From the IMG/VR virus record IMGVR_UViG_3300026493_000002: 64,000 nt of DNA; one strand, 5' to 3'. Positions within the stretch are counted from its first letter, which is position 1; the number at the start of each line of letters is the position of its first letter. This stretch comes from a virus. Its lineage: Duplodnaviria; Caudoviricetes. The notes under the pieces were generated by a model. The model was not told the origin of the DNA, ran no database searches, and saw only the letters and a program-made list of their open reading frames with translations. Made by a program: the position numbers and the translations under genes. Shown here piece after piece: positions 1 to 64,000 of the stretch.

Positions 1-50
1 GTTCGGCTTTGCCATGGTACTAACTCCTGGGTGAAATGAATGACGCGTGG

Positions 51-1004
51 TTACTGCGCGGGCCGGGACTTCGACTTCTTGAGCTTCTTCCGGTTGGGAT
101 AGCCCGGGCCCGATGCGAAGCCCTTGCCGAACTGCTTGGTCTTCTTGGCTGCATCACTCGCCAGACGGCCGACGAACTCCTTGGCCTTCGCACTGAGCGC
201 GCTCTTGCCGGCCTCTTGCTGATAGGCCTCATCGGCAGCAGCAACCTTCACTGCGAGCGGATTCAGGGCCTTCTTGCGCTTGGCCTTCGCCTTTTCGTAT
301 GCCTCGCTAGCCTTGTTCTCGAGGGCTTCCAGCGAGCGACGCTCCTTGCGGACATGCTCGTCGTAGTCGGCCAGAGCCTGCGAAGCATGATCCATGGAGT
401 CCTGTGCGGTCTTCACTTCGGCGTCGAGTTCGGCGCGCTTCTTCTGGAAGGCGTCGAACTTTACCTTGACCGCGGCACGCTTGCCGGCACGCGCGCTGTT
501 CTTGGCCGAGGTCAGCACCTTCTTGGCCTTGGCCAGCTGGGCTTTCGTCGGTGCCTTGGCGCTCTCGGACACGAAGTCGTGCAGCACGGGTGCGCTGCTG
601 GAGTGCGAGCTCCATTCGATCTTTTCGGTGCCGTACAGCATGATGATCCACGAGCCATCCTCGAACGTCTCGGCGGTCTCGGAAATGACGATGTGGTTCT
701 TGTCGCCCTTCGCGTTGATCGCGTAGATTTCGTTGGTGAACTCGTCGAAGCCGTGCTTCACCTCGAAGCCGGCGGAGCGCAGGGCGTTGGCGATCTTGAC
801 AGCGAGGTTCTTGCCGTCGTCTTCACCAGGACCGACCAGTTCGGCGCCATCGCCGTCATACAGGTCGTCGAGCTTGACCTTCGGCACGGTCTTCTTGATG
901 ACTGCGACCATGCCATCTGCCCACGGGTAATCGGCAGCAGTGCGGGTTTTCGACTCGCTGGTCTGCACACCCGTGGTGTCGACCAGATTGATCTTTCGGC
1001 TCAT
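51..1004 (-). CDS. Hypothetical protein, probably virion-associated, with Lys/Ala-rich coiled-coil C-terminus
   Basis: 317-aa ORF at the end of the structural run; N-terminal KINL...TSES leader. Confidence 0.7.
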   Translation of the reverse strand: MSRKINLVDTTGVQTSESKTRTAADYPWADGMVAVIKKTVPKVKLDDLYDGDGAELVGPGEDDGKNLAVKIANALRSAGFEVKHGFDEFTNEIYAINAKGDKNHIVISETAETFEDGSWIIMLYGTEKIEWSSHSSSAPVLHDFVSESAKAPTKAQLAKAKKVLTSAKNSARAGKRAAVKVKFDAFQKKRAELDAEVKTAQDSMDHASQALADYDEHVRKERRSLEALENKASEAYEKAKAKRKKALNPLAVKVAAADEAYQQEAGKSALSAKAKEFVGRLASDAAKKTKQFGKGFASGPGYPNRKKLKKSKSRPAQ

Positions 1005-1330
1005 GACTGTTGTTCTCGGTTGTGGAGCGGCATCACACTGAGGTCAATGTGAGGGCCGCCGCCAAATGAAATGATGTAGGCTCTTCGCCCGTGAGGCTTG
1101 TCGCTGCCTTGGTCTGCACATGAGCCACCTATGAAGTCGCAGATCGCTTGGATCAACTCTTCATCGCTAACCGCGTCCTCGACCCAGGGTATCGCCACTA
1201 GATCGAGGTCGTAGCTAAGAGAGCCGTGCACGGCAACACAGTAGCCCAGTTTTCGGCAGAGCTCCTGTATGCCCTGCAGACGCCACATGTAGAACATGTT
1301 GGCGCCTTTGATAGGCTCCCTGTTTGCCAT
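1001..1330 (-). CDS. Small conserved-type phage protein, possible minimal nucleotidyltransferase fold
   Basis: VAVHGSLSYDLDLVAIPW (GS..DxD); stop/start overlaps with both neighbours; function is inference. Confidence 0.55.
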   Translation of the reverse strand: MANREPIKGANMFYMWRLQGIQELCRKLGYCVAVHGSLSYDLDLVAIPWVEDAVSDEELIQAICDFIGGSCADQGSDKPHGRRAYIISFGGGPHIDLSVMPLHNREQQS

Positions 1331-1713
1331 CAGCGTTCGCGGCGTTCGTTGGACACGAGGCGCAGGCCGATCAGGGACCGTGGCAGGATGAACTGCGCGG
1401 TGCGCGGCGAGGACGATTCCGGATCGAGGTAACGATTGACCTGTTCCTCCTGCGACTCCAGCAGTTCGGAGTCGGTCTCGTCGGTGAAGTCCTCGATCTC
1501 GGAGGCGATCTTGATACCGCGTTCCTTGATGGCGTTCTGCTTCTTGTCGAAGTCAGTGAACAGCTTGGTGACGGCCTTACGGAAGCTGGACTCATGGTCC
1601 ACGCGTTCCTTTTCGACCTTGTCCAATGCCTCGAACATGGTCTTGAACTTCTTGGTCTCGTCTTCGGTCAGCGTGGAAGCGGTGACGGCGAAGTCATGAA
1701 GTTGGATTTTCAT
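1330..1713 (-). CDS. Hypothetical helical protein, probably virion
   Basis: Start moved to MKIQLHDFAVTAS; 127 aa. Confidence 0.65.
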   Translation of the reverse strand: MKIQLHDFAVTASTLTEDETKKFKTMFEALDKVEKERVDHESSFRKAVTKLFTDFDKKQNAIKERGIKIASEIEDFTDETDSELLESQEEQVNRYLDPESSSPRTAQFILPRSLIGLRLVSNERRER

Positions 1714-1786
1714 TGCGATGTTCCTGGGTTCTATGTTCGTAAGTGTCTCGGTGATGTGCAACCACCGAGACGCGTCTGGACTTGAA

Positions 1787-3259
1787 TCAGTGCGACACGG
1801 TGACGTTCATCACCTTGCCAACCTTGGCCTGCTTGGATTCGACCAGCTTCTTGTGGGCAGGTGCAAAGCCGGCGCGGATGAAGTGCATCACCGCGGACTT
1901 GCCGAGCTGGTTGACGAACTTCAAGCCGTACTTCTTGTCCTTCGGATCGGCCTGCACCGTGAAGTCCTGGTTGTACGACTTGCTGGCGTAGCGGTAGATC
2001 GGATCACCGCCGTTCTTGTCCACACTCACCAAGGTGTACGGGATCTTGGTGATGATCGACGCGCGGCCGGAAGGCTTGGAGTCAGCACCCGGCTTCAACA
2101 AGCGCGGCACGCTCGGGTCGGTCTTGACCATGCCGAGGCCGGTCGTTTCCATCTGCAACGTCTTGAGGTGACGATCGGCCATCTTGCGGTCGAAGGTCAG
2201 CGCGAAGTTGCGAGCCAGCCACTTCTGCATCAGGGGCTGGTCGGCCAGGGCCGGGCTCGGATCCTTGACGTACACAGCGCGAGGATCTGCGGGGTTGCGT
2301 GCGAAGCTGATCTGGAAATCACCGTTGGCATACGTGTACCACTCGGTCATCATCTTCTCGCCGCCGCGGACAGCAACGTTGCGATCCGGAACGGGCTTGC
2401 CGACCAGCTTGAGAACTACGTCGGCACGCCCCGGAACGTAGAACTTGTCCTTGGTCAGGGTGATGCCGCCACCGTCGTTTTCCTCGTCATAGCGGAAGCG
2501 GGCTTCGTAGCCGTACTTGCCACCCTTGGCATACGCACCGAGAACGGCACGCATGACTTCCGGAGTGAACACCTTCGGCTTGTCATTCTTGACGATCTGG
2601 TAGACGTTCGGCTTCACCGGATTCTGGACAGCACGGAACCCGTACACGTCATGACCGACCCAGAACGAGACCAGCGTGGATGCACGCAGCTTGCCACCGA
2701 CTTCAACAACGACGGAGACAGCACCAGCGACGTAAGCCGTGTTGGCGAACTCCTCGATCTCCTTCTCCAGGTCGGTCTTGAAGTTCGGGTCGTCCTGGAC
2801 GCTATCGACCCAGTTCTCCTGGTCCTCTTCGTTCGACTGCGAAACGAAGTCGCGCAGATCAATCTTGCTGGATACTCGGGAAGAGGCCAGTGCGGTGGCT
2901 TCGGTAACCTGCCGCACGTTGGTCATGGGGAACGGCGACTTGCCGATCGGGACGATGGAGTACTGACTGCCGCTCGGATGACGGGTGACCGCAACGCGGT
3001 TGGGACCACCCACTTCCTGAACAGTCCACGCCTTGATTCCGTTGGCGTCCAGGCCGGTCTTCACCAGGAAGCCATCCTCCACGAAGGAATCCATCAGCAG
3101 CTTGATGCGACGATAGCGCTCGGACTCGTTGGGCACAGTCAGTTCCAGATCGGCCTTGCCGGTCAGGAAGCGAGTGAGCTTGAGTCGCGGGAAGTGTTCC
3201 TTGATGCAGTCTTCCAGGTCCTTGACCCAGCGAGCGTTCGATTCGGAAATCATGTTCAT
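1787..3259 (-). CDS. Hypothetical structural protein
   Basis: 490 aa, directly downstream of the sheath gene, typical codon usage; no family recognised. Confidence 0.7.
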   Translation of the reverse strand: MNMISESNARWVKDLEDCIKEHFPRLKLTRFLTGKADLELTVPNESERYRRIKLLMDSFVEDGFLVKTGLDANGIKAWTVQEVGGPNRVAVTRHPSGSQYSIVPIGKSPFPMTNVRQVTEATALASSRVSSKIDLRDFVSQSNEEDQENWVDSVQDDPNFKTDLEKEIEEFANTAYVAGAVSVVVEVGGKLRASTLVSFWVGHDVYGFRAVQNPVKPNVYQIVKNDKPKVFTPEVMRAVLGAYAKGGKYGYEARFRYDEENDGGGITLTKDKFYVPGRADVVLKLVGKPVPDRNVAVRGGEKMMTEWYTYANGDFQISFARNPADPRAVYVKDPSPALADQPLMQKWLARNFALTFDRKMADRHLKTLQMETTGLGMVKTDPSVPRLLKPGADSKPSGRASIITKIPYTLVSVDKNGGDPIYRYASKSYNQDFTVQADPKDKKYGLKFVNQLGKSAVMHFIRAGFAPAHKKLVESKQAKVGKVMNVTVSH

Positions 3260-3269
3260 GCAACTGTCC

Positions 3270-4838
3270 TTACTCGGTAGCGCTGGCGGTGAAGCGCGCG
3301 CCAGTCTTGTTGATGGTGGCCTGCAGCAGGATACGCTTCGCCGGCAGGACCGGGTCGACGTACACGTCCAGGATCAGGTCACCGTTCGCGGTGATCTCCG
3401 GCGGGTTGTTGCTTTCGTCGCAGGTGACACCGTAACGATGCACACCACGGCCGTTCTTGACGTTCTCGAGGAAGCGTTCGCAGATTTCGACCAGCTTGCC
3501 GCGCAGGATTTCGTCGTTGGGGTTGAACACCGAATACAGCGAGGTGTCCGACAGCGACGTTTCGAGGTACAGCATCAGGCGGCGCACGTTGACGTTCGAC
3601 AGTGCGGAGCGCATGGTCTGCAACGTATCGGCACCCCAGATGGCGATACCCACGCCTTCGAGGACGCGGATCGGGTTGATCTGCGATTCGACAAGCGCAT
3701 CGCGGTCGCCCTGGTTGTACGTCTCACGCACACCGCGCACACGCAGGTTGCCGCGCACCAGACCGGCGGGAGCGAACCACGTGGCAGCTTCACGATCCGT
3801 ACGTGCGTAGGCCGCAGCGACGTAGCCACTCGGCGGTACGTACAGCAGTCGGCTGGCGTAGTTATCGGCAACCAGCAGGTCGCAGCAGTACAGCGCCGAG
3901 TAGGAACTGTTGAGCGCGAGGCTACCACGACGCCAGTTGATCGCATCCTGCACACGCTGCTCGCCAGACGGAACGTCCAGGATCGCCATGCAGTCCATGC
4001 GGTCGGCACAGATTTCATCCATGCGCTGCTGGATCGCGGGGTTGACCAAGCCGGCGTTGATCAGGATGTTGACCGAGATTTCTTCCGGGTTGCGGTAGAG
4101 ATCCCACGCCTGCATCAGCTGGCCGGTGGTTGCGCGAGTGCCGTTGGTGCCGCCGCCCAGCTGGGTCTGGATCACCGACAGGATGAACTTGCGCTTCGGG
4201 TTCTGCATGTACTGCGGATGCGTCTCGTTCTGGACGATGCGGATCAGGGCAGAGCGGCGGTTGATGTGTTCCTGGATGTTCTGCTGCACACCGAAGCCAT
4301 CGACCTGGTGATTGAGGACAACCAGGAACGACTCGCTCGCAACACCACTGCCGTTCTCGAACACGTCCACGTAGAACGAATTGTCGTTGACCTTGGTGTT
4401 CGGGTAGACGCGGACAACCAGCTGCTGGTTCCACTCGCCAGGATCGACGGCATGGACCACGAACAGCTCATCCGGCCCGAAGTCGTACTCGTCGGGATAC
4501 TCGGTGCCCGTCTCCCACTTGTAGAAGGAGTTGAGCGAGTTCTCGTTGATGAACACCGTCGCACCGCCGTACTGCGCACCGGGCGCAACACGGGTAACGT
4601 ACAGGCGGTTGCCTTCGTTCAGGAACGCGAGCGCCGAGTAGTGCAGGTAACCCAGCGAAGCGTCGGGCGTGCCGAACTGGCGGATGAAGCTCTGGATGCT
4701 GGTGATAAGCGTGCGCTTGTTCACCGGGCCGCGATTCGACTCGCCAACGATGGCGGCAACCGAAGTGCTGACCTGGGACGCCTCTTGGGAGTTGTCAATC
4801 TCCTTGACGTAAACGCCCGCGGAGGAATTGTTAGCCAT
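3270..4838 (-). CDS. Contractile tail sheath protein
   Basis: GVYVKEID N-terminus, WFAPAGLVRG, INPI, IWGADT and NVRRL sheath motifs. Confidence 0.95.
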   Translation of the reverse strand: MANNSSAGVYVKEIDNSQEASQVSTSVAAIVGESNRGPVNKRTLITSIQSFIRQFGTPDASLGYLHYSALAFLNEGNRLYVTRVAPGAQYGGATVFINENSLNSFYKWETGTEYPDEYDFGPDELFVVHAVDPGEWNQQLVVRVYPNTKVNDNSFYVDVFENGSGVASESFLVVLNHQVDGFGVQQNIQEHINRRSALIRIVQNETHPQYMQNPKRKFILSVIQTQLGGGTNGTRATTGQLMQAWDLYRNPEEISVNILINAGLVNPAIQQRMDEICADRMDCMAILDVPSGEQRVQDAINWRRGSLALNSSYSALYCCDLLVADNYASRLLYVPPSGYVAAAYARTDREAATWFAPAGLVRGNLRVRGVRETYNQGDRDALVESQINPIRVLEGVGIAIWGADTLQTMRSALSNVNVRRLMLYLETSLSDTSLYSVFNPNDEILRGKLVEICERFLENVKNGRGVHRYGVTCDESNNPPEITANGDLILDVYVDPVLPAKRILLQATINKTGARFTASATE

Positions 4839-4888
4839 TGGAATCTCCTGTGCGGATGATGCTAAGTGCGATAACCCTTAGACAGTTG

Positions 4889-4895
4889 AAATTAC
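4889..4895 (-). promoter_or_regulatory. Putative late promoter motif GTAATTT
   Basis: AT-rich motif about 50 nt upstream of the sheath gene; recurs upstream of six virion-region genes. Confidence 0.6.
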
Positions 4896-4920
4896 GAAGT
4901 GGTACGGAACGGCCTACTCT

Positions 4921-5319
4921 TTAGGTGCCGGTTTTCAAGCCCGCAGACGCATATACAAGCTGCCTGCGGTACTCGACGTGATCGGCAAGGAGAAGTTCCA
5001 GGCTGGATGCACAACAGGCGGCCTTCAACGTCTGGACCGCCTGCTCGGACAGCGCGCGCATCTTGTAAGCAAGGCTTGCAGCAAGCTCATGGTTGTTGGC
5101 CAGTACCGCAGTGCGATACTTCCGAGCGTGCTTCATGTAGCGCGCGTGCGCCATCGAGGTCAAACCCTCTTGTGCGTTCGCCGACCGGATCATTCGCGTG
5201 AGCATGGCAATCGCATCGTCCGATGAGGCAATCGCCGTTTGAATCTGGGACTCACTGAGGCTCGATACGTCCCTGCGATCCACGCGGAGAGTGTCGAACA
5301 GTTGGCTGTGCACAGGCAT
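4921..5319 (-). CDS. Hypothetical protein
   Basis: Start moved to MPVHSQ; 132 aa; contains SLSES and IASS motifs. Confidence 0.6.
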   Translation of the reverse strand: MPVHSQLFDTLRVDRRDVSSLSESQIQTAIASSDDAIAMLTRMIRSANAQEGLTSMAHARYMKHARKYRTAVLANNHELAASLAYKMRALSEQAVQTLKAACCASSLELLLADHVEYRRQLVYASAGLKTGT

Positions 5320-5333
5320 GACGCGCACTCCGA

Positions 5334-5705
5334 TCAGCTGTAGGTAAAGCTCAGGCGCACCATCTCGGGGGCCGAGATTTCGATGCGCTCCAGCTCGCCG
5401 TAGAAGATGAAGACGCCGTGGCATGGCACGTTGGCGAGTTCACCAGACTTGTACTTGATGCGCAGGCGGATCGGCTGGTACGAGTTGATGATGACTGCGG
5501 TTTCAATGCCGTCGATCACGAACTGCTGACCCTCACCAGGACCGACTACCACGTCACCGCTGGATGCCGCACGGCCCTGTACCACTCGCTTGGCAATCGA
5601 ACCCTGCTGGGCGCGCTTGCGAAGTTGCAGGTCGGCAATGGTCGTCACGAACTGCGTAACGATGGTGCGCTCCAGTCCCTGACGCTTAGAACGAAGGTTG
5701 CTCAT
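5334..5705 (-). CDS. Hypothetical beta-rich structural protein
   Basis: Start MSNLRS preceded by GAGGAG; 123 aa. Confidence 0.65.
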   Translation of the reverse strand: MSNLRSKRQGLERTIVTQFVTTIADLQLRKRAQQGSIAKRVVQGRAASSGDVVVGPGEGQQFVIDGIETAVIINSYQPIRLRIKYKSGELANVPCHGVFIFYGELERIEISAPEMVRLSFTYS

Positions 5706-6426
5706 TGGTGGAATACTCCTCAGGGATAACGGGCTCGTACTCGCCGAAGAGGTCGTCTGCGTCGAGCATACGCGGATCCGAAACGTTCTCGCGCGAACCG
5801 TACACACCCTTGGATGCAACGCCAATCTGAGGATCAGCGGCATACACGGATGCAACGTCGCGGAAGAAGCCAGCCCACGTGTGGAAGATGAACTGGATGC
5901 TGACTTCGCCACCGCCGGGCTTGGTGGTGTCACCAGTGTCGGCAATGGGGATCGTCAGATTGTCCGGGATTTCGATACGGTTGTTCAGCACCAGCTGGTT
6001 GGCGAACTTGACGTCGAAGTTCAAGTTGGTCATCGCAGACAGGATGAGGAAGGTTTCGATCATCCCATACAGGCGCTTTGCATCCGAGTCGGTGTACTTC
6101 AACTCAAAGCCGAGCTTCACCGGGAACAGGAAACCCACAGAGGCGGTGTTTCGTGTTGCGCCGACTGTACCCATACGCATACCCACGCGGGCAGTGTTGC
6201 GGTTGTTTACGAGGTCACGGGTTGCCTGTGCGTCACTGGGCACTAGCCATGCGTATGGATACGTGTCGTCCTTCGTATTCTCCATCTGCGCCTTGATCTT
6301 GTCATCGGTGCTGATGCGAATACGCTTGACGCCGGTCTCACGCTGGAACACGGCACGCATGCCATGCAGGCCAGTCAACAGCAGACTGCTCTTGGCAATC
6401 TCCGCAGGAATGTGGATGCGAGCCAT
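5686..6426 (-). CDS. Hypothetical structural protein (possible neck/tail-completion)
   Basis: 246 aa between head and sheath genes; GGAG RBS; role inferred from position only. Confidence 0.6.
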   Translation of the reverse strand: MARIHIPAEIAKSSLLLTGLHGMRAVFQRETGVKRIRISTDDKIKAQMENTKDDTYPYAWLVPSDAQATRDLVNNRNTARVGMRMGTVGATRNTASVGFLFPVKLGFELKYTDSDAKRLYGMIETFLILSAMTNLNFDVKFANQLVLNNRIEIPDNLTIPIADTGDTTKPGGGEVSIQFIFHTWAGFFRDVASVYAADPQIGVASKGVYGSRENVSDPRMLDADDLFGEYEPVIPEEYSTNEQPSF

Positions 6427-6447
6427 GTTGACTCCTTTGTGGAGTGG

Positions 6448-6488
6448 AAAAAATGAAGCCCCGAAAGGAACGAAAGTCCTCCGGGGCT
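6448..6488 (-). terminator. Rho-independent terminator
   Basis: AGCCCCG...CGGGGCT stem followed by TCATTTTTT. Confidence 0.75.
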
Positions 6489-6506
6489 CCAGTCACGCTG
6501 TCGTCG

Positions 6507-6986
6507 CTATTGCTTGATCCGGACGGGACTCTCGGAGCCCATCACAAGACGCATCGGATGGGGACCACCACCATGGTTCCCACTACTCAGCGAGCTTGGT
6601 ACGATCTTCTGGCCGGGCACGCCCGGGTTCCAATCGTCGGAAGGTGCGTCGTCGCCATCTTCTTCGTCCTCAGCCAGGAGTTCGGAGGGTTCAACCTCTT
6701 CATCCGCAGAGAGCGAGGGGATAAGCGACATGGCGTCAGCCAGGCTCTTGGAGATTGATTCCAGACCAGCGCGTGGTGCGTCACTGGATTCAGATTCCCA
6801 ATCTCCGGACGACGGCCGCAGGTCTTCGGCGTCGAGGTCACCCTCAACATCCAGTTCCTGCAACAGTTCGTCCGCATCCGAAGAACTCAGGGACGTTGCG
6901 AACAACGAACCTGCTTCCTCGTAGCGACCATTGCGATACGCCACAGCGGCAAGCAACAGAAGATCACGAGCAATGTTCTGTTTCAT
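6507..6986 (-). CDS. Hypothetical acidic head-region protein
   Basis: 159 aa directly downstream of the capsid gene; repeated SLS/SES motifs. Confidence 0.7.
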   Translation of the reverse strand: MKQNIARDLLLLAAVAYRNGRYEEAGSLFATSLSSSDADELLQELDVEGDLDAEDLRPSSGDWESESSDAPRAGLESISKSLADAMSLIPSLSADEEVEPSELLAEDEEDGDDAPSDDWNPGVPGQKIVPSSLSSGNHGGGPHPMRLVMGSESPVRIKQ

Positions 6987-7011
6987 GCCTAGGACCTCAT
7001 GTTGTTGAGTC

Positions 7012-7045
7012 AGCGGAGTGGGCGGATTTGCCTACCCACTCCGCT
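7012..7045 (-). other. 11-bp GC-rich hairpin after the capsid gene, no U-tract
   Basis: AGCGGAGTGGG/CCCACTCCGCT perfect inverted repeat. Confidence 0.7.
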
Positions 7046-7060
7046 TCATCAGGTCCTGGA

Positions 7061-8173
7061 TCAGACGCGCTGGCCCTTGGCGATGGACTTGGCGTTGGCC
7101 AGGGTGAACGAGAACAGTTCGTTCAGCATCCAGCCCTTGGTGGTGTTGCCGTGGTCGGCGCCCGAGGTCGGGGTCGAGCGCACGCCGCCGCGATCGGTGT
7201 AGACCGCGTGGTGCTCCGGCGAGGAGACCACGTAGATTTCACCGCGGTTCAGGACCTTCTGGTTCGGCTGACGGAAGGCATCGGTCAGCAGGTTCAGGCC
7301 GACCAGGGTACCCAGCTGGCCGTGCAGCGCCAGATCGTACTTGGTCACCGGATCCAGGAACTCGTGGAAGTCCGGGTTGGCGATGATATCGGCCCAGAAG
7401 TCGTTGGCGATGATCGCGGTGGCGGCCGGCAGGTTCCAGTCGGTGACGGACTGGCGGATGCGAGCCAGGTGGCCCGGGCCCAGCTGACCGACGATGTACT
7501 CCAGCGGGTTGATCAGGCCGACGGCCTTGTCCGCAGCCTTCTTCCACAGACGGTCTTCGGCGACCATCACGGAGTCCAGGCCCTGGTTGTACAGTTCGTC
7601 CAGCAGATCGCCGGACACCTGCTCCAGTTCCAGCTGCTCGCAGCGCAGGTTCGCGATGATCTCGAACTCGGCGGCCTCGAACATCTTGTTGCGGATCAGC
7701 TGGTAGCCGACCGAGGCAGCGCTGGTCGCGGTGACGGCCACGGCGTCGTACGACGGCATGGCGACACGGGCGACTTCACCCGAACGCAGGGTCTGGCCCA
7801 GGGCCACGTTGCGCAGGAAGCCCTGGCGAGCGCGGACTTCTTCGATCTTGGTCGCGATGGACGAGCCGAGGGCTGCCCACTGTGCCGGATCGTGGTAGGC
7901 CGCGGTCAGAACTTCACGACGGTCGCGGATCAGGTTGGCGTGTTCCTGCGAGGAAGCCAGCGCCGAGTTCTCGACGGTGGTCACCTGGCCGCTGGACACG
8001 GCCTGCATCAGACCGCTGATGGCGCGGACCAGTTCCTTCTTGTCGTGCGCGTTGAACTCGCCGGTGGCGCTCGACAGGGACAGCAGGTTGCTGTTGCCCA
8101 ACTTCAGTTGGTCGATGCTGTCGCCGTTGCGCAGCACCATCTGGGCGCCGGAAAACATGTTGTTGCCGTTCAT
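7061..8173 (-). CDS. Major capsid protein
   Basis: 370 aa, strongly biased codons, position after protease, scaffold-like and 231-aa genes; EFEIIAN...EQ..GDLL.E....V.EDR pattern recalled from jumbo-phage capsids. Confidence 0.8.
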   Translation of the reverse strand: MNGNNMFSGAQMVLRNGDSIDQLKLGNSNLLSLSSATGEFNAHDKKELVRAISGLMQAVSSGQVTTVENSALASSQEHANLIRDRREVLTAAYHDPAQWAALGSSIATKIEEVRARQGFLRNVALGQTLRSGEVARVAMPSYDAVAVTATSAASVGYQLIRNKMFEAAEFEIIANLRCEQLELEQVSGDLLDELYNQGLDSVMVAEDRLWKKAADKAVGLINPLEYIVGQLGPGHLARIRQSVTDWNLPAATAIIANDFWADIIANPDFHEFLDPVTKYDLALHGQLGTLVGLNLLTDAFRQPNQKVLNRGEIYVVSSPEHHAVYTDRGGVRSTPTSGADHGNTTKGWMLNELFSFTLANAKSIAKGQRV

Positions 8174-8229
8174 CTGGTGTCTCTCCAGTAATAGGGTGTA
8201 GATGATATGTGTCTGACCGTAGCGGCAGA

Positions 8230-8256
8230 CTGGGGCCCGCGTTGTGCAGGCCCCAG
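8230..8256 (-). other. 11-bp hairpin upstream of the capsid gene
   Basis: CTGGGGCCTGC-ACAAC-GCGGGCCCCAG (one G-U pair). Confidence 0.7.
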
Positions 8257-8263
8257 AACTGGC

Positions 8264-8959
8264 TTACGGGGTCTTGATGTGCAGAACCAGGGTCGCGTTC
8301 GCGGCGTTCGGCGAATTCGCCACGACCACGTTCGGCAGGGTGTTGGCGCCGGCAGCCGGCACGAACAGGCCGTTGGCACCCAGGCCGACCTTGATGACGT
8401 CGGTCCAGTCCTTGGTGGTGTCGAAGCAGGTGGTGCCGACGGTCGCGTCGTTCAGGCGGCCGATCGAGTCGACCAGCAGCGAGGCGTGACCACCGAACGG
8501 ACGATCACCCTGGAAAGCGCGGGCTTCTTCGACGTCCGGCACGTACATCATCTGCACGGTGATGGTCTTGCCTTCGGCGGCTTCGGCCAGCAGCAGCTGG
8601 TCACCGTTCAGGGCGATCGAGGTTTCGTCCGTCGGACGCTCGTCACCCGCGGTCGGCGCGATGGTGGTCGAACCGCTGACCACTGCAATCGAACCGGCAG
8701 CCGGCACGCGCGGCAGCTGGACCACGCCACCGACCGGCACCGAGTACTGGCGGATGAACGGGATGCGGCCGCCCGGAGCGAAACGCTCGTAGGACACGCC
8801 GGCGAACACTTCGCCAGCAGCACCGGTCGACGGCTGCACGCAGGTTTCACCGTTGACCTTCTTGAACACCAGGGCCAGGCCCTCTTCTTCGATACGGACG
8901 CCCGGAACGATCGGGGACTGGGCGGCGTAGGTGATGCGAGTATCGCGCAGTTGCAACAT
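8264..8959 (-). CDS. Head structural protein (possible decoration/cement)
   Basis: 231 aa, beta-rich, immediately upstream of the capsid gene with the same codon bias. Confidence 0.6.
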   Translation of the reverse strand: MLQLRDTRITYAAQSPIVPGVRIEEEGLALVFKKVNGETCVQPSTGAAGEVFAGVSYERFAPGGRIPFIRQYSVPVGGVVQLPRVPAAGSIAVVSGSTTIAPTAGDERPTDETSIALNGDQLLLAEAAEGKTITVQMMYVPDVEEARAFQGDRPFGGHASLLVDSIGRLNDATVGTTCFDTTKDWTDVIKVGLGANGLFVPAAGANTLPNVVVANSPNAANATLVLHIKTP

Positions 8960-9038
8960 GACTGCTTTCTCCAGATGGGGATTGGTGTGAAACGAGAGAG
9001 TGTCCTTTACCCTTGCGGGCTTGGACTACTGGGATCGC

Positions 9039-11138
9039 TTAGCGCCGGCCGAGCAGACTGACCGTGTCGTTGATGCGCTTGAGCGGATCCGAACCAGCAG
9101 CAGCAACTGCGGTTTCGGTCTTGGCCGGAGCGGACTGCGAAGTCTGCACGGCCGAGGAGGCGGTGGCAACGGTACCGACCGAGCCCAGACGGGTCTCGAA
9201 GCCGGACTGCGAACTGGCGGTTGCCACCTGGGGCTGGTACGACATGCCCATGATGGTCTTGGCCAGGGATTCCTGCACTTCGGCCGGCTTGGACAGGTTG
9301 TCCTTCGCGATGGCGAACATCGAGCGGAGCAGCGGCTCGAAGCTGGAGCGCAGCGCGTTGTCGACCACGACTTCCGGATTGCGCATGCCCGTCGAGGCCA
9401 GAGCCTGCAACAGGGTTTCACGCAGCGGATTGCTCTTGCCCTCGAAGAAGCCACGGTTCAGGCCGATGGCGGCCGTTGCCAGTGCTGCTTCCAGTGCTTC
9501 TTCGTGCTGTGCGTTGGCCTGGTCCAGCTGCGCCTTCTGGTCACTGGCCAGAGCGGCGATGCGGGTATCGACGTGCTTGCTGACACGCAGACTGGCCTTG
9601 ACGCCCTTGAAGCCCAGCTGGCTCAGCATGGCCGCGCCGCCCTGCTTGACAGCAGCAACGGTGGCGGCGCCGAAGCGCGGGGTGCCGAAGAACGGCTTGT
9701 GGTCCGGGTTGATGCTCGACGCGGTGGCGACGGCGATCGGGGAGCCCTTGTGGAAGGCGGTCCAGACCGGCTGGCCAGCAACGGCGGCGCTGAACGAAAC
9801 GTCCAGGTCGTCGGCCGAAGCGTCGTCGGGCAGTTCTTCCAGCGCATCGACTTCGATCAGTTCACCGTCTTCGTCGTCGGACTCTTCGTCATCGCTCGAC
9901 TCGGAGGTGTTGTCGGCGGCCGGTGCCGGGTTGTCACCCTGGCCTTCGGTCGGCGCTGCGTTGTCGTCAGCCGGCTTGGTCTCGTCACCGGTCTGAGCGG
10001 TGTCGTCCTGGCCTTCGGTCGAAGCGTCGTCGGCCGGCGGCGTGGTGCCGTCGCTCGATTCGCTGGTGTCGTCATCGAGCAGGTTCATGCTCACGTCGTC
10101 ACCCTCTTCTTCCTCGTCCGACTCTTCGTCGTCGCTGTCGTCTTCGGAATCATCTTCCTCGTCGTCCAGGTCCAGATCGGAGTCATCTTCCGGCAGGTCG
10201 AGTTCTTCCTCGTCCTCGATCTCCTCGTCATCCGAGGCTTCGACCGGCTCCATCAGCTGCGCGCCGCAACCGTTGCGCGGGCACTCGTCCTGCGGGATCT
10301 CCGACACGATGTGGGCACCGCAACCTTCGGCGCTGGCGCAGACCTTGTACTCGACGCTGACCACCGAGCTGGCGGTCGCGGTCATGTTCTGGCCACGGAT
10401 CTTGGAGTACTGCGCGATGGCTTCATCGCGGCTGCTGGCAGCAACTACCAGCGGTTCGTCGGCGGTGTTCACGTCGTCGTCACCTTCGTCGTCAGCGTCA
10501 TCGGCGTCGGTGTCCTCGTCGGACTCCTCGTCGTCGATTTCGGCATCGTCTTCTTCATCGAGGGCCTCGTCATCCGCGGCTTCCTCGTCGGCTTCGGCGT
10601 CGTCCGAATCATCGCTGTCGTCTTCGTCGGTGTCCTCATCGGACTCGTCGTCGGCGCTCAGGGATTCGTCGTCTTCCGAATCATCTTCCGACTCGTCCTC
10701 GTCGGAGGTATCTTCCGTGCTTTCATCGTCGAGGATTTCTTCATCCTCGTCGTCGGCGCTGCCTTCGTCCGCATCGTCGCTGGCCACCGCGGTGGAACAC
10801 ACCGGGCAGTGCTGCACGAGGGACAGGGAGTCGTATACGAGGTGGATGCCACAGCCCGCGGTGCACGCGAAGTGGAATGCCTCATGGACGTCGCCTGCCT
10901 GGGCCTCGAACTGCAGGCCATTCAGGATATCGGTGGACTGCTCGAGGTCCAGGTTGCCGTTGGTCGGATTGAAGGTGTTCTCCAAGTCCGAACCCGCATT
11001 CGAGACGAATGCGGAGTTGTTGTCACGGTCAACAAAGCACGTTGCACCCTTGCCCATGGCCAGCTTTCGATACTCGAAGACCGCCTGCGACTGGGTGTTC
11101 CCGACAGCCACGATACCCTGGAACTGAATATCACGCAT
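9039..11138 (-). CDS. Prohead core/scaffold-like protein
   Basis: 699 aa; long D/E tracts, two Cys/His clusters, helical C-terminus; lies between protease and capsid genes. Confidence 0.6.
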   Translation of the reverse strand: MRDIQFQGIVAVGNTQSQAVFEYRKLAMGKGATCFVDRDNNSAFVSNAGSDLENTFNPTNGNLDLEQSTDILNGLQFEAQAGDVHEAFHFACTAGCGIHLVYDSLSLVQHCPVCSTAVASDDADEGSADDEDEEILDDESTEDTSDEDESEDDSEDDESLSADDESDEDTDEDDSDDSDDAEADEEAADDEALDEEDDAEIDDEESDEDTDADDADDEGDDDVNTADEPLVVAASSRDEAIAQYSKIRGQNMTATASSVVSVEYKVCASAEGCGAHIVSEIPQDECPRNGCGAQLMEPVEASDDEEIEDEEELDLPEDDSDLDLDDEEDDSEDDSDDEESDEEEEGDDVSMNLLDDDTSESSDGTTPPADDASTEGQDDTAQTGDETKPADDNAAPTEGQGDNPAPAADNTSESSDDEESDDEDGELIEVDALEELPDDASADDLDVSFSAAVAGQPVWTAFHKGSPIAVATASSINPDHKPFFGTPRFGAATVAAVKQGGAAMLSQLGFKGVKASLRVSKHVDTRIAALASDQKAQLDQANAQHEEALEAALATAAIGLNRGFFEGKSNPLRETLLQALASTGMRNPEVVVDNALRSSFEPLLRSMFAIAKDNLSKPAEVQESLAKTIMGMSYQPQVATASSQSGFETRLGSVGTVATASSAVQTSQSAPAKTETAVAAAGSDPLKRINDTVSLLGRR

Positions 11139-11211
11139 GGTGAGTCTCCTGGGTCGTGTTGTATTGCATCTTAGCGCATAACCTGCAATCGTTTGACTGC
11201 TGGCTGGTCAA

Positions 11212-11218
11212 AAATTAG
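11212..11218 (-). promoter_or_regulatory. Putative late promoter motif CTAATTT
   Basis: About 75 nt upstream of the scaffold-head gene-capsid operon. Confidence 0.6.
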
Positions 11219-11336
11219 ATTGCGCAACTTTTAGCTACAAACGCTCTACGGGCTCAAAAATGGCTCAATTTCGGGCCCTATTTAGGCCCCTGGGGCGCGT
11301 CCACTGTGTCAGTACGCCAAACGACAAACCGCAGAC

Positions 11337-11360
11337 AAAAGAAAGGGCCCCGCGGGGCCC
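11337..11360 (-). terminator. Rho-independent terminator
   Basis: GGGCCC-CGCG-GGGCCC followed by TTTCTTTT. Confidence 0.8.
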
Positions 11361-11387
11361 GTGTGCTACATGCCTACTGTTGACGCC

Positions 11388-11927
11388 TCACTCCTCGAGG
11401 AAGTTCACCTGCTTGAACCCGATGGTCAACTGAGCGATACGGCTTTCGGCCGCCATGGACTCGGTCAGCATCAGGTACTCCGTATACACGGCCTGCAACT
11501 CCTCGGGTATGAGGATATCGACTTCGGGCGTGATCGGATTGGGCGTCAACGGGCTTTCAATCAGTGTGGTCCACGGGCTGTTTGCATTCAGACGGCCCAG
11601 GACCTTGACGGTGAAGTCGAAGGTGTGGCCGCCGGACCGCTTATACGACACGGCCTGCAACAGACGCGGATTGTCCATCAGGAAAGAGAAGCTCTGGATA
11701 CCGGTCGGGATCGACTGGATCAAGTAGCTGTGGAACGTGATGGGCTGCACGCTCTTGGTGACAGCGCGCGCTTGCTCAAGAAACATCACCGGCTCCCGGA
11801 AAAGGCAAAGCCTCCAGTGCACGACGTGATCCGCCCTAGGTATCATGAGAATGATTTTCGGCAGCTTTGTCTGTGGGCACTGGAGGCTCTGATGTATTAG
11901 GTCACTGACGAGGCTCCCCTGATACAC
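11388..11927 (-). CDS. Hypothetical protein
   Basis: 179-aa ORF filling the gap before a terminator; start uncertain. Confidence 0.6.
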   Translation of the reverse strand: MYQGSLVSDLIHQSLQCPQTKLPKIILMIPRADHVVHWRLCLFREPVMFLEQARAVTKSVQPITFHSYLIQSIPTGIQSFSFLMDNPRLLQAVSYKRSGGHTFDFTVKVLGRLNANSPWTTLIESPLTPNPITPEVDILIPEELQAVYTEYLMLTESMAAESRIAQLTIGFKQVNFLEE

Positions 11928-11931
11928 TACG

Positions 11932-11938
11932 AAATTAG
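11932..11938 (-). promoter_or_regulatory. Putative late promoter motif CTAATTT
   Basis: Same motif, intergenic. Confidence 0.5.
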
Positions 11939-11949
11939 TATTCGAGGTA

Positions 11950-12195
11950 TCAGTTGACGGGAGGGATCCTCAGAGCCGGATCGCGGCCAGCCCTGAGGTC
12001 TTCCCGGAACTCCGAAATGTCCAGGCCGCGTTTGCCCTCACCAACATCGTTGATCCACTGGGCGGTTCGTGCGCTCTGTGGCATTTCACCATTCCAGCGC
12101 CATGCGTTGTGCGTGGCCTGGCGGTAACGTTCGAGGGCGTCGAGTTCCCGACCGCAGAGAAGACGTTTGATGTAGTAGAGGGCCCACTTGAACAT
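11950..12195 (-). CDS. Hypothetical protein
   Basis: 81 aa with AGGAG RBS. Confidence 0.7.
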   Translation of the reverse strand: MFKWALYYIKRLLCGRELDALERYRQATHNAWRWNGEMPQSARTAQWINDVGEGKRGLDISEFREDLRAGRDPALRIPPVN

Positions 12196-12218
12196 GGATT
12201 CAGCTCCTATGGAGAGGA

Positions 12219-12974
12219 TTAAAAGCTGCGGACGTCCATGATGCGCTTGCTAATCGCAGGCACATAGGCGGGCGAACCCACCACGGACGTCTCGAAGCCA
12301 CGGATGTTTTCGCACTCGCGGTACGACAGCTTGCCACCCGGCAGCATGAACGTCGGGCGACGCGGCGCGGTGTGTTCGCACGGCACGGGGTTTCCACCCT
12401 CACCGAAACGCTGCTTACACACGGCGCACTTGTAGCTCTTGAAGTAGAAGCCCAGGCTGTAGGCGTTGTTCTCGCCAGTCAGGATGCTGTTGACCAGCAT
12501 GGGATCCTTGGTACGGTCGAACGCGAGCAGCAGGATCAGCTTCCAGTAGCGGTCCTGGCCGAAGCCACGCAGGCGCTGCATGAAGGCGTCCAGGATCACA
12601 CCCTTGGCCTTGGTGATATCCTTGTTGTCGTGTTCGTAGTGCGTCGGCTTGCCGCGGAACGTCTTGAACGCCTGCATGCCCAGGTCGGGATGGAAGCGCA
12701 GCAGTTCTGCCATGGACACCGAGTCACCATTGGTGTTCGGAATGTCCGAGAACATGATCGGCACCGGCACCAGGACATAGTCCCGGATATCGCCACTGAT
12801 GCAGTACGGTTTGGCCGCGGCGGGCAGCCACAGGTTCGCTTCGATGTTGCTGCCGGGCATGATGATGCCACGATCCTGCAGCGCGATCTGCGTGTCCTGT
12901 TCGTTCTTGAACTTGAACAGCTCCAACGGCGTCTGGCCAATGGAGAGTCCGCTGTTTGCTTGGAGAAGACTCAT
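12219..12974 (-). CDS. Prohead maturation protease (HK97/herpes-type fold, with Cys-rich insert)
   Basis: PNTNGD, KPTHYEH, KGVILD, AYSLG, CAVC...CEH and FETSVVGSPAY; matches the His/Ser and E.S.V..PA pattern of prohead proteases; start MSLLQA. Confidence 0.75.
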   Translation of the reverse strand: MSLLQANSGLSIGQTPLELFKFKNEQDTQIALQDRGIIMPGSNIEANLWLPAAAKPYCISGDIRDYVLVPVPIMFSDIPNTNGDSVSMAELLRFHPDLGMQAFKTFRGKPTHYEHDNKDITKAKGVILDAFMQRLRGFGQDRYWKLILLLAFDRTKDPMLVNSILTGENNAYSLGFYFKSYKCAVCKQRFGEGGNPVPCEHTAPRRPTFMLPGGKLSYRECENIRGFETSVVGSPAYVPAISKRIMDVRSF

Positions 12975-12981
12975 GTTGACC

Positions 12982-13437
12982 TCAGTGGAGTTCGTCGAGG
13001 TTGAAGCGGGGATCGGTGAGGGCGAAACGCACCTCATGGACCTTGTGACGGCCGCGATCCTCGACTTCGGTGGCGACCACTACCAGTTCGCTATCTCGGG
13101 TGTAGATATTGATCTGGCTGTGCAGGTTGTTGACGTGCGGGAACAGGTCGGGGATCATCAAGCCAGCGCCGTTGTTGCGCTGGAAGCCGCGAAGCTGCAG
13201 GCGGTTGTCGAGGTAATGCTCCAGCATGAATCCAGGTTCGCCCCTACGGGCCTCGATGCCGGCGCACAGGGCGTCGTCACGGAACTCGAAGAAATACTGG
13301 AGATCCTCGATATCGCCGGTGAACACGTCGGCCATGAGACGCATTACAGCAGCGCGCGTCTCAGGCAGAAGTGGTCTCAGCACCGGTAACTCGATGGGTT
13401 TCGGTCCGATGGGGAGGAACAGTCTCATGACCGTCAC
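12982..13437 (-). CDS. Hypothetical protein
   Basis: 151 aa; start overlaps the TopIB stop. Confidence 0.65.
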   Translation of the reverse strand: MTVMRLFLPIGPKPIELPVLRPLLPETRAAVMRLMADVFTGDIEDLQYFFEFRDDALCAGIEARRGEPGFMLEHYLDNRLQLRGFQRNNGAGLMIPDLFPHVNNLHSQINIYTRDSELVVVATEVEDRGRHKVHEVRFALTDPRFNLDELH

Positions 13438-15173
13438 TCCCCGGCGCTACTGCCAGCCTTCGGCACAGCCGACGGCGGACGGACACCCAGGCTGTCGTAG
13501 AAGTTGTGCACCACCTGCGGGTCGATGTACGACTTCACGGCAGTCTTCCACTCGATCTTGTCACCACCAGTCGTGTGATGCAGCTTGGCGCCGATCTCGG
13601 TCATCTGGGTGGCGAACCACTTGTTGACCTCGGACTCCTTGAGCTTCTCACCCTTCTTGGCACGTGCCGTGAACGGGTTCTTGGCAAGCAGCTGGCGAGC
13701 CATCTTGGTACCGGTCGAACGTCGGAAGTCGTGCGGAGACAACTGGGTGCCGAGGCTCTTGAGGTACTTGCTGATGGCGTGGCGGATGATGGCCTTGCCG
13801 CGGAAGGTGAAGACCAGTTCGCCCGACTCGATATCCGTCAGGCGCTTCTTCATGATTTCCGCGATCAAACGGCCTTCGGCAGTACCCAGCGGATATTTCG
13901 ACGGCTGGGCAGCACCCTTCTTGCCCATGTAGTTGAAGTGCAGCGAGTTGCCCTTGATGGCAACGTGATCGCCGGTCAGGGTCGTCAGGCCGTAGGTGGT
14001 CTCACCCTTCGACTTGTTGCCCTTGCCGCCGATTCGCGCGCTGGTCACGTAAAGCAGTTCGACCATCATGGCCATCATCTGCTCTTTGGTACCCTTGCGC
14101 TTGAGGTCCTTCAACCACTTGGCGCGGATCTTCTCCTCGTTGTCGAGGAAGTCCGACACGGCAGCATGACGCTTCACCTTGTTGGCGGCGTTCATGGTGA
14201 CGGTACGGATGCGGCCCGAGGATACGTCGCCACCCTTCTCGCTCTTCCCGTACACCTGCGCATACAGCACGTAGGTGTCGTTCTGGGCGGGATCGTACTT
14301 CGGGTTCATACGCACCAAGCCGACCGGCGCCTTGTCCAGTTCGTGGCCTTCGGCGGTGTAGAACTTCATGTTCTCGTCCACCTGGCCACCGGTGAAGCCG
14401 CGCGGCATGTTGTGCAGCACGTTCTGCTTTTCGAGGAACTTGGAGACCTCGTCGACAGGCACCATCACCTTCTGCTTGTTGCGCACGTAGCGGAAGACCA
14501 GGCGCTTGACCTCGCGATTCAGCACCTTGTTCAGGCGAGCGTACTCTTCCATCAGCTGCGGCTTGTCTTCGCGCAACTGCTTGAGGACACGCGGATCGAG
14601 GGCGTAGCCGTACGTCGGCTTGCCACCCGTGATCTTCTGATACAGCTTGCGCATGTCCTGGCTGGCGGAGTTCGGATCGAGGCCGTCGATAGTCGTCGGT
14701 TCGTCCTCGTCGCTCAGGAAGATCGAGGTCAGGCGGGTGTTCTTGATCGCCGAGATGTTCTTCTCGACGTAGGCCCAGGCACTGGGGTTGTCCTTGATCA
14801 GGCAGCGGCCGAGCTTGACCAGCAGCGTGTACAGGGACTTCTCGATGCGGGTGTCAGCGTAGATCGACACCCGGTTCTTGACGATGGCCTTGCCGAGGTC
14901 TTCCACGTCATCGTCGTCGCCGAAGAGGTCATCGCCGCGCACGACGCGCTTGCTGACGGCCTTGAACTGAGTTGCGAAGCCGAAGCGAGTCGCAAACTTG
15001 TTGGCCTGTTCCTGCCACTGACGGTACGTGGAGCGGAACTCGGAAATGTCGTTGGAGTTGATATCCAGCACGAGGACTGCCAAGCAGGCAATCATTGCAC
15101 CGGTCGGGGTGTCACTGACGTCGGCGGATTCGCTGACCAGCAACATCTTCTGTACGTTGGGGATGTGTTGCAT
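13434..15173 (-). CDS. Type IB DNA topoisomerase with long N-terminal extension
   Basis: Catalytic pentad in order: SARIG (R), YMGKKG (K), HDFRR (R), LHHT (H), SYIDP (Y), plus TYGLTTL. Confidence 0.9.
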   Translation of the reverse strand: MQHIPNVQKMLLVSESADVSDTPTGAMIACLAVLVLDINSNDISEFRSTYRQWQEQANKFATRFGFATQFKAVSKRVVRGDDLFGDDDDVEDLGKAIVKNRVSIYADTRIEKSLYTLLVKLGRCLIKDNPSAWAYVEKNISAIKNTRLTSIFLSDEDEPTTIDGLDPNSASQDMRKLYQKITGGKPTYGYALDPRVLKQLREDKPQLMEEYARLNKVLNREVKRLVFRYVRNKQKVMVPVDEVSKFLEKQNVLHNMPRGFTGGQVDENMKFYTAEGHELDKAPVGLVRMNPKYDPAQNDTYVLYAQVYGKSEKGGDVSSGRIRTVTMNAANKVKRHAAVSDFLDNEEKIRAKWLKDLKRKGTKEQMMAMMVELLYVTSARIGGKGNKSKGETTYGLTTLTGDHVAIKGNSLHFNYMGKKGAAQPSKYPLGTAEGRLIAEIMKKRLTDIESGELVFTFRGKAIIRHAISKYLKSLGTQLSPHDFRRSTGTKMARQLLAKNPFTARAKKGEKLKESEVNKWFATQMTEIGAKLHHTTGGDKIEWKTAVKSYIDPQVVHNFYDSLGVRPPSAVPKAGSSAGE

Positions 15174-15185
15174 CGGATCGGGTCC

Positions 15186-15413
15186 TTACTTGGAAGCCTT
15201 CTTGACGATGGACTCGACCATGTCCTCGAGCAAGCCACGCAGCTTCTCGGTGTGGCCCTTGGAGAACGCCTCAGCCATCGCTTCGCCCGTGTCGCCGCTG
15301 GTCTCGCTCATGATGGCGGACAGCAGCTGGGAACGAGGCGACTTCTTTTTCTTGCCACCGGCGGCAATGACGATCTGGAGCTTCTGGGGAGCGCGCGGCT
15401 TGGTATTGGACAT
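15186..15413 (-). CDS. Hypothetical protein
   Basis: Start MSNTKP after GAGG; 75 aa. Confidence 0.65.
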   Translation of the reverse strand: MSNTKPRAPQKLQIVIAAGGKKKKSPRSQLLSAIMSETSGDTGEAMAEAFSKGHTEKLRGLLEDMVESIVKKASK

Positions 15414-15454
15414 TGTGGAATCCTCGTGTGCAGGAGAATGTGGACTGACGGTTG

Positions 15455-15461
15455 AAATTAG
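15455..15461 (-). promoter_or_regulatory. Putative late promoter motif CTAATTT
   Basis: CTAATTTCAAC, nearly identical to the copy before the sheath gene; heads the TopIB-protease run. Confidence 0.6.
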
Positions 15462-15478
15462 CATGTACCCTAAAGGCT

Positions 15479-15488
15479 TCAAACCCGA
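15479..15488 (+). repeat. TCAAACCCGA box, single copy
   Basis: Exact intergenic copy of the dispersed motif. Confidence 0.6.
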
Positions 15489-15492
15489 ACAA

Positions 15493-15678
15493 TCACCATT
15501 TTCCAGCCGGGCAATTGCCTGCGCCGAGTGCGGCCTTCATGTGGATGAAGCACCCACACAGACGACACTTCTCCAGCTGGAGGTTCAATGCCTTGGACAA
15601 CAGGTAGTTCTCGCAACTGCGGCAGGCTTCTACTCGGGCCTGTGCGGCCTCGGAGAGCTTGGGAAGATCAAGGTTCAT
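15493..15678 (-). CDS. Small Cys-rich zinc-binding protein (DUF6171-like)
   Basis: R..C..C...C..CGC...K...CP..KW pattern. Confidence 0.7.
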   Translation of the reverse strand: MNLDLPKLSEAAQARVEACRSCENYLLSKALNLQLEKCRLCGCFIHMKAALGAGNCPAGKW

Positions 15679-15698
15679 GTGGACCTCAGACGTGCGAA

Positions 15699-15729
15699 AG
15701 GGCGGAGCTCCGCGAAGGAACCCCGCCCT
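15699..15729 (-). terminator. Probable terminator hairpin
   Basis: 13-bp stem AGGGCGGGGTTCC/GGAGCTCCGCCCT with a short T-tail. Confidence 0.55.
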
Positions 15730-15732
15730 GGG

Positions 15733-16230
15733 TTAGAACCCCTGCTTGCAGTCAGCGGCCTTGACGCCCATGAACACCACGTGCAGTGGGTTGGGCTTCA
15801 ACGAACGGTTGACCTTTTCCACGCGCTCGTCGAAATCATCCGGCACGGTCTCCAGCTTACCCAGAGTGACGTGCGGGGAGAACGAGGCGAAGGAATGCTC
15901 GGCGCCGGCACGGGCCAGAGTGGCATGTGCCTGAATCAGAGACATGGAGTGGACGTCGGCAACCACGTAGATCTGGTCGTCGTGTCCCTTCCAATGCTGC
16001 ACACTCGGGATCAGTGCGTTGTGCACCGGGCGAATGATTGGCATGCTGTCCGGCACGGCGTCGCGCGAGTACATGAGGGTGCAGTGCAGTTCTTCCAGGT
16101 CGGCTTCGGGCAGACCCAGATCCTCACACAGCTGGTTGAGAAGCAGGCCGAATTCGGCAGGCAGCTTTGCGTGGACATACAAGCCGGCGTTCTTGGTGTA
16201 CTCGGAGGTGTCGAAGCTGGGCGAGTTCAT
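15733..16230 (-). CDS. acb1: 2H phosphodiesterase, T4 gp57B/Acb1 anti-CBASS nuclease family
   Basis: Two HxT motifs in Acb1-like context: LHCTLMYSR and FSPHVTLG; GLYV N-terminus; 165 aa from MNSPSF. Confidence 0.8.
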   Translation of the reverse strand: MNSPSFDTSEYTKNAGLYVHAKLPAEFGLLLNQLCEDLGLPEADLEELHCTLMYSRDAVPDSMPIIRPVHNALIPSVQHWKGHDDQIYVVADVHSMSLIQAHATLARAGAEHSFASFSPHVTLGKLETVPDDFDERVEKVNRSLKPNPLHVVFMGVKAADCKQGF

Positions 16231-16238
16231 GGCTGACC

Positions 16239-16619
16239 TCAGCGGATGACGTACACGTAGGACACCAGGCCTTCGAGACGACGCAGCACCTCGTCCGTAT
16301 CCTGCTGGCCAAGCCCATCGACGATGGCCATGTAGGACGTCGGGATGCGCGACTCGGTGAGGCTGGCAGGACTGGCGACCTGGATATCGGGTCGCGGATC
16401 CACACCTTCGATGGTTGCCCACACGTTGGTGCGAATCTCTTCGGCCTCGGCGATGCTGCTGGCGACGACAAGCAACTTGGTGTCGTGCTTGGGATCCAGC
16501 AGCGCTTGGTGTGGTTGGCTCAGGATCATTGCGCAGCCGGCTACCACCAACGTGGTCTTGCCTGCTCGCATTTCACCCGTAACGTTCACGACATTGGTTT
16601 CGGTGATAGCTTCCATCAT
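16239..16619 (-). CDS. Minimal P-loop NTPase-like domain
   Basis: Walker A GEMRAGKTT, LLVVASS, QVASPASL, Walker B AIVDG. Confidence 0.7.
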   Translation of the reverse strand: MMEAITETNVVNVTGEMRAGKTTLVVAGCAMILSQPHQALLDPKHDTKLLVVASSIAEAEEIRTNVWATIEGVDPRPDIQVASPASLTESRIPTSYMAIVDGLGQQDTDEVLRRLEGLVSYVYVIR

Positions 16620-17035
16620 GGGGTCTCGGTAACAAGGACGGTGACCCGTCGCCGAAGCGCGGGCATACGGTTAACGCACAACCATTCCTTCGGAAGTCCG
16701 TCCTTGAGTCCATCAATCAGGACGTAATCGTACTTGTGGTCCACGTCGGGAACGTTGAGGCGGAGATTGTCAGCGACAGCCACGTGGCGGTCAAGGACAT
16801 AGCAGCCGTGATCTTCATTCCCAGCACAGACACCAAGTGATTCCGAGAGGTCGGAGACTTTGCGCATCAGAACACGACACGCATGGTCGGTCGGGCCAAC
16901 AACAAGCACACGCAACTTGGTGCCGAACATTTCATCCCGCTTGCGCAGAGACTCACGCACGAAATGCACCAAGCTCACGGTAGCGGCGGTCGTCTTCCCA
17001 CAGGAGTCCAGACCGCTGATAATAAGGTGGTTCAT
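16616..17035 (-). CDS. Minimal P-loop NTPase-like domain
   Basis: Walker A GLDSCGKTT, motif Ia-like VLVVGPT, Walker B VLIDG; 139 aa from MNHLII. Confidence 0.7.
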   Translation of the reverse strand: MNHLIISGLDSCGKTTAATVSLVHFVRESLRKRDEMFGTKLRVLVVGPTDHACRVLMRKVSDLSESLGVCAGNEDHGCYVLDRHVAVADNLRLNVPDVDHKYDYVLIDGLKDGLPKEWLCVNRMPALRRRVTVLVTETP

Positions 17036-17085
17036 AGATTCCCCATTTGTAGACTGGGCCGCTGACAGGTGCGGCCCGCCTTCTG

Positions 17086-19059
17086 TTAGAGTTTGTACTT
17101 CTTCTTGAAGGACACCAGGTCGTAGACAGGGATACCCAACGACTCGGCCTTGGAGAGCTTGCTGCTGGACTTGCCCGGCACTGCAATCAGGATCGTGGTC
17201 TTGGCGTTCACGCCGCTGGCAATCGAGCCGCCGTTGGCAACAATCGCCTTCTCCAGTTCCTTGTCGCGCACACCAGTGAAGCACACCGCTTGGCCAGTCA
17301 TCTTCTTGCCGACGACCTTGACCTTTGCTGGCATCAGCGGCTTGATCTTGGAGAGACGCAGCCACTTGGTGAACTTGTGGAAGCCAGCGGCGAAGATCGC
17401 AGCAGTCTTCTCTTGGAAGCCTTCGATGCCGACGACCTTGGCCTTGATCTGATTGGGGGACAGCTTCTCCCACGTTGTCAGCAGGTTGGGATACGCATTG
17501 ATGATGGCCTCGAAACGCTTGCTGCCGAAGCCTGCACCGAAGTGACCACTGCCTGCCATGAGCAGATGCAGCGGAGCTTCCTTGCACTTGGCGCGAATCG
17601 AAGCCGCCAGCTTCTCTGCACTGCGACGCTTGAAGCCCGGGATCTCCAGGAAGTCCTCAGCATCCGCACGCAGGATCTTGATGATCGACGTGTAGCCGGC
17701 CTCGGTCAGCTTCTGCACCACACCGAGCTTGACACCCTCGACGTCCAGCTTCACGAAGAAGTCGGTGATGCGCTTGTCACGCACCAGGTCGGTCTTGGTG
17801 TCCATCATGATGTACACCTTGCCGGAATCCCAGGTGTAGTCGATACCCTTGGGCAGGCCCGGAGCCTTTGCGGCCTTGACGACCTCGACCACATGCGGGA
17901 TCACGTCGCCACTACGGACGATCTTGATGATGGCGCCCTTACCCAGCGGCTTCTCCACCAGCTTGACGTTGTTGCGACGGGCCTTGCCGACTTCCTTGCT
18001 GCGGTAACCGTGCACGATGAAGAAGGCGTTGTGACCCGAAATGTTCGTGACCGTGACACCTGCCAGAGGTGTGGGCGGGATGACGATGACGGGTTGCAGC
18101 TTGCCGTGCTTGGTCTCTTCCCAGTCGATGCGCTCGATCTTCACCGTTGCGCTGTCGTCCTCACCCTGATCCTTGAAGGCGAAGGCGTAGGACGGACTGT
18201 GCGTACCAGCCGGCGGCCGCTTGTTGATCGAATTGTTCTCGATCACCAGACCGTCGATTGGACGCGGAGACTTCGCACGCGCTTCCTTGAACAGGCGTTG
18301 CAGCTTCGGAATGTCGATGGTATCGGTGACACGCCACGGGGCGGTCATGAAGCCCATCATATCCAGAACCTGGAACGCGCGCTGCGGAGTCATACGCGGG
18401 CTGATGACCTCGTAGGCAAGCACGTGGGCCTTCTTGAGGGCCGAGTGGTCACCACGAATGCGGTTCATCATACCCGCGACGAGGTTGCGACTGTTGGCAA
18501 AGCCCTCAGAGGCAAACGACTTCTTGAACACCGCATCGGTCATCGAAATCTCGGCGCGGATGGTCATGCCCTCCTTGGGCGCGAGCTTCGGCACGTCGAG
18601 ATACGGGATCAAATGCGAGACGTCCTGACCGATGGTGCCGTCGCCGCGCGTGTACACCGACGACAACTCCCAGCCCTTCTTACCCTTGCCTGCGTAGACA
18701 AGTTCCAGGGACGATCCGTCCTCCTTGTTGGAGATAACGTACGGTCCCGGATACTTGGCAGTCCAGCGCGCGAATTCCTTCGGCATGTCCGGCTTGATCT
18801 TGGACAGACTGAACAGCGGATAAGGCAACTTCACCTTCTTGCGCCCAACCTTGGAGCTACCGACCTTCTTCAACAGCGGATGTTTCGGATCACGACTGCG
18901 CAGTTCGTCCTCCAGCTGGTCGTACTTGGCGTCGGTCAAGCTGAGCTTGCGGCCGGCGTAGTACAGGTCCTTGGCCTTCTGGATGGCGCGCTCCAGGATG
19001 GTCGTGGACAGCTGGCGAATCTGGGCCTTGCTGTAGGTATTCAGTTCGGAGAGCTTCAT
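17086..19059 (-). CDS. ligA: NAD-dependent DNA ligase
   Basis: YY...D..YD domain Ia, KEDG adenylation motif, TRGDG, SGDVIP, HhH region and C-terminal BRCT; start MKLSEL. Confidence 0.95.
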   Translation of the reverse strand: MKLSELNTYSKAQIRQLSTTILERAIQKAKDLYYAGRKLSLTDAKYDQLEDELRSRDPKHPLLKKVGSSKVGRKKVKLPYPLFSLSKIKPDMPKEFARWTAKYPGPYVISNKEDGSSLELVYAGKGKKGWELSSVYTRGDGTIGQDVSHLIPYLDVPKLAPKEGMTIRAEISMTDAVFKKSFASEGFANSRNLVAGMMNRIRGDHSALKKAHVLAYEVISPRMTPQRAFQVLDMMGFMTAPWRVTDTIDIPKLQRLFKEARAKSPRPIDGLVIENNSINKRPPAGTHSPSYAFAFKDQGEDDSATVKIERIDWEETKHGKLQPVIVIPPTPLAGVTVTNISGHNAFFIVHGYRSKEVGKARRNNVKLVEKPLGKGAIIKIVRSGDVIPHVVEVVKAAKAPGLPKGIDYTWDSGKVYIMMDTKTDLVRDKRITDFFVKLDVEGVKLGVVQKLTEAGYTSIIKILRADAEDFLEIPGFKRRSAEKLAASIRAKCKEAPLHLLMAGSGHFGAGFGSKRFEAIINAYPNLLTTWEKLSPNQIKAKVVGIEGFQEKTAAIFAAGFHKFTKWLRLSKIKPLMPAKVKVVGKKMTGQAVCFTGVRDKELEKAIVANGGSIASGVNAKTTILIAVPGKSSSKLSKAESLGIPVYDLVSFKKKYKL

Positions 19060-19075
19060 GGTGTGGGCACTGTGC

Positions 19076-19612
19076 TTAATGGTGGAAGTCGCGGAAGTCG
19101 AGTCCGTCGTCGTCATCGCGGAAGGTGTCCTCGTCGAGGTCGAACTCCTCACGCTTCTTCTTGGGTTTCAACAGCTGGGCTTTATCCTGCCTGCTCGGAC
19201 TCTTTACAGAGGACGGCTTAGCAGCCTTGCGGATCTTGTCCAGACGTTCGAGCTTCACGTCCAGCTTGGTCGGGCGCTTCGGAGCAGCGGGCTCCTTGAT
19301 TACGACCTTGATCGGCTTCGGCGGCTTGGCAGGCTTCTCCACGGCGGAGAACTCAACCGGATCACGGTGGCGACGGCTGCTATCGAGCAGTTCACCACCG
19401 TCTTCCACTTTGAGGAAGTAGCGAATGTCAGGACGGGAGGGAACAACCACGCGGTCAACGCGGTTGTTCAGGTTGAACAGTCCGAACAGGTCACCGTTCT
19501 TCAACGTCAACGTCTGGCCCTTGGTATCCTTGATGACGAACGGCTTCTTCCCTGTGTACTTGTACCACAGATGTTTCTCGGCCTTGATGGGCCGTGCGGC
19601 TTTGGCTTCCAT
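19076..19612 (-). CDS. Hypothetical basic protein
   Basis: 178-aa ORF in operon. Confidence 0.7.
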   Translation of the reverse strand: MEAKAARPIKAEKHLWYKYTGKKPFVIKDTKGQTLTLKNGDLFGLFNLNNRVDRVVVPSRPDIRYFLKVEDGGELLDSSRRHRDPVEFSAVEKPAKPPKPIKVVIKEPAAPKRPTKLDVKLERLDKIRKAAKPSSVKSPSRQDKAQLLKPKKKREEFDLDEDTFRDDDDGLDFRDFHH

Positions 19613-19629
19613 GACGGTGTTACCTTTGG

Positions 19630-21201
19630 TTACTTGGGCATGAATGCGTTGAGCATATCGTACAGTGCATAGCGGCCACCCTTCGACTGCCTCATCCGCT
19701 TGTTGTCTTTGCGATCCTGCGCGATGGAGATCTGGCGCTGAGCCTCGTTACGCCACGTCTCGGTACTGACCGTCTTCGCATCCTGCTCGGAGGGCTTGTA
19801 GATGATGCTAACCGGAACATTCATCACGGTCATCAGGCCGAGCTTTCGCGGATCATAGGTCAGGACCGCCCAGCGAGTGCGCGGGCCCTTACCGTTCTGG
19901 ATCAGCAGGATGCCGGGGATCGTGCGATCCGGCTTACGGCTGTCAACCCACGAGACTGCCATGAGCGAGTGCAGCTGGTAGGGAGACAGCGGCTCCAGTT
20001 TGGACTTGGTGCTGCGGATCGTCTCCTTCTTCTGCTCCACGCGCTGCTTCGTGGCTTCGTCCATGAAGGCCGCGTTGTCGTACTTGCTGAAACGTGCAGG
20101 CGTCAGGCCGACGTTGACCATCCAGCGACGCCAGTTCGGACCATGACCGCCTTCGGCCTTGAGTGCAGCGCCGCCGATACGGTCCAGTTCGTACACAGCC
20201 TGATGGCACATTTCATGGACAATCGTGGTGACAACCAACGGCTCTTTGCCGCTGCCGAACAGGTTCGGACTGATCTGCATGAGACGTTTGCCATAGCTGT
20301 ACTGACCACGCAGACGGAACTTCTCGACGCTGACAGCCTTGAGCAGGTGCAGATGCGGCCGATGTAGCTTACCACCGAAGAGGCGCTTGTTCGCGTTGTC
20401 GTACACCCGTTCAATGTAGGCAAGCATTGCACTGCGCTTACCCTTGGCCTTGGCGAACATGGACGGATCGCCTACCAGCTTGGTCAGCTGCACGTCCTGC
20501 GGATGGATCGAGGACAGGTCCGGCTCGTTCTTCTGCGGCAGCTTCGGCTCGGGTTCAATCTGGATGGTGAGCTTCTTGACCTTCGTGGAAGGCTTCGGCG
20601 CACGCAACGGCTTGAACGGTTCGGTCGGTGGCTCGGGATCAACCGCGCGCTCAACCTTGCGACGCAGTTTGGTCGGCGCAGGGCGCACAGTCTGATTCTC
20701 GGGCCAATCGTTTTCGGTTTCGAGGCCAGGACGACGGCGGCCCGTGGGCTTCGTCTTCGCAGGCTTGTCGACCTTCACCTTCTCGACCTTGGTCTTGCGT
20801 ACGGTCTTCTCAACCTTCGGAGCCTTGGCGGGCTTCTTGGTCTTGACTACCTTCTCGGCCTTCTTGCTACCACCCTTCGTCTTGGACTTGAGGGCTTTCT
20901 TCTTTTCGGTGAACTTCTCGATCTTGCCCGTGAGCAAGTCGATCTTCCCCTGCTGCAGGTCGATCGCGGCTTGTGCTTTCTTGGCGGCAGCCTTGACTGC
21001 GGCCGGCACTCGTCCGGACTTCTGTGCCTTCTTCAATTCTGCAAGGGCGGGCTTACCCTTGTTCTGAGCGACCTTGAGCTTGTCCTTACGGATAGCGATA
21101 CGCTCTTTGAAGTAGGCAATACGGTCGTCGATGGCCTCAATGCGTTCGGCAGACGACAGGCTGACGAAGCCCATGTCGCTCACGCGCAGGTGAAGTTTCA
21201 T
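19630..21201 (-). CDS. SprT-like zinc metalloprotease with long Lys/Pro-rich N-terminal region
   Basis: TIVHEMCH...HGPNW SprT signature; start MKLHLR. Confidence 0.85.
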   Translation of the reverse strand: MKLHLRVSDMGFVSLSSAERIEAIDDRIAYFKERIAIRKDKLKVAQNKGKPALAELKKAQKSGRVPAAVKAAAKKAQAAIDLQQGKIDLLTGKIEKFTEKKKALKSKTKGGSKKAEKVVKTKKPAKAPKVEKTVRKTKVEKVKVDKPAKTKPTGRRRPGLETENDWPENQTVRPAPTKLRRKVERAVDPEPPTEPFKPLRAPKPSTKVKKLTIQIEPEPKLPQKNEPDLSSIHPQDVQLTKLVGDPSMFAKAKGKRSAMLAYIERVYDNANKRLFGGKLHRPHLHLLKAVSVEKFRLRGQYSYGKRLMQISPNLFGSGKEPLVVTTIVHEMCHQAVYELDRIGGAALKAEGGHGPNWRRWMVNVGLTPARFSKYDNAAFMDEATKQRVEQKKETIRSTKSKLEPLSPYQLHSLMAVSWVDSRKPDRTIPGILLIQNGKGPRTRWAVLTYDPRKLGLMTVMNVPVSIIYKPSEQDAKTVSTETWRNEAQRQISIAQDRKDNKRMRQSKGGRYALYDMLNAFMPK

Positions 21202-21205
21202 GGGC

Positions 21206-21907
21206 TTATCCCTTCTTACGCAGGCGACGAACCCGCTTGGCGCCCTTGAAGCCAGCAACCAACGAACTGGCCGTCGCGGGCATGAAGCCCGGCGGGAATC
21301 CGTTGTTGTCGTCCGACTTCATGAACAGCTGCTTGAGGCTGGTGCGGCTGAGCGCGTTGCGGACGAACCGCAGGAAGTCGATCTTGGTCATCTTGTCAGC
21401 GCGCGGGACCTCTTCGATCTTGTCCCAGTAGCCCTTGAACATGTTGAAGACCGTGTTGTTGCTGTTCATGTACTTGGTGCCGAAACGCTTGAATGCGAGA
21501 TCGATCACCACGTTGCCGACGCGGACCACGAAGTGGATCAGGTCCTTTGCGATCAGCTGACGGCCGAACTCGTTCATGGCGTTGGTCAGGACCGGCGAGC
21601 AGTCGACCAGTTCACCCTTGAAGCCGTGACAGACCAGCAGCTGGCTATCGAAGCCATTGATGGTCAGATGACGGAACAGGGTTTCAGCCAGCATCGCCGC
21701 ATTCTCTTCGGCGACGATCACGTTGGTCTGGGCCTGCTTGGCCTTCTGGCTGCTGTTGAGGAAGTCAGTCACCGCTGCGTACAGGGTGATGCCGTTGTTG
21801 CCACGGCCCAGGCCACCGCTGATGCTCTCCAGCTCACCCAGCGAGGTGGCAATGACAGCATCCGACTCGGAACTGAGCGGGATTTGGATCTTGGAAATCT
21901 TGGACAC
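21206..21907 (-). CDS. Hypothetical virion protein, possible transglutaminase/papain-like fold
   Basis: IHFVVRVGNVVIDLAFKRF resembles the His/Asp strands of that fold; 233 aa. Confidence 0.5.
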   Translation of the reverse strand: MSKISKIQIPLSSESDAVIATSLGELESISGGLGRGNNGITLYAAVTDFLNSSQKAKQAQTNVIVAEENAAMLAETLFRHLTINGFDSQLLVCHGFKGELVDCSPVLTNAMNEFGRQLIAKDLIHFVVRVGNVVIDLAFKRFGTKYMNSNNTVFNMFKGYWDKIEEVPRADKMTKIDFLRFVRNALSRTSLKQLFMKSDDNNGFPPGFMPATASSLVAGFKGAKRVRRLRKKG

Positions 21908-21938
21908 GTTGGACCTCGAAAGGGTTGCAGCCCCGGGA

Positions 21939-23831
21939 TTAACCTCGGGGCTTGATGGATACGGTCTGATTGGACATGCGCTTGCGCACGTTGGCTTCCT
22001 TCATGGCGCGAGCGATGCGACGATTGATCTTCTCGTTCGCTGCCTTCTGGCCGGTGAGCAGACTGCGCTTGCCGGTCGCACTGACGTTGTAGAGTTCACC
22101 GGTGTCACCGAACTCGCGGTTCAGCAGTGCAGGCTTACCACGCACCGACTGAGTGCTGCTGCGAGTCTTCTGCAACGGCGGCGGGATCAGGAACGAACGG
22201 GCTTCCGCCGACATATCGTCATCACCGCTCTCGTCGTCCTTCGGCAGCAGGGCGTCGATCTTCTGCTTGTACTCCTGCAGGCGCTTGCGCGTTGCAAGGT
22301 CGTCGTCCTGCTGCTTGAGCAGTTCGTCGAGGTTCAAGCCACCGGCTGCGGCCAGCACGCGGATCGGGACGGGCACGCCCTTCTCGGTCATCGACTGGAG
22401 CATGTCCATGTAAGCGGTGTCGCCCTCGGGCTTCAACTGCTTGGACCACGACACGCTCGGGATCAGCAGGCGGCTGCCGTCGTTAAGGGTGTACAGGGCT
22501 TCTTCCGGAGCCAGGCTGTCCATCAGACCATCGGTGCGGATGATCTTGCCCTTGTGGTTCACGGTGATGCCGTTAATCATCGACACCAGCGGGAACAACT
22601 TCTCGTAGAAGAACTTCCGGGTCATCATTTCGCGGTATGCACGGAGCATATCCACGAACACGGTCATGCTGTTGTCGTTGACGTTGTAGTTCGCGTCGCC
22701 AGACAGGAACGCTTCCGAAATCGACAGCGCGCGCAGCTTCTGCGGCAGTACGGAGTCGGAGAAGTCGGTCACCTTCCAGAAGTCGCCACCCTGACGAATC
22801 TCCTCCACGCCGACACCGGCACGGGTTGCAACGATGGCACCGAGCGGATCGGTATCAGCGTTGAGGAACATGTCCACCATGAACTCCATGTCCTGCGGAC
22901 TCGGAATCCAGTTGTCACCGTCACCCAGCGTCAGGTGCATGATGCCGCGCTGGCGTCGTGCAGACTCGACAAGGGTACCACGGAACAGGTTCTTTTCGAT
23001 CAGGTACAGCGGCAGCAGACGACGGTAGTAGCTGACGCCCATGTCCGTATCGGCGAACGTCTTGCGCGGGATGTACGTGGTCGTCATCGGGTCGAGCTCC
23101 ACAGAGCCAGCCTTGATCTTGTCGAACACGTCCGCACCCACCAGCTTCATCAAACGCTCAAGGCGCTTGGGGTTCATTTCCAGCACGGCCTTGTGCTGCT
23201 CACTGAACGTAGCGGTGATGACCGGTTCCTGCGAGTAGAACGGCAGGGTCTGGATGCCGAGGTTCTCCGGGGCGTAGGGCATCACGTCCACGAAGACCTT
23301 CTTGTCGCGGTTGTAGAGCATCGAGTGGCAGTGCAGGCCCAGCACCAGCTGGTCAACCGCCATCTCGGGAATCAAGGTCTTGCAACCCAGACGCTCCACG
23401 TTCTCGTTGTAGATCGAGAGGATCTTGTCATCCTCCAGGCCGCCGAGCGAGAAGTCGCCGAACGGCAGCATGGACATGAGGTCGACAGCACTACCGCCGA
23501 CGGGATCGTTGTAGTAAATGTCGCGGTACAGCGAGTACAGGATGCGGTAGTTGTTCGGCATCAGACCGACAAGCATCGGGTCCGTGTCGATGGTGACCGG
23601 CATGCTGCCCATCTGGGTGTTCGGCATCGCCATGTTGATGCCGCTCTCGGACGTCATGACGTCCGACACCTTGCCATCGGTGACCTTGGACTCGGCCTTC
23701 TTCGAGTTACGCACCTTGCTGTCCATTCCCAGATGGGAACCGTCAGTGGACGTCGGCAATGCAGCTGCCGTCGCAACGTTCGCACCTGCCGGGCCGGGCC
23801 TGGTGTACTTGCTTTTCTTGATACTCAGCAT
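21939..23831 (-). CDS. Portal protein
   Basis: 630 aa from MLSIKK; just downstream of terL; helical N-terminal LYRDIYYNDPVGGSAVDL block recalled from jumbo-phage portals. Confidence 0.75.
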   Translation of the reverse strand: MLSIKKSKYTRPGPAGANVATAAALPTSTDGSHLGMDSKVRNSKKAESKVTDGKVSDVMTSESGINMAMPNTQMGSMPVTIDTDPMLVGLMPNNYRILYSLYRDIYYNDPVGGSAVDLMSMLPFGDFSLGGLEDDKILSIYNENVERLGCKTLIPEMAVDQLVLGLHCHSMLYNRDKKVFVDVMPYAPENLGIQTLPFYSQEPVITATFSEQHKAVLEMNPKRLERLMKLVGADVFDKIKAGSVELDPMTTTYIPRKTFADTDMGVSYYRRLLPLYLIEKNLFRGTLVESARRQRGIMHLTLGDGDNWIPSPQDMEFMVDMFLNADTDPLGAIVATRAGVGVEEIRQGGDFWKVTDFSDSVLPQKLRALSISEAFLSGDANYNVNDNSMTVFVDMLRAYREMMTRKFFYEKLFPLVSMINGITVNHKGKIIRTDGLMDSLAPEEALYTLNDGSRLLIPSVSWSKQLKPEGDTAYMDMLQSMTEKGVPVPIRVLAAAGGLNLDELLKQQDDDLATRKRLQEYKQKIDALLPKDDESGDDDMSAEARSFLIPPPLQKTRSSTQSVRGKPALLNREFGDTGELYNVSATGKRSLLTGQKAANEKINRRIARAMKEANVRKRMSNQTVSIKPRG

Positions 23832-23910
23832 AACGGGAGTCTCCATCGAACCCGAGCATATGCCGCAGAGGGTCGATCTTTTGGATTGTAGTCTCTGCGG
23901 CAAATGCCGA

Positions 23911-24132
23911 TCAGTTCTTCTGCGGGGTGGAGACGCGGCAGGTCGTGCAGAAGAAGACCGTGTCGCCGTTGCCGATCGTGCCGGTGGCCATGGAGGTCTT
24001 GCACTTCGGGCACTCGCCGACATTCTCGTTGTAGATTGCGGCGGTGGCTTCCATCGCAGGCTGGTCAGCGTTGGCGACTACAACCTGTTCCGGCTCCGCT
24101 TGCAGCGGGTTGAAAATGGGCTTGGTACTCAT
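23911..24132 (-). CDS. Small zinc-ribbon protein
   Basis: CPKC...FCTTC; GGGAG RBS. Confidence 0.75.
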   Translation of the reverse strand: MSTKPIFNPLQAEPEQVVVANADQPAMEATAAIYNENVGECPKCKTSMATGTIGNGDTVFFCTTCRVSTPQKN

Positions 24133-24159
24133 AGCGTGTATCTCCCTAAGACATGGTCA

Positions 24160-24166
24160 AAATTAG
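24160..24166 (-). promoter_or_regulatory. Putative late promoter motif CTAATTT
   Basis: CTAATTTTGACC heading the portal operon, similar to the 11212 copy. Confidence 0.6.
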
Positions 24167-24193
24167 CATGGCGGACAGTAGGCCCTGGCGGCG

Positions 24194-26383
24194 TCAACCT
24201 CTCGATTTGCGCACGCCGAGCGAGGTTCCAGCAGATGCAGCACCGCCGCCTCCGCCACCACCGGAGTATCCCTTGGAGACGCCCATCTGGGAAATGTCGA
24301 TGCCCCGATTGGTCTCCAGTCGATCCTTCTCCCAGAGCTCCTGGTTGTCTTCATCGAGGAGCATTCGCACGCACAGCATGGAGGCACGCACCATGTCGTC
24401 CGTCAGCTGATCACCCTTGATGATCTGGCTGCCAGTGTCCTGCACAGTCAGCATCTGGAGATAGAAGTGGCCGATGGCGTCGTTCTTGAACACCGACGGA
24501 TAGTTCGACTGGTCGTAGGTGGTAATCTCGTCCAGCTCGCGCTTCGGATTGGGCAGCAGGATGCGCTTGTCTTCGAGGTAGTCCTTGAACAGTCGCATAT
24601 CGGCGTACTTGAGGCTGTACTGCCGAGTCTGGACCTCGTGGTCTTCCTCAATGTCGGAGAGGATCTTGATGCTGTTCCAGCGGTCGGCTGCCACCAGCTG
24701 CACGTTACGCGCATCCAGCATCGGCACGATCACGCTCTTGTAGATGCGCGAGAAGTTCAGCGGCACGCCCGGTAGAGGCATGACCTCCATCACGGCGTCG
24801 ATCACTGGGAACTTGTGATCCGCCAGATGGCCGATAGCCATTGCGAAGCTGTTGTTGACGTAACCCGCATCGAGCGCAAGGCAGGAGGGCTTACCGGTAC
24901 GACGCGCCTTCTGGATGGTAGCGAAGCGCATCATGTCCTTGGTCTTCTTGCTGCGCTTCTCCTGATGCTGGAGAATCACGGCGTTGGGCTTATCACCGAT
25001 AGCACCGGTGACGATACCCGCAGACAGGAACTGGTTGGACGACAACGGAGGCTGGGCACCGTAATCTCGCATGGCGCCGATCGGATCGTTCTTGAACTCG
25101 TTGACGATGACCGGGTTGTCACGCAGCACACCGGGGTTCATTTCCCACGTGGGGCGGATCAGGCCCAAGATGACGCGCGAACCTTGAGACTTGCGCACCA
25201 GCTCCATGATCTTGTCTCGTACCGACGACGGGCTGGACACGTTGATGAAGTAGCCGGTGGGGATATCGGTGAAGCCCTTGGACCACAGGTTGTCAGCAGC
25301 AGCGCGGACGGTCAGCAGCGAACGTTCGAGTGCCTGATAGACCTGTGTTGCGTCCATCTTGACCTTACCGCTGTCGGCACTGTTGTCGAACCAACCTAGT
25401 TCGTCGATTGAACTCAGGAAGCGAGTACGACCACGCAGGGTTCGCTTATCGGGACCTGCCGGGTACATGAGCAGGCGACGGTGGCGATACATGACGAAGG
25501 TGTCGTTGAGCTTGTAGAGCTCCTCGCCGGTCCTCGCCGTGTAGTCATCCAGCATCGAGTGGTACTCTTGGAACCACGGACTCGCCAGGATGTTGCCGTA
25601 GAACGGATCCCATAGCGTGTCCTTCGCCTGCGCATAGGTCAGTGCGACGAACGTACCGTGCAGTGTATTCGACGGCAGCAGGCCGTAGACCTCGTTCGGC
25701 TTCTGGAGCTTCAACATGCGGTGCGTGATGTACGCCGATAGCATCGCAACCACTGCGGACTTACCCGAACGCTGACCTGCCGAAATCGCCAGTTCGTAGT
25801 ACAGATTGATCCGACCGCGCATGTACGCCTTCTGCTGGCTGCGCTTACAGTGCGGGCACTTACCGTGCACCAACGGAACGATCTTGCTCTGGACGTGATC
25901 CAGGGTATCGCCCACACCGTAGTTGTCGAAGTAGTCCTTGTCCGAGCAGTGTATGCACCACTCGCCGAACAGTCGCAACCCGATCAGGGCCTGCGAGGCG
26001 TACGGCTTCTGATTCAGCAGCTTGGGATTGAGGCAGAATTCCAAGAAGTTGTCGGCGAGCGCGAAGTCGCCGTCGTTGATCTTGATATCCGGACTGACGA
26101 TGGACTTGGAACTGATCGCCTTCTTCAACACTTCCTGAATGTCGAAGGTGTCGATGGTGCCAGGAACGACCATCGGCAGACTATTGCCACCGGGTTCCGC
26201 CAGAACGTCCGGCATCGGAGTCTCGATGGCATCGAACAGACGACGCATACCATCGAGGCCACCATCCTTGCCTCGCTTGAAACGACCACAGCTGTAGATT
26301 ACGGACTTATGCGGGTCCTTGCACTGCAGGTACAATGCACAGGACATGCAGTTCTTCAACGTACTAGATCGGACCTGTAGCAT
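24194..26383 (-). CDS. terL: Terminase large subunit
   Basis: AGQRSGKS Walker A, IDELGW Walker B, VSSP coupling motif, C-terminal RNase H acidic residues (LDAG, TDD). Confidence 0.9.
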   Translation of the reverse strand: MLQVRSSTLKNCMSCALYLQCKDPHKSVIYSCGRFKRGKDGGLDGMRRLFDAIETPMPDVLAEPGGNSLPMVVPGTIDTFDIQEVLKKAISSKSIVSPDIKINDGDFALADNFLEFCLNPKLLNQKPYASQALIGLRLFGEWCIHCSDKDYFDNYGVGDTLDHVQSKIVPLVHGKCPHCKRSQQKAYMRGRINLYYELAISAGQRSGKSAVVAMLSAYITHRMLKLQKPNEVYGLLPSNTLHGTFVALTYAQAKDTLWDPFYGNILASPWFQEYHSMLDDYTARTGEELYKLNDTFVMYRHRRLLMYPAGPDKRTLRGRTRFLSSIDELGWFDNSADSGKVKMDATQVYQALERSLLTVRAAADNLWSKGFTDIPTGYFINVSSPSSVRDKIMELVRKSQGSRVILGLIRPTWEMNPGVLRDNPVIVNEFKNDPIGAMRDYGAQPPLSSNQFLSAGIVTGAIGDKPNAVILQHQEKRSKKTKDMMRFATIQKARRTGKPSCLALDAGYVNNSFAMAIGHLADHKFPVIDAVMEVMPLPGVPLNFSRIYKSVIVPMLDARNVQLVAADRWNSIKILSDIEEDHEVQTRQYSLKYADMRLFKDYLEDKRILLPNPKRELDEITTYDQSNYPSVFKNDAIGHFYLQMLTVQDTGSQIIKGDQLTDDMVRASMLCVRMLLDEDNQELWEKDRLETNRGIDISQMGVSKGYSGGGGGGGAASAGTSLGVRKSRG

Positions 26384-26389
26384 GATAGG

Positions 26390-27247
26390 TTACCTCATAT
26401 GCGGATCCCGTCGCGAGCGTTGCAGGCCGGCACCGTTACGTGGGCGTGGCGCATCTTCGACGACTCCGATTGGTGATTCATTTTGATTGTCCTGTCGCGG
26501 TCGATTCATCGCATTCTTACGTGCGTTATCTTCCTGACGGTGCATCTGGGATTGGCGGCTAACGATCAGCGCCTGCAGTTCAGAAGAGGCCCGAGCCTTG
26601 TCTTTCTTTACGGCAGCGAGCTTCATGGATTCGGCCGTGTCCTTGGCCAGCTGTTCGATCAGCGTTTCCATGTACTTGCGCTTGAGGGATTTCGGCAGTG
26701 AACTCCGGCGCATGAAGTAGAACACGAGGTCGATGTTGGACATGATCTTGGATGCCTCCATGACCGAGTCATCCATTTCGACTTCGATGCCCAGACCATC
26801 ACGCAGCGCGGACGTCACATAGGACTGTGCAGCTTCAAGGCCCATCATGGTGGGCAGCAGCCGATTCATCATCAGGCGGCTGAGGTCCTTGGTGCGTTGC
26901 GTACTCTTTCGGGTCACGCTGCGCAGCAGGTCTTCCGGTACCTTGATTGTGTTCTCGAACTCCACACCGGGCAGCACATGCGATTCGTAGCTGTCGGTGT
27001 TGATCTTCGGCTGAGGCACCGAAATGTCCGGCAGGTCCTCAGCGCGGCGGCGCTTGTCGGCACGACGCTTCGCACGGCGGCGCTTGTCTGCGCGCTTGCG
27101 ATGATCGTTCTCCCAAGCCGTGTCGTGCAGACGCTCCAGCTTGAACAGAGGAGTAATGTCGTCCATGATGCCGAAGACGCCCTCAGGAAGTTCGTCGTTT
27201 GCGCCGAGAACTTCCGACTTCTGCTTCTTGATCTTCTTGGGCTTCAT
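26390..27247 (-). CDS. Hypothetical helical protein (possible small terminase)
   Basis: 285 aa immediately upstream of terL; role from position only. Confidence 0.5.
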   Translation of the reverse strand: MKPKKIKKQKSEVLGANDELPEGVFGIMDDITPLFKLERLHDTAWENDHRKRADKRRRAKRRADKRRRAEDLPDISVPQPKINTDSYESHVLPGVEFENTIKVPEDLLRSVTRKSTQRTKDLSRLMMNRLLPTMMGLEAAQSYVTSALRDGLGIEVEMDDSVMEASKIMSNIDLVFYFMRRSSLPKSLKRKYMETLIEQLAKDTAESMKLAAVKKDKARASSELQALIVSRQSQMHRQEDNARKNAMNRPRQDNQNESPIGVVEDAPRPRNGAGLQRSRRDPHMR

Positions 27248-27860
27248 TGTCGGTCCTAAGATACTGTCGTGTGCGGCGATTGGTGCGCTTGGAGATACCT
27301 CCGCGCCACGCCATTCGTGTGATAAGGTTCATGGACACCTCGTCATCGACTTCCCGCTTCTTGCACGGGATCACAATGTCGAGATAGCCAGTTGTAGGAT
27401 TCAGTACCATGACACCGGCGCCAGTTCCCTTGAGGTCGACCTTGAGTTGGTCTTTCAGCTTCTCGAAGGTCCTGTCGCACATGACGATGTACAGGCGATT
27501 GCAATACTTGGCGTACTCGCGCCACTTCTTGTCCGTTCGGTAGTCTCTCGGGCCGGACTTGACCTCGCAGATGACGATCCTTCGACGGAGGTTCACGCAG
27601 ATCACGTCGGCGCGGAGAGTTCCCCACGACGTTACGCCGAGTTCCTGAAAACAGGAGTAGCCTCCCTTGAGGAAGTACGAACACACGGCAGTCTTCAACG
27701 TGTCTGCGGTGCTGGTATTTCGGGTTCGCGCTTCCTTGGCGGATACGAGTGGTGTCCTCGACCCGCGACGTTTGCCCTTGCGGCGCTTACGTTTGCGCGG
27801 TGACGTGTAGCCGAATATGTCCTCGTCCTTGGAGGAGGGCTTCTTTTTGACGATAGCCAT
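27183..27860 (-). CDS. mmcB: MmcB-like PD-(D/E)xK nuclease
   Basis: RADV...ICEVKS..DYRTDKKWREY..YC..LY; start MAIVKK. Confidence 0.8.
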   Translation of the reverse strand: MAIVKKKPSSKDEDIFGYTSPRKRKRRKGKRRGSRTPLVSAKEARTRNTSTADTLKTAVCSYFLKGGYSCFQELGVTSWGTLRADVICVNLRRRIVICEVKSGPRDYRTDKKWREYAKYCNRLYIVMCDRTFEKLKDQLKVDLKGTGAGVMVLNPTTGYLDIVIPCKKREVDDEVSMNLITRMAWRGGISKRTNRRTRQYLRTDNEAQEDQEAEVGSSRRKRRTS

Positions 27861-27900
27861 TGCTGGAATTCCGATAGGTATGAAGGCTCGCGAAAACGAC

Positions 27901-27929
27901 AAAAGCCCGTCCACCGAAATGGACGGGCT
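27901..27929 (-). terminator. Rho-independent terminator
   Basis: AGCCCGTCCA-TTTCGG-TGGACGGGCT followed by TTT. Confidence 0.85.
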
Positions 27930-27970
27930 CTGGTCACCTAGCGGCTGGCCTCGATATGGTGATTCATAGG

Positions 27971-29440
27971 TCAGTCAACGTCGAACGCGATGGCTTCTTC
28001 ATCGTCATCGCGCTTGCGCTTCTCCTTCTTGCCGTTCTTGTCAGGCTTACCCTTGCCCTTCTTCTTGGACTTGGGCGCGTCGTCATCGTCTTCCTCTTCA
28101 CGCGGCGGCTGACGTTCGGAGTTCTGCTCAACGTTGTCCGGGTTGGACACGCGCATGATTTCAAACTCTTCCTTCAACGGGAACGGGAACAGTTCCTGGT
28201 CACGTGCCTTACGCTGCTGGATCGGAATCTCCTTGAGTTCCCGCTGCTCGGGCTTGGAGTAGTTCCAGACCCAACAGGCGTCGGCATGTTCCAGCATACC
28301 TTTGGAGTAACGAATGCGGTCGTCTTCACCGTCCAACTGCGCAAGCACGATCACCAGGCACTTGTTCTTGCTGGAGAACACCTTCGCCTGTCGCACGATG
28401 GAGGACAGCGTCTTCCACTGGTCCTTCTCGTCAACACCCTCAAGCAGGCCCACGTAGTCGATTGCAACCACGCGGTACTTGTACGGTTCGATCAGGGTGA
28501 ACAGGGAGTTCGCCGAAATGCCACCCTTCGGACAGAAGAGGGCATAGCGACATTCGTTCTCTTCGCCGTGCTTGTGGAACTTGCGCCACGCCTTCCGGAT
28601 CTTCTTCCGGTCGTCGTCGGTCAGCATACCCTTGGCGATCTTCCAGAGAGGAACGCGAGAGATAGACGCAGCCAGACGGCGTGCTTCCTTCTCCTCGTTC
28701 ATTTCCAGCGACACGGTCAGGCAGTCGAGGTTGTTGTGACGGTACATGTACTCCATGATGTTCATACGGAGTACGGACTTGCCGCCCGAGGTCGTACCGG
28801 CCAGAATCCAAACGCCTTCGGTTGGGACACCACCGTTGCGCGTATCGAACTCCGTGTAGCCAGTCTTGTGCAGCTTCTCGGTTGTAGGATCGAGGACGCG
28901 GTCGATCAGTTCGTGCGCGTTGCCGTCCTTACCGATGGTCTGAATCGACTCGGTGAGGTTCTGCTTGCTTCGCGCTTCGCTGACCTTGCCTGCAACGTAG
29001 TCAACCAGTCCATCGACGTCCAGCTTGGTACTCTTGAGCTGGTTGACAGCCTCCTTGGACATTTCATAGATGATACGCGAGACGCGATAGTCATCCAACT
29101 GGTTGAGCAGTTCTTCGGCTTGCGACACGGACCTCGCAGGCTTCTTCTTCTCCTCGCGAAGAATGTCCCGGAACTCTTCGTCGAGGGCCGGGTCCTCAAT
29201 GAGGTCGTCGTAACTCAGGATACGCGAACGCTTCTCCGCTACCTTCATCAGGCGACGGTACGCTGCGCGACAAGGCTCGTAATGGAAGAACGATTCGTTC
29301 AAGCCGGCCATCAACGTCGAGCTGGCCAGTGCCTTGGAACTGGTGTCCAGCGTCGCTACCGAGGCATCGTCCTGCAGCCCATTACGTAGGGCAATCGTCC
29401 TGATCGCCCTGAGCTCCAAGCTTTGAGAAAACAGCCTCAT
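27971..29440 (-). CDS. dnaB: DnaB-like replicative helicase
   Basis: LAGTTSGGKS, SLEM, IDYVGLL, LAQL and EHAD SF4 motifs. Confidence 0.9.
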   Translation of the reverse strand: MRLFSQSLELRAIRTIALRNGLQDDASVATLDTSSKALASSTLMAGLNESFFHYEPCRAAYRRLMKVAEKRSRILSYDDLIEDPALDEEFRDILREEKKKPARSVSQAEELLNQLDDYRVSRIIYEMSKEAVNQLKSTKLDVDGLVDYVAGKVSEARSKQNLTESIQTIGKDGNAHELIDRVLDPTTEKLHKTGYTEFDTRNGGVPTEGVWILAGTTSGGKSVLRMNIMEYMYRHNNLDCLTVSLEMNEEKEARRLAASISRVPLWKIAKGMLTDDDRKKIRKAWRKFHKHGEENECRYALFCPKGGISANSLFTLIEPYKYRVVAIDYVGLLEGVDEKDQWKTLSSIVRQAKVFSSKNKCLVIVLAQLDGEDDRIRYSKGMLEHADACWVWNYSKPEQRELKEIPIQQRKARDQELFPFPLKEEFEIMRVSNPDNVEQNSERQPPREEEDDDDAPKSKKKGKGKPDKNGKKEKRKRDDDEEAIAFDVD

Positions 29441-29958
29441 CTGGATTTCCGATTATGATTGGCCTCATTCCGTGGTGAGATAACCGGAGCCCGGAACTGC
29501 GAAAGCTCCGGGAACTCCGCCGTGATCTGGGTCTTCCACATGGTGAAAGTCTCAGACTCGACTTCGCGCACGGACAGGTGAATGCCGACTTCGGCACCAA
29601 CGTCTTTCATACGCGGGTTGCGCCACTTGGTGAGGCAGTTGAATAGGGACGTCGAGGTCATCGAGGAAATCGCCGTGTCCATCAGCTTCTTGTCGATCCC
29701 GTACTCACCGCGCAGGATCTGTTTCAGCTTGACGTAGGTGATGCCCTTGTTGGCCTTGACGATTTGATAGATAAGCCAGCGCAACGTGCAATTGAACTCG
29801 CGCGTGTTCGGGTCCATGCTGAGGTTGAAGATCAGCTTTTCCAGCAGGGCCAGATCAGTGTGCGGCGCTGACACTTTGACAGGTAACGACATACAAGCCA
29901 TCCCGTGAGAGCCGTCGGCTCCCAGTGTCGATAGTTGATTTACAGATACGTCGAACAT
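29437..29958 (-). CDS. Hypothetical protein, possible winged helix-turn-helix
   Basis: IYQIVKANKGITYVKLKQIL...GIDKKLMDTAI pattern; true start may be 29901. Confidence 0.55.
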   Translation of the reverse strand: MFDVSVNQLSTLGADGSHGMACMSLPVKVSAPHTDLALLEKLIFNLSMDPNTREFNCTLRWLIYQIVKANKGITYVKLKQILRGEYGIDKKLMDTAISSMTSTSLFNCLTKWRNPRMKDVGAEVGIHLSVREVESETFTMWKTQITAEFPELSQFRAPVISPRNEANHNRKSR

Positions 29959-29968
29959 GACTCTTCCC

Positions 29969-31105
29969 TCAGGCAGCCATCGGGAGAAGGCCGTCGCTCG
30001 ACCCCAGCTTGGACTTCAACTTCGCAAAGAAGTTGTTGACCTTGTCAGGATCGACGCGGAGGAAGCGACCCACCAGGATGTTGAAGCGCGACGGCTCGAT
30101 GCGCTCCTGCAGGTCACTGTTGGTCTCTTTGGCCGTGGCGTAGCGGTTGCTATGGAGCCACTCGGTGAACTCCATGTCGTCCGCGCCCATCAGGATCGTG
30201 AGGAAGCGATGCTTCTTGCTGCCGGTCTTGACCGAGGACACCAACTGGCCAACGCTGTGTTCAATCTCGAAACGCTCGATCGGATTGTGACCAGCCAGCT
30301 CCTCGTAGGACACGGGATCCGACTCAGCGGTGATGCGCATTTGGTTCTCGCTCACGACCAGCAGGGAGAAGGAGTCACGCTTCTCACCGGTCGGGTCGTT
30401 GTTGACAAGGCGACCCGCCTTCTGACTGGTGTTCAAGCCGATGATGTTGACACCGGCGTTGTGTACCGCACGCTTTATGTAGTTCACGACATGGGCCGGC
30501 TCCATCGTGCACGGCATCACCTTGTGATAGGCGTTGACGGCTTTGATCTGGAGCTCGGCGTGCAGGTCGCGCAGTTCATCGTTCTTCGACTTGCAGATGA
30601 AGCGCAGCTTCTTGTACGCGAAAGCCTTGATCTTCTTGTTGACAGGTTTCAGGATTTCGTTCATCGCCAGTTTCAGGATGCCGAGGTTCAGATGAATGTC
30701 GGACTGGAACGGGCGAACGTGCTTCTTGATGCGCGAGCGGAAACGGCTCTGCTCGGACCAGAAGCGGAAGATACGTGCAGCATCGCAGTTGAAGATGCCG
30801 TACTCGGCGGCGTAGGACTTGGCCTGATCCTTCGTTACACGACGGACCTTGCCGAGACGGAACACGTACAGCTTGAGGCAGAGGCCCAGGTATTCAGTCC
30901 GGTGCAAGCGCAGGCGGAAGTCCTTGGCCGAGAAGTCCTTGTCGTGGCAGAACGGCTTGAGGCGATTCTGATACTCGGCGTAGCCAATGCCACGCGTGAG
31001 GTACGACAGGGTGTGTGCGAATACGGTGTAGAACTCGTCGCTCTTGGTGTCAAACCCGAAGTCAGACTTGATAAGACCGCAAAGGCTACCGATTGGAGTT
31101 TTCAT
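29969..31105 (-). CDS. Probable divergent phage RNA polymerase sigma factor
   Basis: KAFAYKKLRF...DELRDLHAELQIKAVNAY...NYIKRAVHNAGVNII resembles sigma70 region 2; start MKTPIG. Confidence 0.6.
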   Translation of the reverse strand: MKTPIGSLCGLIKSDFGFDTKSDEFYTVFAHTLSYLTRGIGYAEYQNRLKPFCHDKDFSAKDFRLRLHRTEYLGLCLKLYVFRLGKVRRVTKDQAKSYAAEYGIFNCDAARIFRFWSEQSRFRSRIKKHVRPFQSDIHLNLGILKLAMNEILKPVNKKIKAFAYKKLRFICKSKNDELRDLHAELQIKAVNAYHKVMPCTMEPAHVVNYIKRAVHNAGVNIIGLNTSQKAGRLVNNDPTGEKRDSFSLLVVSENQMRITAESDPVSYEELAGHNPIERFEIEHSVGQLVSSVKTGSKKHRFLTILMGADDMEFTEWLHSNRYATAKETNSDLQERIEPSRFNILVGRFLRVDPDKVNNFFAKLKSKLGSSDGLLPMAA

Positions 31106-31166
31106 AGGAGTGAGATATGATTTTGAGTGTGAGATAGGATTGCTACGAAAGGTTGCCAGACTGGGC

Positions 31167-31916
31167 TTACCAAGCGATAGAAATCTCCTCATCCACACTC
31201 TCAGCCTTGCGCGCCTTGATGACGCCGCGGCTCAACTTGGACACGAACGTGACCAGGTCGTCCTCCTTCTTCACCTTCTTGATCTTGCGACGTTGTGCAA
31301 CCGGTGTGTCGAACAGACCACGTTCGTCGGCGCTATCCAGTCCTGCAATGGAGCGCGCGATCTTCTCGTGGCCCTTCTGGATTTCGGGATCGACCCACGC
31401 CTTGTTGGCATGAATCTCGATACGGATCTGGCGGAACTGGTCCACCGTGTACAGCGAGTTGCTGTTCTTCTCGTTGGGCAAGATGACTGCGGTGCGACCC
31501 GTCTCACTCACGACGCGCACCGTTTCCTTCGTTGCATCCAACACGTAACCCAGAACGAAGTTGCCCAGGTAGTTGCGGCCGGCCCCACCGGCAACGCGGA
31601 TGTAGACTTTCTGCATGAACGAGAACCCAGCCTTGCGGGTCTTACGCTCACCCAGCATGATCGCGGCGAAAATCTGCAGGTCGTTCGCAGACATACGACG
31701 CATCACGGTACCCATGTCCACTACGGACGAAACCCGTGACTCCTGATCCTGCAACAGAGTAAACACGTCAGGCGAATGCTTGCTGCACGCCTTTGAAGAT
31801 GGGATGCGACCAAGCTCACCACACTTGGCCTCAAAGGTCCGTTCCCTTACGAGGAACTGGCAAGAACCACAATTCAGACCTTTTTCTGGCTTCCCGGTTT
31901 CGTTTTGCATTTCCAA
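31167..31916 (-). CDS. Hypothetical protein with N-terminal Cys cluster
   Basis: CGSC...C...C..H; 249 aa. Confidence 0.7.
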   Translation of the reverse strand: MEMQNETGKPEKGLNCGSCQFLVRERTFEAKCGELGRIPSSKACSKHSPDVFTLLQDQESRVSSVVDMGTVMRRMSANDLQIFAAIMLGERKTRKAGFSFMQKVYIRVAGGAGRNYLGNFVLGYVLDATKETVRVVSETGRTAVILPNEKNSNSLYTVDQFRQIRIEIHANKAWVDPEIQKGHEKIARSIAGLDSADERGLFDTPVAQRRKIKKVKKEDDLVTFVSKLSRGVIKARKAESVDEEISIAW

Positions 31917-32343
31917 GACCCCTTTCAGATATAGCTTGCATAATAGAATGGCGGATCGTCTTCTCGATAGATGACAGCCCCAGGTCCGACTGGAGCAGCT
32001 TAATCATTTCGTAGAGACTGGTGTCCACCGACAGATGGATAGGATGTTGCGCCTCGTACCCTTCGGCAATAGGCAGCATCAGAGCCTTTACAAGGATTTG
32101 CAGGTACGGCTCAGCCGTACGCTCCTGATCGACGTTCGCCCAGAACTGACGGACAGGAGTCTTCGAGCCACGTATGCGGGCCACAACCGCAACACCGTTG
32201 GCATGAAGAATGTTGTGACAGCTACTGCATAGCGGAATCTGCAGGCTGTCCTTACCTCCACGTGACTGCGGAACAGTGTGGTGCCAATGCAGCACCGAAA
32301 AGAACTGTTTGCAGATCGTGCAGTTGCCGCTACTGTCACCCAT
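31831..32343 (-). CDS. HNH endonuclease with possible C-terminal ribbon-helix-helix
   Basis: CTIC...HHTVPQSRGG...LCSSCHNILH; IHLSVDTSLYEMIKLL...SIEKTIRHSI. Confidence 0.8.
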   Translation of the reverse strand: MGDSSGNCTICKQFFSVLHWHHTVPQSRGGKDSLQIPLCSSCHNILHANGVAVVARIRGSKTPVRQFWANVDQERTAEPYLQILVKALMLPIAEGYEAQHPIHLSVDTSLYEMIKLLQSDLGLSSIEKTIRHSIMQAISERGLGNAKRNREARKRSELWFLPVPRKGTDL

Positions 32344-32357
32344 GGCGGCGCCCTCCG

Positions 32358-33758
32358 TCAGTCAATGTCGAAGGGCAGACTCCAGGACGACAACTTGTTC
32401 CACCCGCGTGCGATAAGGGTGTTCAAGATGCGGCTCGGCATGACCCAGAAGAGGATCATGTTGGTGTTACGCGGGTTTGCGGTAAACTCGCGCGACACCA
32501 TTACGTAGTGCTGACTGCTGCGGTCGTTGACCATGTCCAGCATCTGGCGAGCGAACTCTACCAGCACGTCGTCCTTGAGGTTACTGCCTGCCCGCTTGCC
32601 CAACTGCGTCCGTGCGAACTGCTCCAACTTGGGCTTGTCCACAGCGAGGAGGGTCTGGTTCTTCAAGACCAGGTAGTCCTCGATCTGGATGTACTTGATA
32701 CCGAACTGGTCCAGCAGCTTCTGCTTGCTGAAATTGTGGGTCACGGTGCCACTACCGACCGGTCGGTCACGGCGCGCAATGTCGTCGTGCGAATCGAAGA
32801 TGGCAACCACGGGCGCACGGATGAAGTCGTACGGACCCTTGAGGCTCTTCGGCATGTTCGCCAGTTCGGACTTGACGTCCGCGATGCGCTCCTTGAGGAA
32901 GGCATCAGGCGAGCGAGGGCCGTCCTCGTTGTCCTTCTTGACCTGCGGCTTGGCAGCAGCGGTCTTCGGGACCTTGTAGTTCAGGGGCTTGCGCGGCTTG
33001 TCGTCGTAGGACAACAGGTTGTTCATGACCTTCTTGTTGATCGCGGCAATGTCGCGCTCAAGGTCAGTCAGGTGGCCCGTGATCTTGCGAAGCATGTCCA
33101 GCGGTACGGAACTGGTACGCTTCACCTTGTCGATGATGTTTTGGGTGAGTTCGGCGAGTTTCGCCAGTGCATCAGCCGCGTTGTCGAGGTCCTTACCTTC
33201 GGGGAGAGACCCGTAGGTGGCGAGTGCCAAGTCGGCACGGTTGCCGAGAAGGACCAGCATCTGGCTGGCATCGAACTGACCGTCCTTCGCTGAGGAGAGC
33301 ATCTTCACCAGGCGCTTGAAGTCGTTGACGACCTTTTCAAGCTCTTCGAGGATTGTGCTGTCTTCCTGCAGGAGACCGTCTTCATTGAAGCGCGTGTTCG
33401 TCGCGCGTGCTTTCTTGAGGACACCGTCGAGGGCCTCGCGAAACTGGGGAATGAACTTGGATTTCAGGTTGTTGACAACCTGCTTGAAGGTGGAACGATC
33501 CATGTCGTCCGACTTGATACCTTCTTCCAGACCCGCCAACGTGTTCAGGATCGGCGTGATCTTCTTCTTCAACGGAGCCAGATAGGCTTCGCTGGTCGGC
33601 ATGCCACTGATGGCCTTGCCCGCAATGTTCTTGGCGTTGACGATGATCTTCTTCGCCGTCGAGCGGCTGGCGGTCTTTGCCAATTCGTCCACGAGAGCGG
33701 TGAGTTCATTTTCGGCCCTCGACAGGTCTTCGATGGCCTTGGAACGATAGTTGGACAT
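32358..33758 (-). CDS. Hypothetical helical protein
   Basis: 466 aa from MSNYRS after GAGGAG; preceded by the TAATTT motif and a sigma70-like promoter. Confidence 0.75.
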   Translation of the reverse strand: MSNYRSKAIEDLSRAENELTALVDELAKTASRSTAKKIIVNAKNIAGKAISGMPTSEAYLAPLKKKITPILNTLAGLEEGIKSDDMDRSTFKQVVNNLKSKFIPQFREALDGVLKKARATNTRFNEDGLLQEDSTILEELEKVVNDFKRLVKMLSSAKDGQFDASQMLVLLGNRADLALATYGSLPEGKDLDNAADALAKLAELTQNIIDKVKRTSSVPLDMLRKITGHLTDLERDIAAINKKVMNNLLSYDDKPRKPLNYKVPKTAAAKPQVKKDNEDGPRSPDAFLKERIADVKSELANMPKSLKGPYDFIRAPVVAIFDSHDDIARRDRPVGSGTVTHNFSKQKLLDQFGIKYIQIEDYLVLKNQTLLAVDKPKLEQFARTQLGKRAGSNLKDDVLVEFARQMLDMVNDRSSQHYVMVSREFTANPRNTNMILFWVMPSRILNTLIARGWNKLSSWSLPFDID

Positions 33759-33836
33759 TGCGATATATCTCCAAGAGGAGTTGAGCGGCATCATCCGGGG
33801 ATTCAGCCGAATATAGAGAGTGGACCTTACGGACCA

Positions 33837-33843
33837 AAATTAC
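33837..33843 (-). promoter_or_regulatory. Putative late promoter motif GTAATTT
   Basis: GTAATTTTGGTCC, intergenic. Confidence 0.55.
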
Positions 33844-33898
33844 GATGATAGATGGCGCCGTCCTGGGCCTGCAATAAATGGTGCTGATAAGAGGACGT

Positions 33899-34032
33899 GC
33901 AAACCCGAACGTGTGTAGCGTGTACGCGCATCTTCACATAGTATACACGATGATAGTCGTGTGAAGCAATGCTGAAACGTCAATGGAATCAAGCACTTAC
34001 AGATGACGTGAACGACACACGCTCGGGTTTGA
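33899..34032 (-). promoter_or_regulatory. Sigma70-like promoter TTGCTT-N18-TATACT bracketed by inverted CAAACCCGA boxes
   Basis: -10 at 33940-33945, -35 at 33964-33969; boxes at 33899-33908 and 34023-34032 extend into a 15/16 inverted repeat. Confidence 0.65.
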
Positions 34033-34049
34033 AAGATCCTTAAATAGGC

Positions 34050-34086
34050 AAAGAAACAGCGGCCCACGCACAGGGCATGGACCGCT
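34050..34086 (-). terminator. Rho-independent terminator
   Basis: AGCGGTCCATGC-CCTGT-GCGTGGGCCGCT followed by GTTTCTTT. Confidence 0.75.
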
Positions 34087-34098
34087 TGGAATCACCGC

Positions 34099-34108
34099 TC
34101 GGGTTTGA
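34099..34108 (-). repeat. TCAAACCCGA box, single copy
   Basis: Exact copy between a hairpin (34111-34140) and the terminator. Confidence 0.6.
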
Positions 34109-34147
34109 TGCGGAGAGCGCCGAACTAGCGACGCCCTCCGGCTGGGA

Positions 34148-34588
34148 TTAACCGCCCTTGTCGAGCTTCTCCAGCTCGGCGCGAATCTCTTCGGCCGACA
34201 TATCGTCAATGTCGCGCTGCTCGCGGTTGGCCAGCGCTTCCTGCAGGCGACGCTTGGCCAGAGCCTTCTTGTTGGCCTCTTCGCGCTCGGCCTTCTCGGC
34301 CAGGCGGACGTCGATGATGTACTTGACGATGGCGAACTGGAGCTTGGTCAGTTCCAGGGCCTTGTTCGGGCCGCTCGCGTTGACGAACGAGGACGGCTCA
34401 CCGTCGTTCTTGGAGATCAGGCGGTTCAGTTCGACGGCGAGGGTGTCCAGCGTCACCTTCTGCGCGCGCGAACTGGTCAGTTCCAGATCCCACAGGTCCT
34501 CGACGGCAATGCTACCCTGGGCGGTCGGGATACGCAGCTTGATGCGCGATGCCTGGATGAACAGATCGTTGGTGTTGGTTTCGCTCAT
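34148..34588 (-). CDS. Conserved-type phage coiled-coil protein
   Basis: LFIQASRIKLRIPT..G...VEDLWDL motif; 146 aa. Confidence 0.8.
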   Translation of the reverse strand: MSETNTNDLFIQASRIKLRIPTAQGSIAVEDLWDLELTSSRAQKVTLDTLAVELNRLISKNDGEPSSFVNASGPNKALELTKLQFAIVKYIIDVRLAEKAEREEANKKALAKRRLQEALANREQRDIDDMSAEEIRAELEKLDKGG

Positions 34589-34623
34589 GGTGTTGCTCCT
34601 TGTAGACTAGGTGTTGCGATGGA

Positions 34624-36684
34624 TTAGAAGGTGATCTTCAACTGGCGGTTGAACGAACCGCTGACCTTGACGATCACGGAGTCGCGCTTGGTGCTGCTGA
34701 ACCCGAAGCCCGACAGCTGTTCGCCGCCCGCCTCGGTCTTCATCTTGGAACCCAGGACCTCGAACACCTTGCGATGCTCGTTCAGGCGGCCGTCCAGGAA
34801 CTCGTTGAAGAAGCCACGAACCGGCTGCTCGTTGTTGGCACCTTCGACGATGAAGAAGTAGTGCTTGTTGCCGGTCGGCTCTTCGCCATCCCAGTGGTTC
34901 GGGCTGAGCATCAGCAGCTTGACCTTGTGGAACTCGCCGGTCGCCATGCCCCACACGTCGCGCGACAGGGACGAATGCGGCAGCGAGCTACCCCACGTGA
35001 TCTTGCCGTCCTGGACCGTGAACTTGGCGACAGGCACCATGCGATTGGTCGGGATGGCATTCGGGTAGGCGAACTTGCGCACGTCACCCAAGAAGTCGAT
35101 TTCAACCTCGAAGCCAACGTTGTCACGCTCACGCGAGGAGTACTGGTGCACCGCGAGTTCGTACTCACCGTTGACCAGCTTGCTGGCCTTCGGGAAGAAG
35201 ATGTTTTCGACGGGCTCACGCGTGGTGCCAGAGCCGGCATTCATATCGACGTCCAGCTGGCCGCCAGTGGCGTACTGGTGCTTGTTGCCGAAGTAGATGT
35301 GGCCAGCCGGCGACTTGAGGTGCAGGTCCAGATCGTCGTGGTTGTGCCATGCGAGACGGCAGCACAGATCACCGGTCACATTGCCACCAGCCTGCTTGAC
35401 GCGCTCCTTGATGCCGTCAGCCACGTCGCCGTTGTAGGCCCAGCTAAACCCGTTGCTCCAGCGGAACAGCTGGCCAGCAGTGGGATCGGCAGGCGCAACC
35501 AGCGTCATCAGGTTGCCCGTCTTCTCGCCATCGAAGAGGACTTCCATCGTTTCGATGTTCGGCAGCACGTCAGCCAGGAACTTCTCGATGGTGATTTCTT
35601 CGACCTTGTCGGTGCTGCGCTTGGCGACCTTGGTCGGCTTGAGCGCGTCGAAGGCATCCGGGTTGATCTTGCGCTTGGCGCTGCGGTCGGCGAACAGGAT
35701 GTTCGGCAGCTTGAGGTCAGTGACGACAGCCAGACGACGCTCCAGTGCGGACGTCAGGCCGAGCTCGGTCACCTTCTTCTGCGCGTTCTCGATCTGGGCC
35801 TTGGTGATCAGGGACTTCGGACGGCGGTAGTTCGCGGGGGCGACCATCGCCTCGAAGGCCTTGACCGATTCTTCCAGGTCCTTGTCTTCGCTCAGGTTTA
35901 CGATCAGCGAACCGATCGCGGAGTTGCGCAGGCCGGCGACAGCCATCGGCGTCTGCTGCAGGATCGACCACACGTAGTTCACTTCGGCTTCGGGCGGCAG
36001 CTTGTCGAACTTCTCCAGCAGCAGATCGAATGCGACCACGTTGTGCTTGTGTTCTTCGCCGCGATACAGGCTGCCCTGCTCGATCAGTTCCAGCACGGTG
36101 TCAACCGCATCGGACTTGATTTCCCGCAGCGCGCGCAGCAACACCTGATGCTTGGTACGCAGCGCGCCCAGGGTGGAGTCGCGGTCCGCGTGCGAGACTT
36201 GGTAGCGACGGTCGACGTTGACGTGGTAGTGTTCCCAACGCTCGACTGCGCCGTCGATGTAATCGCCGACGGTGACCGAGGCACCGAAACGGGCTTCGGT
36301 CGTCAGGAAAGGCTCGAAGACTGCCAGCGACTTGACGAACTTCGACAGGGCTTCACACACCTGATCGTAGGCATCGTCACCTGTGCGGATATCCCACACG
36401 GACGTCATAGAGCCGTCAGCCTCGATGGCGACAACGCCGCCGATGTTGCGGATCACGTTGCGGCAGCAGGCGCAGTCGTGCTGCGTGCGCTTGCGGAAGA
36501 TCGGATTGGTGCCGGCCGGGAACGCTTCGAGGTACGTGTTCCAGATGCGGTAACGGAAGCTGTCTTCCGTCTGCTGCGCACCCGACACGTCCACGCGGAA
36601 CAACGGCTTGGTCTGCATCGCAGCCCACTGCTTGCTCACGGCCTTCTGGATCTTGGAGAAGTCCAGGTCAACAATCTCGTTCAT
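34624..36684 (-). CDS. Large conserved-type phage protein with YfaP/DUF2135-like domain
   Basis: HDCACCR near the N-terminus; W...DDLDLH...P...LDVDMN...PVENI...G.Y.L.VHQY near the C-terminus. Confidence 0.75.
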   Translation of the reverse strand: MNEIVDLDFSKIQKAVSKQWAAMQTKPLFRVDVSGAQQTEDSFRYRIWNTYLEAFPAGTNPIFRKRTQHDCACCRNVIRNIGGVVAIEADGSMTSVWDIRTGDDAYDQVCEALSKFVKSLAVFEPFLTTEARFGASVTVGDYIDGAVERWEHYHVNVDRRYQVSHADRDSTLGALRTKHQVLLRALREIKSDAVDTVLELIEQGSLYRGEEHKHNVVAFDLLLEKFDKLPPEAEVNYVWSILQQTPMAVAGLRNSAIGSLIVNLSEDKDLEESVKAFEAMVAPANYRRPKSLITKAQIENAQKKVTELGLTSALERRLAVVTDLKLPNILFADRSAKRKINPDAFDALKPTKVAKRSTDKVEEITIEKFLADVLPNIETMEVLFDGEKTGNLMTLVAPADPTAGQLFRWSNGFSWAYNGDVADGIKERVKQAGGNVTGDLCCRLAWHNHDDLDLHLKSPAGHIYFGNKHQYATGGQLDVDMNAGSGTTREPVENIFFPKASKLVNGEYELAVHQYSSRERDNVGFEVEIDFLGDVRKFAYPNAIPTNRMVPVAKFTVQDGKITWGSSLPHSSLSRDVWGMATGEFHKVKLLMLSPNHWDGEEPTGNKHYFFIVEGANNEQPVRGFFNEFLDGRLNEHRKVFEVLGSKMKTEAGGEQLSGFGFSSTKRDSVIVKVSGSFNRQLKITF

Positions 36685-36724
36685 CGAATATCCTCTTTGT
36701 AGACTGAGTGGTACTGCTAGGTGT

Positions 36725-36732
36725 CTTTACAG
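36725..36732 (-). promoter_or_regulatory. Putative middle promoter motif CTGTAAAG
   Basis: About 40 nt upstream of the 686-aa gene; recurring motif. Confidence 0.5.
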
Positions 36733-36978
36733 CTTCTTGCGGCGCGTGCGCTCGGGTTTCTTGGGTTCGGCCCGAGCGCCTGCGATTTCGATTTCCTCTT
36801 TCGAGGCCGGGACCTCCTTGCCGGCACAACGTCCGGCAAGTGGTACCCATCGGTAGTTCATGACTCGCCCGTACCAGGTGTCCGAGTAGATCACCTGGAC
36901 CTTCTTGCAGTGAACACATTGACGACGCCTGTTGCCGAGCAATCGCGCAGGCGGGTGATCTTCCCAGGCGTGTCTCAT
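36727..36978 (-). CDS. Hypothetical small protein
   Basis: 83 aa with CVHC; start abuts the gyrA stop. Confidence 0.6.
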   Translation of the reverse strand: MRHAWEDHPPARLLGNRRRQCVHCKKVQVIYSDTWYGRVMNYRWVPLAGRCAGKEVPASKEEIEIAGARAEPKKPERTRRKKL

Positions 36979-36982
36979 GTGG

Positions 36983-38524
36983 TCAGTCCTTGAAGAATGG
37001 GCGGAAGTCGTCCAGCTGTTTGATCAGGTAGCCCATCGGCTTCTTCATGCGCTTCTCCAAGCCGCTCTTGTTCTTCTCAACCTTCTTGCGATCGGCCAAG
37101 AGGTCGTTGCGGCTCATGTTGCGCAGGCTGATGATCGGGCGGCCGAGGACATACTTCGCGTCCTCAACTTCGACCTTGGCCTTCTTGGCGTAAACCCGAT
37201 AGACCTCGTCGTTGGTCTTGAGCTTCTTGTCCTTGAGGATCTTCATGATGAAGTCGATCAAGTCCACTGCCTGAATCAGCAGCGAGAGGCGGTGAATCTC
37301 CTTCTCGTCCTGCTTGATCCAGTAGGCGCAGGCCTTCTTCTCCAACGACACACGCCACTTCACCCACAGCGTGAGGACCTTGGGTAGGGTCATCGCCTTC
37401 ATCTTGGCGGCGGCCTGGCCCGTCTCGTCCTTGTAACGGCGGGTGAAGTTCAGCACGTAGCTTTCACGTGCGGTCATGATCGCCTTGCACTTCTCGATCA
37501 GGCGCTGCAGGCGGTTGTCAGCCTGCTTCTTGAACACCACGACCATCTTGCCGTAACGGTCCTTGGTGTCCGAGTCGTCCATCACGGTCTGCACGCCGTC
37601 GAAGGCCGCGATCTTCTCCAGAGCCTTGAGCATACTGGAGTAGGCGAACGTGGTGAACGTCAGCGTGCGCTTCTTCTCGTCGTAGTGCGACTCGGAGTGC
37701 AGTTCAACACGGCCACGCTTGGTCGAGAACAGAGCCTTGCGGTGTTCGTCGTTCTTGCCCGTCTCGCGTCCGCCGTAGGTACCGACAACCCGAAGCGTCT
37801 TCGCCAGCAGCTTGGGCGTGAGCTCCTCACCGTTGTATGCCGCCTCGAGGACCTTCAACACGGTTTTGCCGTCGAAGGATGGGATGTTCGCAGTCGCACC
37901 AGGCGCGATGCCGAAGCGGCCGTTGAGGAACAGCAGCGGGATCAGCGCAGGCAGCGTCAGCGGCTCGACGTCCTTGGAGTCGTAGTTCGGCACCATCTCC
38001 ATGACCGGCAGATAGAACTTGTCGAACAGCACGGCATCCGCAAACTTGGACAAGCGAGCTTCGGTGTATCGCATTGCTGCGTAGCCAGGCTCGGACAACG
38101 AACCCCAGTTGCCTTCACCGTCGACCAACGCATGGCAGGTGTTGTTGACCTTGCCTTCGTTGTTCGCCATGCCGACCATGGCGCCGTAGATCGCGCTGTC
38201 ACCGTGCGGGTGGAAGCGGCCCATGGCGTCACCGACGATACGCGCAGCCTTCATGTGAGGCTTGTTGCTGTGCGTGCCGAGTTCGTGCGCGGCCCAGAGG
38301 ATGCGACGATTCACCGGGTTCATGCCGTCACGGTAATCCGGGATGGCACGATCTTCCAGCACTGCGTTGCCGTATCGTTCGTAGGAGGAGACGCTGAAAT
38401 CCTCCAGCGACTGCTCGATGACGGCAACCGCGATCTTGGCCGGCGGGCCCGAACTGACCTCGCCCTTCTTGCCGCGCTTCACTCGGGGCTTCTTGTCTTC
38501 TTTGGTTTTCTTTGCCATCGTCAT
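36983..38524 (-). CDS. gyrA: Type IIA topoisomerase subunit A (GyrA/ParC-like), no C-terminal pinwheel domain
   Basis: IPDYRDGMNPVNRRIL, HPHGDSAIY, AAMRYTEARL (catalytic Tyr). Confidence 0.95.
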   Translation of the reverse strand: MTMAKKTKEDKKPRVKRGKKGEVSSGPPAKIAVAVIEQSLEDFSVSSYERYGNAVLEDRAIPDYRDGMNPVNRRILWAAHELGTHSNKPHMKAARIVGDAMGRFHPHGDSAIYGAMVGMANNEGKVNNTCHALVDGEGNWGSLSEPGYAAMRYTEARLSKFADAVLFDKFYLPVMEMVPNYDSKDVEPLTLPALIPLLFLNGRFGIAPGATANIPSFDGKTVLKVLEAAYNGEELTPKLLAKTLRVVGTYGGRETGKNDEHRKALFSTKRGRVELHSESHYDEKKRTLTFTTFAYSSMLKALEKIAAFDGVQTVMDDSDTKDRYGKMVVVFKKQADNRLQRLIEKCKAIMTARESYVLNFTRRYKDETGQAAAKMKAMTLPKVLTLWVKWRVSLEKKACAYWIKQDEKEIHRLSLLIQAVDLIDFIMKILKDKKLKTNDEVYRVYAKKAKVEVEDAKYVLGRPIISLRNMSRNDLLADRKKVEKNKSGLEKRMKKPMGYLIKQLDDFRPFFKD

Positions 38525-40461
38525 TCAACCCCGAACAGAACTTTGCGGAAGGCGGGACTCGGTCCGAGCAACTGCTCGAATGCCTTGCGACCCTTTGCCT
38601 CCGCGTCGATGATGCGAATGAGCGTGCGCTCGTTCGGACGCATGGCGATACCGAGGTCGTCGGGATTGATTTCACCCCAACCCTTCAAGTACGTCATGTC
38701 CACCTTGGCGCCGCCCACCTTCTTGGTGACTTCTTCCTGCGTCATGCCGAAGTACACCACGCCCTTGTGCTTGGCCTTGAACAGCGGGCTGCGCACTGCG
38801 TACACACGACCATCGCGGAGCAGCTGCGGCATGAACCGGAACAGGATCGCGAGGATCAAGGTGTCGATGTGGCTGCCGTCAACGTCTGCGTCGGTCATCA
38901 GGATGATGCGACCGTACGCGGGTTCAGCGTTGGCCTTCTTGCCGCTCAGGTCCACGCCGAGTGCAGCCAGCAGGCCCACGACTTCGGCATTCGCATTGAC
39001 CTTGTCCTTCTTGGCAGCAAGCACGTTCAGCGGCTTACCGCGAAGAGGGTACACAGCCTGGAACGACTTGTCGCGCTTCTGCTTGGCGCCGCCGCCTGCC
39101 GAGTCACCCTCGACGATCAGCAACTCGCGGTCCTCGATAGGCACGCGCCCGACAATGCCAGCCAACTTGGTGATCAGGCCCTTGCCAGCAGCCTTGACGT
39201 TCTTCACCAGCTTCTTGTCCTTGAGGAAGTCGGACGTCTTGGAGCGCAGCAGGGTGGCGCGTGCGATCAGGTCGCGAGCCATACCCTTGTTCTTGGTCCA
39301 GAACTCGGTGAACTGCTCACTGAACTGCGGGTACGCAACTTCGTACACGCGGTTGTCGACCAGCTTGTCCTTCGGCTGGTTGTTGAACATGGGTGCGGCG
39401 ATCTTGTAGTTCACCAGACCCATCAGACCGTCACACAGGTCCTTCTGGGTGAATGCCGGGCCGTCAGACTTCTTGCCCTTGCGCTTCGACTTGCCCTTGC
39501 CGCGAGCCTTGGCCTTCTGGGCCTTGGCTTTCTCCTTCTCCTTGACGCCAGAGAAGTCGACCAGGGTATCGTACAGCGCCTTCTGGAGTGCGCGCGTATG
39601 CTCACCACCGTCCTTGTTGAACAGGCCGTTGGTGTACGCCTGCACGAGGTCACTGCCTTCGGCGTCAGTAAACCCGATCGCCACGTCGGCTTCCTTCGTG
39701 CTGAACACGATGGGCTTGCCGGTGATCGTTGCCTTCACCTGCTCGATTTCGTAGGCGAGGAACTCCTGCGGGCCGGCAGTCTTGAAGGTCTTGGTCTTGC
39801 CGTCGGCCTTGGTGAACTTCACCTCGAGGCCCTTGACCAAGTACGAGGTCAGTCGGCACCATTCCAGCGCGCGCCTCGTACCCATCTTGGCGCCCTTCTG
39901 GAAGAGCGTCATATCGGGTTCGAGCATCACGACCGTGCCCTTCTTGGGCTTGATGCCGTGCGGCATCTTCGGTGCTTTGGTCTTGTACGGCGCCTTTGCC
40001 AGCTTGGCGTCCTTGTACTCGATTGCCCACCACTGACCCTTGCGGAACGTCCACACGGTGAAGCGCTTGGCCATGGCGTTCGTCGCCTTGATGCCAATGC
40101 CGTGCGTGCCTCGGCTGATCTGGTCGCTATCGAAGTTGGAGCCGCCGTGGGTCAAACCCGTGACGACGTACAGCTTGGACAGCTTCTCGCTCTTGCCGTG
40201 TTCGTTCTCGAAGGTGTCGTGATCGACCGGGATACCTTCACCGGCGTCAAGCACCCAGTAGATGCCCGGCTTGGAATCTTCGATCAGGTGTACCAGCTTG
40301 TTCTCACCACGCAGTGCGCCGTCAACGCAGTTATCTGCGGGTTCGCGCCAGCAGGTCCAGAGACCATCACTGTCGGGTGCGCCGATATATGGAGTCGGCT
40401 TTTTCCTGATGCCGAGAAGTCCCGCGAATCGCTGGATCTTCGGTGCAGTCTTTTTGGCCAT
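38521..40461 (-). CDS. gyrB: Type IIA topoisomerase subunit B (GyrB/ParE-like)
   Basis: GHKL motifs EPADNCVD, DAGEGIP, GTHGIG; TOPRIM motifs EGDSA, PLRGK, TDADVDG. Confidence 0.95.
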   Translation of the reverse strand: MAKKTAPKIQRFAGLLGIRKKPTPYIGAPDSDGLWTCWREPADNCVDGALRGENKLVHLIEDSKPGIYWVLDAGEGIPVDHDTFENEHGKSEKLSKLYVVTGLTHGGSNFDSDQISRGTHGIGIKATNAMAKRFTVWTFRKGQWWAIEYKDAKLAKAPYKTKAPKMPHGIKPKKGTVVMLEPDMTLFQKGAKMGTRRALEWCRLTSYLVKGLEVKFTKADGKTKTFKTAGPQEFLAYEIEQVKATITGKPIVFSTKEADVAIGFTDAEGSDLVQAYTNGLFNKDGGEHTRALQKALYDTLVDFSGVKEKEKAKAQKAKARGKGKSKRKGKKSDGPAFTQKDLCDGLMGLVNYKIAAPMFNNQPKDKLVDNRVYEVAYPQFSEQFTEFWTKNKGMARDLIARATLLRSKTSDFLKDKKLVKNVKAAGKGLITKLAGIVGRVPIEDRELLIVEGDSAGGGAKQKRDKSFQAVYPLRGKPLNVLAAKKDKVNANAEVVGLLAALGVDLSGKKANAEPAYGRIILMTDADVDGSHIDTLILAILFRFMPQLLRDGRVYAVRSPLFKAKHKGVVYFGMTQEEVTKKVGGAKVDMTYLKGWGEINPDDLGIAMRPNERTLIRIIDAEAKGRKAFEQLLGPSPAFRKVLFGVE

Positions 40462-40489
40462 GATATGTCACTGTGATAGGAGAGTGCCC

Positions 40490-40610
40490 TGCCCACATGG
40501 GGCTGGTCAAACCCGATGTGGGCAAGACACGCGGACAGGATGTATAACGCAATGAACGCTCCGCAACACACTGGAAGCGGAGCGTTCATCATGCCGAGGC
40601 TAAGCTCGGC
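40490..40610. other. Three tandem intergenic hairpins, the first containing a TCAAACCCGA box
   Basis: Stems at 40490-40524, 40552-40589 (13 bp perfect) and 40593-40610. Confidence 0.7.
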
Positions 40611-40626
40611 GGCCGGCATTCAGCGA

Positions 40627-41001
40627 TCAGTCGGCGTCGACCGGGCGCTTCTTCTTCTTGCCGTCCTTGGACTTCTTGCCCTTCTTCTTGAGCTTGTCCT
40701 TGTTCTTCGACTTCTTGGCCTTCGGCGCTTCGTCTTCGTCGCCGTCGTCTTCGTCGGCGGCCGGCTTCGACTTCTTGGCCTTGGCGGTCTTCTCGGTCTT
40801 CGACTTCTTGCCAGCCTTCTTGCTGGACTTGGCCGGCTTGGCAGCCTTCTTGGCGGTCTTCTTCGCGGCCGGGGCGGCGTCGGCGCCTTCCAGGGCAGCG
40901 GTCAGAGCTTCATTGGCGGCATCGACGGTTTCGACGGCCTTGGCCAGGGCCTTCTGGGCAGCTTCGACGGCCTTGGCGGCCTTCTTGAGTTCACGGGACA
41001 T
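40627..41001 (-). CDS. Histone H1-like Lys/Ala-rich protein
   Basis: AKKTAKKAAKPAK-type repeats after a short coiled coil; start MSRELK. Confidence 0.75.
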   Translation of the reverse strand: MSRELKKAAKAVEAAQKALAKAVETVDAANEALTAALEGADAAPAAKKTAKKAAKPAKSSKKAGKKSKTEKTAKAKKSKPAADEDDGDEDEAPKAKKSKNKDKLKKKGKKSKDGKKKKRPVDAD

Positions 41002-41070
41002 TTCTAATACCTCGATAACAGGGTTGTTGGATATGGGTGTGTGTAACATGGTGGAGCGGTGTTGCAACGA

Positions 41071-41094
41071 ACAGGGCTCGGGTTTGAGCCCTGT
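41071..41094 (-). other. 9-bp hairpin whose loop is the AAACCC core of the dispersed box
   Basis: ACAGGGCTC-AAACCC-GAGCCCTGT. Confidence 0.75.
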
Positions 41095-41120
41095 CCGATC
41101 AGGCGCCGGCTGGCAGACGA

Positions 41121-42257
41121 TTACTCGTCGTCGCCGTCGTCTTCATCTTCGTCTTCGTCTTCCCAGTCGCCGTCTTCGTCCTCGTCTTCGTCGTCCGAAT
41201 CGGAGTCATCGTCGTCGCCGTCGTCCTCGTCTTCATCTTCGTCGTCCGAGTCGTCCTCGTCTTCGTCGTCGGAGTCCGAATCATCTTCGTCCTCGTCATC
41301 CGAATCGGAGTCATCATCCTCGTCCTCGTCTTCGTCGTCCGAGTCGTCGTCGGAGTCCGAATCATCTTCGTCCTCGTCCTCATCCTCGTCTTCGTCGCCG
41401 TCTTCGTCGGAATCTTCGTCCTCGTCTTCGTCGTCCGAGTCGTCTTCATCCTCGTCTTCGTCGCCGTCGTCTTCGTCCTCGTCATCCGAGTCGTCTTCGT
41501 CGGCGGCCGCAGCCTTCTTGGCCTTGCCGGCCTTGCCCTTCGGAGCCGGCTCGGCGCCGTCGTCGTCCTGGGCCACGATCTGCACTTCGACGCCGGCGGC
41601 GCGGGTGTTGATGGTGATGACTTCGCCGTCGGTGGTGGTCACGGTGATCAGGCCGTTCTCGCCCTCGACCACGGTGCCCTCGAAGGCGCTGGCGGCGATG
41701 GTGCGCTTGACGACCACGGTCGCTTCTTCGCCGGCTTCACCCTTGACGACCAGCACGCGGCTGCGAGCGAAGCGCGACACCACGAACTTGTTGCTGCGTT
41801 CCTTCTTGTGGCGCAGGCTGATGAACTCGCCATCGGCCGACGACAGCAGGGTGCCCTGGATTTCGACGACGGTATCGGCCAGCAGCGTCACGTTGAACAG
41901 CAGCTGGTCGGCGCCGACGCTGCCCTTCTTGCCCTTGCGTGCCTTCGGAGCCGGAGCAGCCTTGGCGCCACGCTTGGTCTTGGTCACCTTCTCGGCCTTG
42001 GCAGCAGCGCGCTTCTGCGCACGGGTCTGCTTCGGAGCCTTCTCGGCCTTGGCGCCGCGCTTGGCCTTCGGAGCAGCCTTCGCCTTGGTCGCCTTCGCAG
42101 CCTTCGCAGCCTTGCCGCGCGGTGCCTTGGTCTTGGCAGCAGCCTTGGCGCCGCGTGCGGTCTTCTTCTCGGTGGCCTTCTTGGTGGTGCGGGCGGTCTT
42201 CTTCTTGTCCGCAGCCTTGGTCTTCTTGGCGGTGGTCTTCTTGGTCGAACGTGCCAT
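41121..42257 (-). CDS. Tripartite protein: H1-like basic arm, beta-rich core, about 125-residue Asp/Glu tail
   Basis: Composition directly visible in the 378-aa translation. Confidence 0.8.
   Translation of the reverse strand: MARSTKKTTAKKTKAADKKKTARTTKKATEKKTARGAKAAAKTKAPRGKAAKAAKATKAKAAPKAKRGAKAEKAPKQTRAQKRAAAKAEKVTKTKRGAKAAPAPKARKGKKGSVGADQLLFNVTLLADTVVEIQGTLLSSADGEFISLRHKKERSNKFVVSRFARSRVLVVKGEAGEEATVVVKRTIAASAFEGTVVEGENGLITVTTTDGEVITINTRAAGVEVQIVAQDDDGAEPAPKGKAGKAKKAAAADEDDSDDEDEDDGDEDEDEDDSDDEDEDEDSDEDGDEDEDEDEDEDDSDSDDDSDDEDEDEDDDSDSDDEDEDDSDSDDEDEDDSDDEDEDEDDGDDDDSDSDDEDEDEDGDWEDEDEDEDDGDDE
41124..41502 (-). repeat. Degenerate coding tandem repeat (poly-D/E)
   Basis: Reiterated GACGAAGAC/GAGGAC/TCGGAC units encoding DEDEDDSD. 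Confidence 0.85.
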
Positions 42258-42331
42258 GGTGTAGCGTCTCCGTTGTGAGATTTGTTGCGAAATTGGGTTC
42301 AGGGTATTGCAGTGTTGCTGTTACACGGAAT

Positions 42332-42339
42332 CTTTACAG
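42332..42339 (-). promoter_or_regulatory. Putative middle promoter motif CTGTAAAG
   Basis: Intergenic; here inside the palindrome GGAATCT-GTAA-AGATTCC. Confidence 0.5.
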
Positions 42340-42355
42340 ATTCCAGATTGGGCGA

Positions 42356-43420
42356 TTATTCCTCGCCCTCTTCCTCGCCCGAATCTTCTTCCGGCAGGAT
42401 GGACATGAGGAACATATCGCCGTGCTTCGGCAGCAGCAGTTCCTCGACGCCCGACTTGGACGGCGGCACCCAGTCGGCGCTGCTCTTCTGGGCAGCCTGC
42501 ACCAGGTCGTGGCGGTCGTACAGGTCGAACGACTCGCGCTCGTTCAGGTTGTTCAGCAGGTCAACGAACTTGCCGTCGGCCAGGCTGTTGCCACGCAGGG
42601 CGACACCGAAGATGACCAGCGGCGCGTAACCCGCGTCTTCCTCGAACTTGGCAGCGACCTGCTCCAGGTAGTTGATGACCTGGCCGACAGCGTTGTCCAG
42701 TTCGCCAGCGGCGTACAGGCTACCAGCGTTGACCGTCAGGTTGACGAACACGTTGCTGGTGATGCCGGCGTCGGCGTCAGCCGCCATGTTCAGCGCGGCC
42801 GAATCGGTGTTGGCCCAGGAGGTAACGCGGATCAGATCGGAGAACAGCAGCGGCTGGCTCGGGTTCGGATCTTCCGAGTCGGCCAGCAGGAACGCGTGGT
42901 CAGCCGGCAGGCCGAGCGCGGTCTGCACGCGGTTCTGGAGTTCGACAGCCAGCTTGCGCATCAGGGCGACCTGATCGCTACGCTTGCCCAGGTACACGAC
43001 GTTCTGGCCTTCCAGTTCGGCGGCGATGTTGAACACCGACGACATGGCGTTGCGCAGCAGACCGCGTGCAGCTTCCGGATCCTTGGCCTTGACCTTCTTG
43101 TTCACCGGACGGAACGGGTTGAACAGGTTGGAGTTCTCGTGGCCTTCGATTTCGACCTTCTCCAGGATCGACTTGAACGTTGCGTTGTTCTCCTCGAAAC
43201 GCTCGAAGTTGGTCAGGTCGAGGGTGATGATGACGCCGACCGACAGCTTGTTCAGGCTGACCTGGGCGTTCTCGGTCTTGGTCAGGACCTTGGCATCAGC
43301 CGGCTTGGCTTCGGTGACTTCGGCGCCCGGCTGCGTTTCGATACGCACCTTCTCGGGGGAGGCTGCGACCTGCTGCATCTTCACCTTCTCGGCGGTGGGG
43401 ATGGGATTCTCGTTCGACAT
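42356..43420 (-). CDS. Hypothetical acidic protein
   Basis: 354 aa, strong codon bias, AGGAG RBS. Confidence 0.8.
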   Translation of the reverse strand: MSNENPIPTAEKVKMQQVAASPEKVRIETQPGAEVTEAKPADAKVLTKTENAQVSLNKLSVGVIITLDLTNFERFEENNATFKSILEKVEIEGHENSNLFNPFRPVNKKVKAKDPEAARGLLRNAMSSVFNIAAELEGQNVVYLGKRSDQVALMRKLAVELQNRVQTALGLPADHAFLLADSEDPNPSQPLLFSDLIRVTSWANTDSAALNMAADADAGITSNVFVNLTVNAGSLYAAGELDNAVGQVINYLEQVAAKFEEDAGYAPLVIFGVALRGNSLADGKFVDLLNNLNERESFDLYDRHDLVQAAQKSSADWVPPSKSGVEELLLPKHGDMFLMSILPEEDSGEEEGEE

Positions 43421-43489
43421 GGTTGTAACTCCTGCGTCAGTGACTTTGTTGTCGTGTGAACTGCGTTGTTGTGTGGATGAAGCGGTGAA

Positions 43490-43867
43490 TCAGATGCCGA
43501 CGTTCAGGCCTTCGGCTTCGGCGTCGTCGAGCATCTTGGTCAGGCGGCGGACAAACTCGCGACCCGCATCGAGCGGCAGACCGCCGACAGCGACGTGCAG
43601 CAGATGCTCGGTGTCGTTGCTGCTGGCTTCGACGCTGGCCTGACCAACGTTGTTGCCTGCCCGGAGCGAACAGCGCAGGCGGTCGAAGTCGAGGGGAAAC
43701 ACGCCGTCGGGACGGATCGCTGCGGATTCGCGGGTCGAGACGTTGATGACCGGCGCACGCTTCACGACTGCACGCTTGGTGACGACCTTCGATGCTGCGG
43801 TGTTGCTCTTCGCGGGACGACCACGCTTGGCGGCGTTCGGCTTCTGCTGATTCTTCGGTGCGGGCAT
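43490..43867 (-). CDS. Small basic protein with AT-hook
   Basis: KRGRPAK at residues 14-20. Confidence 0.7.
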   Translation of the reverse strand: MPAPKNQQKPNAAKRGRPAKSNTAASKVVTKRAVVKRAPVINVSTRESAAIRPDGVFPLDFDRLRCSLRAGNNVGQASVEASSNDTEHLLHVAVGGLPLDAGREFVRRLTKMLDDAEAEGLNVGI

Positions 43868-43910
43868 AGCGATAACCTCTTGGATAGTGGGTACTGCCTA
43901 GTGATTGATA

Positions 43911-43917
43911 TTTACAG
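43911..43917 (-). promoter_or_regulatory. Putative middle promoter motif CTGTAAA(T)
   Basis: Intergenic, 44 nt upstream of the start. Confidence 0.5.
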
Positions 43918-43932
43918 TTCCTTGCGGACTGC

Positions 43933-44289
43933 CTATTCTTCGGCCGTTTCGAGACCCGCTTCCGATGCAGAGGCAATTAGCATCCGCAACTTCTTGGCGA
44001 CCTTCTGGCCTTTTTCGAGTGGAATCGTGGTTCCCTTCTTGGTGGGCTTCCACTCGCCGCTCGCCTTGTCCTTGTAGTAGTGGCGGATATCCACGTAATG
44101 CTTTCCGCCATACTCCTGCACGGACAGGACGACACGGCCGCTGTCGGACTTCTTGACAAAGGTGGTCAATTCCGAAAGATCGAGTTTGGGCTTTTCGGCC
44201 TTTTTCGATTTCGTCGGCTTGTCACCCTTCGACTTCTTGTTTACAGCTTTTTCCACTTCGTCCTTACTGCGGGTTTTTCCCGATTTCAT
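43933..44289 (-). CDS. PC4/p15 (YdbC-like) single-stranded DNA-binding protein
   Basis: LSVQEYGGKHYVDIRHYY...EWKPTKKG PC4 signature; start MKSGKT. Confidence 0.9.
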   Translation of the reverse strand: MKSGKTRSKDEVEKAVNKKSKGDKPTKSKKAEKPKLDLSELTTFVKKSDSGRVVLSVQEYGGKHYVDIRHYYKDKASGEWKPTKKGTTIPLEKGQKVAKKLRMLIASASEAGLETAEE

Positions 44290-44642
44290 GCCGGCACCTT
44301 TTTGTGATCGCGCAGGATGTTGATGTGCGATTTGCACCAGGCGATGACGGTCGACGGGAACAGCGTGTAGCGGTTGTCCCGCAGTACCTGCTGAACTGCA
44401 CGATCATCAACGCGCCATACAACGGACAGGTTTTCTTCCATCGCGATGGCTTCGCACTCCTCGATCAGGCACTGAGCGGTGTCAGCGTCGATCCCAGCCA
44501 CGTCGTAAACCCGAAGCTGGTTGGTGTGGACAGACAGACTCACCGCGAAGGTGACGCCGGCGTCGTTGTACTTGGCGACGATCAGCGGTGCACCAAGCTG
44601 CTCCTTGATGGCAGCCATGATCTGCTTGGAGAGTCCGCTCAT
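44286..44642 (-). CDS. Hypothetical protein
   Basis: 118 aa, translationally coupled on both sides. Confidence 0.7.
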   Translation of the reverse strand: MSGLSKQIMAAIKEQLGAPLIVAKYNDAGVTFAVSLSVHTNQLRVYDVAGIDADTAQCLIEECEAIAMEENLSVVWRVDDRAVQQVLRDNRYTLFPSTVIAWCKSHINILRDHKKVPA

Positions 44643-45133
44643 GCCAGACCAACCCGCGACAGACCCATGAAGCTGTCCAGCAGCGCGGCATGTTCCTCGC
44701 GCATCTGCTCCACCGTCTTGTAGAAGCTCGGCGGATTCGAGAACTCCAGCTTGGAGAACCCGACACGCGGCAGGAACTGCTCGATGTTGCGATCCTGAAC
44801 TTCATGCACCATCAGGGCGTGACCGTACAGCGTGGCGCAACGCTGGGCCTGCTGGATCAAGGCACGCATCAAACCACGACGGCGGTTCTTCGGGTTCACG
44901 AACAGACCAGTGATGTAGACCGTCGGGGTTTCCTTGCGATCTTCCAGCGTGCGCTTACCGACACGAATGTCGACCGTCCCTTCGGCGGTTTCAACACGGC
45001 AGTTGATCGACAGGCCGGCACGGCGCTGGCTGTTTTCGATCAGGTCCTGCAACTGGACAGTGAACTGCGGGAGAAGCAAGCACTGCGCGAGACTTTCCAT
45101 AGGCTGGACGAGGCGTACATTGGGCTGAGACAT
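44639..45133 (-). CDS. GNAT-family acetyltransferase
   Basis: YITGLFVNPKNRRRGLMRALI acetyl-CoA motif A; FLPRVGF; start MSQPNV. Confidence 0.75.
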   Translation of the reverse strand: MSQPNVRLVQPMESLAQCLLLPQFTVQLQDLIENSQRRAGLSINCRVETAEGTVDIRVGKRTLEDRKETPTVYITGLFVNPKNRRRGLMRALIQQAQRCATLYGHALMVHEVQDRNIEQFLPRVGFSKLEFSNPPSFYKTVEQMREEHAALLDSFMGLSRVGLA

Positions 45134-45160
45134 GATATGGGAACTCCGATATAGAAGAAA

Positions 45161-45169
45161 CGGGTTTGA
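45161..45169 (-). repeat. TCAAACCCG box, single copy
   Basis: Intergenic copy 27 nt upstream of the GNAT start. Confidence 0.55.
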
Positions 45170-45178
45170 CAACTGGGA

Positions 45179-46153
45179 TCAGGACGCCTTGAGCTTGCGG
45201 AATTCCTTGACGTCCTTGAAATGCTCGTGGAAGAACTCGCCCTGCGATTCGGCGAGAGTGAACTGGGTGAATTCCTTGACCGACACGTCCTCGTAGAGGT
45301 ACTTGCCGCCGTTCTTGAACTCCAGCTTGAGGCGCTGGCTCTGCGGGTTGTACCATGCGGTCAGGATCGTGGACGACTCGATGTTCAGACGCCAGATCGG
45401 CTTGGTGCGGGCCGACGAGGCTGCTGCCTTCTTCTGCTTGGTCGAGGTCAGCGCGTCAGCCTTCTTCTTGGATTTGGGCGCACGCTTGATGCTCTTGGGA
45501 CGCAGGCGCAGGTTGGCTTTCTTGTCACGGCCCACACGGTTCTTTTCGGGCAGGCCTTCAACCGCATCGGCAGCATCGCGGTCCATGATCTTGCCGCTCG
45601 ACTTGTTCTTCTTGGCGTCCTTCTTTTCAAACCCGTCTTCGAGGGCGACCGGAATGGACAACGTGCGAGCAACGCTGCGCACCGCCAAGCGGTTGGACTT
45701 TTCATCACCGCTGGTCAGAATGACCCGTGCGCCGTCAGTCTTGGCATCTTCGCCGAGTTGCTTGGCCAGCTTCTTCGCGTCCTTGGCAGCGGGACACAGG
45801 ACGACAAACTTGGCTGCCTTCTTCTTCTTGGTCGCCTTGGCAGGCGCCTTCTTGCCCTTCGACTTCTTCGCAGCCTTCGGTTCGACGCCGACGGTCTTCA
45901 CGCTATCGTCGTCAGCGCGGGGACGACCGCGGCCGGCGACTACGTTGCCAGTCACGTCTTCCGCCGTGGCTGCGGTGTCCAGCACCTTGATCTTGGATGC
46001 GGGAATGGTGATCGTGCGGCCCGTGCGCGTGAAGTCCAGCGACGGCTTCTTGTTCAGGCGTTCTTCAACTGCCTTGGCATCCTGTGCCGAATCGAAGCGG
46101 AAGCGGATGGTTTCTTCTTTGGTGTTGCGGGCCTTGCGGACGTTGTTTGCCAT
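45179..46153 (-). CDS. Basic protein with AT-hook and C-terminal KTSC domain
   Basis: GRGRPR; SSTI...WYNP....L.LEFKNGGKYLY.DV....F.....AESQGEFFH KTSC signature. Confidence 0.85.
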   Translation of the reverse strand: MANNVRKARNTKEETIRFRFDSAQDAKAVEERLNKKPSLDFTRTGRTITIPASKIKVLDTAATAEDVTGNVVAGRGRPRADDDSVKTVGVEPKAAKKSKGKKAPAKATKKKKAAKFVVLCPAAKDAKKLAKQLGEDAKTDGARVILTSGDEKSNRLAVRSVARTLSIPVALEDGFEKKDAKKNKSSGKIMDRDAADAVEGLPEKNRVGRDKKANLRLRPKSIKRAPKSKKKADALTSTKQKKAAASSARTKPIWRLNIESSTILTAWYNPQSQRLKLEFKNGGKYLYEDVSVKEFTQFTLAESQGEFFHEHFKDVKEFRKLKAS

Positions 46154-46224
46154 GACGGGAATTCCTCTTGGGATGTTGTCGTTTCGATGTAGGAAAATCG
46201 CGCTCAGTTGTTACGCCTAGATTT

Positions 46225-46343
46225 TCAAACCCGAAGCGACAAGCGCGAATGTCGCTCTCTAGGGAAGTATATCACGCCCGTGAAAGACGTGTCAAGGGAT
46301 CGCACCCTAAGCGGCGCAGTGGGGTTACGCCGATCGGGTTTGA
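46225..46343 (-). promoter_or_regulatory. Sigma70 promoter TTGACA-N18-TATACT (TGn extended -10) bracketed by inverted TCAAACCCGA boxes
   Basis: -10 at 46266-46271, -35 at 46290-46295; boxes at 46225-46234 and 46334-46343. Confidence 0.85.
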
Positions 46344-46348
46344 AGTTC

Positions 46349-47029
46349 TCAGGAGTTCCGAAGCAGGCTATTGCCCGCGTAGGTGCCCTCCATCATGGAG
46401 AACGAAATGCGCAGATACTCAGGCATCCGCGTCATGTAGTTTTTGTCGAAGGAGAAGATCACGTCGTTCACCACGTCCCACCACAGGTCCACACCGTGCG
46501 GCAGTTCGCCGTCACCAAACGTTTTCTTGGTGAACGCAGTCGGGCGAGAGGTCTTGCGCTGGTTGTCGCGGAGTTCGATCAACCAGTTGACGTATTGGTC
46601 CAGTTCCTGGCCGCGCAGCCTCGTGTACAGGCGAAGCGCGTAGCTGCGACCGTCCTTGGTGAGGAACAGGTTCTCAGCCTTGAACGTCTCGTATGCGAAA
46701 GAGGTCAGGTGCATACGGCGCAGCGATTCCGGCAGCGCATCGAAGGAGAAGCCCGGACCGTTCATGTGGTCGAGGCTGATCGAATCGAAGAAGCGCGCGT
46801 CACGGTACTTGCCGAGCGGCCGGCGAATGCTGGCGCGCTGAATGTGGGACGGCGGCATCGGATGCGGAATGATGACCTGCGAATCTTCGGGAATGGCTAG
46901 AGGTACTTCGCGCTGCACGATGCCGTAGCCGGGCGCGTCGTTGTCCATTCCGACGAAGGTCCAACCGTTGTGGGTGTAGCTGTCATACTGCTCCAGAGGA
47001 ACAGACAGCTTATAGGTGCGAATAGCCAT
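46349..47029 (-). CDS. Conserved-type phage hypothetical protein
   Basis: 226 aa; LDHM....FSFDALPESLRR and LWWDVVND blocks. Confidence 0.75.
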   Translation of the reverse strand: MAIRTYKLSVPLEQYDSYTHNGWTFVGMDNDAPGYGIVQREVPLAIPEDSQVIIPHPMPPSHIQRASIRRPLGKYRDARFFDSISLDHMNGPGFSFDALPESLRRMHLTSFAYETFKAENLFLTKDGRSYALRLYTRLRGQELDQYVNWLIELRDNQRKTSRPTAFTKKTFGDGELPHGVDLWWDVVNDVIFSFDKNYMTRMPEYLRISFSMMEGTYAGNSLLRNS

Positions 47030-47200
47030 GGGAGTTTACTCTCGATATGTAGGCGATTGACTGGTCGGTAGAAGCAACCAGCGTCCTTGTTGATAGTGAC
47101 TGGGCATTTGCTGTGGCACGTGTATTGAAAACAGCGACCCCAATCACGGTGATATGCTTCGCGCAACGTGCCTCCGTTTCCGGTATGCGCTAGCCAACCT

Positions 47201-47278
47201 CTACTCCGTGATTAGGGCAACACGATGATTCGACTGTAGCAGCACGATTAGTTTCGCGCTGTAGTGTTCAGGCATCAT
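47201..47278 (-). CDS. Possible 25-aa peptide
   Basis: AGGAGA RBS before ATGATG; fills an otherwise empty gap. Confidence 0.3.
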   Translation of the reverse strand: MMPEHYSAKLIVLLQSNHRVALITE

Positions 47279-47309
47279 GCGTCTCCTAACGCTATGGTTC
47301 GATTTCGCC

Positions 47310-47681
47310 CTAGTCTGCGTAGTCATCACCGCTAGTGCGGTAATGCTCTTCCAACTCCGCTTCGAGGGCTTCGTTCTGTTTCTTGCGGCACGGCTCACAG
47401 ACCTCGTACACAGGTCCAGCCATGCCTTCTTCGGGATCACGGACCGAACGCAACTCGACGTTCTCCGTTTTGCACCAGTCGCAACGCCCAACGAGTTCCT
47501 CACGTTTCGGGATGTGGCGTGCGCAGAAGTCCAGGTACTCGGCACCGAACGAATCGGTTTCGCCTTGCACGCGCACTGTTGCGTCACTCAGACAACCGTG
47601 ATGATCGCACGCGACGGTAGCTGGCGGTACGCTCCGTGCGCCCGGCAGAGTAGAGACTGGTCCAGATGATACGTCAGCCAT
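47310..47681 (-). CDS. Zinc-binding hypothetical protein
   Basis: CDHH...C..H and CDWC...VCEPC; start MADVSS after AGGAG. Confidence 0.75.
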   Translation of the reverse strand: MADVSSGPVSTLPGARSVPPATVACDHHGCLSDATVRVQGETDSFGAEYLDFCARHIPKREELVGRCDWCKTENVELRSVRDPEEGMAGPVYEVCEPCRKKQNEALEAELEEHYRTSGDDYAD

Positions 47682-47722
47682 TTCGCATAGCTCCTTTGCT
47701 GTGGGCAGAATCCGACAATTTT

Positions 47723-47830
47723 TCAAACCCGAATCAGTGTGTTCGATATAGAGTCGGGCAAGGACAGTATAACACAGTCGAATGAAAATGTCAAATATAG
47801 CCCGCTGCAGGTATATGCGTACGGGTTTGA
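47723..47830 (-). promoter_or_regulatory. Sigma70 promoter TTGACA-N17-TATACT (TGn extended -10) bracketed by inverted TCAAACCCG boxes
   Basis: -10 at 47766-47771, -35 at 47789-47794; boxes at 47723-47732 and 47822-47830. Confidence 0.85.
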
Positions 47831-47851
47831 AATATCTAGGTTTTAGCGCGG

Positions 47852-47889
47852 AAAAGAAAAAGGGACCATGCCAGTAGCACAGTCCCCTT
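47852..47889 (-). terminator. Rho-independent terminator
   Basis: AGGGGACTGTGC-TACTG-GCATGGTCCCTT followed by TTTCTTTT. Confidence 0.85.
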
Positions 47890-47895
47890 GGCGCA

Positions 47896-48246
47896 CTATT
47901 TCAATGCGCCTGTAATCGTAAAGCTGTAGGTCATACGGTTCGTCTTCGGTTCCAGTTCGCATTCAATCTTGAGCTTGCACTCCACCGCCGAAGTGCGCAG
48001 CTTGATTTGCTCGGCCATGCCCCCGATGACTTTGGCCGCCGCATCGCTCAACGTCAGCGGCAAGGAAGAGTAGTCGATACCCTTCTCCTTAGCCATCGTT
48101 TCGTTCAACTGCTGGAGAAATGCGTCAAGGTGTTCAAGACGAAGGTCCGGGTTGATGTGCCCGACAACATGGGGCACGCCGTCTCGCGGAATGGTGAAGG
48201 AGCCGTCGAGGTTGATCAGGATCGGACTTCCCAGTTGGGTGCCCAT
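47896..48246 (-). CDS. Hypothetical protein
   Basis: 116 aa. Confidence 0.7.
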   Translation of the reverse strand: MGTQLGSPILINLDGSFTIPRDGVPHVVGHINPDLRLEHLDAFLQQLNETMAKEKGIDYSSLPLTLSDAAAKVIGGMAEQIKLRTSAVECKLKIECELEPKTNRMTYSFTITGALK

Positions 48247-48248
48247 AG

Positions 48249-49103
48249 TTATCGGTTCCTTGGAAGTCGTTTCTGTTTCTTGTTGCGTTTAGCCTTTTTG
48301 TCGGCAGTCCCTTTTACAGGATCGCCGCCGGTGACTTCATCCACCCCGACAACTGAAAGGATATATCGCACCTCATAAGGGGAAGTCTCGTACTTGGCGC
48401 ACAGGACGTCGAACGTTGCAGAGTTGCGCTTGGACCTGAACTCCGCGAACAGAGAGGCAAAGGCCTTGCCGACCTCAGAACTGAGGATCGTCCGCATCTT
48501 GGTGTTAGCGCGATCGGTCAACTCAAGATCGTGGTCGCGGGTCAATTCCCGGATCATCTGATCGTAGGTCATGCCCGTATACAAGAACCGAGCGCACGCT
48601 TCCTTTACAGGAGTTTGGTGCGTGCTGCTCGGCAGGGTGTAGATGAAGGTCATCAGCGGATTGAGGAGCGAGCCTCGTTTCACGCTGTCAATCATCACAC
48701 CCAGAAAATCTTTCTTCTCGCGCTCAACGTCGAGCTTGGCAATACGCTGGCCGGTGCGCAGCACAATGCGAGAAAGAGGTTGTTCGTGGCAGACTACGCC
48801 GCCTTGTTCCTTTACGGGTGCGAAGTCGAAGGGCACGCAGCCCTTGACCTCGACCAGCCGCAGTGCCGATGCAAATACGACGACGATTACTTCCGCGTAT
48901 TCTGCGGAGTTCAACGTCGGCAGATTGCGGTAGAAATCCTGCATGGCTACCAGAAATAGAACACGCTTCTCGGGTTTCGCTGCGGGCAATACGTCTCCAC
49001 TGCGAACAACAAGGACGTCACTGGACGTCCCGATCGTCTTGGCCTTGACTAGGAAATCTACCACCTGCAACGGACTGTTGTATGCAACGCCAAAACAGTA
49101 CAT
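48249..49103 (-). CDS. Hypothetical protein
   Basis: 284 aa from MYCFGV. Confidence 0.7.
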   Translation of the reverse strand: MYCFGVAYNSPLQVVDFLVKAKTIGTSSDVLVVRSGDVLPAAKPEKRVLFLVAMQDFYRNLPTLNSAEYAEVIVVVFASALRLVEVKGCVPFDFAPVKEQGGVVCHEQPLSRIVLRTGQRIAKLDVEREKKDFLGVMIDSVKRGSLLNPLMTFIYTLPSSTHQTPVKEACARFLYTGMTYDQMIRELTRDHDLELTDRANTKMRTILSSEVGKAFASLFAEFRSKRNSATFDVLCAKYETSPYEVRYILSVVGVDEVTGGDPVKGTADKKAKRNKKQKRLPRNR

Positions 49104-49132
49104 GTGGTGGTTCTCTCTTTTATCTGTGGAGT

Positions 49133-49140
49133 CTTTACAG
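49133..49140 (-). promoter_or_regulatory. Putative middle promoter motif CTGTAAAG
   Basis: 30 nt upstream of the start; overlaps the upstream stop codon. Confidence 0.45.
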
Positions 49141-49506
49141 TTTCTCGAAGTGGTCCAATTCGCACTCAAATACGAGGCCGGGTTGGTTCAGGCGGCGACA
49201 CGTTGAGGTCCACAGCCCGAAGAGCCGGTAGCCATCAATATCCAGAGTGATCTTCGGCGTAGGCGCACCGTACGGCTGCTGAATATACAGGGGCACCTGG
49301 TCGAGACTGTCGAATTCGATCACGGCAGGATGAATCTTGACTACGCCACGCACGGTCATAACTCGGGACACGTGCGGCTTGGACTGAGCCATGAATGGAA
49401 TGCAGTCCATCAGGAAGGAGCCCAGTTTGGCTACGACTGGGCGATCGTCCACCTCTATCAGATGGGTTGACTCGTCACCTACCGGAGGCGTGAGTAGCTT
49501 CGGCAT
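49135..49506 (-). CDS. Hypothetical protein
   Basis: 123 aa, coupled to the upstream gene. Confidence 0.6.
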   Translation of the reverse strand: MPKLLTPPVGDESTHLIEVDDRPVVAKLGSFLMDCIPFMAQSKPHVSRVMTVRGVVKIHPAVIEFDSLDQVPLYIQQPYGAPTPKITLDIDGYRLFGLWTSTCRRLNQPGLVFECELDHFEKL

Positions 49507-50114
49507 CAGTACAGGTTCTCCGAGTAAAGATCCTTCTTGGGCCAGCCGCCGACCTTGCGCAACTGGTTGTTCGCTTCCGCCAGCACGCGGGCCTGTTCAC
49601 GGTTGTACCAACGGCCGTGCTGGTCGATGAAGCCTTGCTTGGACCAAAGCTCTTCACCGAACTTGCCGCGCAGTAGACCAACGAGCGGACCCATGATGCC
49701 GTCGTAGTGACGCGGGCCTGGCACGATGATACCGAACGGCGTACCCATCGGCGAACGGAACACGTAGTAGTTGCCGGAGCAGACGATCAGCGGCGAGGAC
49801 AGGTTCGGAACATGCGGAGCCGGCGACACGTTGGCGTTCACCGAGAACATGGACAGCGAGCCCTCAGCGACCGACACTTCCGAATCGGTGTCGAGTACAT
49901 GCACGCGCAGATGATCGTAGCTGTCGCGGCCCAGGATGTAGACGACGGCGCCAGGCAGTTTCGACGACACGCACGGCACGCCCTTGAACAGGCGGGTGTT
50001 CTCGAACTGGCCGAAGTCCTTGCGCAGTTCAATCTCACGCTCGGACGGCAACGGCAGTGGGTTGTACGGAAGCTCCGGCAGGACTTCGTGCTTGGTGGGA
50101 TCGGCTACGTTCAC
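49506..50114 (-). CDS. Hypothetical protein with a common phage C-terminal domain
   Basis: G.RH.D..M...QGFIDQHG..Y.RE.A...A...Q...LYSENLY pattern. Confidence 0.75.
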   Translation of the reverse strand: MNVADPTKHEVLPELPYNPLPLPSEREIELRKDFGQFENTRLFKGVPCVSSKLPGAVVYILGRDSYDHLRVHVLDTDSEVSVAEGSLSMFSVNANVSPAPHVPNLSSPLIVCSGNYYVFRSPMGTPFGIIVPGPRHYDGIMGPLVGLLRGKFGEELWSKQGFIDQHGRWYNREQARVLAEANNQLRKVGGWPKKDLYSENLY

Positions 50115-50620
50115 TGCGAGACTCCCAGGCCCATACGCTTGACCGAAGCGTAAATGTCTTCGGACTGGAGCCGCGCTTCCTCGTCAGGAGTGCGCGACAG
50201 ATGGGCGAGGTCAGCACGGTGCTGGAAGATCGCGGCTTCGACGCTCTTGAGTTCCGACAGGTACTCGCCCAGCGTTTGATTCAGGCGGCTGCCGCGAGGA
50301 CCACGCGGGCCGATGCTCGGATCAGCAGCAGCGACCTGGCGATACAGTCGCTCCTCTTCTGCGATAGCGAGCTCCAAGTAGGAGGCAGCGTCCTCGAGAG
50401 TGAGTACACGCGGCAGCACCTTGGGCTCGGCGCCTTCAAGGTGTGCACGAACGAGGCAGTCCTTGGCTTCCAGCAGCTTGCGCAGGCCAGCAGACTTCTC
50501 GGCACCGTCCGGCAGCGTAGCGTCCATCTGGCGTGCGAGTTCGCAGATGGGCTTGCTGACTTCCTGCAGGTCGGGCCGCAGGTGTTCGTACTTGAAGTGT
50601 CTCAGGATCGGAGAAGGCAT
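50111..50620 (-). CDS. Helical-hairpin protein resembling Acb2/Tad1-type sponges, with C-terminal extension
   Basis: FKYEHL..DLQEVSKP...LPDGAEKSAGLRKLLEAKDCLVRA. Confidence 0.55.
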   Translation of the reverse strand: MPSPILRHFKYEHLRPDLQEVSKPICELARQMDATLPDGAEKSAGLRKLLEAKDCLVRAHLEGAEPKVLPRVLTLEDAASYLELAIAEEERLYRQVAAADPSIGPRGPRGSRLNQTLGEYLSELKSVEAAIFQHRADLAHLSRTPDEEARLQSEDIYASVKRMGLGVSQ

Positions 50621-51057
50621 CAGTCGGTTTCCTTTTCGATTTCGGTGAGGGCGAAGTCCCGCAGGCCGAAGTAATCAGCCTTGTACTCGCGCTCGTGGAT
50701 GGTGACGCTACGCTGCACGGCGGCCGATCGGGTGAAGCGCACGGCGCCACGATAGAAGCGAATGTTGAGGACCTGCTCGCGGTCATCGTAGACAAGCTCC
50801 TGCACGGCTTCACGGCACAGAAGCGTCACACTGTTACGCGCGAGCGCAACCAAGCTGGAGTTGATCTTCTTGTCCTTGCCCGTCTGCAGGCGAGCCAGCG
50901 GTTCGAGGCGGATCGACAGGTCGAACCATTGGCCACCGACACGGTCCTGACCATGACGGTAATAACTGTGTTTCATAGGCTCGATGTTGTCGTGCGCCGC
51001 GCGACGAATGCCGGCGGCAGCTGCCATCACAACGGCCAAATAGATATCGGAATTCAC
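50620..51057 (-). CDS. Hypothetical protein
   Basis: GTG start after AAAGGA; 145 aa. Confidence 0.6.
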   Translation of the reverse strand: MNSDIYLAVVMAAAAGIRRAAHDNIEPMKHSYYRHGQDRVGGQWFDLSIRLEPLARLQTGKDKKINSSLVALARNSVTLLCREAVQELVYDDREQVLNIRFYRGAVRFTRSAAVQRSVTIHEREYKADYFGLRDFALTEIEKETD

Positions 51058-51070
51058 AGGTTGCTTCCTT

Positions 51071-51445
51071 TCAGAGTGTTTCGATTTCGGGGCACAGCTT
51101 GTGGAACAGCGCCTCGTCAACTTCGATTTGGAACACGCGGAGAGTACCCTCACCGACGCGACTGATGTGGTAGTCCGAATCGTACGCGATGATGCCGCGA
51201 GGATCCTGATGCAGGTCGGCGACCAGTTCATTCAGGTCCTGAACGTCAGCTTCGAGACTCTCGCACGTACCGAGGTCAGTAGCCTTCAATCGGAGGTTCT
51301 TGTTGGGCCCTTCCTGAGTGATGTAGACCCAAAGCGGGTGACCATCACTCACGGAGAAGCCGCGCAAGGCATGCGCCAGCGTTTCATAGTCTTCCGTGGA
51401 CTTCGGCCCCTGTACCGACAGCAGCAATGCAATGCGCGTAGCCAT
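51071..51445 (-). CDS. Hypothetical protein
   Basis: 124 aa. Confidence 0.7.
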   Translation of the reverse strand: MATRIALLLSVQGPKSTEDYETLAHALRGFSVSDGHPLWVYITQEGPNKNLRLKATDLGTCESLEADVQDLNELVADLHQDPRGIIAYDSDYHISRVGEGTLRVFQIEVDEALFHKLCPEIETL

Positions 51446-51448
51446 GAC

Positions 51449-51634
51449 TCAGTTCCCCTGCGATAACGACGAGTTGAGGGCAAGCAACTGCACCGCGAGC
51501 TTTCTCTCGGTCGGTGTCAGACTTTCCCAGTGTTTGCGGCGAGCCTCACGCAGCGCCTCACGGTCAGCTGCATTCTTCTCAACGGCCGCGTTCTTGCGCT
51601 CCTCGAAGGAGCCGCGTTTCTTTGCCTGTCCCAC
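51449..51634 (-). CDS. Small basic helical protein
   Basis: MGQAKKRGSFEERK start after GGAG. Confidence 0.7.
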   Translation of the reverse strand: MGQAKKRGSFEERKNAAVEKNAADREALREARRKHWESLTPTERKLAVQLLALNSSLSQGN

Positions 51635-51635
51635 G

Positions 51636-51848
51636 TTACTCTCCTTCGCGCACCGGCGTCAGTGCGCCAGTGTCGATCCAGTTCTCGGTGCTGCACTTCG
51701 GGCACTTGACTACGTGCGCCGCGCCGTTCCGATCATCGTCCACCAGGCGGGTTTCGGACTTGCGGAATGCGAACACCGTCTTGCACTTCTTGCATGTGCA
51801 TTTGTACTCGATGGTGTTCGGATCGGTTCCGTCTTTGATGATGCGCAT
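51636..51848 (-). CDS. Zinc-ribbon protein
   Basis: CKKC...CPKC; AGGAG RBS. Confidence 0.75.
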   Translation of the reverse strand: MRIIKDGTDPNTIEYKCTCKKCKTVFAFRKSETRLVDDDRNGAAHVVKCPKCSTENWIDTGALTPVREGE

Positions 51849-51866
51849 TGCTCTCTCCTGAATGCG

Positions 51867-52703
51867 TCAGACCTTGGGCAACGTCACGCCCGTCTGGCCC
51901 TGGTACTTGCCCTTGCGATCACCGTACGATACTGCGCACGGATGGTCACCCTTGAAGAACATGAACTGCGCGATGCCTTCGTGCGCGTAGACCTTGGCCG
52001 GCAGGTTGGTGGCGTTGCTGATTTCGATGACGACGTTGCCCTCGAAGCCGGGTTCGATCGGCGTCACGTTGACGATACCGCCCGAGCGTGCATACGTGGA
52101 CTTGCCGAGGCAGACGACCATAATGTCGCGCGGGATGTGGAAGTACTCCTCGGTGCGGCCCAACAGGTAGCTGTTCGGCGGCATGATGACGAAACTCTCT
52201 CCGGTCTCCGGGTCGATAGATGCCTTCACGTCCACGAGGCACTTCGGATCGAGACGCTTCGGGTCGATCATGGCGCTGTTGATGTTGGAGAACACCTTGA
52301 ACTCTGGCGCCAGCGATACGTCGTAGCCGTACGAGGTCAGGCCGCGGCTGATGATCGACAGGGGATCCTGGGTGCGCGACTGCACTTCGACCGGACGACC
52401 GAAGAACTCCATGGACTGAACGCGCTCGGCGAATTGGATCTGCTTGATCTGGTCGGCCGAGAACGGCTCAATCATCGGAACGAACCGCTCCTCCTCCAGC
52501 AGCGTGCGAACACGGTAGCAGTTGAGGCGCATTGCCTCGAACAGGTCACCGACGTCCGCGAGTTCATCATCACCGATGAATTCCCGGTTCGCCGTAAAGG
52601 TACTGAGGTGTCGGAACTTCTGGACCTCGAAACGAATCGGGTCGAAGATTTCGGACTTCACGTCGCAGCGTTCGATGATCGAGGTGTCGCAGAGAATGCT
52701 CAT
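51867..52703 (-). CDS. dcd: dCTP deaminase
   Basis: [35 protein letters not shown]-like AHEG, KGKYQGQ. Confidence 0.97.
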
Positions 52704-52726
52704 GTTGTAGGTATCCAGAGTGCCGA

Positions 52727-53137
52727 TCAGAACTTGCCGGCTATGTAGAGATTACGGATGCGCCAGAGTTCGATGACCTGACACACATTGCTTGTTGGTT
52801 GGCCGAACATATCGCTCAGACCTGAGGCACGTTTCAGCACCTTGAGTAGGTCGCGATTCTCCCGCATGTATTCATCCCACATGCGAGAGTAGAGCTTGGC
52901 GCACGACCTCGGATTGGTCAAACGCCAGCCTCCTCGTTGTAGCTCTTTCGCTTCGCGCCACGTGAGACCCGTGCGCACGCTCTCGCCGAATAGCACAGGC
53001 ACGGACGGGCGAAGGATCTTCTTGGCGTGATAGGCGTCCTCAATGCTGACGCCTTTGACCTTCGCATAGAACGGGGAGAATCGCGTATCGCCCTTGGTGC
53101 TGCACTCCAAGAACGGCGCACGACCCGCGGTCAACAC
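52727..53137 (-). CDS. Hypothetical protein, possibly divergent NADAR-like
   Basis: [45 protein letters not shown]. Confidence 0.45.
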
Positions 53138-53376
53138 GGGCTATGCACCCGCTGGAGAGGGCCGCAGAAGAACGGCACAGTGCGGCGGAAGCGTTCGGCC
53201 GATCCGCAGAAGTACCAGCGCTCACCGTCCCACTGGAGGAACATGTCCTCGCAGACGTACTCGGGATTGCGCTTGCAGTTGCGAACGATCTTCTGGCCAT
53301 CGTGTCCGATGATGGGCACACGGCACGCATAGACGCCGACCTCGACGGGCTTACCTGTTGCGTAACTCACAGTCAT
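53131..53376 (-). CDS. Hypothetical protein
   Basis: 81 aa from MTVSYA. Confidence 0.6.
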   Translation of the reverse strand: MTVSYATGKPVEVGVYACRVPIIGHDGQKIVRNCKRNPEYVCEDMFLQWDGERWYFCGSAERFRRTVPFFCGPLQRVHSPC

Positions 53377-53377
53377 T

Positions 53378-53863
53378 TTAGAACGTTCCGTAGATGGACC
53401 GGAGCTTTGCGTAGGCATCTGCGTAATCACCTTGGAAATGGATTGCGATCCCGCCCGCTGCTTCCCAAGCTCGGCACACGTCACCACGGTCATCCATGAT
53501 AACGTCACCCGGCTTGTGCATGAACAGGTGCTTGTTGATGCTGCCGTTCACGGGGAAGAACGGTATGTCGTCGTGTAGGTTGGACCGTGACCACACGCGC
53601 TTCTGGCCAGCCGCCTCATGGTAGTACGAACCGGGACAGCCCGTGAGAACTGCGGGGTTCAGCACACGAACCTTGCCGAAGAACTCCAACGCACCGTCCA
53701 TGGGCAGCAGACTGGAGAAGAAGCTGCCGTGCGACTTCACCAGTTCCCACTTACGTTCCCGTGTCACTTCCCACGGATAGACTCCGAAGAAGAGCTTGAA
53801 GCCTCCATCGAAGTCGGCGAACGTCTGATCGAGGTCCAGGTAGAGGTAGGGATCAGCCTTCAT
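53378..53863 (-). CDS. HAD-family 5'(3')-deoxyribonucleotidase-like phosphatase
   Basis: YLDLDQTFADF (DxD), VLTG, QKRVW, IMDDR, WEAAGGIAI; start MKADPY. Confidence 0.85.
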   Translation of the reverse strand: MKADPYLYLDLDQTFADFDGGFKLFFGVYPWEVTRERKWELVKSHGSFFSSLLPMDGALEFFGKVRVLNPAVLTGCPGSYYHEAAGQKRVWSRSNLHDDIPFFPVNGSINKHLFMHKPGDVIMDDRGDVCRAWEAAGGIAIHFQGDYADAYAKLRSIYGTF

Positions 53864-54239
53864 GCTCGGTGTCCAGCAAAGGCAGGACCTTGAAACGCAG
53901 CAGGTCGGCATTGGCGAATCGCTTCGGCGCATCGGCGAGACTGTGCGTCCACGTGCGCAGGCGCTCGGGCTTGGCTGCGATGGCCTCACGCAGGTAATCG
54001 AAGTCGATCAGCCCGGAGTGTGCGGCCTCGTCCAGCAGCAACAGGACGTCTGCAACCTCGATGGCGAACTGCTTTCGTGCCGAGCGCTCGCCGTTGGTGG
54101 GAGTGAATCCCTGACCACAGCGTTGTAGCTTGGACGCCGCCTGCCCAAGCTCGCAGCACTCTTCCCGCAGGATATCCGCGACCTCGTCCTGGTAGTCGTT
54201 CAGCGGATCGACCTTGGCCACTCCGCTTCGACCGATCAT
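53853..54239 (-). CDS. MazG-like nucleotide pyrophosphohydrolase
   Basis: REECCELGQAASK...IEVADV (EExxE...ExxD). Confidence 0.8.
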   Translation of the reverse strand: MIGRSGVAKVDPLNDYQDEVADILREECCELGQAASKLQRCGQGFTPTNGERSARKQFAIEVADVLLLLDEAAHSGLIDFDYLREAIAAKPERLRTWTHSLADAPKRFANADLLRFKVLPLLDTEHEG

Positions 54240-54271
54240 GTTCTTGTCGAACGTCAAGTTCCTTCTCCTAG

Positions 54272-54625
54272 TCAGTGATGATGATTGATGCCGAGGCCCA
54301 GCCAGTCGGCGATCTGCACGAACGGCGTGACCTTGGTCCACAGCGCGTGTTCAATCGGGAAGGACAGCGTCAGGCCGAGGAAGAACTGCCACGTGAACAG
54401 CGAACGGCACTTGTGGTAGCAGCGATGCAGGAACCCGTTGTCGTCACGATGCACATGGGAGTGCGTAGCCTCGGACGGCACGTATGCGTCACGGGCAGTC
54501 GGGGGCATGGCGGGCACAGGACCCGATTGCGTCATCACCATGATGCGGCCCATACCGAAGTCGGCGTGTTCAAGCCACGTATCACCCGGCTGAGGATTCT
54601 CCGGCTTGGTTGCAAGGATGTTCAT
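54272..54625 (-). CDS. Small His-rich membrane-associated protein
   Basis: HSHVH...HRCYH followed by hydrophobic FTWQFFLGLTLSFPI. Confidence 0.6.
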   Translation of the reverse strand: MNILATKPENPQPGDTWLEHADFGMGRIMVMTQSGPVPAMPPTARDAYVPSEATHSHVHRDDNGFLHRCYHKCRSLFTWQFFLGLTLSFPIEHALWTKVTPFVQIADWLGLGINHHH

Positions 54626-54894
54626 TTCACCACCGTCAGGGTTGGGCCGGCTCTGTTGACCCACACCTCTTCGTAGATGATGGAGTCTTTGATCGCGGCG
54701 AATAGGTGTTTGTGCATCGGTTGGCTGTTGGTGCTAATGACCGTGCCACCTTCGATGATGTAGATGTGGAACGTGCGAGGCCCAAGCTTCTGGGCCTTTC
54801 GCTTCTTTTCCTTCAAGGCCTTGAACTGCGCGAGACTCATACCCACATAGGTGTGAACCATATGGATAGCTCCGAGGTTCGCCATCAGCGGCAA
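54622..54894 (-). CDS. Hypothetical protein
   Basis: 90 aa, coupled; start uncertain. Confidence 0.55.
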   Translation of the reverse strand: MPLMANLGAIHMVHTYVGMSLAQFKALKEKKRKAQKLGPRTFHIYIIEGGTVISTNSQPMHKHLFAAIKDSIIYEEVWVNRAGPTLTVVK

Positions 54895-55577
54895 TCCTCA
54901 GGCGGCGGCAAGAGTGCGATCATTGGCGCAGCGATGGGCTTGATGCGTTCGTTCATCCAGTCGAACAGCACCAACTGGTTTTCAATCGGCATGTTGCCTT
55001 CGTGCTGAATCGTCTGGGTGACGTTGCGCCTGGTGAATGAGTCGCGCAGCGTATCTTCCATGTAGACAACCGTAGCGCGGCCGTGATCGGGCACCGTCTT
55101 GATGTGGAAGGACGACAGCGCGTTGCGGCCTTCAACGTCACTCTGGCGATAGACCGCGTAGCAATCGTAGCCCTCACACTCGCCGAGCGGGTGGGCTATC
55201 ACACGATCATCGCCGGACACCGATGCCGACACGTACATGAACCTGCGACTCTCGTCCGAAGTGATTGCGTTCTTGCGGGCCTGCAGGTTGCGGCCTACGC
55301 TAAACGTGACCTTTATCTCGGACAGGAATTCTTCGATGGTCTTGCTCTCGTAACGCAGCAGCGCCGTCGAGACTTCTTCGACACGCTCCCTGTTCAGGTG
55401 GTCAAACTTCCCGGTCTTCGCCTTACGCTCGAACAGGGTGTAGCGATGGTGATTCGGCACCTCGTTGAATTCGTAGATGCTGCCACGGCAGGGGCCAACG
55501 ACGAGGACTGCGATGCGATTGTTCACGTTTCCACTCCTAAGGAGGATTGTTGCGGTTGGTACTACTTGCGAAGCCAC
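54885..55577 (-). CDS. Hypothetical protein
   Basis: 230 aa; start may be the GTG near 55527 after GGAG. Confidence 0.65.
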   Translation of the reverse strand: MASQVVPTATILLRSGNVNNRIAVLVVGPCRGSIYEFNEVPNHHRYTLFERKAKTGKFDHLNRERVEEVSTALLRYESKTIEEFLSEIKVTFSVGRNLQARKNAITSDESRRFMYVSASVSGDDRVIAHPLGECEGYDCYAVYRQSDVEGRNALSSFHIKTVPDHGRATVVYMEDTLRDSFTRRNVTQTIQHEGNMPIENQLVLFDWMNERIKPIAAPMIALLPPPEDCR

Positions 55578-55816
55578 GCCAGCAAACGTTGCCAGACAGA
55601 TGGCACGTTCGACTCGGCGAGAGTTGTGACCATTTTGACCGTCTCGACCTTCGTGTCATGGCTCATGCGAGCAATCTCTTCGGGTGAGAACGGCCTGTTG
55701 AAAGGATCCGACAGGCGCTCCATGGTGGTTGCGCTGAATCCCTTTCGGATGCGGCCCACGCGCTTGCGACTCGTGGACCCGAGACCCGGACCGTTTTTAG
55801 CCATCGTCCTGCTCAC
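55562..55816 (-). CDS. Hypothetical basic protein
   Basis: 84 aa. Confidence 0.55.
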   Translation of the reverse strand: MSRTMAKNGPGLGSTSRKRVGRIRKGFSATTMERLSDPFNRPFSPEEIARMSHDTKVETVKMVTTLAESNVPSVWQRLLAWLRK

Positions 55817-56360
55817 TGTTCTTTACAGCGTTGGCCGAGCGCTGCTCGATGAATGCCGACAGGCGCTCCACGAGGCTGTCACGAACCTCCAGGGTATTCT
55901 CCTGACCGTGGCGCACTACGGACTGGATGATTTCCAGGACCTCAGCACGGAGCTTCTCTCCCTTGGTGAGAGTGCGCTCGCGTGCAAGGGCTACGCCGTC
56001 TTCGGTCAGGTCACTCTGCTGCCAGCCGAAGGCATTGAACAGGCCGACGAGGTAGGGATCGAGGACGCGACGAATCTCCATGCCGTATTCGAGGATCGTG
56101 GCGCCGTCCCTTAGTGGGAACTCAAAGCGGTCCATCATGATCTTCCGATAGTCCATGAAGATGCCGAGATTCACCATGACGACGCCGCACTCGATCACGG
56201 ACGGAGGATTGATTTCCTCGTCGCAACGCGAGAAGTATTGGCGGCTCTCGGCGTGGAACAACTCCGGATGAATGGTTGCCGTCACGTAGAACGAATTGGC
56301 CCGGGTCTTGAGGACTTCAACGTCCGCTTCGGCGAGGTACTTGAATTCCTGTTGCGTCAC
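55797..56360 (-). CDS. Hypothetical protein
   Basis: 187 aa, coupled to the sbcC stop. Confidence 0.7.
   Translation of the reverse strand: MTQQEFKYLAEADVEVLKTRANSFYVTATIHPELFHAESRQYFSRCDEEINPPSVIECGVVMVNLGIFMDYRKIMMDRFEFPLRDGATILEYGMEIRRVLDPYLVGLFNAFGWQQSDLTEDGVALARERTLTKGEKLRAEVLEIIQSVVRHGQENTLEVRDSLVERLSAFIEQRSANAVKNSEQDDG
55821..55828 (-). promoter_or_regulatory. Putative middle promoter motif CTGTAAAG
   Basis: Just upstream of the 84-aa gene, inside the end of the preceding ORF. Confidence 0.35.
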
Positions 56361-58807
56361 TTCTTTCTCCTTGCCTTGGCACTCTTACGTGCCTTCTTGA
56401 CCAGCTTGGTCACGTCGATGGATACGGCGTTGTCCATTCCGTCGAACAACACGCGCGACTTGCCGCTCTCCTTGCGAACGGTCCACAGATTGCTGCCCTC
56501 ACAGTAGTCCGATTCGTGAGGCGTGATGACGTAGATGTTGGGCACAATCTCCGACAGGGCCGGCAGGAAGACCTGCAGGAACTTGGTGCGGGAGATAGAG
56601 TCCATGTGTGCGCACGGTTCATCCAGCGTGAGCATGTTGACGCGCTTGTCATCAGGCAGCAGCGGCAACAGGGAGAACACGAACAGCAGACGGAATGCGT
56701 TCGACTCGGCACCCGAAAGGTTGCGCACGTCGCTCGGTGGATGACCGTTGCTGCGATCAACCATGATCGACAAGCCCTTGTCACCAGCGATCACGCCGAA
56801 GACGAAAGGCTCGTTGAAGATCAGGTTGGAGTAGGCATTGAGGTTCTGTTCCAGCAGCGCGCAAATCTCGTTCGCCACTACCGTCTTGATGCCCTTGCTG
56901 CTGTATGCCTTCGACAACGCACTCAGCAACTTCTTGTCCTCAACCAGTGGGCGTGCCTCTTCGATCTTGGCCGAGACGCGCTTCACCTCCTTTTGGTACA
57001 CCTCAATCTCGCGGTCTGCTGAGGAGGCGTTGTCCAGCGACTGCACGATTTCCGAGAGTTCGGCCTTGGATCGTTTGATCGACTTGCCGAGGCGCAACAG
57101 ACGCTCTTCGGTTTCGGTGATCTGGCCACGAACGAGGTTGACCGTACGCAGGCCACTCAGGCGGTCGTTGTTCTCGATCAGCTTGTCGCGGGATGCCAGG
57201 TGCTTGATGATATCCTCGCACAACTCAATGGCAGTATCGAGTTCGTCCATGGTCATATCGGCCGTGGGCTTCTCTTCGGGTGCCTTGGGCTTCTTCACGT
57301 CTGCCAGCATTCGGCTGTACAGGTCGTGCTTCTCCCACACCTTCAACTGCTTCTTGATCGTTTCGATTGCCGGCCCAGCAGCGGAGATACGCTTGCGCAG
57401 CTTGTCTTCGGAGTCCTCGTCGAATTCCGAATTCTTGAAGGCCGTGTTCGCCTCTTCGTACTTGGTCCACATGGACTGCGCACGCTTGGCGTTCTCCAGC
57501 TTCGGCAGCTTCTTCTTCGCATCGTTGACCAACGTGCGAATGTTGTCCACGTCGACAGGACTGAGGCACGTAGGGCATGTGCCTTCGTCGTCGTGATCGT
57601 GGTCCAGCAGCTTCTTCAAGCCGAGCGTCGTGCGGCACTTGGCAATGTCCTCGTCGTAGTTGGCCTTGAGGTCAGGCTTGTTCTTCGGGCCGAAGCCGAG
57701 TTCCTTGAGGTCGGAAGCCAGTTCGTCGCGCTTGTCGCGCAGACGCTCATGCTCGCGCCTCTTGTTCTTGAGTTCACGCAGCTGGTCCTGCAATTCTTCC
57801 AGTGCGGTCTCTGCTGCTGCCAGTCGCTTGGTGAGCTTCTTGGCTGAGAGGTCCGGAAGCTCCAAGGCGTCGAGCTTGGCCTGAGTCTCCTTGACGGTCC
57901 GAGCATAGTCTGACAGTCGTTCCTCGTAGGCATCCCACTCGCGCGTAGCACGGCGCTGGCTCTTGAGATACCTGCGATACTCCTCAGGCTTCTTCTTCAC
58001 CTTGTAGCTTTCGCGCAGCGCGTCCAGTTCCTCTTCGACCGATATCAGGGTCGTGAGGTCGCGCAGGTAACTCTTGGTGCTGTACTCCTCTTTGACCAAC
58101 TTCTCGATTGTTTCGTCGAGTCCCTTCTTCTTGGTCTTGAGGCCATCAACGTCGATGCCTTCGGCGACACGGCTCTTCGCATTCTTGAGACGCTTACGGG
58201 CCTCAATGTAGTCACGCTCCAGCATCTGCAACTGGAGCTCGCCGTCACGCACTTCACCCAGCTTGTTCAGGAAGAACCGCTGAATGCCGTCGTAGCTGTC
58301 GAGGTCGAAGATTTTGCTCAGGTGTTCCAGACGATCAACGTCGGAACTGGACTGCATCAGGAACGGCTTCTGCGTGGAGACGTAGCTCGTCGTGTAGTAG
58401 ACCAGTTCCGACATTGGAAACAGCTTCTGGCGGATGAACTTCTCCGCCAGGGGTGTCGTGCGAATGCCCATGTCCAGACCGTCGCATTCGATGGTGTACT
58501 TCGATGCGGTCTGTTTGATCTGATAGCTCTTGCCATCACGGCCCTTGATGCGGACCGTGATGCTGCTGCCCTTGCCGAGCAGTTCCTTCTTCGCCTTCTT
58601 CTTGATTGCCAAGGGAGGGGTGAAGTAGAAGACGTTTGCCGGGCAACTGAACAGGAGGGATTTACCCGCTCCGTTGCCAGACGGATTGGCGGGGTCCGAG
58701 TCCATGTTGAGGCCACGAACGAACGTGATGCGGTTCTTGTTGAAGTCTACCGCCTGCTCCTTGAAGCATACCACGTTTTCGAGGGAAAGACCCTGTAGCT
58801 CAATCAT
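56357..58807 (-). CDS. sbcC: SbcC/Rad50/gp46-like SMC ATPase
   Basis: GNGAGKS, coiled coils with CPTC zinc hook, LSGAE signature, LDEP Walker B, ITPH. Confidence 0.95.
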   Translation of the reverse strand: MIELQGLSLENVVCFKEQAVDFNKNRITFVRGLNMDSDPANPSGNGAGKSLLFSCPANVFYFTPPLAIKKKAKKELLGKGSSITVRIKGRDGKSYQIKQTASKYTIECDGLDMGIRTTPLAEKFIRQKLFPMSELVYYTTSYVSTQKPFLMQSSSDVDRLEHLSKIFDLDSYDGIQRFFLNKLGEVRDGELQLQMLERDYIEARKRLKNAKSRVAEGIDVDGLKTKKKGLDETIEKLVKEEYSTKSYLRDLTTLISVEEELDALRESYKVKKKPEEYRRYLKSQRRATREWDAYEERLSDYARTVKETQAKLDALELPDLSAKKLTKRLAAAETALEELQDQLRELKNKRREHERLRDKRDELASDLKELGFGPKNKPDLKANYDEDIAKCRTTLGLKKLLDHDHDDEGTCPTCLSPVDVDNIRTLVNDAKKKLPKLENAKRAQSMWTKYEEANTAFKNSEFDEDSEDKLRKRISAAGPAIETIKKQLKVWEKHDLYSRMLADVKKPKAPEEKPTADMTMDELDTAIELCEDIIKHLASRDKLIENNDRLSGLRTVNLVRGQITETEERLLRLGKSIKRSKAELSEIVQSLDNASSADREIEVYQKEVKRVSAKIEEARPLVEDKKLLSALSKAYSSKGIKTVVANEICALLEQNLNAYSNLIFNEPFVFGVIAGDKGLSIMVDRSNGHPPSDVRNLSGAESNAFRLLFVFSLLPLLPDDKRVNMLTLDEPCAHMDSISRTKFLQVFLPALSEIVPNIYVITPHESDYCEGSNLWTVRKESGKSRVLFDGMDNAVSIDVTKLVKKARKSAKARRKK

Positions 58808-58843
58808 AACAATCTCTGATAGGGGAACTGCGATATGGAACGG

Positions 58844-59101
58844 TTACTGCTTGGCGACAAGGGCCATGACGGCGTCGTGCACTTCCTGCGGAGTGGCGGG
58901 CACAAGATCCCATTCGTCCACGCCGATGGTCCATCCCGTGTCACCGAGACGACGCATCTGGCCCTTCTGATAGGGAGACGGCAGCTTGACGTTATGAACG
59001 AACACCACGTCGCCGACCTTGCCCGGATCTTTCCAGCCGTCGCCGGCCGTATGGCGAGTGGCCTTGAAGATGGCCGTCTCGGACAGACTCACTTCGGACA
59101 T
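58844..59101 (-). CDS. Hypothetical protein
   Basis: 85 aa from MSEVSL. Confidence 0.6.
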   Translation of the reverse strand: MSEVSLSETAIFKATRHTAGDGWKDPGKVGDVVFVHNVKLPSPYQKGQMRRLGDTGWTIGVDEWDLVPATPQEVHDAVMALVAKQ

Positions 59102-59103
59102 GG

Positions 59104-60729
59104 TCAGCTTTCCTTGCTCTTGGGAAGGGAGTGCGCACGGTCCACCAGCCAGCGACCAACGCGTGCAGTGAACAGCACGTTCTCGTCGATGCTCACCGAG
59201 TTCAGCTGGACCTCGACGGTGCACAGCAGGTCCTGCACTTCGAGGATCGGCGACAGACGCGGCTTGAGGCCGGACGACTTGATCAGGCCGGCGAACTCAC
59301 GCCAGCTGTAGGTCTGGAAGAACTTCTGACCCACCGACTGTTGCACGATCATCTGTGCGAGGAAGCGGGTCTTGCTCAACAGACCACGAACGTTGCCGCC
59401 GGTCAGGATCGCACCGATGGCCTTCTTCGCATCGCCCTCCAGCAGCGCGTGCAGCAACTCGGCCGCCTTCTTGTCCAAGTCCGCTTCGGCAGAGCGAGCG
59501 AAGTTGGCGATCAGCTTCTTCGGCGAAATCTCGTCACCGGATGCGAGTGCGAACAGCACGCTCTCCAGCGACTGGATGCTGTCACGCATACGGCCGTTGG
59601 AGATATTGGCAATCGCCGACAGGACTTCCTTGCCACCGTCCATTTCCTTGAAGTCCACGCCCTCACGCTTGGCGATGATGCGCAGGCGCTTGATGATGGC
59701 TTCTTCGGGGATCGGCTTGATGTGCAGCTTGAGGCAGCGGCCGATGATGGTCGCCGGCATCTTCTCAGGGTTCGTGGTACAGATGATCCACACGGTGTGT
59801 GCCGGCGGTTCTTCCAGCGGCTTGAGGAATGCCTGGAATGCCTGCGGCGTGCAGTTCGACACCAGCACCGGCTCGTAGTAGCCGACCGGCAGTACGAAGT
59901 AGTTGTGGTTGGTCTCAACCGTGAGGTCGTACACCACCTGCTGGACTTCGCCGATAGACTCGACACGATCCACGTACAGGTGAATGCCATTCTTCGACTG
60001 GAGCTTGTCGCCCTTCTCGAAGTCGATGGCTGCAACCATCTGGCCGTGCGTCAGGCTCATGATCTTGTGATCGGCCGTACATTCGATGTACGACTCGGCG
60101 CTGTCACGGATGTAGACGCGCACCATGTTGTAAGCCTGCAGCGGCTTCGGCAGCACGTGGGTGACGGCCTGCACCTCATTCGCGGCCGGGATATGGTTGT
60201 CACCATCGACCTGCGCACGATGCGACAGAACGCGGTCGCCGACCTTGATGTTCTCGATGTACGTGTAGGTGCCGTCTTCCATCAGCACCTTGGTGCCGGC
60301 CGGGAAACAGGCGTGCATTTCGTCGAGGATGAACACACGCTTCTTGCCGAGAGTCGGCATGGAACGCGAGGCCTGAATGAGACTGCGCACGTCGTCGATA
60401 CCACGCGCTTCCGCCATGTTGATTTCATGGACGTCAGGGTGGTTCGTCTCGTAGCCGCACGACGCACACTCACCGCAGGGATTGCCCGACTTGTCAGGCT
60501 TCATGCAGTTGATGTAGCGCGCGATGATACGGCCGCTCGTGGTCTTGCCACCGCCGCTCTCACCGAACAGACCGACGGTGGTCGGGAATCGGTCGAGCTT
60601 GACCATGCCACGGACCTGCGTAGCAACGGCTTCCTGGCCAACAAGGTCGTCGATCAGGATCGGACGGTACTTGACTGCCAGCGACTGCGAACTGGTAGCC
60701 TTCTTTTTCTTCTTCGGTTTTTCGGACAT
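59104..60729 (-). CDS. dnaX: Clamp loader large subunit (DNA polymerase III gamma/tau) with intein
   Basis: KYRP...DDLVGQ, GESGGGKT, CxxC..PCGEC.SC, EINMAEARGIDDVR, FILDE, LEEPP, GRC, GRMRD. Confidence 0.95.
   Translation of the reverse strand: MSEKPKKKKKATSSQSLAVKYRPILIDDLVGQEAVATQVRGMVKLDRFPTTVGLFGESGGGKTTSGRIIARYINCMKPDKSGNPCGECASCGYETNHPDVHEINMAEARGIDDVRSLIQASRSMPTLGKKRVFILDEMHACFPAGTKVLMEDGTYTYIENIKVGDRVLSHRAQVDGDNHIPAANEVQAVTHVLPKPLQAYNMVRVYIRDSAESYIECTADHKIMSLTHGQMVAAIDFEKGDKLQSKNGIHLYVDRVESIGEVQQVVYDLTVETNHNYFVLPVGYYEPVLVSNCTPQAFQAFLKPLEEPPAHTVWIICTTNPEKMPATIIGRCLKLHIKPIPEEAIIKRLRIIAKREGVDFKEMDGGKEVLSAIANISNGRMRDSIQSLESVLFALASGDEISPKKLIANFARSAEADLDKKAAELLHALLEGDAKKAIGAILTGGNVRGLLSKTRFLAQMIVQQSVGQKFFQTYSWREFAGLIKSSGLKPRLSPILEVQDLLCTVEVQLNSVSIDENVLFTARVGRWLVDRAHSLPKSKES
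59854..60309 (-). mobile_element. Mini-intein (152 aa, no homing endonuclease)
   Basis: Block A CFPAGTKV, block B TADH, block F VYDLTV..NHNY, terminal SN followed by Cys; removal restores DEMHA-CTPQAF. Confidence 0.93.
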
Positions 60730-60765
60730 TGAAAGTCTCCTGAGAGCCGTATGCTTGATACGACT

Positions 60766-60773
60766 CTTTACAG
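60766..60773 (-). promoter_or_regulatory. Putative middle promoter motif CTGTAAAG
   Basis: Intergenic, 37 nt upstream of dnaX. Confidence 0.55.
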
Positions 60774-60786
60774 CATTGGGATTGGC

Positions 60787-61218
60787 TCAGCGAACGAACG
60801 TGAGGAGAACATCCTCGAGGGCGGCCTTGATCTTCTTCTGCACCAGCATCATCGAAGGCGTGACCGCACCCTCGATATTCCCCAGCGTGAAGGTGTAGTT
60901 CTGCGGCAGCATGGTCTTCATTTCATCGGACCAGCGGTACTGCATCGCATTCAACGCGAGGCGGGTCGGAGTGGTCAGACGATCAACCACCACGTCAGTG
61001 ACGATCAGCTGGAATGCACCCAGGCCGTTCGGCAAGTTCTCGATCACGTCGAACGGCACCAGGATCTCGAACTCGTCCACACCCTCGAAGTTGGGATCGA
61101 ATGCGGTGCTGACGTGCGCGCCCAGTTCGTCGGCGATCACGTCTGCGGCGTCTTCATCAATGCCGAACGACACCATGCCGTTTTCGTCCACATCGGCTTT
61201 CAATGCTGCGTGTTCCAT
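60787..61218 (-). CDS. Hypothetical acidic protein
   Basis: 143 aa after GAGG. Confidence 0.7.
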   Translation of the reverse strand: MEHAALKADVDENGMVSFGIDEDAADVIADELGAHVSTAFDPNFEGVDEFEILVPFDVIENLPNGLGAFQLIVTDVVVDRLTTPTRLALNAMQYRWSDEMKTMLPQNYTFTLGNIEGAVTPSMMLVQKKIKAALEDVLLTFVR

Positions 61219-61225
61219 GTTGACC

Positions 61226-62047
61226 TCAGAGATAGATCACGAAAGCGTCGCCGCCTTCGGTGAGCAGGGTGTTGGCGAGCGCGAGACGCAGGCCTTCCAG
61301 TTGGGCTTCGACGTGCATGTCAGCAGTCTTGTGGGGACGCATGAACACCACGACGTTGTTGGTGCGGCCACGAACTTCGCTCTTGGGCCACTCGCCGGTT
61401 TCGTCGTTGTAGACGATCACCTGCACATTGTCGGCCGCGTCGACAGCATCGGCGAGCAATGTCGGCACGACCAGGGTGAAGTTCTCGTTCGGCTTCGCGC
61501 TGGCGACCAGTGCGCGTGCGGCGCGTACACCGATGCGGATGCTGGTGGCACCCATCTGGCAGTGATGCACGTCTTCGCTCCGGTTCGCCTCTTCCAGGCG
61601 TCGAGCCTCCTGCTCCTCGAAGGCCAGTCGTTGCGCCTCGTCGTTGGCGGCACGCTCTTCGTCGGTGTAGCAGTCGATCTGCATGATGGCGTTCAGCTGT
61701 TGGCGGGGATCGGCCATATCGAACCGTTCGCTGATACCGGTCACATGTATGTTGAGGGTGCAGAACGCGCCGAACACCACGAGAGACAATCCGCAGGTGT
61801 AAGCATCGGGATCGTGCGCGGCTTCGGCCGGACGGTAGAAGTTGACGTGCCTCACGCGGATGTTGTGTTCACCGGCCTTAGGCTCGTCAATGCACAGCGT
61901 CTGTGCGGCGAGTTTGGCCTGATCTTCTTCGCCGAGAAGCAGTGCAATCGCAATGGTCTCGACCGACGCCTGCGTCAGACGATAGGGGATCGCGCCAGGG
62001 AAACGGGCATGGCGCAGACTGTCTACGGTCACTTTTGAAATCTTCAT
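61226..62047 (-). CDS. Hypothetical protein
   Basis: 273 aa from MKISKV after GAGGA. Confidence 0.7.
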   Translation of the reverse strand: MKISKVTVDSLRHARFPGAIPYRLTQASVETIAIALLLGEEDQAKLAAQTLCIDEPKAGEHNIRVRHVNFYRPAEAAHDPDAYTCGLSLVVFGAFCTLNIHVTGISERFDMADPRQQLNAIMQIDCYTDEERAANDEAQRLAFEEQEARRLEEANRSEDVHHCQMGATSIRIGVRAARALVASAKPNENFTLVVPTLLADAVDAADNVQVIVYNDETGEWPKSEVRGRTNNVVVFMRPHKTADMHVEAQLEGLRLALANTLLTEGGDAFVIYL

Positions 62048-62051
62048 GGTA

Positions 62052-63080
62052 TCAATCCTCGTCCTGTTCGCCGTCGGTTCGTTCGTCGTCTTCGCCATTG
62101 ATGCGACCCTTCGACAGCTGAGCCATCGAGCGCACCAGGAGCTCCTTGACGTCCTTGGGAATCTTCTTGCCGGTGTAGTGGAAGGAGAAGGCCTCGGCGA
62201 AGAACTCTTCGGGCGACTTCATGGCGTACTCGGACACCATGACGTTGCGCTCGGAGAACTCGACGTAGGTCGGCCAATACTTCTCCACCTCGTGTCCGTG
62301 ACGCAGCAGCTTGTCGAAGTGCTTGCGGTCGATGCCGTGCACCGAACGGATGTGCTTCAACACCGACTTGAGGATCTGCTTGGTTTCGTCCTCGGCCTCA
62401 CGCAGGTAATCGCCGAGCGAACCAGCGGACTGCACTTCGGCCAGGATCTCCTGCAGCATGTCATCGTCGGCGTCCTGCGGCGCCATGTGCTTGTCGTACA
62501 GGGCGATCCACTTGGCGATGTTGTCCGGCCGCATGAAGCGGTACCAAATGCCGTGCGCGTATTCGTGATAGATCACGTAGCGCATTTCTTCCTTGCCCAT
62601 CTGATCGTAGTTGGGCTTGATGCACAGCACGTCCTCTTCGGCCTTGGGCAGGAAGTGGTAGTAGCCGGCGTACTTGCCTTCTGCGGGACGAATTTCGATC
62701 TGAGCAGGCACTGGGCCCAGACGCTTCGCGTGCAGTTCCTTGTAGGTGTTGATCAGGATCTTCTTGGTGCGCTGCACCAGCTTCTCTTCCATGTCCACGA
62801 AGAACAGGATATCGCCGCAGGTGTTGGTCGTCACGCGCTGGTACAACGGCTCGATCTTGACGCCGTAGACCTTGCCGACACGCGGGCTCGGGCCGAGGTT
62901 GACCAGCACGTCACGCATCTTCACGGCGAGCGGAAGGCGCTTCTCGTACTTGCCTTCCTTGTTGCGCTTCATGGTCTGGTTGATGCCATCAACGGTCTTG
63001 CCGTCAATGGACTTGACCTTGATCAGGATCTTCTTGCCGGCAGCTTCGACGACTGCGAAGTCGCCTTTGGTGATGTTCAT
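62052..63080 (-). CDS. Zincin metallopeptidase (anthrax-LF-like motif spacing)
   Basis: VIYHEYAHG and SEYAMKSPEEFFAEAF. Confidence 0.75.
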   Translation of the reverse strand: MNITKGDFAVVEAAGKKILIKVKSIDGKTVDGINQTMKRNKEGKYEKRLPLAVKMRDVLVNLGPSPRVGKVYGVKIEPLYQRVTTNTCGDILFFVDMEEKLVQRTKKILINTYKELHAKRLGPVPAQIEIRPAEGKYAGYYHFLPKAEEDVLCIKPNYDQMGKEEMRYVIYHEYAHGIWYRFMRPDNIAKWIALYDKHMAPQDADDDMLQEILAEVQSAGSLGDYLREAEDETKQILKSVLKHIRSVHGIDRKHFDKLLRHGHEVEKYWPTYVEFSERNVMVSEYAMKSPEEFFAEAFSFHYTGKKIPKDVKELLVRSMAQLSKGRINGEDDERTDGEQDED

Positions 63081-63526
63081 TCTGGAAAGTCCTCGAGGAG
63101 TTGGTGTTTTGCGAGACAGCGCGAGCGGAGTTCGTCGTCAAAGACTTCATACTCCTCGGCGCACATTTGATCGTTGGTCAGCACAATCTCGTAAGACAGG
63201 CTGGCGAAGAAGCGGTGAACCTTTGCTAGGGCACGACGGTAATCATCACGATCACTAGCCGTGTTTTGATCGCGCTCCACGAACGTGGCGGCGAACACCG
63301 TATGCTCTCGGATCATCGTGTCGATCACGGACATATCGCCGATGTAGTTCAGGTCGAGGTCAAAGTCCTCGAAGTGAGAACTGTCGTACTCGGGATGACC
63401 GACGTGGCCGAACACACCACGCAGTTGATAGCCCCGGCCGTTCGACTTGTCAGCGATGCCGAGACTCTTCAAGGTATCAATCGCGTCCGGCTTGAGGCGC
63501 AAATGCCAGCGGAGGTCAGTTCCCAT
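63077..63526 (-). CDS. Hypothetical protein
   Basis: 149 aa from MGTDLR. Confidence 0.65.
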   Translation of the reverse strand: MGTDLRWHLRLKPDAIDTLKSLGIADKSNGRGYQLRGVFGHVGHPEYDSSHFEDFDLDLNYIGDMSVIDTMIREHTVFAATFVERDQNTASDRDDYRRALAKVHRFFASLSYEIVLTNDQMCAEEYEVFDDELRSRCLAKHQLLEDFPE

Positions 63527-63992
63527 TGTCGTCTCCGAAGATGGTGTCGAACACGAACTGGTCCACGATCTTGGCGTTGGCCATCTTCTTGGGCTCGTCA
63601 TGGCCGTGCACCACAAGCTCCCCTGCAACGGCATTGACCTCGCGGCAGATGGTGTCGTACTCACGCATCGAGGAACGCACCGCCTGTTCGATGGCATGGA
63701 CGTCGTTGCTGCTACGCGCGACAACGAGGTTGTGCAACGTCAGAGACGGGATCACCGTGTGCGCCTTGCATGCCATCGACAAGTCGAAGTAGTTGACGAT
63801 GGCCGGCGCCAGCGTGTAGCGGATGTAGAGCGCGGTGTAGGCCGCATGGAGACCGGTCACAATCTCCTTGAGTACGCGATCCATGTCGCTCTGGCGCATC
63901 TGATCGCGGCGCTCGACACCGACCTGATCGAAGCCACGGAAATACTCGCGGAGGTTGTGGTTGTACTTCACGGCCAGGCCGCGGAAGCCCAT
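63516..63992 (-). CDS. Hypothetical protein, probably truncated by the window edge
   Basis: Frame is open to the end of the window. Confidence 0.6.
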   Translation of the reverse strand: MGFRGLAVKYNHNLREYFRGFDQVGVERRDQMRQSDMDRVLKEIVTGLHAAYTALYIRYTLAPAIVNYFDLSMACKAHTVIPSLTLHNLVVARSSNDVHAIEQAVRSSMREYDTICREVNAVAGELVVHGHDEPKKMANAKIVDQFVFDTIFGDDNGN

Positions 63993-64000
63993 GAAGCCGC

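Follow-up and report, generated by a model that had tools for sequence, protein, structure and literature searches.

In this phage several unrelated proteins whose genes lie around the head genes share a short N-terminal leader, a modular peptide with a sharp conservation boundary behind it, and the Ser word at its end recurs at conserved sites of the capsid and scaffold-like proteins. Since the Ser-x-Ser ending marks these sites as well, the leader is most likely an address label that is cut off: a head-targeting leader like the T4 CTS, removed by the prohead protease at a small-x-Ser site instead of x-x-Glu, a reading to which we give a probability of about 0.58. Cleavage, the scissile bond, encapsidation and injection are all inferred from sequence. 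The window, the whole 64,000-nucleotide stretch analysed, is from a soil-derived, uncultured jumbo myophage in the Lu11/PaBG clade. Its carrier genes and head-region genes all lie on the minus strand (Table 1). The TopIB and SprT-like identities were confirmed with Pfam, and the portal, protease, major head protein (MCP) and sheath were assigned via PHROGs.

Table 1. Leaders, Ser words and genes of the head region.
Protein	Element	Position	Strand	Gene	Remark
317-aa basic protein (p317)	leader region MSRKINLVDTTGVQTSES	951..1004	(-)	51-1004	
127-aa protein (p127)	weak candidate leader MKIQLHDFAVTAS	1675..1713	(-)	1330-1713	
490-aa protein (p490)	possible short leader MNMISES	3239..3259	(-)	1787-3259	
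246-aa protein (p246)	weak candidate leader MARIHIP	6406..6426	(-)	5686-6426	phrog_17324
159-aa acidic protein (p159)	TSLSS, residues 31-35	6882..6896	(-)	6507-6986	
MCP	capsid site 2, ALASS, residues 71-75	7949..7963	(-)	7061-8173	
MCP	capsid site 1, LSLSS, residues 31-35	8069..8083	(-)	7061-8173	
Scaffold-like 699-aa acidic protein		9039..11138	(-)		PHROGs label 'ATPase'
Scaffold-like protein	Ser words: [TV]ATASS x4, VVAASS, TAVAS, AALAS, QALAS	9153-9170, 9210-9227, 9393-9407, 9543-9557, 9714-9731, 10365-10382, 10431-10448, 10779-10793	(-)		
Candidate prohead protease, 251 aa		12219..12974	(-)		phrog_18299 'head maturation protease', E 4e-83
148-aa protein (p148)	probable leader MRLFLPIG	13405..13428	(-)	12982-13428	between TopIB and protease
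TopIB	leader MQHIPNVQKMLLVSESA	15123..15173	(-)	13434-15173	Pfam Topoisom_I
75-aa protein (p75)	degenerate leader ..PQKLQIVIAAGG	15366..15413	(-)	15186-15413	
SprT-like protein	leader, residues 1-18, MKLHLRVSDMGFVSLSSA	21148..21201	(-)	19630-21201	Pfam SprT-like
233-aa orphan protein (p233)	leader SKISKIQIPLSSES	21863..21907	(-)	21206-21907	
Portal	TSES, residues 60-63	23643..23654	(-)	21939-23831	start of conserved portal core

The six N-termini quoted in the preliminary description, and that of TopIB set beside them, all lie where it placed them and read as quoted. The strict word [KR][IL][QNH][IL] is found within the first 15 residues of 6 of the 75 window proteins, where 0.18 would be expected, and at internal positions of the window proteins it matches 4 times in 18,609. 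All six belong to the block from TerL to p317 (6/28, with 0/47 elsewhere in the window); as had been claimed, the leader was not seen on the replication genes of the window. The post-hoc choice of motif was corrected for by searching a family of degenerate 4-mers against control sets. For the whole window the observed p was matched in 1/70, 4/70 and 3/70 sets, a family-wise p of ~0.01-0.06, in favour of a rival account in which chance explains most of the six matches, helped by an unspecific bias of N-termini (AT-rich early codons, Lys at position 2, beta-strand starts of alternating pattern), and a real, family-specific element exists in the SprT family only. Consistent with such a bias, the window N-termini are slightly richer in K, N, Q and I, the early codons have a GC content of 0.55 vs 0.59, and the word drifts among homologues and starts at variable offsets (residues 2 to 11). 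We nevertheless consider this account improbable. Within the 28-gene block the strict word is the top degenerate 4-mer (p 1.2e-10), equalled by block-wise controls in 0/300, 0/300, 1/300 and 0/300 sets (1/1200); the AT-rich effect is the same in and outside the block and lifts the expectation only ~1.5-fold; and the codons for the word differ among genes (AAA/AAG, CTT/CTG/CTC, CAA/CAG), which places the conservation at the protein level. Leader and Ser word on further unrelated head-module proteins far above internal rates would also speak against chance, and this is partly seen already. N-terminal enrichment, named as a check in the preliminary description, thus survives the block-wise post-hoc control and replicates in relatives.

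Judged by comparison with these relatives, the window word represents, in degenerate form, a leader that extends across the clade and has the consensus M-[KR]-[IL]-x-[IL]-S-[L]-S-[AS], the third position of the word usually being Leu (typically M-K-I-L-I-S-L-S-A). The idea of a shared leader was therefore right, while the strict word is not its conserved unit: across homologues it drifts from RIHI to RIFI to RLSI, from KLQI to KIRV and from KIQL to KINV, and the window forms include KIQIPLSSES (p233), KLHL..VSLSSA (SprT-like) and KMLLVSESA (TopIB). The core leader lies within 14 residues of Met1 in 27/108 SprT-family representatives (mutual identity <=50%) and at 0 of 45,912 internal positions in the same set, and the conservation ends after S-L-S-A. 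In 253 genes of related loci the strict word matches three times, against 0.38 expected (P 0.007), and none of the three is orthologous to the six of the window. One is PaBG gp083, which MS identifies as a virion protein (PMC7412058 Table 1); the other two are small L008 proteins of 92 and 137 aa, MKINISLSSAS and MKIQISLSTME, whose genes lie between those for protease and scaffold. In related loci the consensus core is matched 9 times, 0.9 being expected, and its regex also picks up hydrophobic TM and lipoprotein signals as false positives. SprT bears the leader in L011, and so do two protease-flanking proteins (165/168 aa) that are alike only over their first ~45 residues and a p75-family protein. 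The same short peptide is hence seen on non-homologous proteins within one phage in L011, in L008 and in the window (p233, SprT, TopIB, p75 and p148), which also argues against chance, and the leader genes cluster tightly round the protease and scaffold genes. Leader-bearing proteins with a virion identification are PaBG gp083 and gp284 only; the proteins in PaBG virions include processed ones and a helicase-like enzyme of 221 kDa that starts MGSLFTLNSLSAA (PMC7412058 Table 1). At the sequence level the relatives make the case for a shared leader much stronger than the window by itself, and together with the window counts they support its presence on unrelated head-module proteins.

The N-terminus of the SprT-like protein reads MKLHLRVSDMGFVSLSS, and homologues of ~30% identity begin MEIDIALGRPQGFASLSS, MRILLSLSSA and MKLLISLTAT. 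The leader of p233, which has a GTG start with the SD GGAG and a basic C-terminal tail with PATASS close to the C-terminus, fits the consensus core regex and is kept in a 79%-identical homologue (P0002). TopIB, whose N-terminus includes ..QKMLLVSES, has a ~20-residue extension that is retained in L004 (KVLMVSESA) and L005 (KLIMVSQSA) and was missing from the TopIB of L007, L008 and L011 in the homologue comparison, so that packaging of TopIB would not be a constant of the clade; PaBG TopIB carries MHTSLSAV in place of the leader. The p75 N-terminus includes ..PQKLQIVI, and its homologues start MKTIISVSKK (L011), MTKTFISLSKK (L008) and MSTTIISLSKK (L007), followed by a conserved LLSAIM..GDTG. 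Homologues of p148 start MRLYLSLG (L004) and MKIFVPMP (L005), and its slot in L011 is occupied by a protein beginning MKILISLSAG, to which no sequence homology was detected. For p317, 60%-identical homologues have unrelated N-termini; the window protein has TSES 8 residues ahead of YPWADGM, and the homologue P0012 retains DSESSS 7 residues ahead of the conserved YQWADGM core. In both p317 and TopIB the Ser word thus stands where a variable N-terminus gives way to a conserved core. The SES/SLS/TAS tripeptides reported at residues 11-18 were correct in all five proteins concerned.

The list of members needed revision. Both p246 and p127 are weak and have no conserved Ser word: p246 homologues have RIFIP and RLSIP in L004 and L005, in L007, L008 and L010 the word is lost, and none of the p246 homologues compared has a Ser word downstream; the L005 homologue of p127 reads MKINVVANQPNFVAKAAT, so its Ser word is not kept. 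Two likely members had been missed, p148 and p490. The start of p490 resembles that of the SprT homologue P0041, MVLISESA, and its gene is an insertion relative to L005. The candidate carriers are mostly basic (6/9 at pI 9.4-10.3, vs a median of 7.7). The leader clusters in and around the head module; the genes of p127, p317, p490 and p246 are situated among neck and tail genes, so that these four are at most candidate 'head cargo'.

At capsid site 1 the sequence [AS]LS[SE]xTGE[FI]NA is invariant in 10/10 clade MCPs, and distant MCPs (phiRSL1, BcepSauron and others) align from residue 36-38 onward only; this site is predicted to sit at the boundary of the capsid propeptide. The column of capsid site 2 reads [AT][LVT]ASS in 7/10 clade MCPs, being absent from PaBG, L007 and L008. 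The scaffold-like protein contains [TLI]ASS four times, a count that 0/500 shuffles equal, in agreement with the recurrence first described; the generalised Ser word is 3-5 fold enriched in 10/10 of its homologues, and several sites are positionally conserved as far as PaBG. In the portal TSES is a single instance, unaligned in PaBG, and tblastn alignments to the PaBG and Dickeya portals start at residue 60-71. Homologues of p159, which holds SLSS/SLSA three times, have TSMSS (L004), AALAS (L005) or AQAAS (L008) at the place of TSLSS, then acidic residues. The words listed earlier for the capsid, portal and p159 are therefore all present, as are the background cases in dnaB (ALASS, residue 37) and in the 58844 gene (VSLSE, residue 4). 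Ser words, in sets defined after the data were seen, number 1.83 per 1000 aa within the block and 0.35 elsewhere in the window. At the sequence level the end of the leader has S-[LE]-S / [AS]LSS in common with the invariant site of the MCP and with the words enriched in the scaffold-like protein.

The leader could be a true short linear motif with a role other than that of a cleaved capsid-targeting tag: a phage chaperone, an assembly factor or a membrane-associated site of assembly, for instance, might recognise it, or it might serve as a degradation or timing signal. In that case S-L-S would resemble the words in capsid and scaffold by coincidence, or owing to a binding partner in common, and not through a protease site. 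A modular, disordered and conserved leader fits this equally well, certain carriers are encoded amid tail and neck genes, and ~80% of SPN3US head proteins are uncleaved (PMC10052503). The idea seems to us rather unlikely, given that the Ser word lies exactly at the predicted propeptide boundary of the capsid and, in p317, TopIB and the portal, where a variable part meets a conserved one, that it recurs at conserved positions of the scaffold-like protein, and that leader genes group tightly round those for protease and scaffold.

In the AF2 model of P0022 (pLDDT 88.7) the leader appears intrinsically disordered: residues 1-9 lack secondary structure and have a pLDDT <50, and residue 17 is where the first domain starts. 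The hydrophobic-alternating sequence, with a Lys/Arg start like the n-region of a signal peptide, might suggest the first beta-strand of the following domain or a Sec/lipoprotein signal peptide. Either is highly improbable, with an unstructured leader lying beside a domain at pLDDT 95, preceding unrelated folds, and turning polar or charged after only ~9 residues, unlike the true lipoprotein signal at L012:9689. A Sec/lipoprotein signal, with its h-region of 7-15 residues and AxA or lipobox site, was rejected: the ~9-residue leader is followed by polar sequence and a folded domain of cytoplasmic type, and has no helix in AF2.

The candidate protease clusters with prohead core proteases in an ESM-Atlas feature search (0.98), Peptidase_S77/S78/S80 coming further down (score 0.90-0.91). 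Pfam and PDB profile searches gave no match, including to the Pfam S77, S78 and S80 models, and an AF2 model of pLDDT 49 was too poor for a fold search and was left unused. The protease label is thus that of a candidate, based on PHROG 18299 and the ESM-Atlas look-alike. In the proposed cut-off address label, the hydrophobic-alternating first half would direct the protein to the assembling prohead core and the small-x-Ser ending would be the cutting site for this protease, which would also trim the MCP at its invariant ALS[SE], dice the scaffold-like protein at its numerous [TV]A[TL]ASS-type words and probably trim the portal and p159. The cargo, comprising a type IB topoisomerase, a SprT/Spartan-like metalloprotease (DNA-protein-crosslink protease) and several small, mostly basic orphan proteins, would remain with the DNA and may be delivered together with it. 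Cutting after Ser is not known from any prohead protease. Glu-terminal cleavage, at (L/I)-x-E, S/A/G-x-E or A-x-E, was rejected as the consensus leader has no conserved Glu; SES can be read as x-S-E|S, SLS[AS] cannot.

In T4 the CTS is carried by the internal proteins IPI-III and Alt, from which the prohead protease gp21 cleaves it (Mullaney & Black 1996, as cited in PMC10052503). Here too a ~10-residue N-terminal peptide is found on unrelated, often small and basic proteins encoded near head genes, immediately ahead of the folded part, and ends in a word that is also present at capsid and scaffold maturation sites, which in this phage are predicted. The sequences are unrelated (MK[IL]x[IL]SLS[AS] here, MKTYQEFIAE in T4), the terminal residue is of Ser type and not Glu, and the setting is a Lu11/PaBG-clade phage with an HK97-type MCP (phrog_2522) and putative cargo that includes TopIB and a SprT-like protease. 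SPN3US and phiKZ are, like the window phage, jumbo phages; many of their head proteins carry N-terminal propeptides, some of 20-24 residues, which the prohead protease removes (PMC10052503), the long ones being cut at several sites, a further likeness. The sites of phiKZ gp175 and SPN3US gp245 are S/A/G-x-E, or A-x-E with P4 Val and P1' Ser (PMC10052503); P3 is small in both systems (S/A/T here, S/A/G there), and P1 would be Ser here, not Glu. The conserved, transferable 9-mer has no shared counterpart described for SPN3US in PMC10052503, and the window protease, unlike theirs, has no detectable sequence match to the Pfam S77, S78 or S80 models. Encapsulin cargo-loading peptides are likewise short, disordered, conserved terminal peptides in which small and hydrophobic residues alternate, and they direct unrelated enzymes into an HK97-fold shell, but they are usually C-terminal, uncleaved, and bind the shell protein directly. 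The assemblin of herpesviruses, a capsid-maturation serine protease, cuts Ala|Ser at scaffold termini, and the cutting proposed here would similarly be adjacent to Ser in a small/aliphatic context.

The preliminary description had proposed, from the sequence alone, that proteins of the virion region share an N-terminal leader acting as a capsid-targeting and maturation signal, recognisable by the word [KR][IL][QNH][IL] (the strict word) and often followed by a Ser-containing tripeptide. All of the N-termini quoted in its support are found at their coordinates, and the SES, SLS and TAS tripeptides lie at the residues assigned to them. Six of the 75 proteins of the window carry the strict word in their first 15 residues, against 0.18 expected from its internal frequency (4 in 18,609 positions); all six fall within the first 28 genes, with none among the remaining 47. 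Because the motif had been fitted to the data, a broad family of degenerate 4-mers was searched on the actual N-termini and on control sets. For the window as a whole, 1/70, 4/70 and 3/70 control sets reached the observed p, and the significance after this correction is marginal. Within the 28-gene block the strict word is the single best degenerate 4-mer (p = 1.2e-10), a value reached by one of 300 column-shuffle sets and by none of the 300 internal-segment, 300 within-protein-shuffle or 300 other-gene sets. An AT-rich bias of 5' codons was rejected as its cause, since the effect is small (about 1.5-fold on the expectation) and does not differ between the two halves of the window, and since the codons vary between instances.

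The window, whose parent contig measures 233 kb, has a GC content of 59% with every gene on the minus strand, and its layout was assigned by family searches. The closest isolates are the Pseudomonas phages Lu11 and HRDY3 (major head proteins, MCPs, about 57% identical), PaBG and NCTB, with Erwinia and Dickeya jumbo phages and phiRSL1/BcepSauron farther away. By MCP identity the metagenomic loci L004 (85%), L005 (a 236-kb contig, 74%) and L006-L009 (60-64%) are closer. No phage genome matched the region in a megablast search, and portal scans of IMG/VR and GTDB found no relatives.

Features of the window; proteins without a name are given as p followed by their length in residues
Feature	Coordinates	Strand	Basis or remark
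DnaB-like helicase	27971-29440	-	
TerL	24194-26383	-	family search
Portal	21939-23831	-	family search
p233, orphan	21206-21907	-	GTG start, GGAG Shine-Dalgarno
SprT-like metalloprotease	19630-21201	-	family search
NAD ligase	17086-19116	-	family search
2H/LigT-like protein	15733-16230	-	family search
p75	15186-15413	-	
Topoisomerase IB (TopIB)	13434-15173	-	family search
p148	12982-13428	-	
Candidate prohead protease	12219-12974	-	phrog_18299
Scaffold-like acidic protein, 699 aa	9039-11138	-	'ATPase' label in PHROGs
Virion structural protein	8264-8959	-	family search
Major head protein	7061-8173	-	phrog_2522
p159	6507-6986	-	between major head protein and tail sheath
p246	5686-6426	-	between major head protein and tail sheath
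p132		-	between major head protein and tail sheath
Tail sheath	3270-4838	-	family search
p490	1787-3259	-	after tail sheath
p127	1330-1713	-	after tail sheath
p109		-	after tail sheath
p317	51-1004	-	after tail sheath

The strict word itself drifts in orthologues. From nearer to more distant relatives, RIHI of p246 becomes RIFI and RLSI, KLQI of p75 becomes KLHI and KIRV, and the looser KMLL of TopIB becomes KVLM and KLIM, while KIQL of p127 is KINV in relatives. The [QNH] third position is therefore not a conserved feature, but a deeper leader is conserved in the relatives. Homologues of the SprT-like protein, only about 30% identical and similar only in the SprT domain, start with MEIDIALGRPQGFASLSS, MKLLISLTAT, MRILLSLSSA and MRVLIGRPLIRVLASQ. 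Among 108 full-length representatives of this family, obtained by exhaustive search and mutually no more than 50% identical, the core [ILVM]x[ILV][SAP][LIVM][ST] occurs no more than 14 residues from Met1 in 27 and internally not once in 45,912 positions. The family consensus is M-[KR]-[IL]-[LNQ]-I-S-L-S-A; conservation stops sharply past the Ala, and the first folded domain begins a few residues beyond the leader.

The leader also heads unrelated proteins. On the 183-kb contig L011, where the modules are ordered as in the window, it is carried by SprT, by a protein on either side of the protease (MKILISLSAG, MKILISLSSR), the two being similar only in their first 45 or so residues, and by a p75-family protein (MKTIISVSKK). 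On L008, MKINISLSSAS and MKIQISLSTME head two small orphans between the protease and scaffold genes. The p75 homologues of L007 (TIISLSKK) and L008 (TFISLSKK) keep the leader, and KLQIVIAAGG in the window is thus a decayed copy. The start of p148 is MRLFLPIG in the window and MRLYLSLG in L004, and the same slot holds a leader protein in L011; the p490 start, MNMISES, resembles MVLISESA of a SprT homologue (P0041). The p490 gene is an orphan between the sheath gene and p127, and is absent from the same place in L005. No family was found for the small leader proteins in PHROG or Pfam searches.

On the related loci the strict word occurs 3 times against 0.38 expected (P = 0.007), none of the carriers being orthologous to the six of the window. 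The core occurs 9 times against 0.9, a rough count in that the GC3-based gene caller missed the low-GC L011, three instances are membrane or lipoprotein signals and one rests on an uncertain start. The start of the DnaB-like helicase, MRLFSQSLEL, was treated as chance because the PaBG orthologue begins differently; this helicase also carries ALASS at residue 37. Among the members originally put forward, SprT, p233 and TopIB are good and p75 and p317 moderate, while p246 and p127 are weak; p148 and p490 can be added as moderate members.

An AlphaFold model of the SprT homologue P0022, built from a 39-sequence alignment (mean pLDDT 88.7), leaves MKILISLSA (residues 1-9) unstructured, with pLDDT below 50, and places the first beta-domain from residue 17; the leader as a structural strand was rejected on this model. 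Strongly conserved, disordered in the model and placed ahead of unrelated folds, the leader has the behaviour of a short linear signal and not of a structural element.

For PaBG, 14 virion proteins were identified by gel-band MALDI, and the MCP and others are proteolytically processed (PMC7412058). Band 9 is gp083 (L001:36150-37112), thus a virion protein by mass spectrometry; it starts MLIKINLLEA, and its gene immediately precedes that of the scaffold. The common start of gp083 and gp267 (L013:38297-38722), (A/L)IKINL.EA, is a PaBG-specific form of the word. The 221-kDa 'RuvB helicase-like' virion protein was matched by size to O152_gp284 (L013:10542-16451), which starts MGSLFTLNSLSAA with the word SLSA at residues 9-12; its presence in PaBG virions indicates that particles of this clade do carry large enzymes. 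Mapped cleavage sites for the clade were looked for in the literature and not found, and the PaBG N-termini are unmapped in PMC7412058.

The recurrence of Ser words in other head proteins, also noted earlier, is real. The scaffold-like protein holds [TV]ATASS four times, as well as VVAASS, TAVAS, AALAS and QALAS, and its [TLI]ASS count was reached in 0/500 shuffles; the capsid holds LSLSS and ALASS, the portal TSES, and p159 SLSS or SLSA three times. Per 1000 residues, the block has 1.83 Ser words and the rest of the window 0.35. At MCP residues 32-42, [AS]LS[SE]xTGE[FI]NA is invariant in 10/10 clade members, PaBG included, and the alignment of distant MCPs (phiRSL1, BcepSauron and others) starts only at residue 36-38, so that the word borders a variable N-terminal propeptide. 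A second word, [AT][LVT]ASS near residue 75, is found in 7/10 clade MCPs. The PaBG MCP is reported to lose about 20% of its mass (PMC7412058), a loss that could not be mapped to this second site, as the word is missing in PaBG. In scaffold-like homologues the generalised word is 3-5 fold above composition shuffles in 10/10 (P <= 0.001 in 9), and several sites keep their position, for example window residues 638-643 (ATASS, ATASA, STSS, SSAS, SASS and NASS). In p317, TopIB and the portal, a Ser word lies at the junction of the variable N-terminus and the conserved core. The simplest common rule would be small-x-Ser, [S/A/T]-[L/A/E/Q]-S with A, S or E as the next residue, and with a scissile bond that cannot be placed from sequence. 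This would parallel the small-x-Glu sites of the phiKZ (S/A/G-x-Glu) and SPN3US (A-x-Glu) prohead proteases (PMC10052503), with Ser replacing Glu. In the scaffold-like protein, labelled 'ATPase' also in PaBG and Lu11, the N-domain and the C-terminal part are conserved, and CxxC pairs and very long tracts of Asp/Glu make up the rest; in HRDY3 it is divided into two genes.

The candidate protease matches the 'head maturation protease' family at E = 4e-83 and sits between the TopIB and scaffold genes. An ESM-Atlas feature search placed it among prohead-core-protease clusters (0.98), with Peptidase_S77, S78 and S80 lower; no hit came from Pfam (also with permissive settings), from phmmer or from profiles run against the PDB, and its AF2 model (pLDDT 49) was too poor for use. 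The protease is short in the window, L004 and L005, and long in L007 (6292-7239), L008 (5035-5982) and L011 (17928-18872), where a 45-70-residue N-extension starts MLII[AS]DP. Directly ahead of the catalytic part the long orthologues have a conserved G-L-S, which could be a self-processing site. PaBG gp083 was rejected as a protease as it does not align with proteases; the PaBG protease is O152_gp260, and the Lu11 orthologue is Lu11_0071.

The shared N-terminal leader is confirmed, and is stronger than was visible from the window alone. The best available explanation is a function like that of the T4 capsid targeting sequence, and we put the probability that the leader is such a targeting and maturation signal at just under 60%. 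A fuller scheme is more tentative, and we rate it rather below even odds: a Lu11/PaBG-type head-loading code in which a disordered nine-residue address tag, MK(I/L)x(I/L)SLS(A/S), would be read by a prohead protease of small-x-Ser specificity, and TopIB, the SprT/Spartan-like DNA-protein-crosslink protease and small basic proteins would be packaged and delivered along with the genome. SprT/Spartan enzymes are the class that clears TopI-DNA crosslinks in cells. The TopIB and SprT/Spartan-like genes stay together in the head modules of the clade (the window, L011, L007/L008 and PaBG gp084/gp089), where the NAD ligase and 2H/LigT genes adjoin them in the window and a multi-PAS-domain protein (L011:14493-15791) lies beside TopIB on the 183-kb contig.

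If correct, the code, previously undescribed, would add a new specificity class, cutting after Ser and not Glu, beside the Glu-specific T4 and phiKZ enzymes. A sequence rule could then tell from genomes which proteins are packaged, and perhaps injected, throughout a clade of jumbo phages that come from the environment or infect plant pathogens (Lu11, PaBG, HRDY3, metagenomic kin and probably the Erwinia and Dickeya relatives), and the short tag could be tested as a loader of foreign proteins into large capsids. The likeness to T4 and phiKZ would lie in the targeting function, but their Glu-type site does not hold here. Both TopIB and the SprT-like protease are predicted inside the capsid, and the former would resemble the TopIB that poxviruses carry within their cores.

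Follow-up and report, generated by a model that had tools for sequence, protein, structure and literature searches.

Phage anti-defense genes cluster, and in T4 the gene encoding Acb1 adjoins the anti-restriction gene ipI, its product acting late in infection (PMC9117128). In T4-type loci the acb1 gene (57B) is found amid small accessory genes, as it is in the locus described here. In Vibrio phage KVP40 (L018:1578-2947), which is T4-like, a P-loop dNMP kinase, which shares only the P-loop with the protein termed A in this work, is encoded by gene 1, two genes upstream of 57B, and in Achromobacter phage Motura (L019:1478-6064) a 1528-aa SNF2 helicase is encoded directly upstream of an Acb1-like gene and downstream of SprT. 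The Motura helicase occupies the same relative position as A and its neighbor B, yet it is unrelated to either of them; derivation of A and B as remnants of a helicase of this type was ruled out by hhalign (probability <1%).

In SF1/SF2 helicases and terminase ATPases the Glu adjacent to the Walker B motif is the catalytic carboxylate, and every change of this residue was lethal in lambda terminase (PMC6379665). The window, which refers here to the whole stretch of 64,000 nucleotides of Caudoviricetes DNA that was analyzed, encodes directly upstream of an acb1 gene two small proteins, A and B, with P-loop motifs and without this Glu. An earlier note on the sequence described them as coupled genes, each encoding one helicase/terminase-type domain without a second motor domain, and proposed that they are nucleotide-binding pseudo-enzymes acting as terminase mimics or nucleotide sponges in a small anti-defense cassette. 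The evidence presented below indicates that A and B form a new and very small orphan family, whose members are helicase-type RecA1 domains encoded on their own and devoid of this Glu.

The RecA1 domains of SF2 helicases (ASCC3, Brr2, Hel308, DEAD-box) resemble A and B in the order of secondary structure elements, motif I (GxGKT), the motif Ia-like strand VLVVGPT and a Ib-like region. In addition, the Walker B Asp is retained, the segment SESLG..HG of A can be aligned with LEPLG..TG of ASCC3, and A closes with a strand that ends in T-E-T at the position of motif III (SAT). On the other hand, motif II in A/B is DG, DD or DV instead of DExH/DEAD, and the Q motif, the RecA2 domain and the accessory domain are absent; no helicase comes close to the small size of A and B (126–142 aa), which thus cannot be helicases. 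The ATPase domain of the large terminase TerL (T4 gp17, P74-26, D6E, Sf6 gp2) has a similar core fold (Z 8.5–9.6) and is likewise phage-encoded, but A and B lack the catalytic Glu, the nuclease domain and sequence similarity to any TerL, and this phage has a separate full-length TerL besides them. A single RecA-like P-loop domain is also found in 125–185-aa phage ORFs of BFVD (Bacillus SP-15, Gordonia and Mycobacterium phages), and ResIII/DEAD-only clusters of the ESM Atlas (~130–150 aa) are similar in size and have a single P-loop domain as well; these small helicase-N or “AAA-ATPase” ORFs and clusters differ from A and B in that no sequence relationship is detectable. To our knowledge, none of them has been characterized or linked to Acb1.

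Genes A and B and Their Linkage to Acb1

The ORFs of 139 and 126 aa were confirmed on the minus strand, where every gene of this section of the window is encoded, and they are coupled by an ATGA overlap that joins the stop codon of A to the start codon of B (Table 1). A is preceded by the ribosome-binding site GGGGA and B depends on the overlap. All the motifs quoted in the earlier note were found in both proteins: the Walker A motifs of A (GLDSCGKT) and B (GEMRAGKT) satisfy the consensus GxxxxGK[ST], the motif Ia-like strands are VLVVGPT in A (residues 43–49) and LLVVASS in B, and both Walker B motifs end in DG. The C-terminus of A is VLVTETP.

Table 1. Features of the region encoding A, B and Acb1 in the window, and gene orders in the contexts recovered.
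Feature	Position	Strand	Remarks
Gene A	17035..16616	minus	139 aa; predicted stand-alone SF2-helicase-like RecA1 P-loop domain; conserved family member
Gene B	16619..16239	minus	126 aa; diverged tandem paralogue of A
Walker A of A	16988..17014	minus	GLDSCGKTT, residues 8–16
Walker B of A	16709..16723	minus	VLIDG, residues 105–109; Asp kept, Gly instead of catalytic Glu
Walker A of B	16551..16577	minus	GEMRAGKTT, residues 15–23; canonical in the window, degenerate in orthologues
Walker B of B	16314..16328	minus	AIVDG, residues 98–102
Acb1 gene	15733..16230	minus	165 aa; 2H phosphoesterase, anti-CBASS family; last of the trio
Cys-rich ORF	15493–15678	minus	61 aa; DUF6171 below cut-off (E 6.5e-5), phrog_13558 E 4.3e-11
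Stem-loop	15699..15729	minus	13 bp, three bases past the Acb1 stop, then UUUCG; -26 kcal/mol, z -2.8
Stem-loop	17055..17078	minus	between ligase stop and A start; no U-tract; -20.8 kcal/mol, z -2.3
NAD ligase ORF	17086–19152	minus	688 aa from GTG at 19152; sister-contig calls use ATG 19059 (657 aa)
KMPT-N domain protein and SprT-like metalloprotease	19076–19612, 19630–21258	minus	between portal and ligase
Portal	24023..21939	minus	
TerL	26383..24194	minus	729 aa; no Pfam match at E 0.1; phrog_17415 match only from residue 206
Gene order, window and L001 clade			ligase, A, B, Acb1, small ORFs, TopoIB
Gene order, L008, L015, L016 clade			A, B, Acb1, small ORF, TopoIB
Gene order, L009, L010 clade			ligase, A, Acb1, small ORF, TopoIB
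Gene order, L012 clade			ligase, A, Acb1, small ORF, TopoIB
Gene order, L011 (short contig)			A, Acb1

Orthologues on other contigs and the ratio of non-synonymous to synonymous changes evidence that A and B are real genes. In a related phage (L001) both are encoded in the same order, with 76% (A) and 52% (B) identity to the proteins of the window, and the dN/dS values between the two phages were 0.14 for A, 0.42 for B, 0.25 for Acb1 and 0.38 for the type IB topoisomerase (TopoIB); A is thus under purifying selection. Nevertheless, the divergence of A is much more rapid than that of either TopoIB or Acb1: in the same genome pairs A is 31–38% identical vs 54–65% for TopoIB. The GC3 of A is also lower than that of the neighboring genes.

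The acb1 gene starts eight bases downstream of B. Its product matches Pfam PF23474 (E 6.9e-15, 55.5 bits vs a curated cut-off of 27) and phrog_755 (E 7.8e-22), and the HxT motifs (H49/T51 and H120/T122) are invariant across relatives, PaBG, and KVP40 57B, which on sequence grounds identifies it as a bona fide member of the Acb1 family. Upstream of A lies an NAD-dependent DNA ligase with a BRCT domain, and acb1 is followed by the 61-aa Cys-rich ORF and TopoIB. The wider region is a head and packaging module (TerL, portal, SprT, prohead protease), A and B being located ~7 kb downstream of terL and portal on the same strand. The SprT-like metalloprotease of the window has a long Lys/Pro-rich N-terminal region, and SprT is also encoded in the equivalent neighborhood of PaBG and Motura. 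The closest cultured relatives, based on TopoIB (~30% identity), are jumbo phages, among them PaBG, Lu11, and phiRSL1; the recorded contig of the virus studied here is 233 kb long.

In all the contexts recovered, A, or A followed by B, is encoded immediately 5′ of acb1, with overlaps of 1–14 nt or gaps of 8–11 nt. The gene orders indicate that B is present only in the first two clades of Table 1; in the contexts without B (L009, L010, L012, and L011) A abuts acb1 directly, sometimes with a 14-nt overlap. The small ORFs 3′ of acb1, like B, vary in presence between clades, and since distant relatives show a ~300-nt gap or no called gene after acb1 this spot appears to be variable. The location directly upstream of acb1 asserted in the earlier note was found in each of these contexts; however, the contexts are only partly independent, because the ligase–TopoIB block is wholly syntenic within a single phage clade, and adjacency to acb1 counts as weak evidence of shared function. 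In PaBG, moreover, the Acb1-like gene is located elsewhere and its upstream gene is unrelated to A and has no P-loop.

Two predicted stem-loops border the run of genes (Table 1). The hairpin behind acb1 may represent a weak terminator-like end of the A–B–acb1 run, and the stem between the ligase and A, which L001 and L002 share, may be a processing site.

A and B Are Paralogues of an Orphan Family

A profile search of 1.84 billion representatives with no restriction on length retrieved only five credible relatives of A, all of 136–142 aa, and no credible fused or longer form; a match to a 1780-aa protein (E 7.9e-5) was taken as spurious as only 30-residue stretches aligned. The A family comprises six diverged lineages, all of them in uncultured PaBG-like jumbo phages. 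No significant family was found for A or B in Pfam, PHROGs, NCBIfam or PADLOC, including the terminase families of Pfam and PHROGs. Searches of 50,697 phage records by blastn and tblastn with A, B, P0006, and P0008 returned only a chance match (E 0.8), and IMG/VR scans with A, B, and TopoIB as queries gave no matches. A profile search of the whole PaBG genome, a weak blank as it had no positive control, detected no homologue of A, and literature searches yielded no publication that deals with the A/B family or with a P-loop protein as partner of Acb1.

Comparison of A with B by hhalign (probability 95%, E 3.6e-8, 106 columns) evidenced that they are paralogues, and an HMM of A run against the ORFs of the window matched B (E 1.7e-4) and no further paralogue. 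Together with the restriction of B to two clades, this relationship indicates that A is the ancestral, conserved gene and that B most probably arose as a lineage-specific tandem duplicate, an origin that is new relative to the earlier reading of the sequence. One of the B-like proteins, P0010, carries a false C-terminus (LSLIHI-stop) produced by a Nextera adapter that ends its contig (L008:961-988); the true protein continues like P0014.

Fold and Nearest Domain Type

The AlphaFold2 model of A, built from six sequences, reached a pLDDT of 89.2 and a pTM of 0.85. In an exhaustive structural comparison it matched DEAD/DEAH and other SF2 RecA1 domains, the SF1 helicase HelD and TerL ATPase domains with Z scores of 9–10.6, the alignments spanning from the P-loop to the motif III/C-motif strand. 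Among the terminases, T4 gp17, D6E, and P74-26 scored 9.6, 9.5, and 9.3, respectively, and PhiV-1 TerL in its complex with Avs3 (8dgc) scored 8.8. Foldseek searches of PDB and BFVD as well as Atlas shape and feature searches concur with a helicase/TerL-type fold, the nearest Atlas shapes being TerL ATPase fragments (TM 0.63–0.70). The helicase and TerL scores differ by less than one Z unit, so that a decision between the two is not possible from the fold alone. B was modeled poorly by AlphaFold2 (pLDDT 67.5) and a fold search with this model retrieved only generic alpha/beta matches, and for this reason the fold of B rests on its paralogy with A and on an Atlas model. The helicase/terminase-type domain claimed for both proteins was thus borne out directly for A, by structure prediction and fold searches, and only indirectly for B.

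The sequence profiles discriminate further. The profile of A matched ASCC3, a Ski2-like helicase, at E 0.0012 over 74 residues that cover motifs I, Ia, and Ib, and other SF2 helicases more weakly; the invariant E65..G68 of A (SESLG) aligned with LEPLG/LESLG of ASCC3 and a Brr2-like helicase. Conversely, hhalign of A against the phage’s own TerL gave a probability of 0.3%, which ruled out that A is a copy of that ATPase domain. The alignment to ASCC3 and the lack of similarity to the resident TerL are suggestive of A being nearest to the RecA1 domain of Ski2/DExH helicases, not to TerL. Based on these weak E-values and the predicted structure, A is read, suggestively, as the relic of an SF2 RecA1 domain.

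Catalytic State

The family is defined by only about a dozen sequences, and motif states were read from twelve A and nine B sequences. D108 of A is invariant and is followed by G, D or V but never by E, G being found in the clades that carry B and D or V in the others; in B, D101 and the triplet DGL are invariant. Within the Walker A motif of A, G13, T15, and T16 are invariant and K14 is replaced (by Arg) only in P0008, a variant seen on one contig; the motif is canonical in five of the six A lineages. Residue 137 of A, at the motif III position where the post-Walker B strand ends, is Glu in 10 of the 12 sequences. In one B lineage the P-loop is GSGRTT, with Lys changed to Arg, in four independent variants (P0014, P0019, P0020, and P0021), one of which occurs on 14 contigs, and in another B lineage four variants (P0013 and P0022–P0024) have lost the first Gly of the Walker A motif and gained a one-residue insertion.

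A second RecA domain (motifs IV–VI, arginine fingers) was found neither fused nor adjacent to A or B, in agreement with the earlier note: both proteins end at the motif III strand, their flanks being occupied by the ligase and Acb1. B itself, judged by its paralogy with A, is a RecA1-type duplicate and not the RecA2 domain. Since the catalytic Glu and a second motor domain with arginine fingers are both missing, A and B cannot work as a helicase or translocase. In addition, an enzyme that relies on ATP turnover would not tolerate the P-loop changes described above, which lends support to the idea of pseudo-enzymes, most clearly in the case of B. The pseudo-enzyme claim gains support from the absence of the Glu in every member, the absence of RecA2 and the P-loop decay of B, but is tempered by the mostly canonical P-loop that A retains. 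A pseudo-enzyme that acts by binding only is plausible. As five of the six A lineages have a canonical P-loop and E137 is mostly conserved, A likely binds a nucleotide, and with the invariant Walker B Asp also considered, some residual NTPase or switch activity of A may persist.

Possible Roles of A and B

The preferred explanation, to which a probability of about 0.4 is assigned, is that A and B are RecA1 relics of an SF2 helicase that act by binding and belong to the counter-defense or host-interaction class. Each of the tandem paralogues would derive from an SF2 RecA1 domain closest to the Ski2/DExH type and would keep the phosphate-binding loop and the Mg-binding Asp of Walker B. With the catalytic Glu and the motor half that carries the arginine fingers lost, they would do no helicase or translocase work and most likely bind rather than turn over their ligands. 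A probably still binds an adenine nucleotide; B, the duplicate limited to two clades, would be losing its P-loop; and A and/or B would bind a protein or nucleic-acid partner. A modeled A+B complex scored 0.25 vs a mark of 0.32 in a prediction run with no controls, a result that counts neither way on binding. Both proteins are probably fast-evolving accessory factors co-made with Acb1 from one late-region transcript, counter-defense or host interaction being the most likely class of role. The fast divergence and low GC3 of A, the variable presence of B and of the small ORFs and the linkage to Acb1 fit an accessory, host-facing locus. The genes that flank the trio on both sides (NAD ligase, TopoIB, and SprT), however, are DNA-metabolism genes within a head/packaging module, contexts that would suit other roles of A and B equally well. 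A more specific version, in which A (with or without B) is a new counter-defense protein, a dead RecA1 domain beside Acb1 that occupies an immune sensor or effector or poisons a helicase-based defense complex, is considered rather improbable; a sensor or effector of this kind would recognize such ATPase domains or their nucleotide state.

Among the alternatives that retain catalysis, A, alone or together with B, could be an active, unconventional NTPase or a nucleotide-dependent switch serving the NAD ligase, TopoIB, and SprT, for example by loading or regulating DNA enzymes at nicks, with the catalytic base provided by the motif III Glu or by a partner subunit. The canonical Walker A of most A lineages, the invariant Walker B Asp, the prevalence of Glu at position 137, the DNA-metabolism genes at the flanks and the low dN/dS of A speak in its favor. 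Still, this reading is unlikely given the catalytic role of the missing Glu in SF1/SF2 and TerL ATPases, the absence of a RecA2 domain or an arginine finger, the Lys to Arg change tolerated in P0008 and throughout one B lineage and the divergence of A, which by far outpaces that of the DNA enzymes proposed to be served by it. An even smaller chance, the least of those weighed here, is given to A being a small kinase- or SIMIBI-type P-loop protein, such as a 5′-OH polynucleotide kinase, which, with the ligase and the 2H phosphoesterase as partners, would heal and seal ends much as Trl1 or Pnkp do. A Walker B motif with no Glu behind it is normal for P-loop proteins of these classes, and the gene order ligase, P-loop protein, 2H enzyme is reminiscent of tRNA ligase. 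The combined A+B profile weakly matched the NG domain of SRP Ffh from the P-loop to Walker B (E 0.003), and the polynucleotide kinase Clp1 appeared in the fold search (Z 8.8) and in the sequence search (E 0.94). Nevertheless, the profile of A alone favors SF2 helicases and does not retrieve Ffh; Clp1 and PhoH2 are the only other kinds of P-loop proteins among the top 50 fold matches, where helicases and terminases dominate. Adenylate-kinase-type chains are absent from these 50 matches, which still leaves room for that family. No guanine-specificity, lid, G4 or deviant Walker A motif was visible by eye in the alignments, and the putative partners are an Acb1-family enzyme and an NAD-dependent DNA ligase with BRCT. 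As for A being a reduced thymidylate or dNMP kinase, hhalign with the PaBG thymidylate kinase (Tmk) and the KVP40 dNMP kinase (gp1) aligned only 16–19 residues of the P-loop, and the DRH triplet of A in the window is not conserved in the family; this candidate was considered unlikely.

The role envisaged in the earlier note, that A and B mimic the TerL ATPase as decoys for TerL-sensing Avs proteins or sponge up a nucleotide signal and thereby complement Acb1, draws on the fold searches, in which TerL ATPase domains, that of the Avs3 complex included, rank among the top matches and TerL ATPase fragments are the nearest Atlas shapes, and on the position of the genes downstream of terL and portal on the same strand. 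Helicase RecA1 domains, though, score equally high or higher, within one Z unit, the sole signal at the sequence level is to SF2 helicases, and neither similarity to the resident TerL nor a nuclease domain is found. The decay of the P-loop counts against a sponge, at least for B, and known nucleotide sponges are not P-loop proteins. The decoy or sponge role is considered very unlikely. A similarly low probability is given to A and B being head-assembly or DNA-packaging accessory proteins. In favor of this role, A and B have the genes for TerL, portal, and prohead protease around them, all on the same strand; yet the core components of structural and packaging modules are usually conserved across related genera, and PaBG has no homologue of A, B is dispensable in three clades, and the rapid divergence and low GC3 of A are unlike those of the neighboring structural genes. 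Binding-only relics of a helicase in the counter-defense or host-interaction class remain the reading preferred for A and B.

Concluding Remarks

The present value of this orphan family is as a hypothesis. Should A and B prove to be helicase relics that only bind and that work together with Acb1, the anti-defense repertoire of phages would gain a class of pseudo-enzymes, and there would be a way into the question of what uncultured jumbo phages of the PaBG type have to escape in the late stage of infection. Regardless of their role, A and B represent a clean, small case of pseudo-enzyme evolution, in which a motor was cut to its first half, lost the catalytic Glu and was duplicated, and one of the copies is now losing its P-loop.

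What the first reader, a model, noticed from the sequence alone, without database searches (positions are those of the whole stretch)
33899..47830. Three sigma70-type promoters each bracketed by inverted TCAAACCCG boxes
Seen: at 33899-34032, 46225-46343 and 47723-47830 a promoter with -10 TATACT lies between two oppositely oriented copies of (T/G)CAAACCCG(A/T), about 100-125 nt apart. The downstream box is a near-constant 31, 31 and 33 nt from the -10. The upstream box is 53, 38 and 27 nt from the -35. Five more intergenic copies occur singly (15479, 34099, 40507, 41078, 45161), versus two noticed inside coding regions. Inference: paired operators for a phage regulator that loops or wraps strong early promoters to shut them off. 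Alternatively the fixed downstream copy acts in the nascent RNA (UCGGGUUUGA, near +25 to +35) as an antitermination-type site. I know of no description of this architecture.
Basis: partly seen in the sequence, partly recalled or inferred. Interest (0 to 1): 0.75.

Follow-up and report, generated by a model that had tools for sequence, protein, structure and literature searches.

The report
Boxed early promoters of soil jumbo phages
In an uncultured soil jumbo phage and at least eight relatives, every strong host-type promoter has the same 10-base word about 32 bases after its -10 box and usually an inverted copy upstream; these are most likely docking sites for an unidentified regulator of early genes, and I found no published description.

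Summary
CAAACCCG occurs 15 times in the window against 2.3 expected. Eleven copies are intergenic. All three strong sigma70-type promoters lie on the minus strand, the coding strand. Each has TCGGGTTTG 31-33 nt after the -10 ("B") and the inverted word upstream ("A").

I collected 20 such cassettes from the window, eight relatives found by protein homology (37-80% identity) and further metagenome contigs.
- B (TTCRGGTTTG) is present in 20/20, and 30-36 nt after the -10 in 18/20.
- A (CAAACCYGA) is present in 17/20, always inverted, usually between a terminator and the -35.
- In an ~81%-identical relative both boxes are conserved while the DNA next to A has diverged.

It is not chance, a mobile element or an invertible switch, and it matches no Rfam family. 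The A and B arms pair little beyond the shared word, and no leader fold is conserved.

Best reading (0.4): asymmetric DNA sites for an unidentified, probably phage-encoded factor that brackets early promoters for shut-off or insulation. Main rival (0.25): B acts on the transcribing polymerase or in the leader RNA. No transcription start or protein is shown.

This scan noted similar boxed early promoters, with other words, in PaBG-like and another soil jumbo phage. I found no published description.

The parts
47859..47889 (-). Intrinsic terminator upstream of cassette P3
   Evidence: 14-pair stem followed by TTCTTTTCCG
47821..47830 (-). Box A of P3 (sense TCAAACCCGT)
   Evidence: Conserved in L116 while both flanks have diverged.
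47766..47794 (-). Promoter P3: TTGACA, 17 nt, TGT-TATACT (extended -10)
   Evidence: 11 of 12 matches
47723..47732 (-). Box B of P3 (sense TCGGGTTTGA), 33 nt after the -10
47310..47681 (-). First gene behind P3: 123-aa Cys/His-rich protein (CDWC...CEPC), no Pfam family
   Evidence: The N-terminal half is conserved in L116.
46334..46343 (-). Box A of P2 (sense TCAAACCCGA), starting 6 nt after the stop codon of gene 46349-47029
   Evidence: It is an island of identity in a diverged stretch when compared with L116.
46266..46295 (-). Promoter P2: TTGACA, 18 nt, TGA-TATACT
   Evidence: 11 of 12 matches
46225..46234 (-). Box B of P2 (sense TCGGGTTTGA), 31 nt after the -10
34099..34108 (-). Extra A-type box upstream of the P1 terminator (sense TCAAACCCGA)
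   Evidence: Conserved in L065 with different flanks. Absent in more distant relatives.
34058..34086 (-). Intrinsic terminator upstream of cassette P1
   Evidence: 12-pair stem followed by GTTTCTTTGC. Conserved in L065.
34023..34032 (-). Box A of P1 (sense TCAAACCCGA)
   Evidence: Present at the orthologous promoter in 7 of 8 relatives, or 8 of 9 with the window.
33987..33999 (+). IHF-consensus-like block AATCAAGCACTTA between box A and the -35 of P1
   Evidence: Sense TAAGTGCTTGATT is kept in 7 of the 9 orthologous P1 regions, window included. It is degenerate in L072 and absent in L073.
33940..33969 (-). Promoter P1: TTGCTT, 18 nt, TATACT
   Evidence: Orthologues have TTGAC[A/G], 17-18 nt, then TATA[A/C]T or TACAAT.
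33899..33909 (-). Box B of P1 (sense TTCGGGTTTGC), 31 nt after the -10
33837..33843 (-). GTAATTT block in the P1 leader, 56 nt after B. Other notes of this scan read it as a phage late-promoter word.
   Evidence: [C/G/A]TAATTT lies 31-57 nt after B in all nine P1 orthologues, window included. PaBG has TAGATAATTT at the syntenic place.
45160..45169 (-). Single A-type box starting 10 nt after the stop codon of gene 45179-46153
41073..41094 (-). Single A-type box in the loop of a terminator-like hairpin (CAGGGCTC-AAACCC-GAGCCCTG)
   Evidence: In L065 and L116 the stem differs and is compensated. A box lies in this spacer in six relatives, at varying position. It has B orientation in L068.
40507..40516 (-). 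Single B-type box in front of the topoisomerase genes, with no consensus promoter upstream
   Evidence: Conserved in L065 and L116. L072 has an A-type box at the corresponding place.
15479..15488 (-). Single B-type box 4 nt after a stop codon and 17 nt before CATGCTAATTT
29437..29958 (-). Candidate only: 173-aa winged-helix protein in the P1 operon, overlapping the start of the DnaB-like helicase gene
   Evidence: Model core pLDDT is about 90. The best fold matches are MarR, PadR and SarX regulators at weak E-values of 0.02-0.1. It is conserved in all relatives. No link to the boxes is shown.

Best explanation
The boxes are asymmetric double-stranded DNA sites, about 10 bp long (core CAAACCYGA), for one sequence-specific factor. 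The factor is most likely encoded by the phage, because the word is kept across phages with 50-59% G+C. Each strong host-type (sigma70) early promoter is bracketed in mirror orientation: one site lies just beyond the downstream edge of bound RNA polymerase (about +25 to +35), and usually a second lies 25-58 nt upstream of the -35, behind the preceding terminator.

Inferred steps:
- When the factor is present, it occupies both sites, alone or bridged. At P1 a host IHF-type bend may help.
- It then holds back or insulates the early promoter. This could mean blocking escape or elongation at +25, and stopping polymerases that leak through the upstream terminator.
- Promoters placed downstream of B stay free.
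- Single copies after genes and terminators would act as extra barriers.

Shown here: the sites, their geometry, their conservation, and their exclusive link with strong promoters.

Not shown: transcription starts, binding, the factor, and the sign of the effect.
For: (1) Enrichment and placement. There are 15 copies against 2.3 expected. L065 has 8 against 0.5. Intergenic density is 11 times the coding density over 173 kb.

(2) Exclusive link with strong promoters. Both sense-strand promoters of the window with at least 10 of 12 consensus matches carry B, as does P1. So does every such promoter in the relatives found by protein homology.

(3) Twenty cassettes. B is present in 20/20 and lies 30-36 nt after the -10 in 18/20. 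A is present in 17/20 and is always inverted.

(4) Purifying selection on each box by itself. Against the ~81%-identical L116, the A box is an island of identity in otherwise diverged upstream DNA. Against L065, all three P1 boxes are kept with changed flanks.

(5) A lies upstream of the promoter and mostly downstream of the terminator's T-run. It is therefore in neither the promoter's own transcript nor the terminated upstream one. A DNA role explains this.

(6) Single copies in orthologous spacers change orientation and position: B in the window but A in L072 before the topoisomerase gene, and A or B before the 140-aa gene.

(7) The A-B distance at P1 is 124-126 nt in 6 of 8 orthologues, although the sequence between has diverged, and a conserved IHF-like block lies inside. 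Distances of the other classes (96-98, 107-109, 117) differ by about one helical turn (R=0.84, p about 0.04).

(8) RNA readings find little support. There is no consensus leader fold and no Rfam match. B is not predicted to be accessible in the leader (unpaired probability 0.30 against 0.47).
Against: - No binding protein is identified. The winged-helix candidate could equally be a replication protein.
- The site is asymmetric, with about ten nearly invariant positions. That is unusual for a looping repressor.
- Three cassettes have no A (L073, L109, L152), so bracketing is not obligatory.
- B never changes orientation relative to transcription, and it sits in leaders that are conserved as a whole between close relatives. 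This also fits a signal read during or after transcription.
- The P1 class is out of helical phase with the others, and the phasing test rests on few independent classes.
- In three phages a box sits in the loop of a terminator hairpin, which looks like RNA display.
- Transcription starts are unmapped.
Confidence: 0.4

Rival explanations
1. B is a signal read in cis by the transcription complex or in the early mRNA leader. It could be a promoter-proximal pause or loading site on the non-template strand (ops- or Q-like), or a leader word that marks early transcripts for a nuclease or binding protein (as T4 RegB uses GGAG). The inverted copies would serve transcription from the opposite direction, or mask B by pairing.
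For: - B is the invariant part (20/20). It has a fixed orientation and lies 30-36 nt after the -10 in 18/20.
- It occurs without A in three cassettes.
- Leaders from +1 past B are far better conserved than the upstream DNA between close relatives.
- B lies between the early promoter and a conserved TAATTT block, so only early transcripts would carry it.
- Many B sites fit G(-10)...T(-1)G(+1) of the elemental pause consensus. I judged this by eye from the sequences; the consensus is from my own knowledge.
Against: - There is no match to nut, put or any Rfam family and no conserved hairpin.
- B is predicted to be mostly paired, with changing partners.
- This reading does not explain the selection on the untranscribed upstream A, the conserved A-B distance with an IHF-like site at P1, or the orientation flips of single copies.
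- The distance is 43 and 51 nt in two orthologues.
Confidence: 0.25
2. A and B pair as RNA. In transcripts that read through the upstream terminator, the 10-17 nt arms close a stem around the promoter region. This would either create a processing site (RNase III-like) or mask B. It is comparable with the short same-strand complementary boxes of the phage P1 c4/ant system.
For: - The arms are always inverted.
- Some pairs extend beyond the core: the window's P1 has 9 pairs, one G.U, then 7 pairs; L067 and L068 have 13; L070 has 14.
- Within a pair the variable base is usually concordant (CCTG with CAGG in L067, L068 and L072).
- Boxes are displayed in hairpin loops at 41078 and its orthologues.
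Against: - Flank complementarity of true pairs is only slightly above that of mismatched pairs (9.5 against 7.8 of 24).
- The L075 pair is discordant in the way that gives a C.A mismatch in sense RNA.
- The extension seen in the window's P1 is lost in its closest relative L065.
- Three cassettes lack A.
- A lies after strong terminators, so few transcripts would hold both arms.
- Stems of 10-11 bp are short for RNase III (own knowledge).
Confidence: 0.1
3. The cassettes are recombination linkers or mobile promoter modules (PeSL-like, or MITE-like with terminal inverted repeats). The boxes would be recombination or transposase sites rather than regulators.
For: - The composite layout of terminator, strong sigma70 promoter and leader recalls PeSLs (PMC2839356, PMC4122927).
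- The number of cassettes differs between relatives: P2 is present in the window and L116 but absent in L070.
Against: - The interiors of the three cassettes are unrelated apart from the hexamers and boxes.
- I saw no target-site duplications beside the arms when reading the flanks.
- The P1 cassette is syntenic in eight relatives down to 37% protein identity.
- The word is only about 10 bp long.
Confidence: 0.05
4. The cassettes are invertible promoters: on/off switches flipped by a site-specific recombinase acting on the inverted repeats.
For: Inverted repeats flank a promoter, the same repeat word is used at many loci, and an IHF-like site lies inside one of them. This is the general layout of fimS and of the Bacteroides invertons (own knowledge).
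Against: - All 20 cassettes in all assemblies point towards the genes.
- Contigs of four runs bridge all three cassettes in one orientation, and no strand-change joint is listed at any of them. This is weak evidence, because contigs drop rare variants.
- Nearly all genes lie on one strand, so a flipped promoter would drive nothing.
- No recombinase turned up among the 20 proteins scanned with Pfam.
Confidence: 0.02

Closest known systems
GalR/HU repression loop of the E. coli gal operon, and the related lac O1-O3, NagC and DeoR loops (own knowledge)
   Same: Two sites bracket a promoter at about 100-125 bp, outside the polymerase footprint. An architectural-protein site lies between them, here the IHF-like block at P1.
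   Different: Those operators are palindromes for dimers, and one operon has one pair. Here the sites are asymmetric 10-bp words in mirror orientation and are used at every strong promoter of a phage genome, with further single copies. No repressor is known.
Stoperators of cluster A mycobacteriophages (L5 gp71-type monomeric repressor; PMC9283540, PMC6550527)
   Same: An asymmetric short site occurs in many copies in short intergenic spacers across the genome. Its orientation is tied to transcription. It includes sites downstream of promoters that act on elongation.
   Different: Stoperators have one orientation relative to transcription and belong to a temperate immunity system. Here both orientations occur in a fixed pattern (B after promoters; A before promoters and after genes). 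The phage is a jumbo phage with no sign of lysogeny in the window.
PeSL cassettes (promoter-early stem-loop) of T4-type phages (PMC2839356, PMC4122927)
   Same: A repeated intergenic composite of a terminator stem-loop, a near-consensus sigma70 early promoter and a leader, in a large virulent-type phage.
   Different: PeSLs are conserved over about 100 bp and act as recombination linkers around ORFans. They are not described with inverted boxes. Here only the hexamers and two 10-bp boxes are shared, and the cassettes are syntenic over deep divergence.
Leader antitermination and loading elements: lambda nut, HK022 put, RfaH ops (own knowledge)
   Same: A short element lies in the promoter-proximal transcribed region of long operons and is strictly oriented.
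   Different: There is no sequence or structure match. These systems have no inverted copy upstream of the promoter.
Boxed early promoters noted by this scan in PaBG-like phages and a 281-kb soil phage (e1-5321159, e1-5405498; AI notes, unpublished)
   Same: Host-type early promoters of jumbo phages are held between inverted copies of one word. PaBG shares the syntenic replication operon.
   Different: The words and geometry differ. At the PaBG orthologue the repeat CTATTGTAGACG / CGTCTGCAATAG flanks the -10 closely. CAAACCYG is barely enriched in PaBG (19 copies against 8 for the control).

Membership tests
GalR-type repression loop | Two operators flanking the promoter, about 90-120 bp apart | tested here: met
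   A-B distances are 96-133 bp in 17 cassettes.
GalR-type repression loop | Each operator is a palindrome bound by a dimer | tested here: not met
   The boxes are asymmetric (TTCRGGTTTG / CAAACCYGA), and the logo shows no internal dyad.
GalR-type repression loop | Spacing constrained to whole helical turns | tested here: inconclusive
   The non-P1 classes are in phase (R=0.84, p about 0.04). The P1 class is out of phase. There are few independent classes.
GalR-type repression loop | A cognate repressor that binds both sites | not testable with these tools
   Only candidates exist: the winged-helix p173, the Cys-rich 123-aa early protein and the 170-aa HNH protein.
Stoperator system (L5-like) | Asymmetric site in many intergenic copies | tested here: met
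   11 intergenic copies in the window. 37 copies in 19.3 kb of intergenic DNA over nine phages.
Stoperator system (L5-like) | A single orientation relative to transcription | tested here: not met
   Both orientations occur. Among single copies, about 11 are A-type and 3 are B-type. I derived this by subtracting the cassette-associated copies from the intergenic totals.
Stoperator system (L5-like) | Immunity repressor of a temperate phage | not tested
   No repressor or integrase was seen among the proteins scanned. Only 64 kb of the genome is held here; the longest contig on record for it is 233 kb.
PeSL cassette | Strong sigma70-like early promoter with an adjacent terminator stem-loop in an intergenic spacer | tested here: met
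   P1 and P3 each have a terminator within 30 nt upstream of A. The same holds in most relatives.
PeSL cassette | About 100 bp of sequence conserved between copies, serving as a recombination linker | tested here: not met
   The three cassettes share only the hexamers and the boxes.
Invertible promoter (inverton) | Inverted repeats flanking a promoter | tested here: met
Invertible promoter (inverton) | Both orientations present in populations | tested here: not met
   20/20 cassettes have one orientation. The contigs of 4 runs show no strand-change joint. The second point is weak, because contigs drop rare variants.
nut / put / ops leader elements | Match to the element's sequence or fold | tested here: not met
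   No Rfam match at E up to 1. No consensus structure in nine leaders.
MITE-like element | Terminal inverted repeats with target-site duplication and a related interior | tested here: not met
   I saw no duplications beside the arms when reading the flanks. The interiors are unrelated. The P1 cassette is syntenic in eight relatives.

The most novel reading that the evidence does not exclude
A clade of soil jumbo phages uses one orientation-coded DNA word as a genome-wide boundary system. An unknown phage protein binds it as a polar barrier. Mirror-image pairs cage each host-type early promoter, so polymerases can leave but not enter, and so the promoter can be shut at +25. Single copies behind genes back up the terminators. 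Together with the different words seen in PaBG-like and other jumbo phages, this would be a general and undescribed way in which large virulent phages organise and time early transcription.
Probability: 0.15. Interest if true: 0.8.

Novelty: new variant of a known kind. Interest (0 to 1): 0.6.

Why it matters
How jumbo phages that rely on the host polymerase time and shut off their early genes is largely unknown. Here a compact, conserved and easily synthesised cis-element marks every strong early promoter of a whole uncultured clade. This gives three things:
- A direct handle for pull-downs, EMSAs and reporter assays to find the regulator.
- A sequence signature for annotating early transcription units in metagenomic jumbo phages.
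- A test case for deciding whether promoter bracketing by inverted words, now seen with different words in several jumbo-phage groups, is one mechanism or several.

If the sites are polar barriers or loop anchors built from asymmetric monomer sites, that would add a new design to the known repression architectures.

Tried and rejected
- **Pattern scan of IMG/VR** (TATACT-N30-34-TCGGGTTTGA) gave 46 single matches, which I read as chance. The one contig with two copies (L041) carries duplicated short peptide genes that look PqqA-like to me, in AT-rich DNA, and is unrelated.
- **A stricter cassette pattern** found nothing in IMG/VR. In species genomes it found 10 scattered matches in diverse MAGs, each with only 1-2 copies of the word, which I read as chance.
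- **Relatives via the conserved 686-aa protein** were at most 49% identical and showed no enrichment of the word. DNA and protein searches of GenBank phages gave only phiCbK-like and PaBG-level relatives.
- **Whole genome**: none is held for this window. Records behind the Logan loci cannot be searched.
- **Sequencing runs**: the metatranscriptome runs hold the phage as 17-55 kb contigs of even depth. That is probably DNA, so there is no information on transcription starts or expression.
- **Apparent depth peak at 41268-41444** is a low-complexity Asp/Glu-coding repeat, not a small RNA.
- **Literature search for the word itself** returned only primers and unrelated sequences. The PaBG genome paper does not describe promoter cassettes.
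- **Structure model of the 170-aa HNH protein** was too poor to use (pLDDT 46).
- **Ideas tested by eye on the sequences and dropped**: B as the -35 of a tandem promoter; the box as a MotA-like -30 element; the box as a sigmaE-type -10; an 8-mer resemblance to a 16S rRNA segment that I recalled from memory (unreliable, and no more than chance would give). None had a consistent partner element.
- **A:B arm extension** as evidence for pairing: only marginally above mismatched pairs.
Full report
**1. What the window is**

The window has 59% G+C, and nearly all its genes lie on the minus strand. It encodes phage-type topoisomerase II subunits, a DnaB-like helicase and many proteins without a family. 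The closest GenBank phages are only phiCbK-like (52% identity in one conserved protein) and PaBG (29% over a third of one protein). Earlier notes of this scan call it an uncultured soil jumbo phage. The longest contig that carries its proteins is 233 kb. No whole genome is held.

**2. The observation**

On the minus strand the three promoters are:

| Promoter | -35 | Spacer | -10 | -10 to B | A to -35 | Box to box |
|---|---|---|---|---|---|---|
| P1 | TTGCTT | 18 | TATACT | 31 | 53 | 124 |
| P2 | TTGACA | 18 | TATACT | 31 | 38 | 109 |
| P3 | TTGACA | 17 | TATACT | 33 | 27 | 98 |

- P2 and P3 have an extended -10 (TGn).
- The sense strand reads TCAAACCCG(A/T) upstream ("A") and TCGGGTTTG(A/C) downstream ("B").
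- CAAACCCG occurs 15 times against 2.3 expected, and no shuffle reached 15.
- Eleven copies are intergenic and four are coding.
- P1 and P3 have a strong intrinsic terminator just upstream of A.
- The interiors of the three cassettes are unrelated apart from the hexamers and the boxes.
- In the sense strand of the whole window, the only intergenic sigma70-type promoters of good quality are these three.

**3. Relatives**

The 478-aa protein behind P1 has homologues of 37-80% identity on metagenome contigs. I fetched eight of these loci. All keep the operon: 478-aa protein, HNH protein, three unknown proteins, then the helicase. All have a strong promoter upstream of it, followed by the box.

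One pattern scan of metagenome contigs gave mostly chance matches but also brought in:
- L116, about 81% identical in DNA to window 39.3-49.6 kb, which holds the orthologues of P2 and P3;
- three loci of one 236-kb contig (L109, L151, L152; L151 holds the same cassette sequence as L074);
- four contigs with a further cassette type (L107, L125, L160, L175). Their spacer, TCTAACAG..TGTGTTATACT, fits what another reader noted 74 kb further along this same genome (e1-5389998).

**4. Twenty cassettes**

- B, consensus TTCRGGTTTG, is present in 20/20. The C of CRGG lies 30-36 nt after the -10 in 18/20, and at 43 and 51 nt in the other two.
- Among the loci found by protein homology, which are not biased by my search pattern, 10 of 12 cassettes fall within 30-36 nt.
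- A, consensus CAAACCYGA, is present in 17/20 and is always inverted relative to B. It ends 26-58 nt before the -35, usually just after the T-run of a terminator.
- Three cassettes (L073, L109, L152) have no A.
- Every sense-strand promoter with at least 10 of 12 consensus matches in the protein-found relatives carries B.
- Over 173 kb of nine phages, the word's density is 1.92 per kb in intergenic DNA and 0.17 per kb in coding DNA. Several of the coding copies are the same conserved codons in orthologous genes.

**5. Selection**

- Between the window and L116, the DNA between A and the -35 and the -35/-10 spacer of P2 have diverged almost completely. The A box, the hexamers and the leader including B are identical or nearly so.
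- Between the window and L065, all three P1 boxes are kept while their immediate flanks differ.
- Both boxes are therefore under selection in their own right.

**6. RNA or DNA?**

Some points speak for pairing of A with B:
- Several P1 pairs extend well beyond the core.
- One pair shows a G.U.
- The variable base is mostly concordant within pairs.

More points speak against it:
- Flank complementarity of true pairs (9.5 of 24) barely exceeds that of mismatched pairs (7.8, sd 2.4).
- The extension in the window is lost in its closest relative.
- The L075 pair is discordant in the direction that gives C.A in sense RNA.
- Three cassettes lack A.
- A lies behind terminators, so few RNAs would hold both arms.

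On the leaders themselves:
- Nine orthologous leaders have no consensus fold, and nothing in the region matches Rfam.
- B is predicted to be more paired than the average leader word, with changing partners.
- Single copies change orientation and position between orthologous spacers.
- Against that, in three phages the box sits in the loop of a terminator hairpin whose stem co-varies. Whole leaders are also well conserved between close relatives.

On balance the evidence favours recognition as double-stranded DNA. It does not exclude a role of B in the transcription bubble or in the RNA.

**7. Geometry**

- At P1 the A-B distance is 124-126 nt in six of eight orthologues that have both boxes. 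The block TAAGTGCTTGATT, whose reverse complement fits the IHF consensus WATCAANNNNTTR, lies between A and the -35 in 7 of the 9 P1 regions, window included. It is degenerate in L072 and absent in L073.
- The other classes have distances of 96-98, 107-109 and 117 nt, about one helical turn apart (R=0.84 at 10.5 bp, p about 0.04). The P1 class is out of phase, and the classes are few and partly orthologous.
- A [C/G/A]TAATTT block lies 31-57 nt downstream of B in all nine P1 orthologues, window included, and is also present in PaBG. Other notes of this scan read it as a phage late promoter. If that is right, B separates the early promoter from the late one.

**8. Rejected readings**

- **Invertible switch.** All 20 cassettes point to their genes. 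Contigs of four runs bridge the three cassettes in one orientation without strand-change joints. This is weak evidence, because contigs drop rare variants.
- **Mobile element.** The interiors are unrelated, I saw no target duplications beside the arms, and P1 is syntenic over deep divergence.
- **Chance.** Excluded.

The RNA-labelled runs hold the phage as long even-depth contigs, so they say nothing about transcription.

**9. Candidates for the factor**

- The 173-aa protein (29437-29958) is conserved in all relatives. Its model is confident in the core, and the best fold matches are MarR/PadR/SarX-type winged-helix regulators at weak E-values. It overlaps the helicase gene start and could equally be a replication protein.
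- The 170-aa HNH protein is the best-conserved protein of the operon (65-91% identity). Its C-terminal half has a weak sequence match to histone H2B (E 1.4e-4), but the model was unusable.
- The first gene behind P3 encodes a Cys/His-rich 123-aa protein.
- None of these is linked to the boxes by any test.

**10. Comparison with known systems**

- The geometry resembles the GalR/HU loop, but the sites are asymmetric.
- The dispersed asymmetric sites resemble the stoperators of cluster A mycobacteriophages (PMC9283540), but here both orientations occur in a fixed pattern.
- The composite of terminator and promoter resembles the PeSLs of T4-type phages (PMC2839356, PMC4122927). These are not described with inverted boxes and are conserved across their whole length.
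- PaBG shares the operon but uses a different inverted word close to the -10, and its genome paper does not describe cassettes.
- This scan has noted similar boxed early promoters in PaBG-like phages and in a 281-kb soil phage (e1-5321159, e1-5405498). The present case is therefore one more instance of a recurring architecture that I could not find in print, with its own word.

**11. Verdict**

- The cis-signal reading is a serious rival (0.25).
- RNA arm pairing (0.1), recombination linkers (0.05) and inversion (0.02) are less likely.

Noticed in passing
window 31831-32343 (-): The 170-aa HNH protein is the best-conserved protein of the P1 operon (65-91% identity across relatives). Its C-terminal half (residues 106-158) gives a weak sequence match to histone H2B chains (best E 1.4e-4, 8grq_D). 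The AlphaFold model was too poor to judge (pLDDT 46).
   Followed up: partly
window 43933-44337 (-): A 134-aa protein has a PC4 (transcriptional coactivator p15) single-stranded-DNA-binding domain (Pfam E 8e-14). It is conserved in L116 and L151.
   Followed up: no
window 33837-33843 and 15450-15460 (-); L065-L075 P1 leaders; L193 2440-2450: A CATG(C/A)TAATTT-type block is conserved 31-57 nt after box B in all nine P1 orthologues, window included. It also lies 17 nt after the single B box at 15479. PaBG has TAGATAATTT at the syntenic place. Other readers of this scan take it for a late promoter.
   Followed up: partly
window 41055-41066 (-) and orthologous spacers in L065, L070, L072, L073: A (T)GCAACAC block is kept upstream of the 140-aa gene that precedes the topoisomerase genes. 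It may be another promoter class.
   Followed up: no
window 41121-42257 (-), especially 41268-41444: A long Asp/Glu-coding low-complexity repeat. It causes contig breaks, spurious joints and a depth peak in all four runs laid.
   Followed up: yes
window 46235-46262 (-) and L116 3195-3225: The P2 leader starts with a conserved hairpin (AGCGACA...TGTCGCT) directly before box B. The stem is kept and the loop varies between the window and L116.
   Followed up: no
cassettes W_P3, L116_P3, L160, L175, L125 (sense strand): A short inverted pair, TGTGT at -18 to -14 and ACACA at about +18 to +22, flanks the -10 and the start site. It may be part of an extended B consensus (ACAC.GATTCGGGTTTG), or only the extended -10 TG motif.
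   Followed up: partly
L041 10650-10870 (IMGVR_UViG_3300013093_000017, 229 kb): An unrelated AT-rich viral contig carries two tandem copies of a short gene for [23 protein letters not shown]. From memory this resembles the PqqA precursor peptide of pyrroloquinoline quinone.
   Followed up: no
L193 2185-2255 (PaBG, upstream of PaBG_00115): The PaBG orthologue of P1 has TTGACT...TACAAT. An inverted 12-mer lies inside the spacer (CTATTGTAGACG) and again about 18 nt after the -10 (CGTCTGCAATAG).
   Followed up: partly
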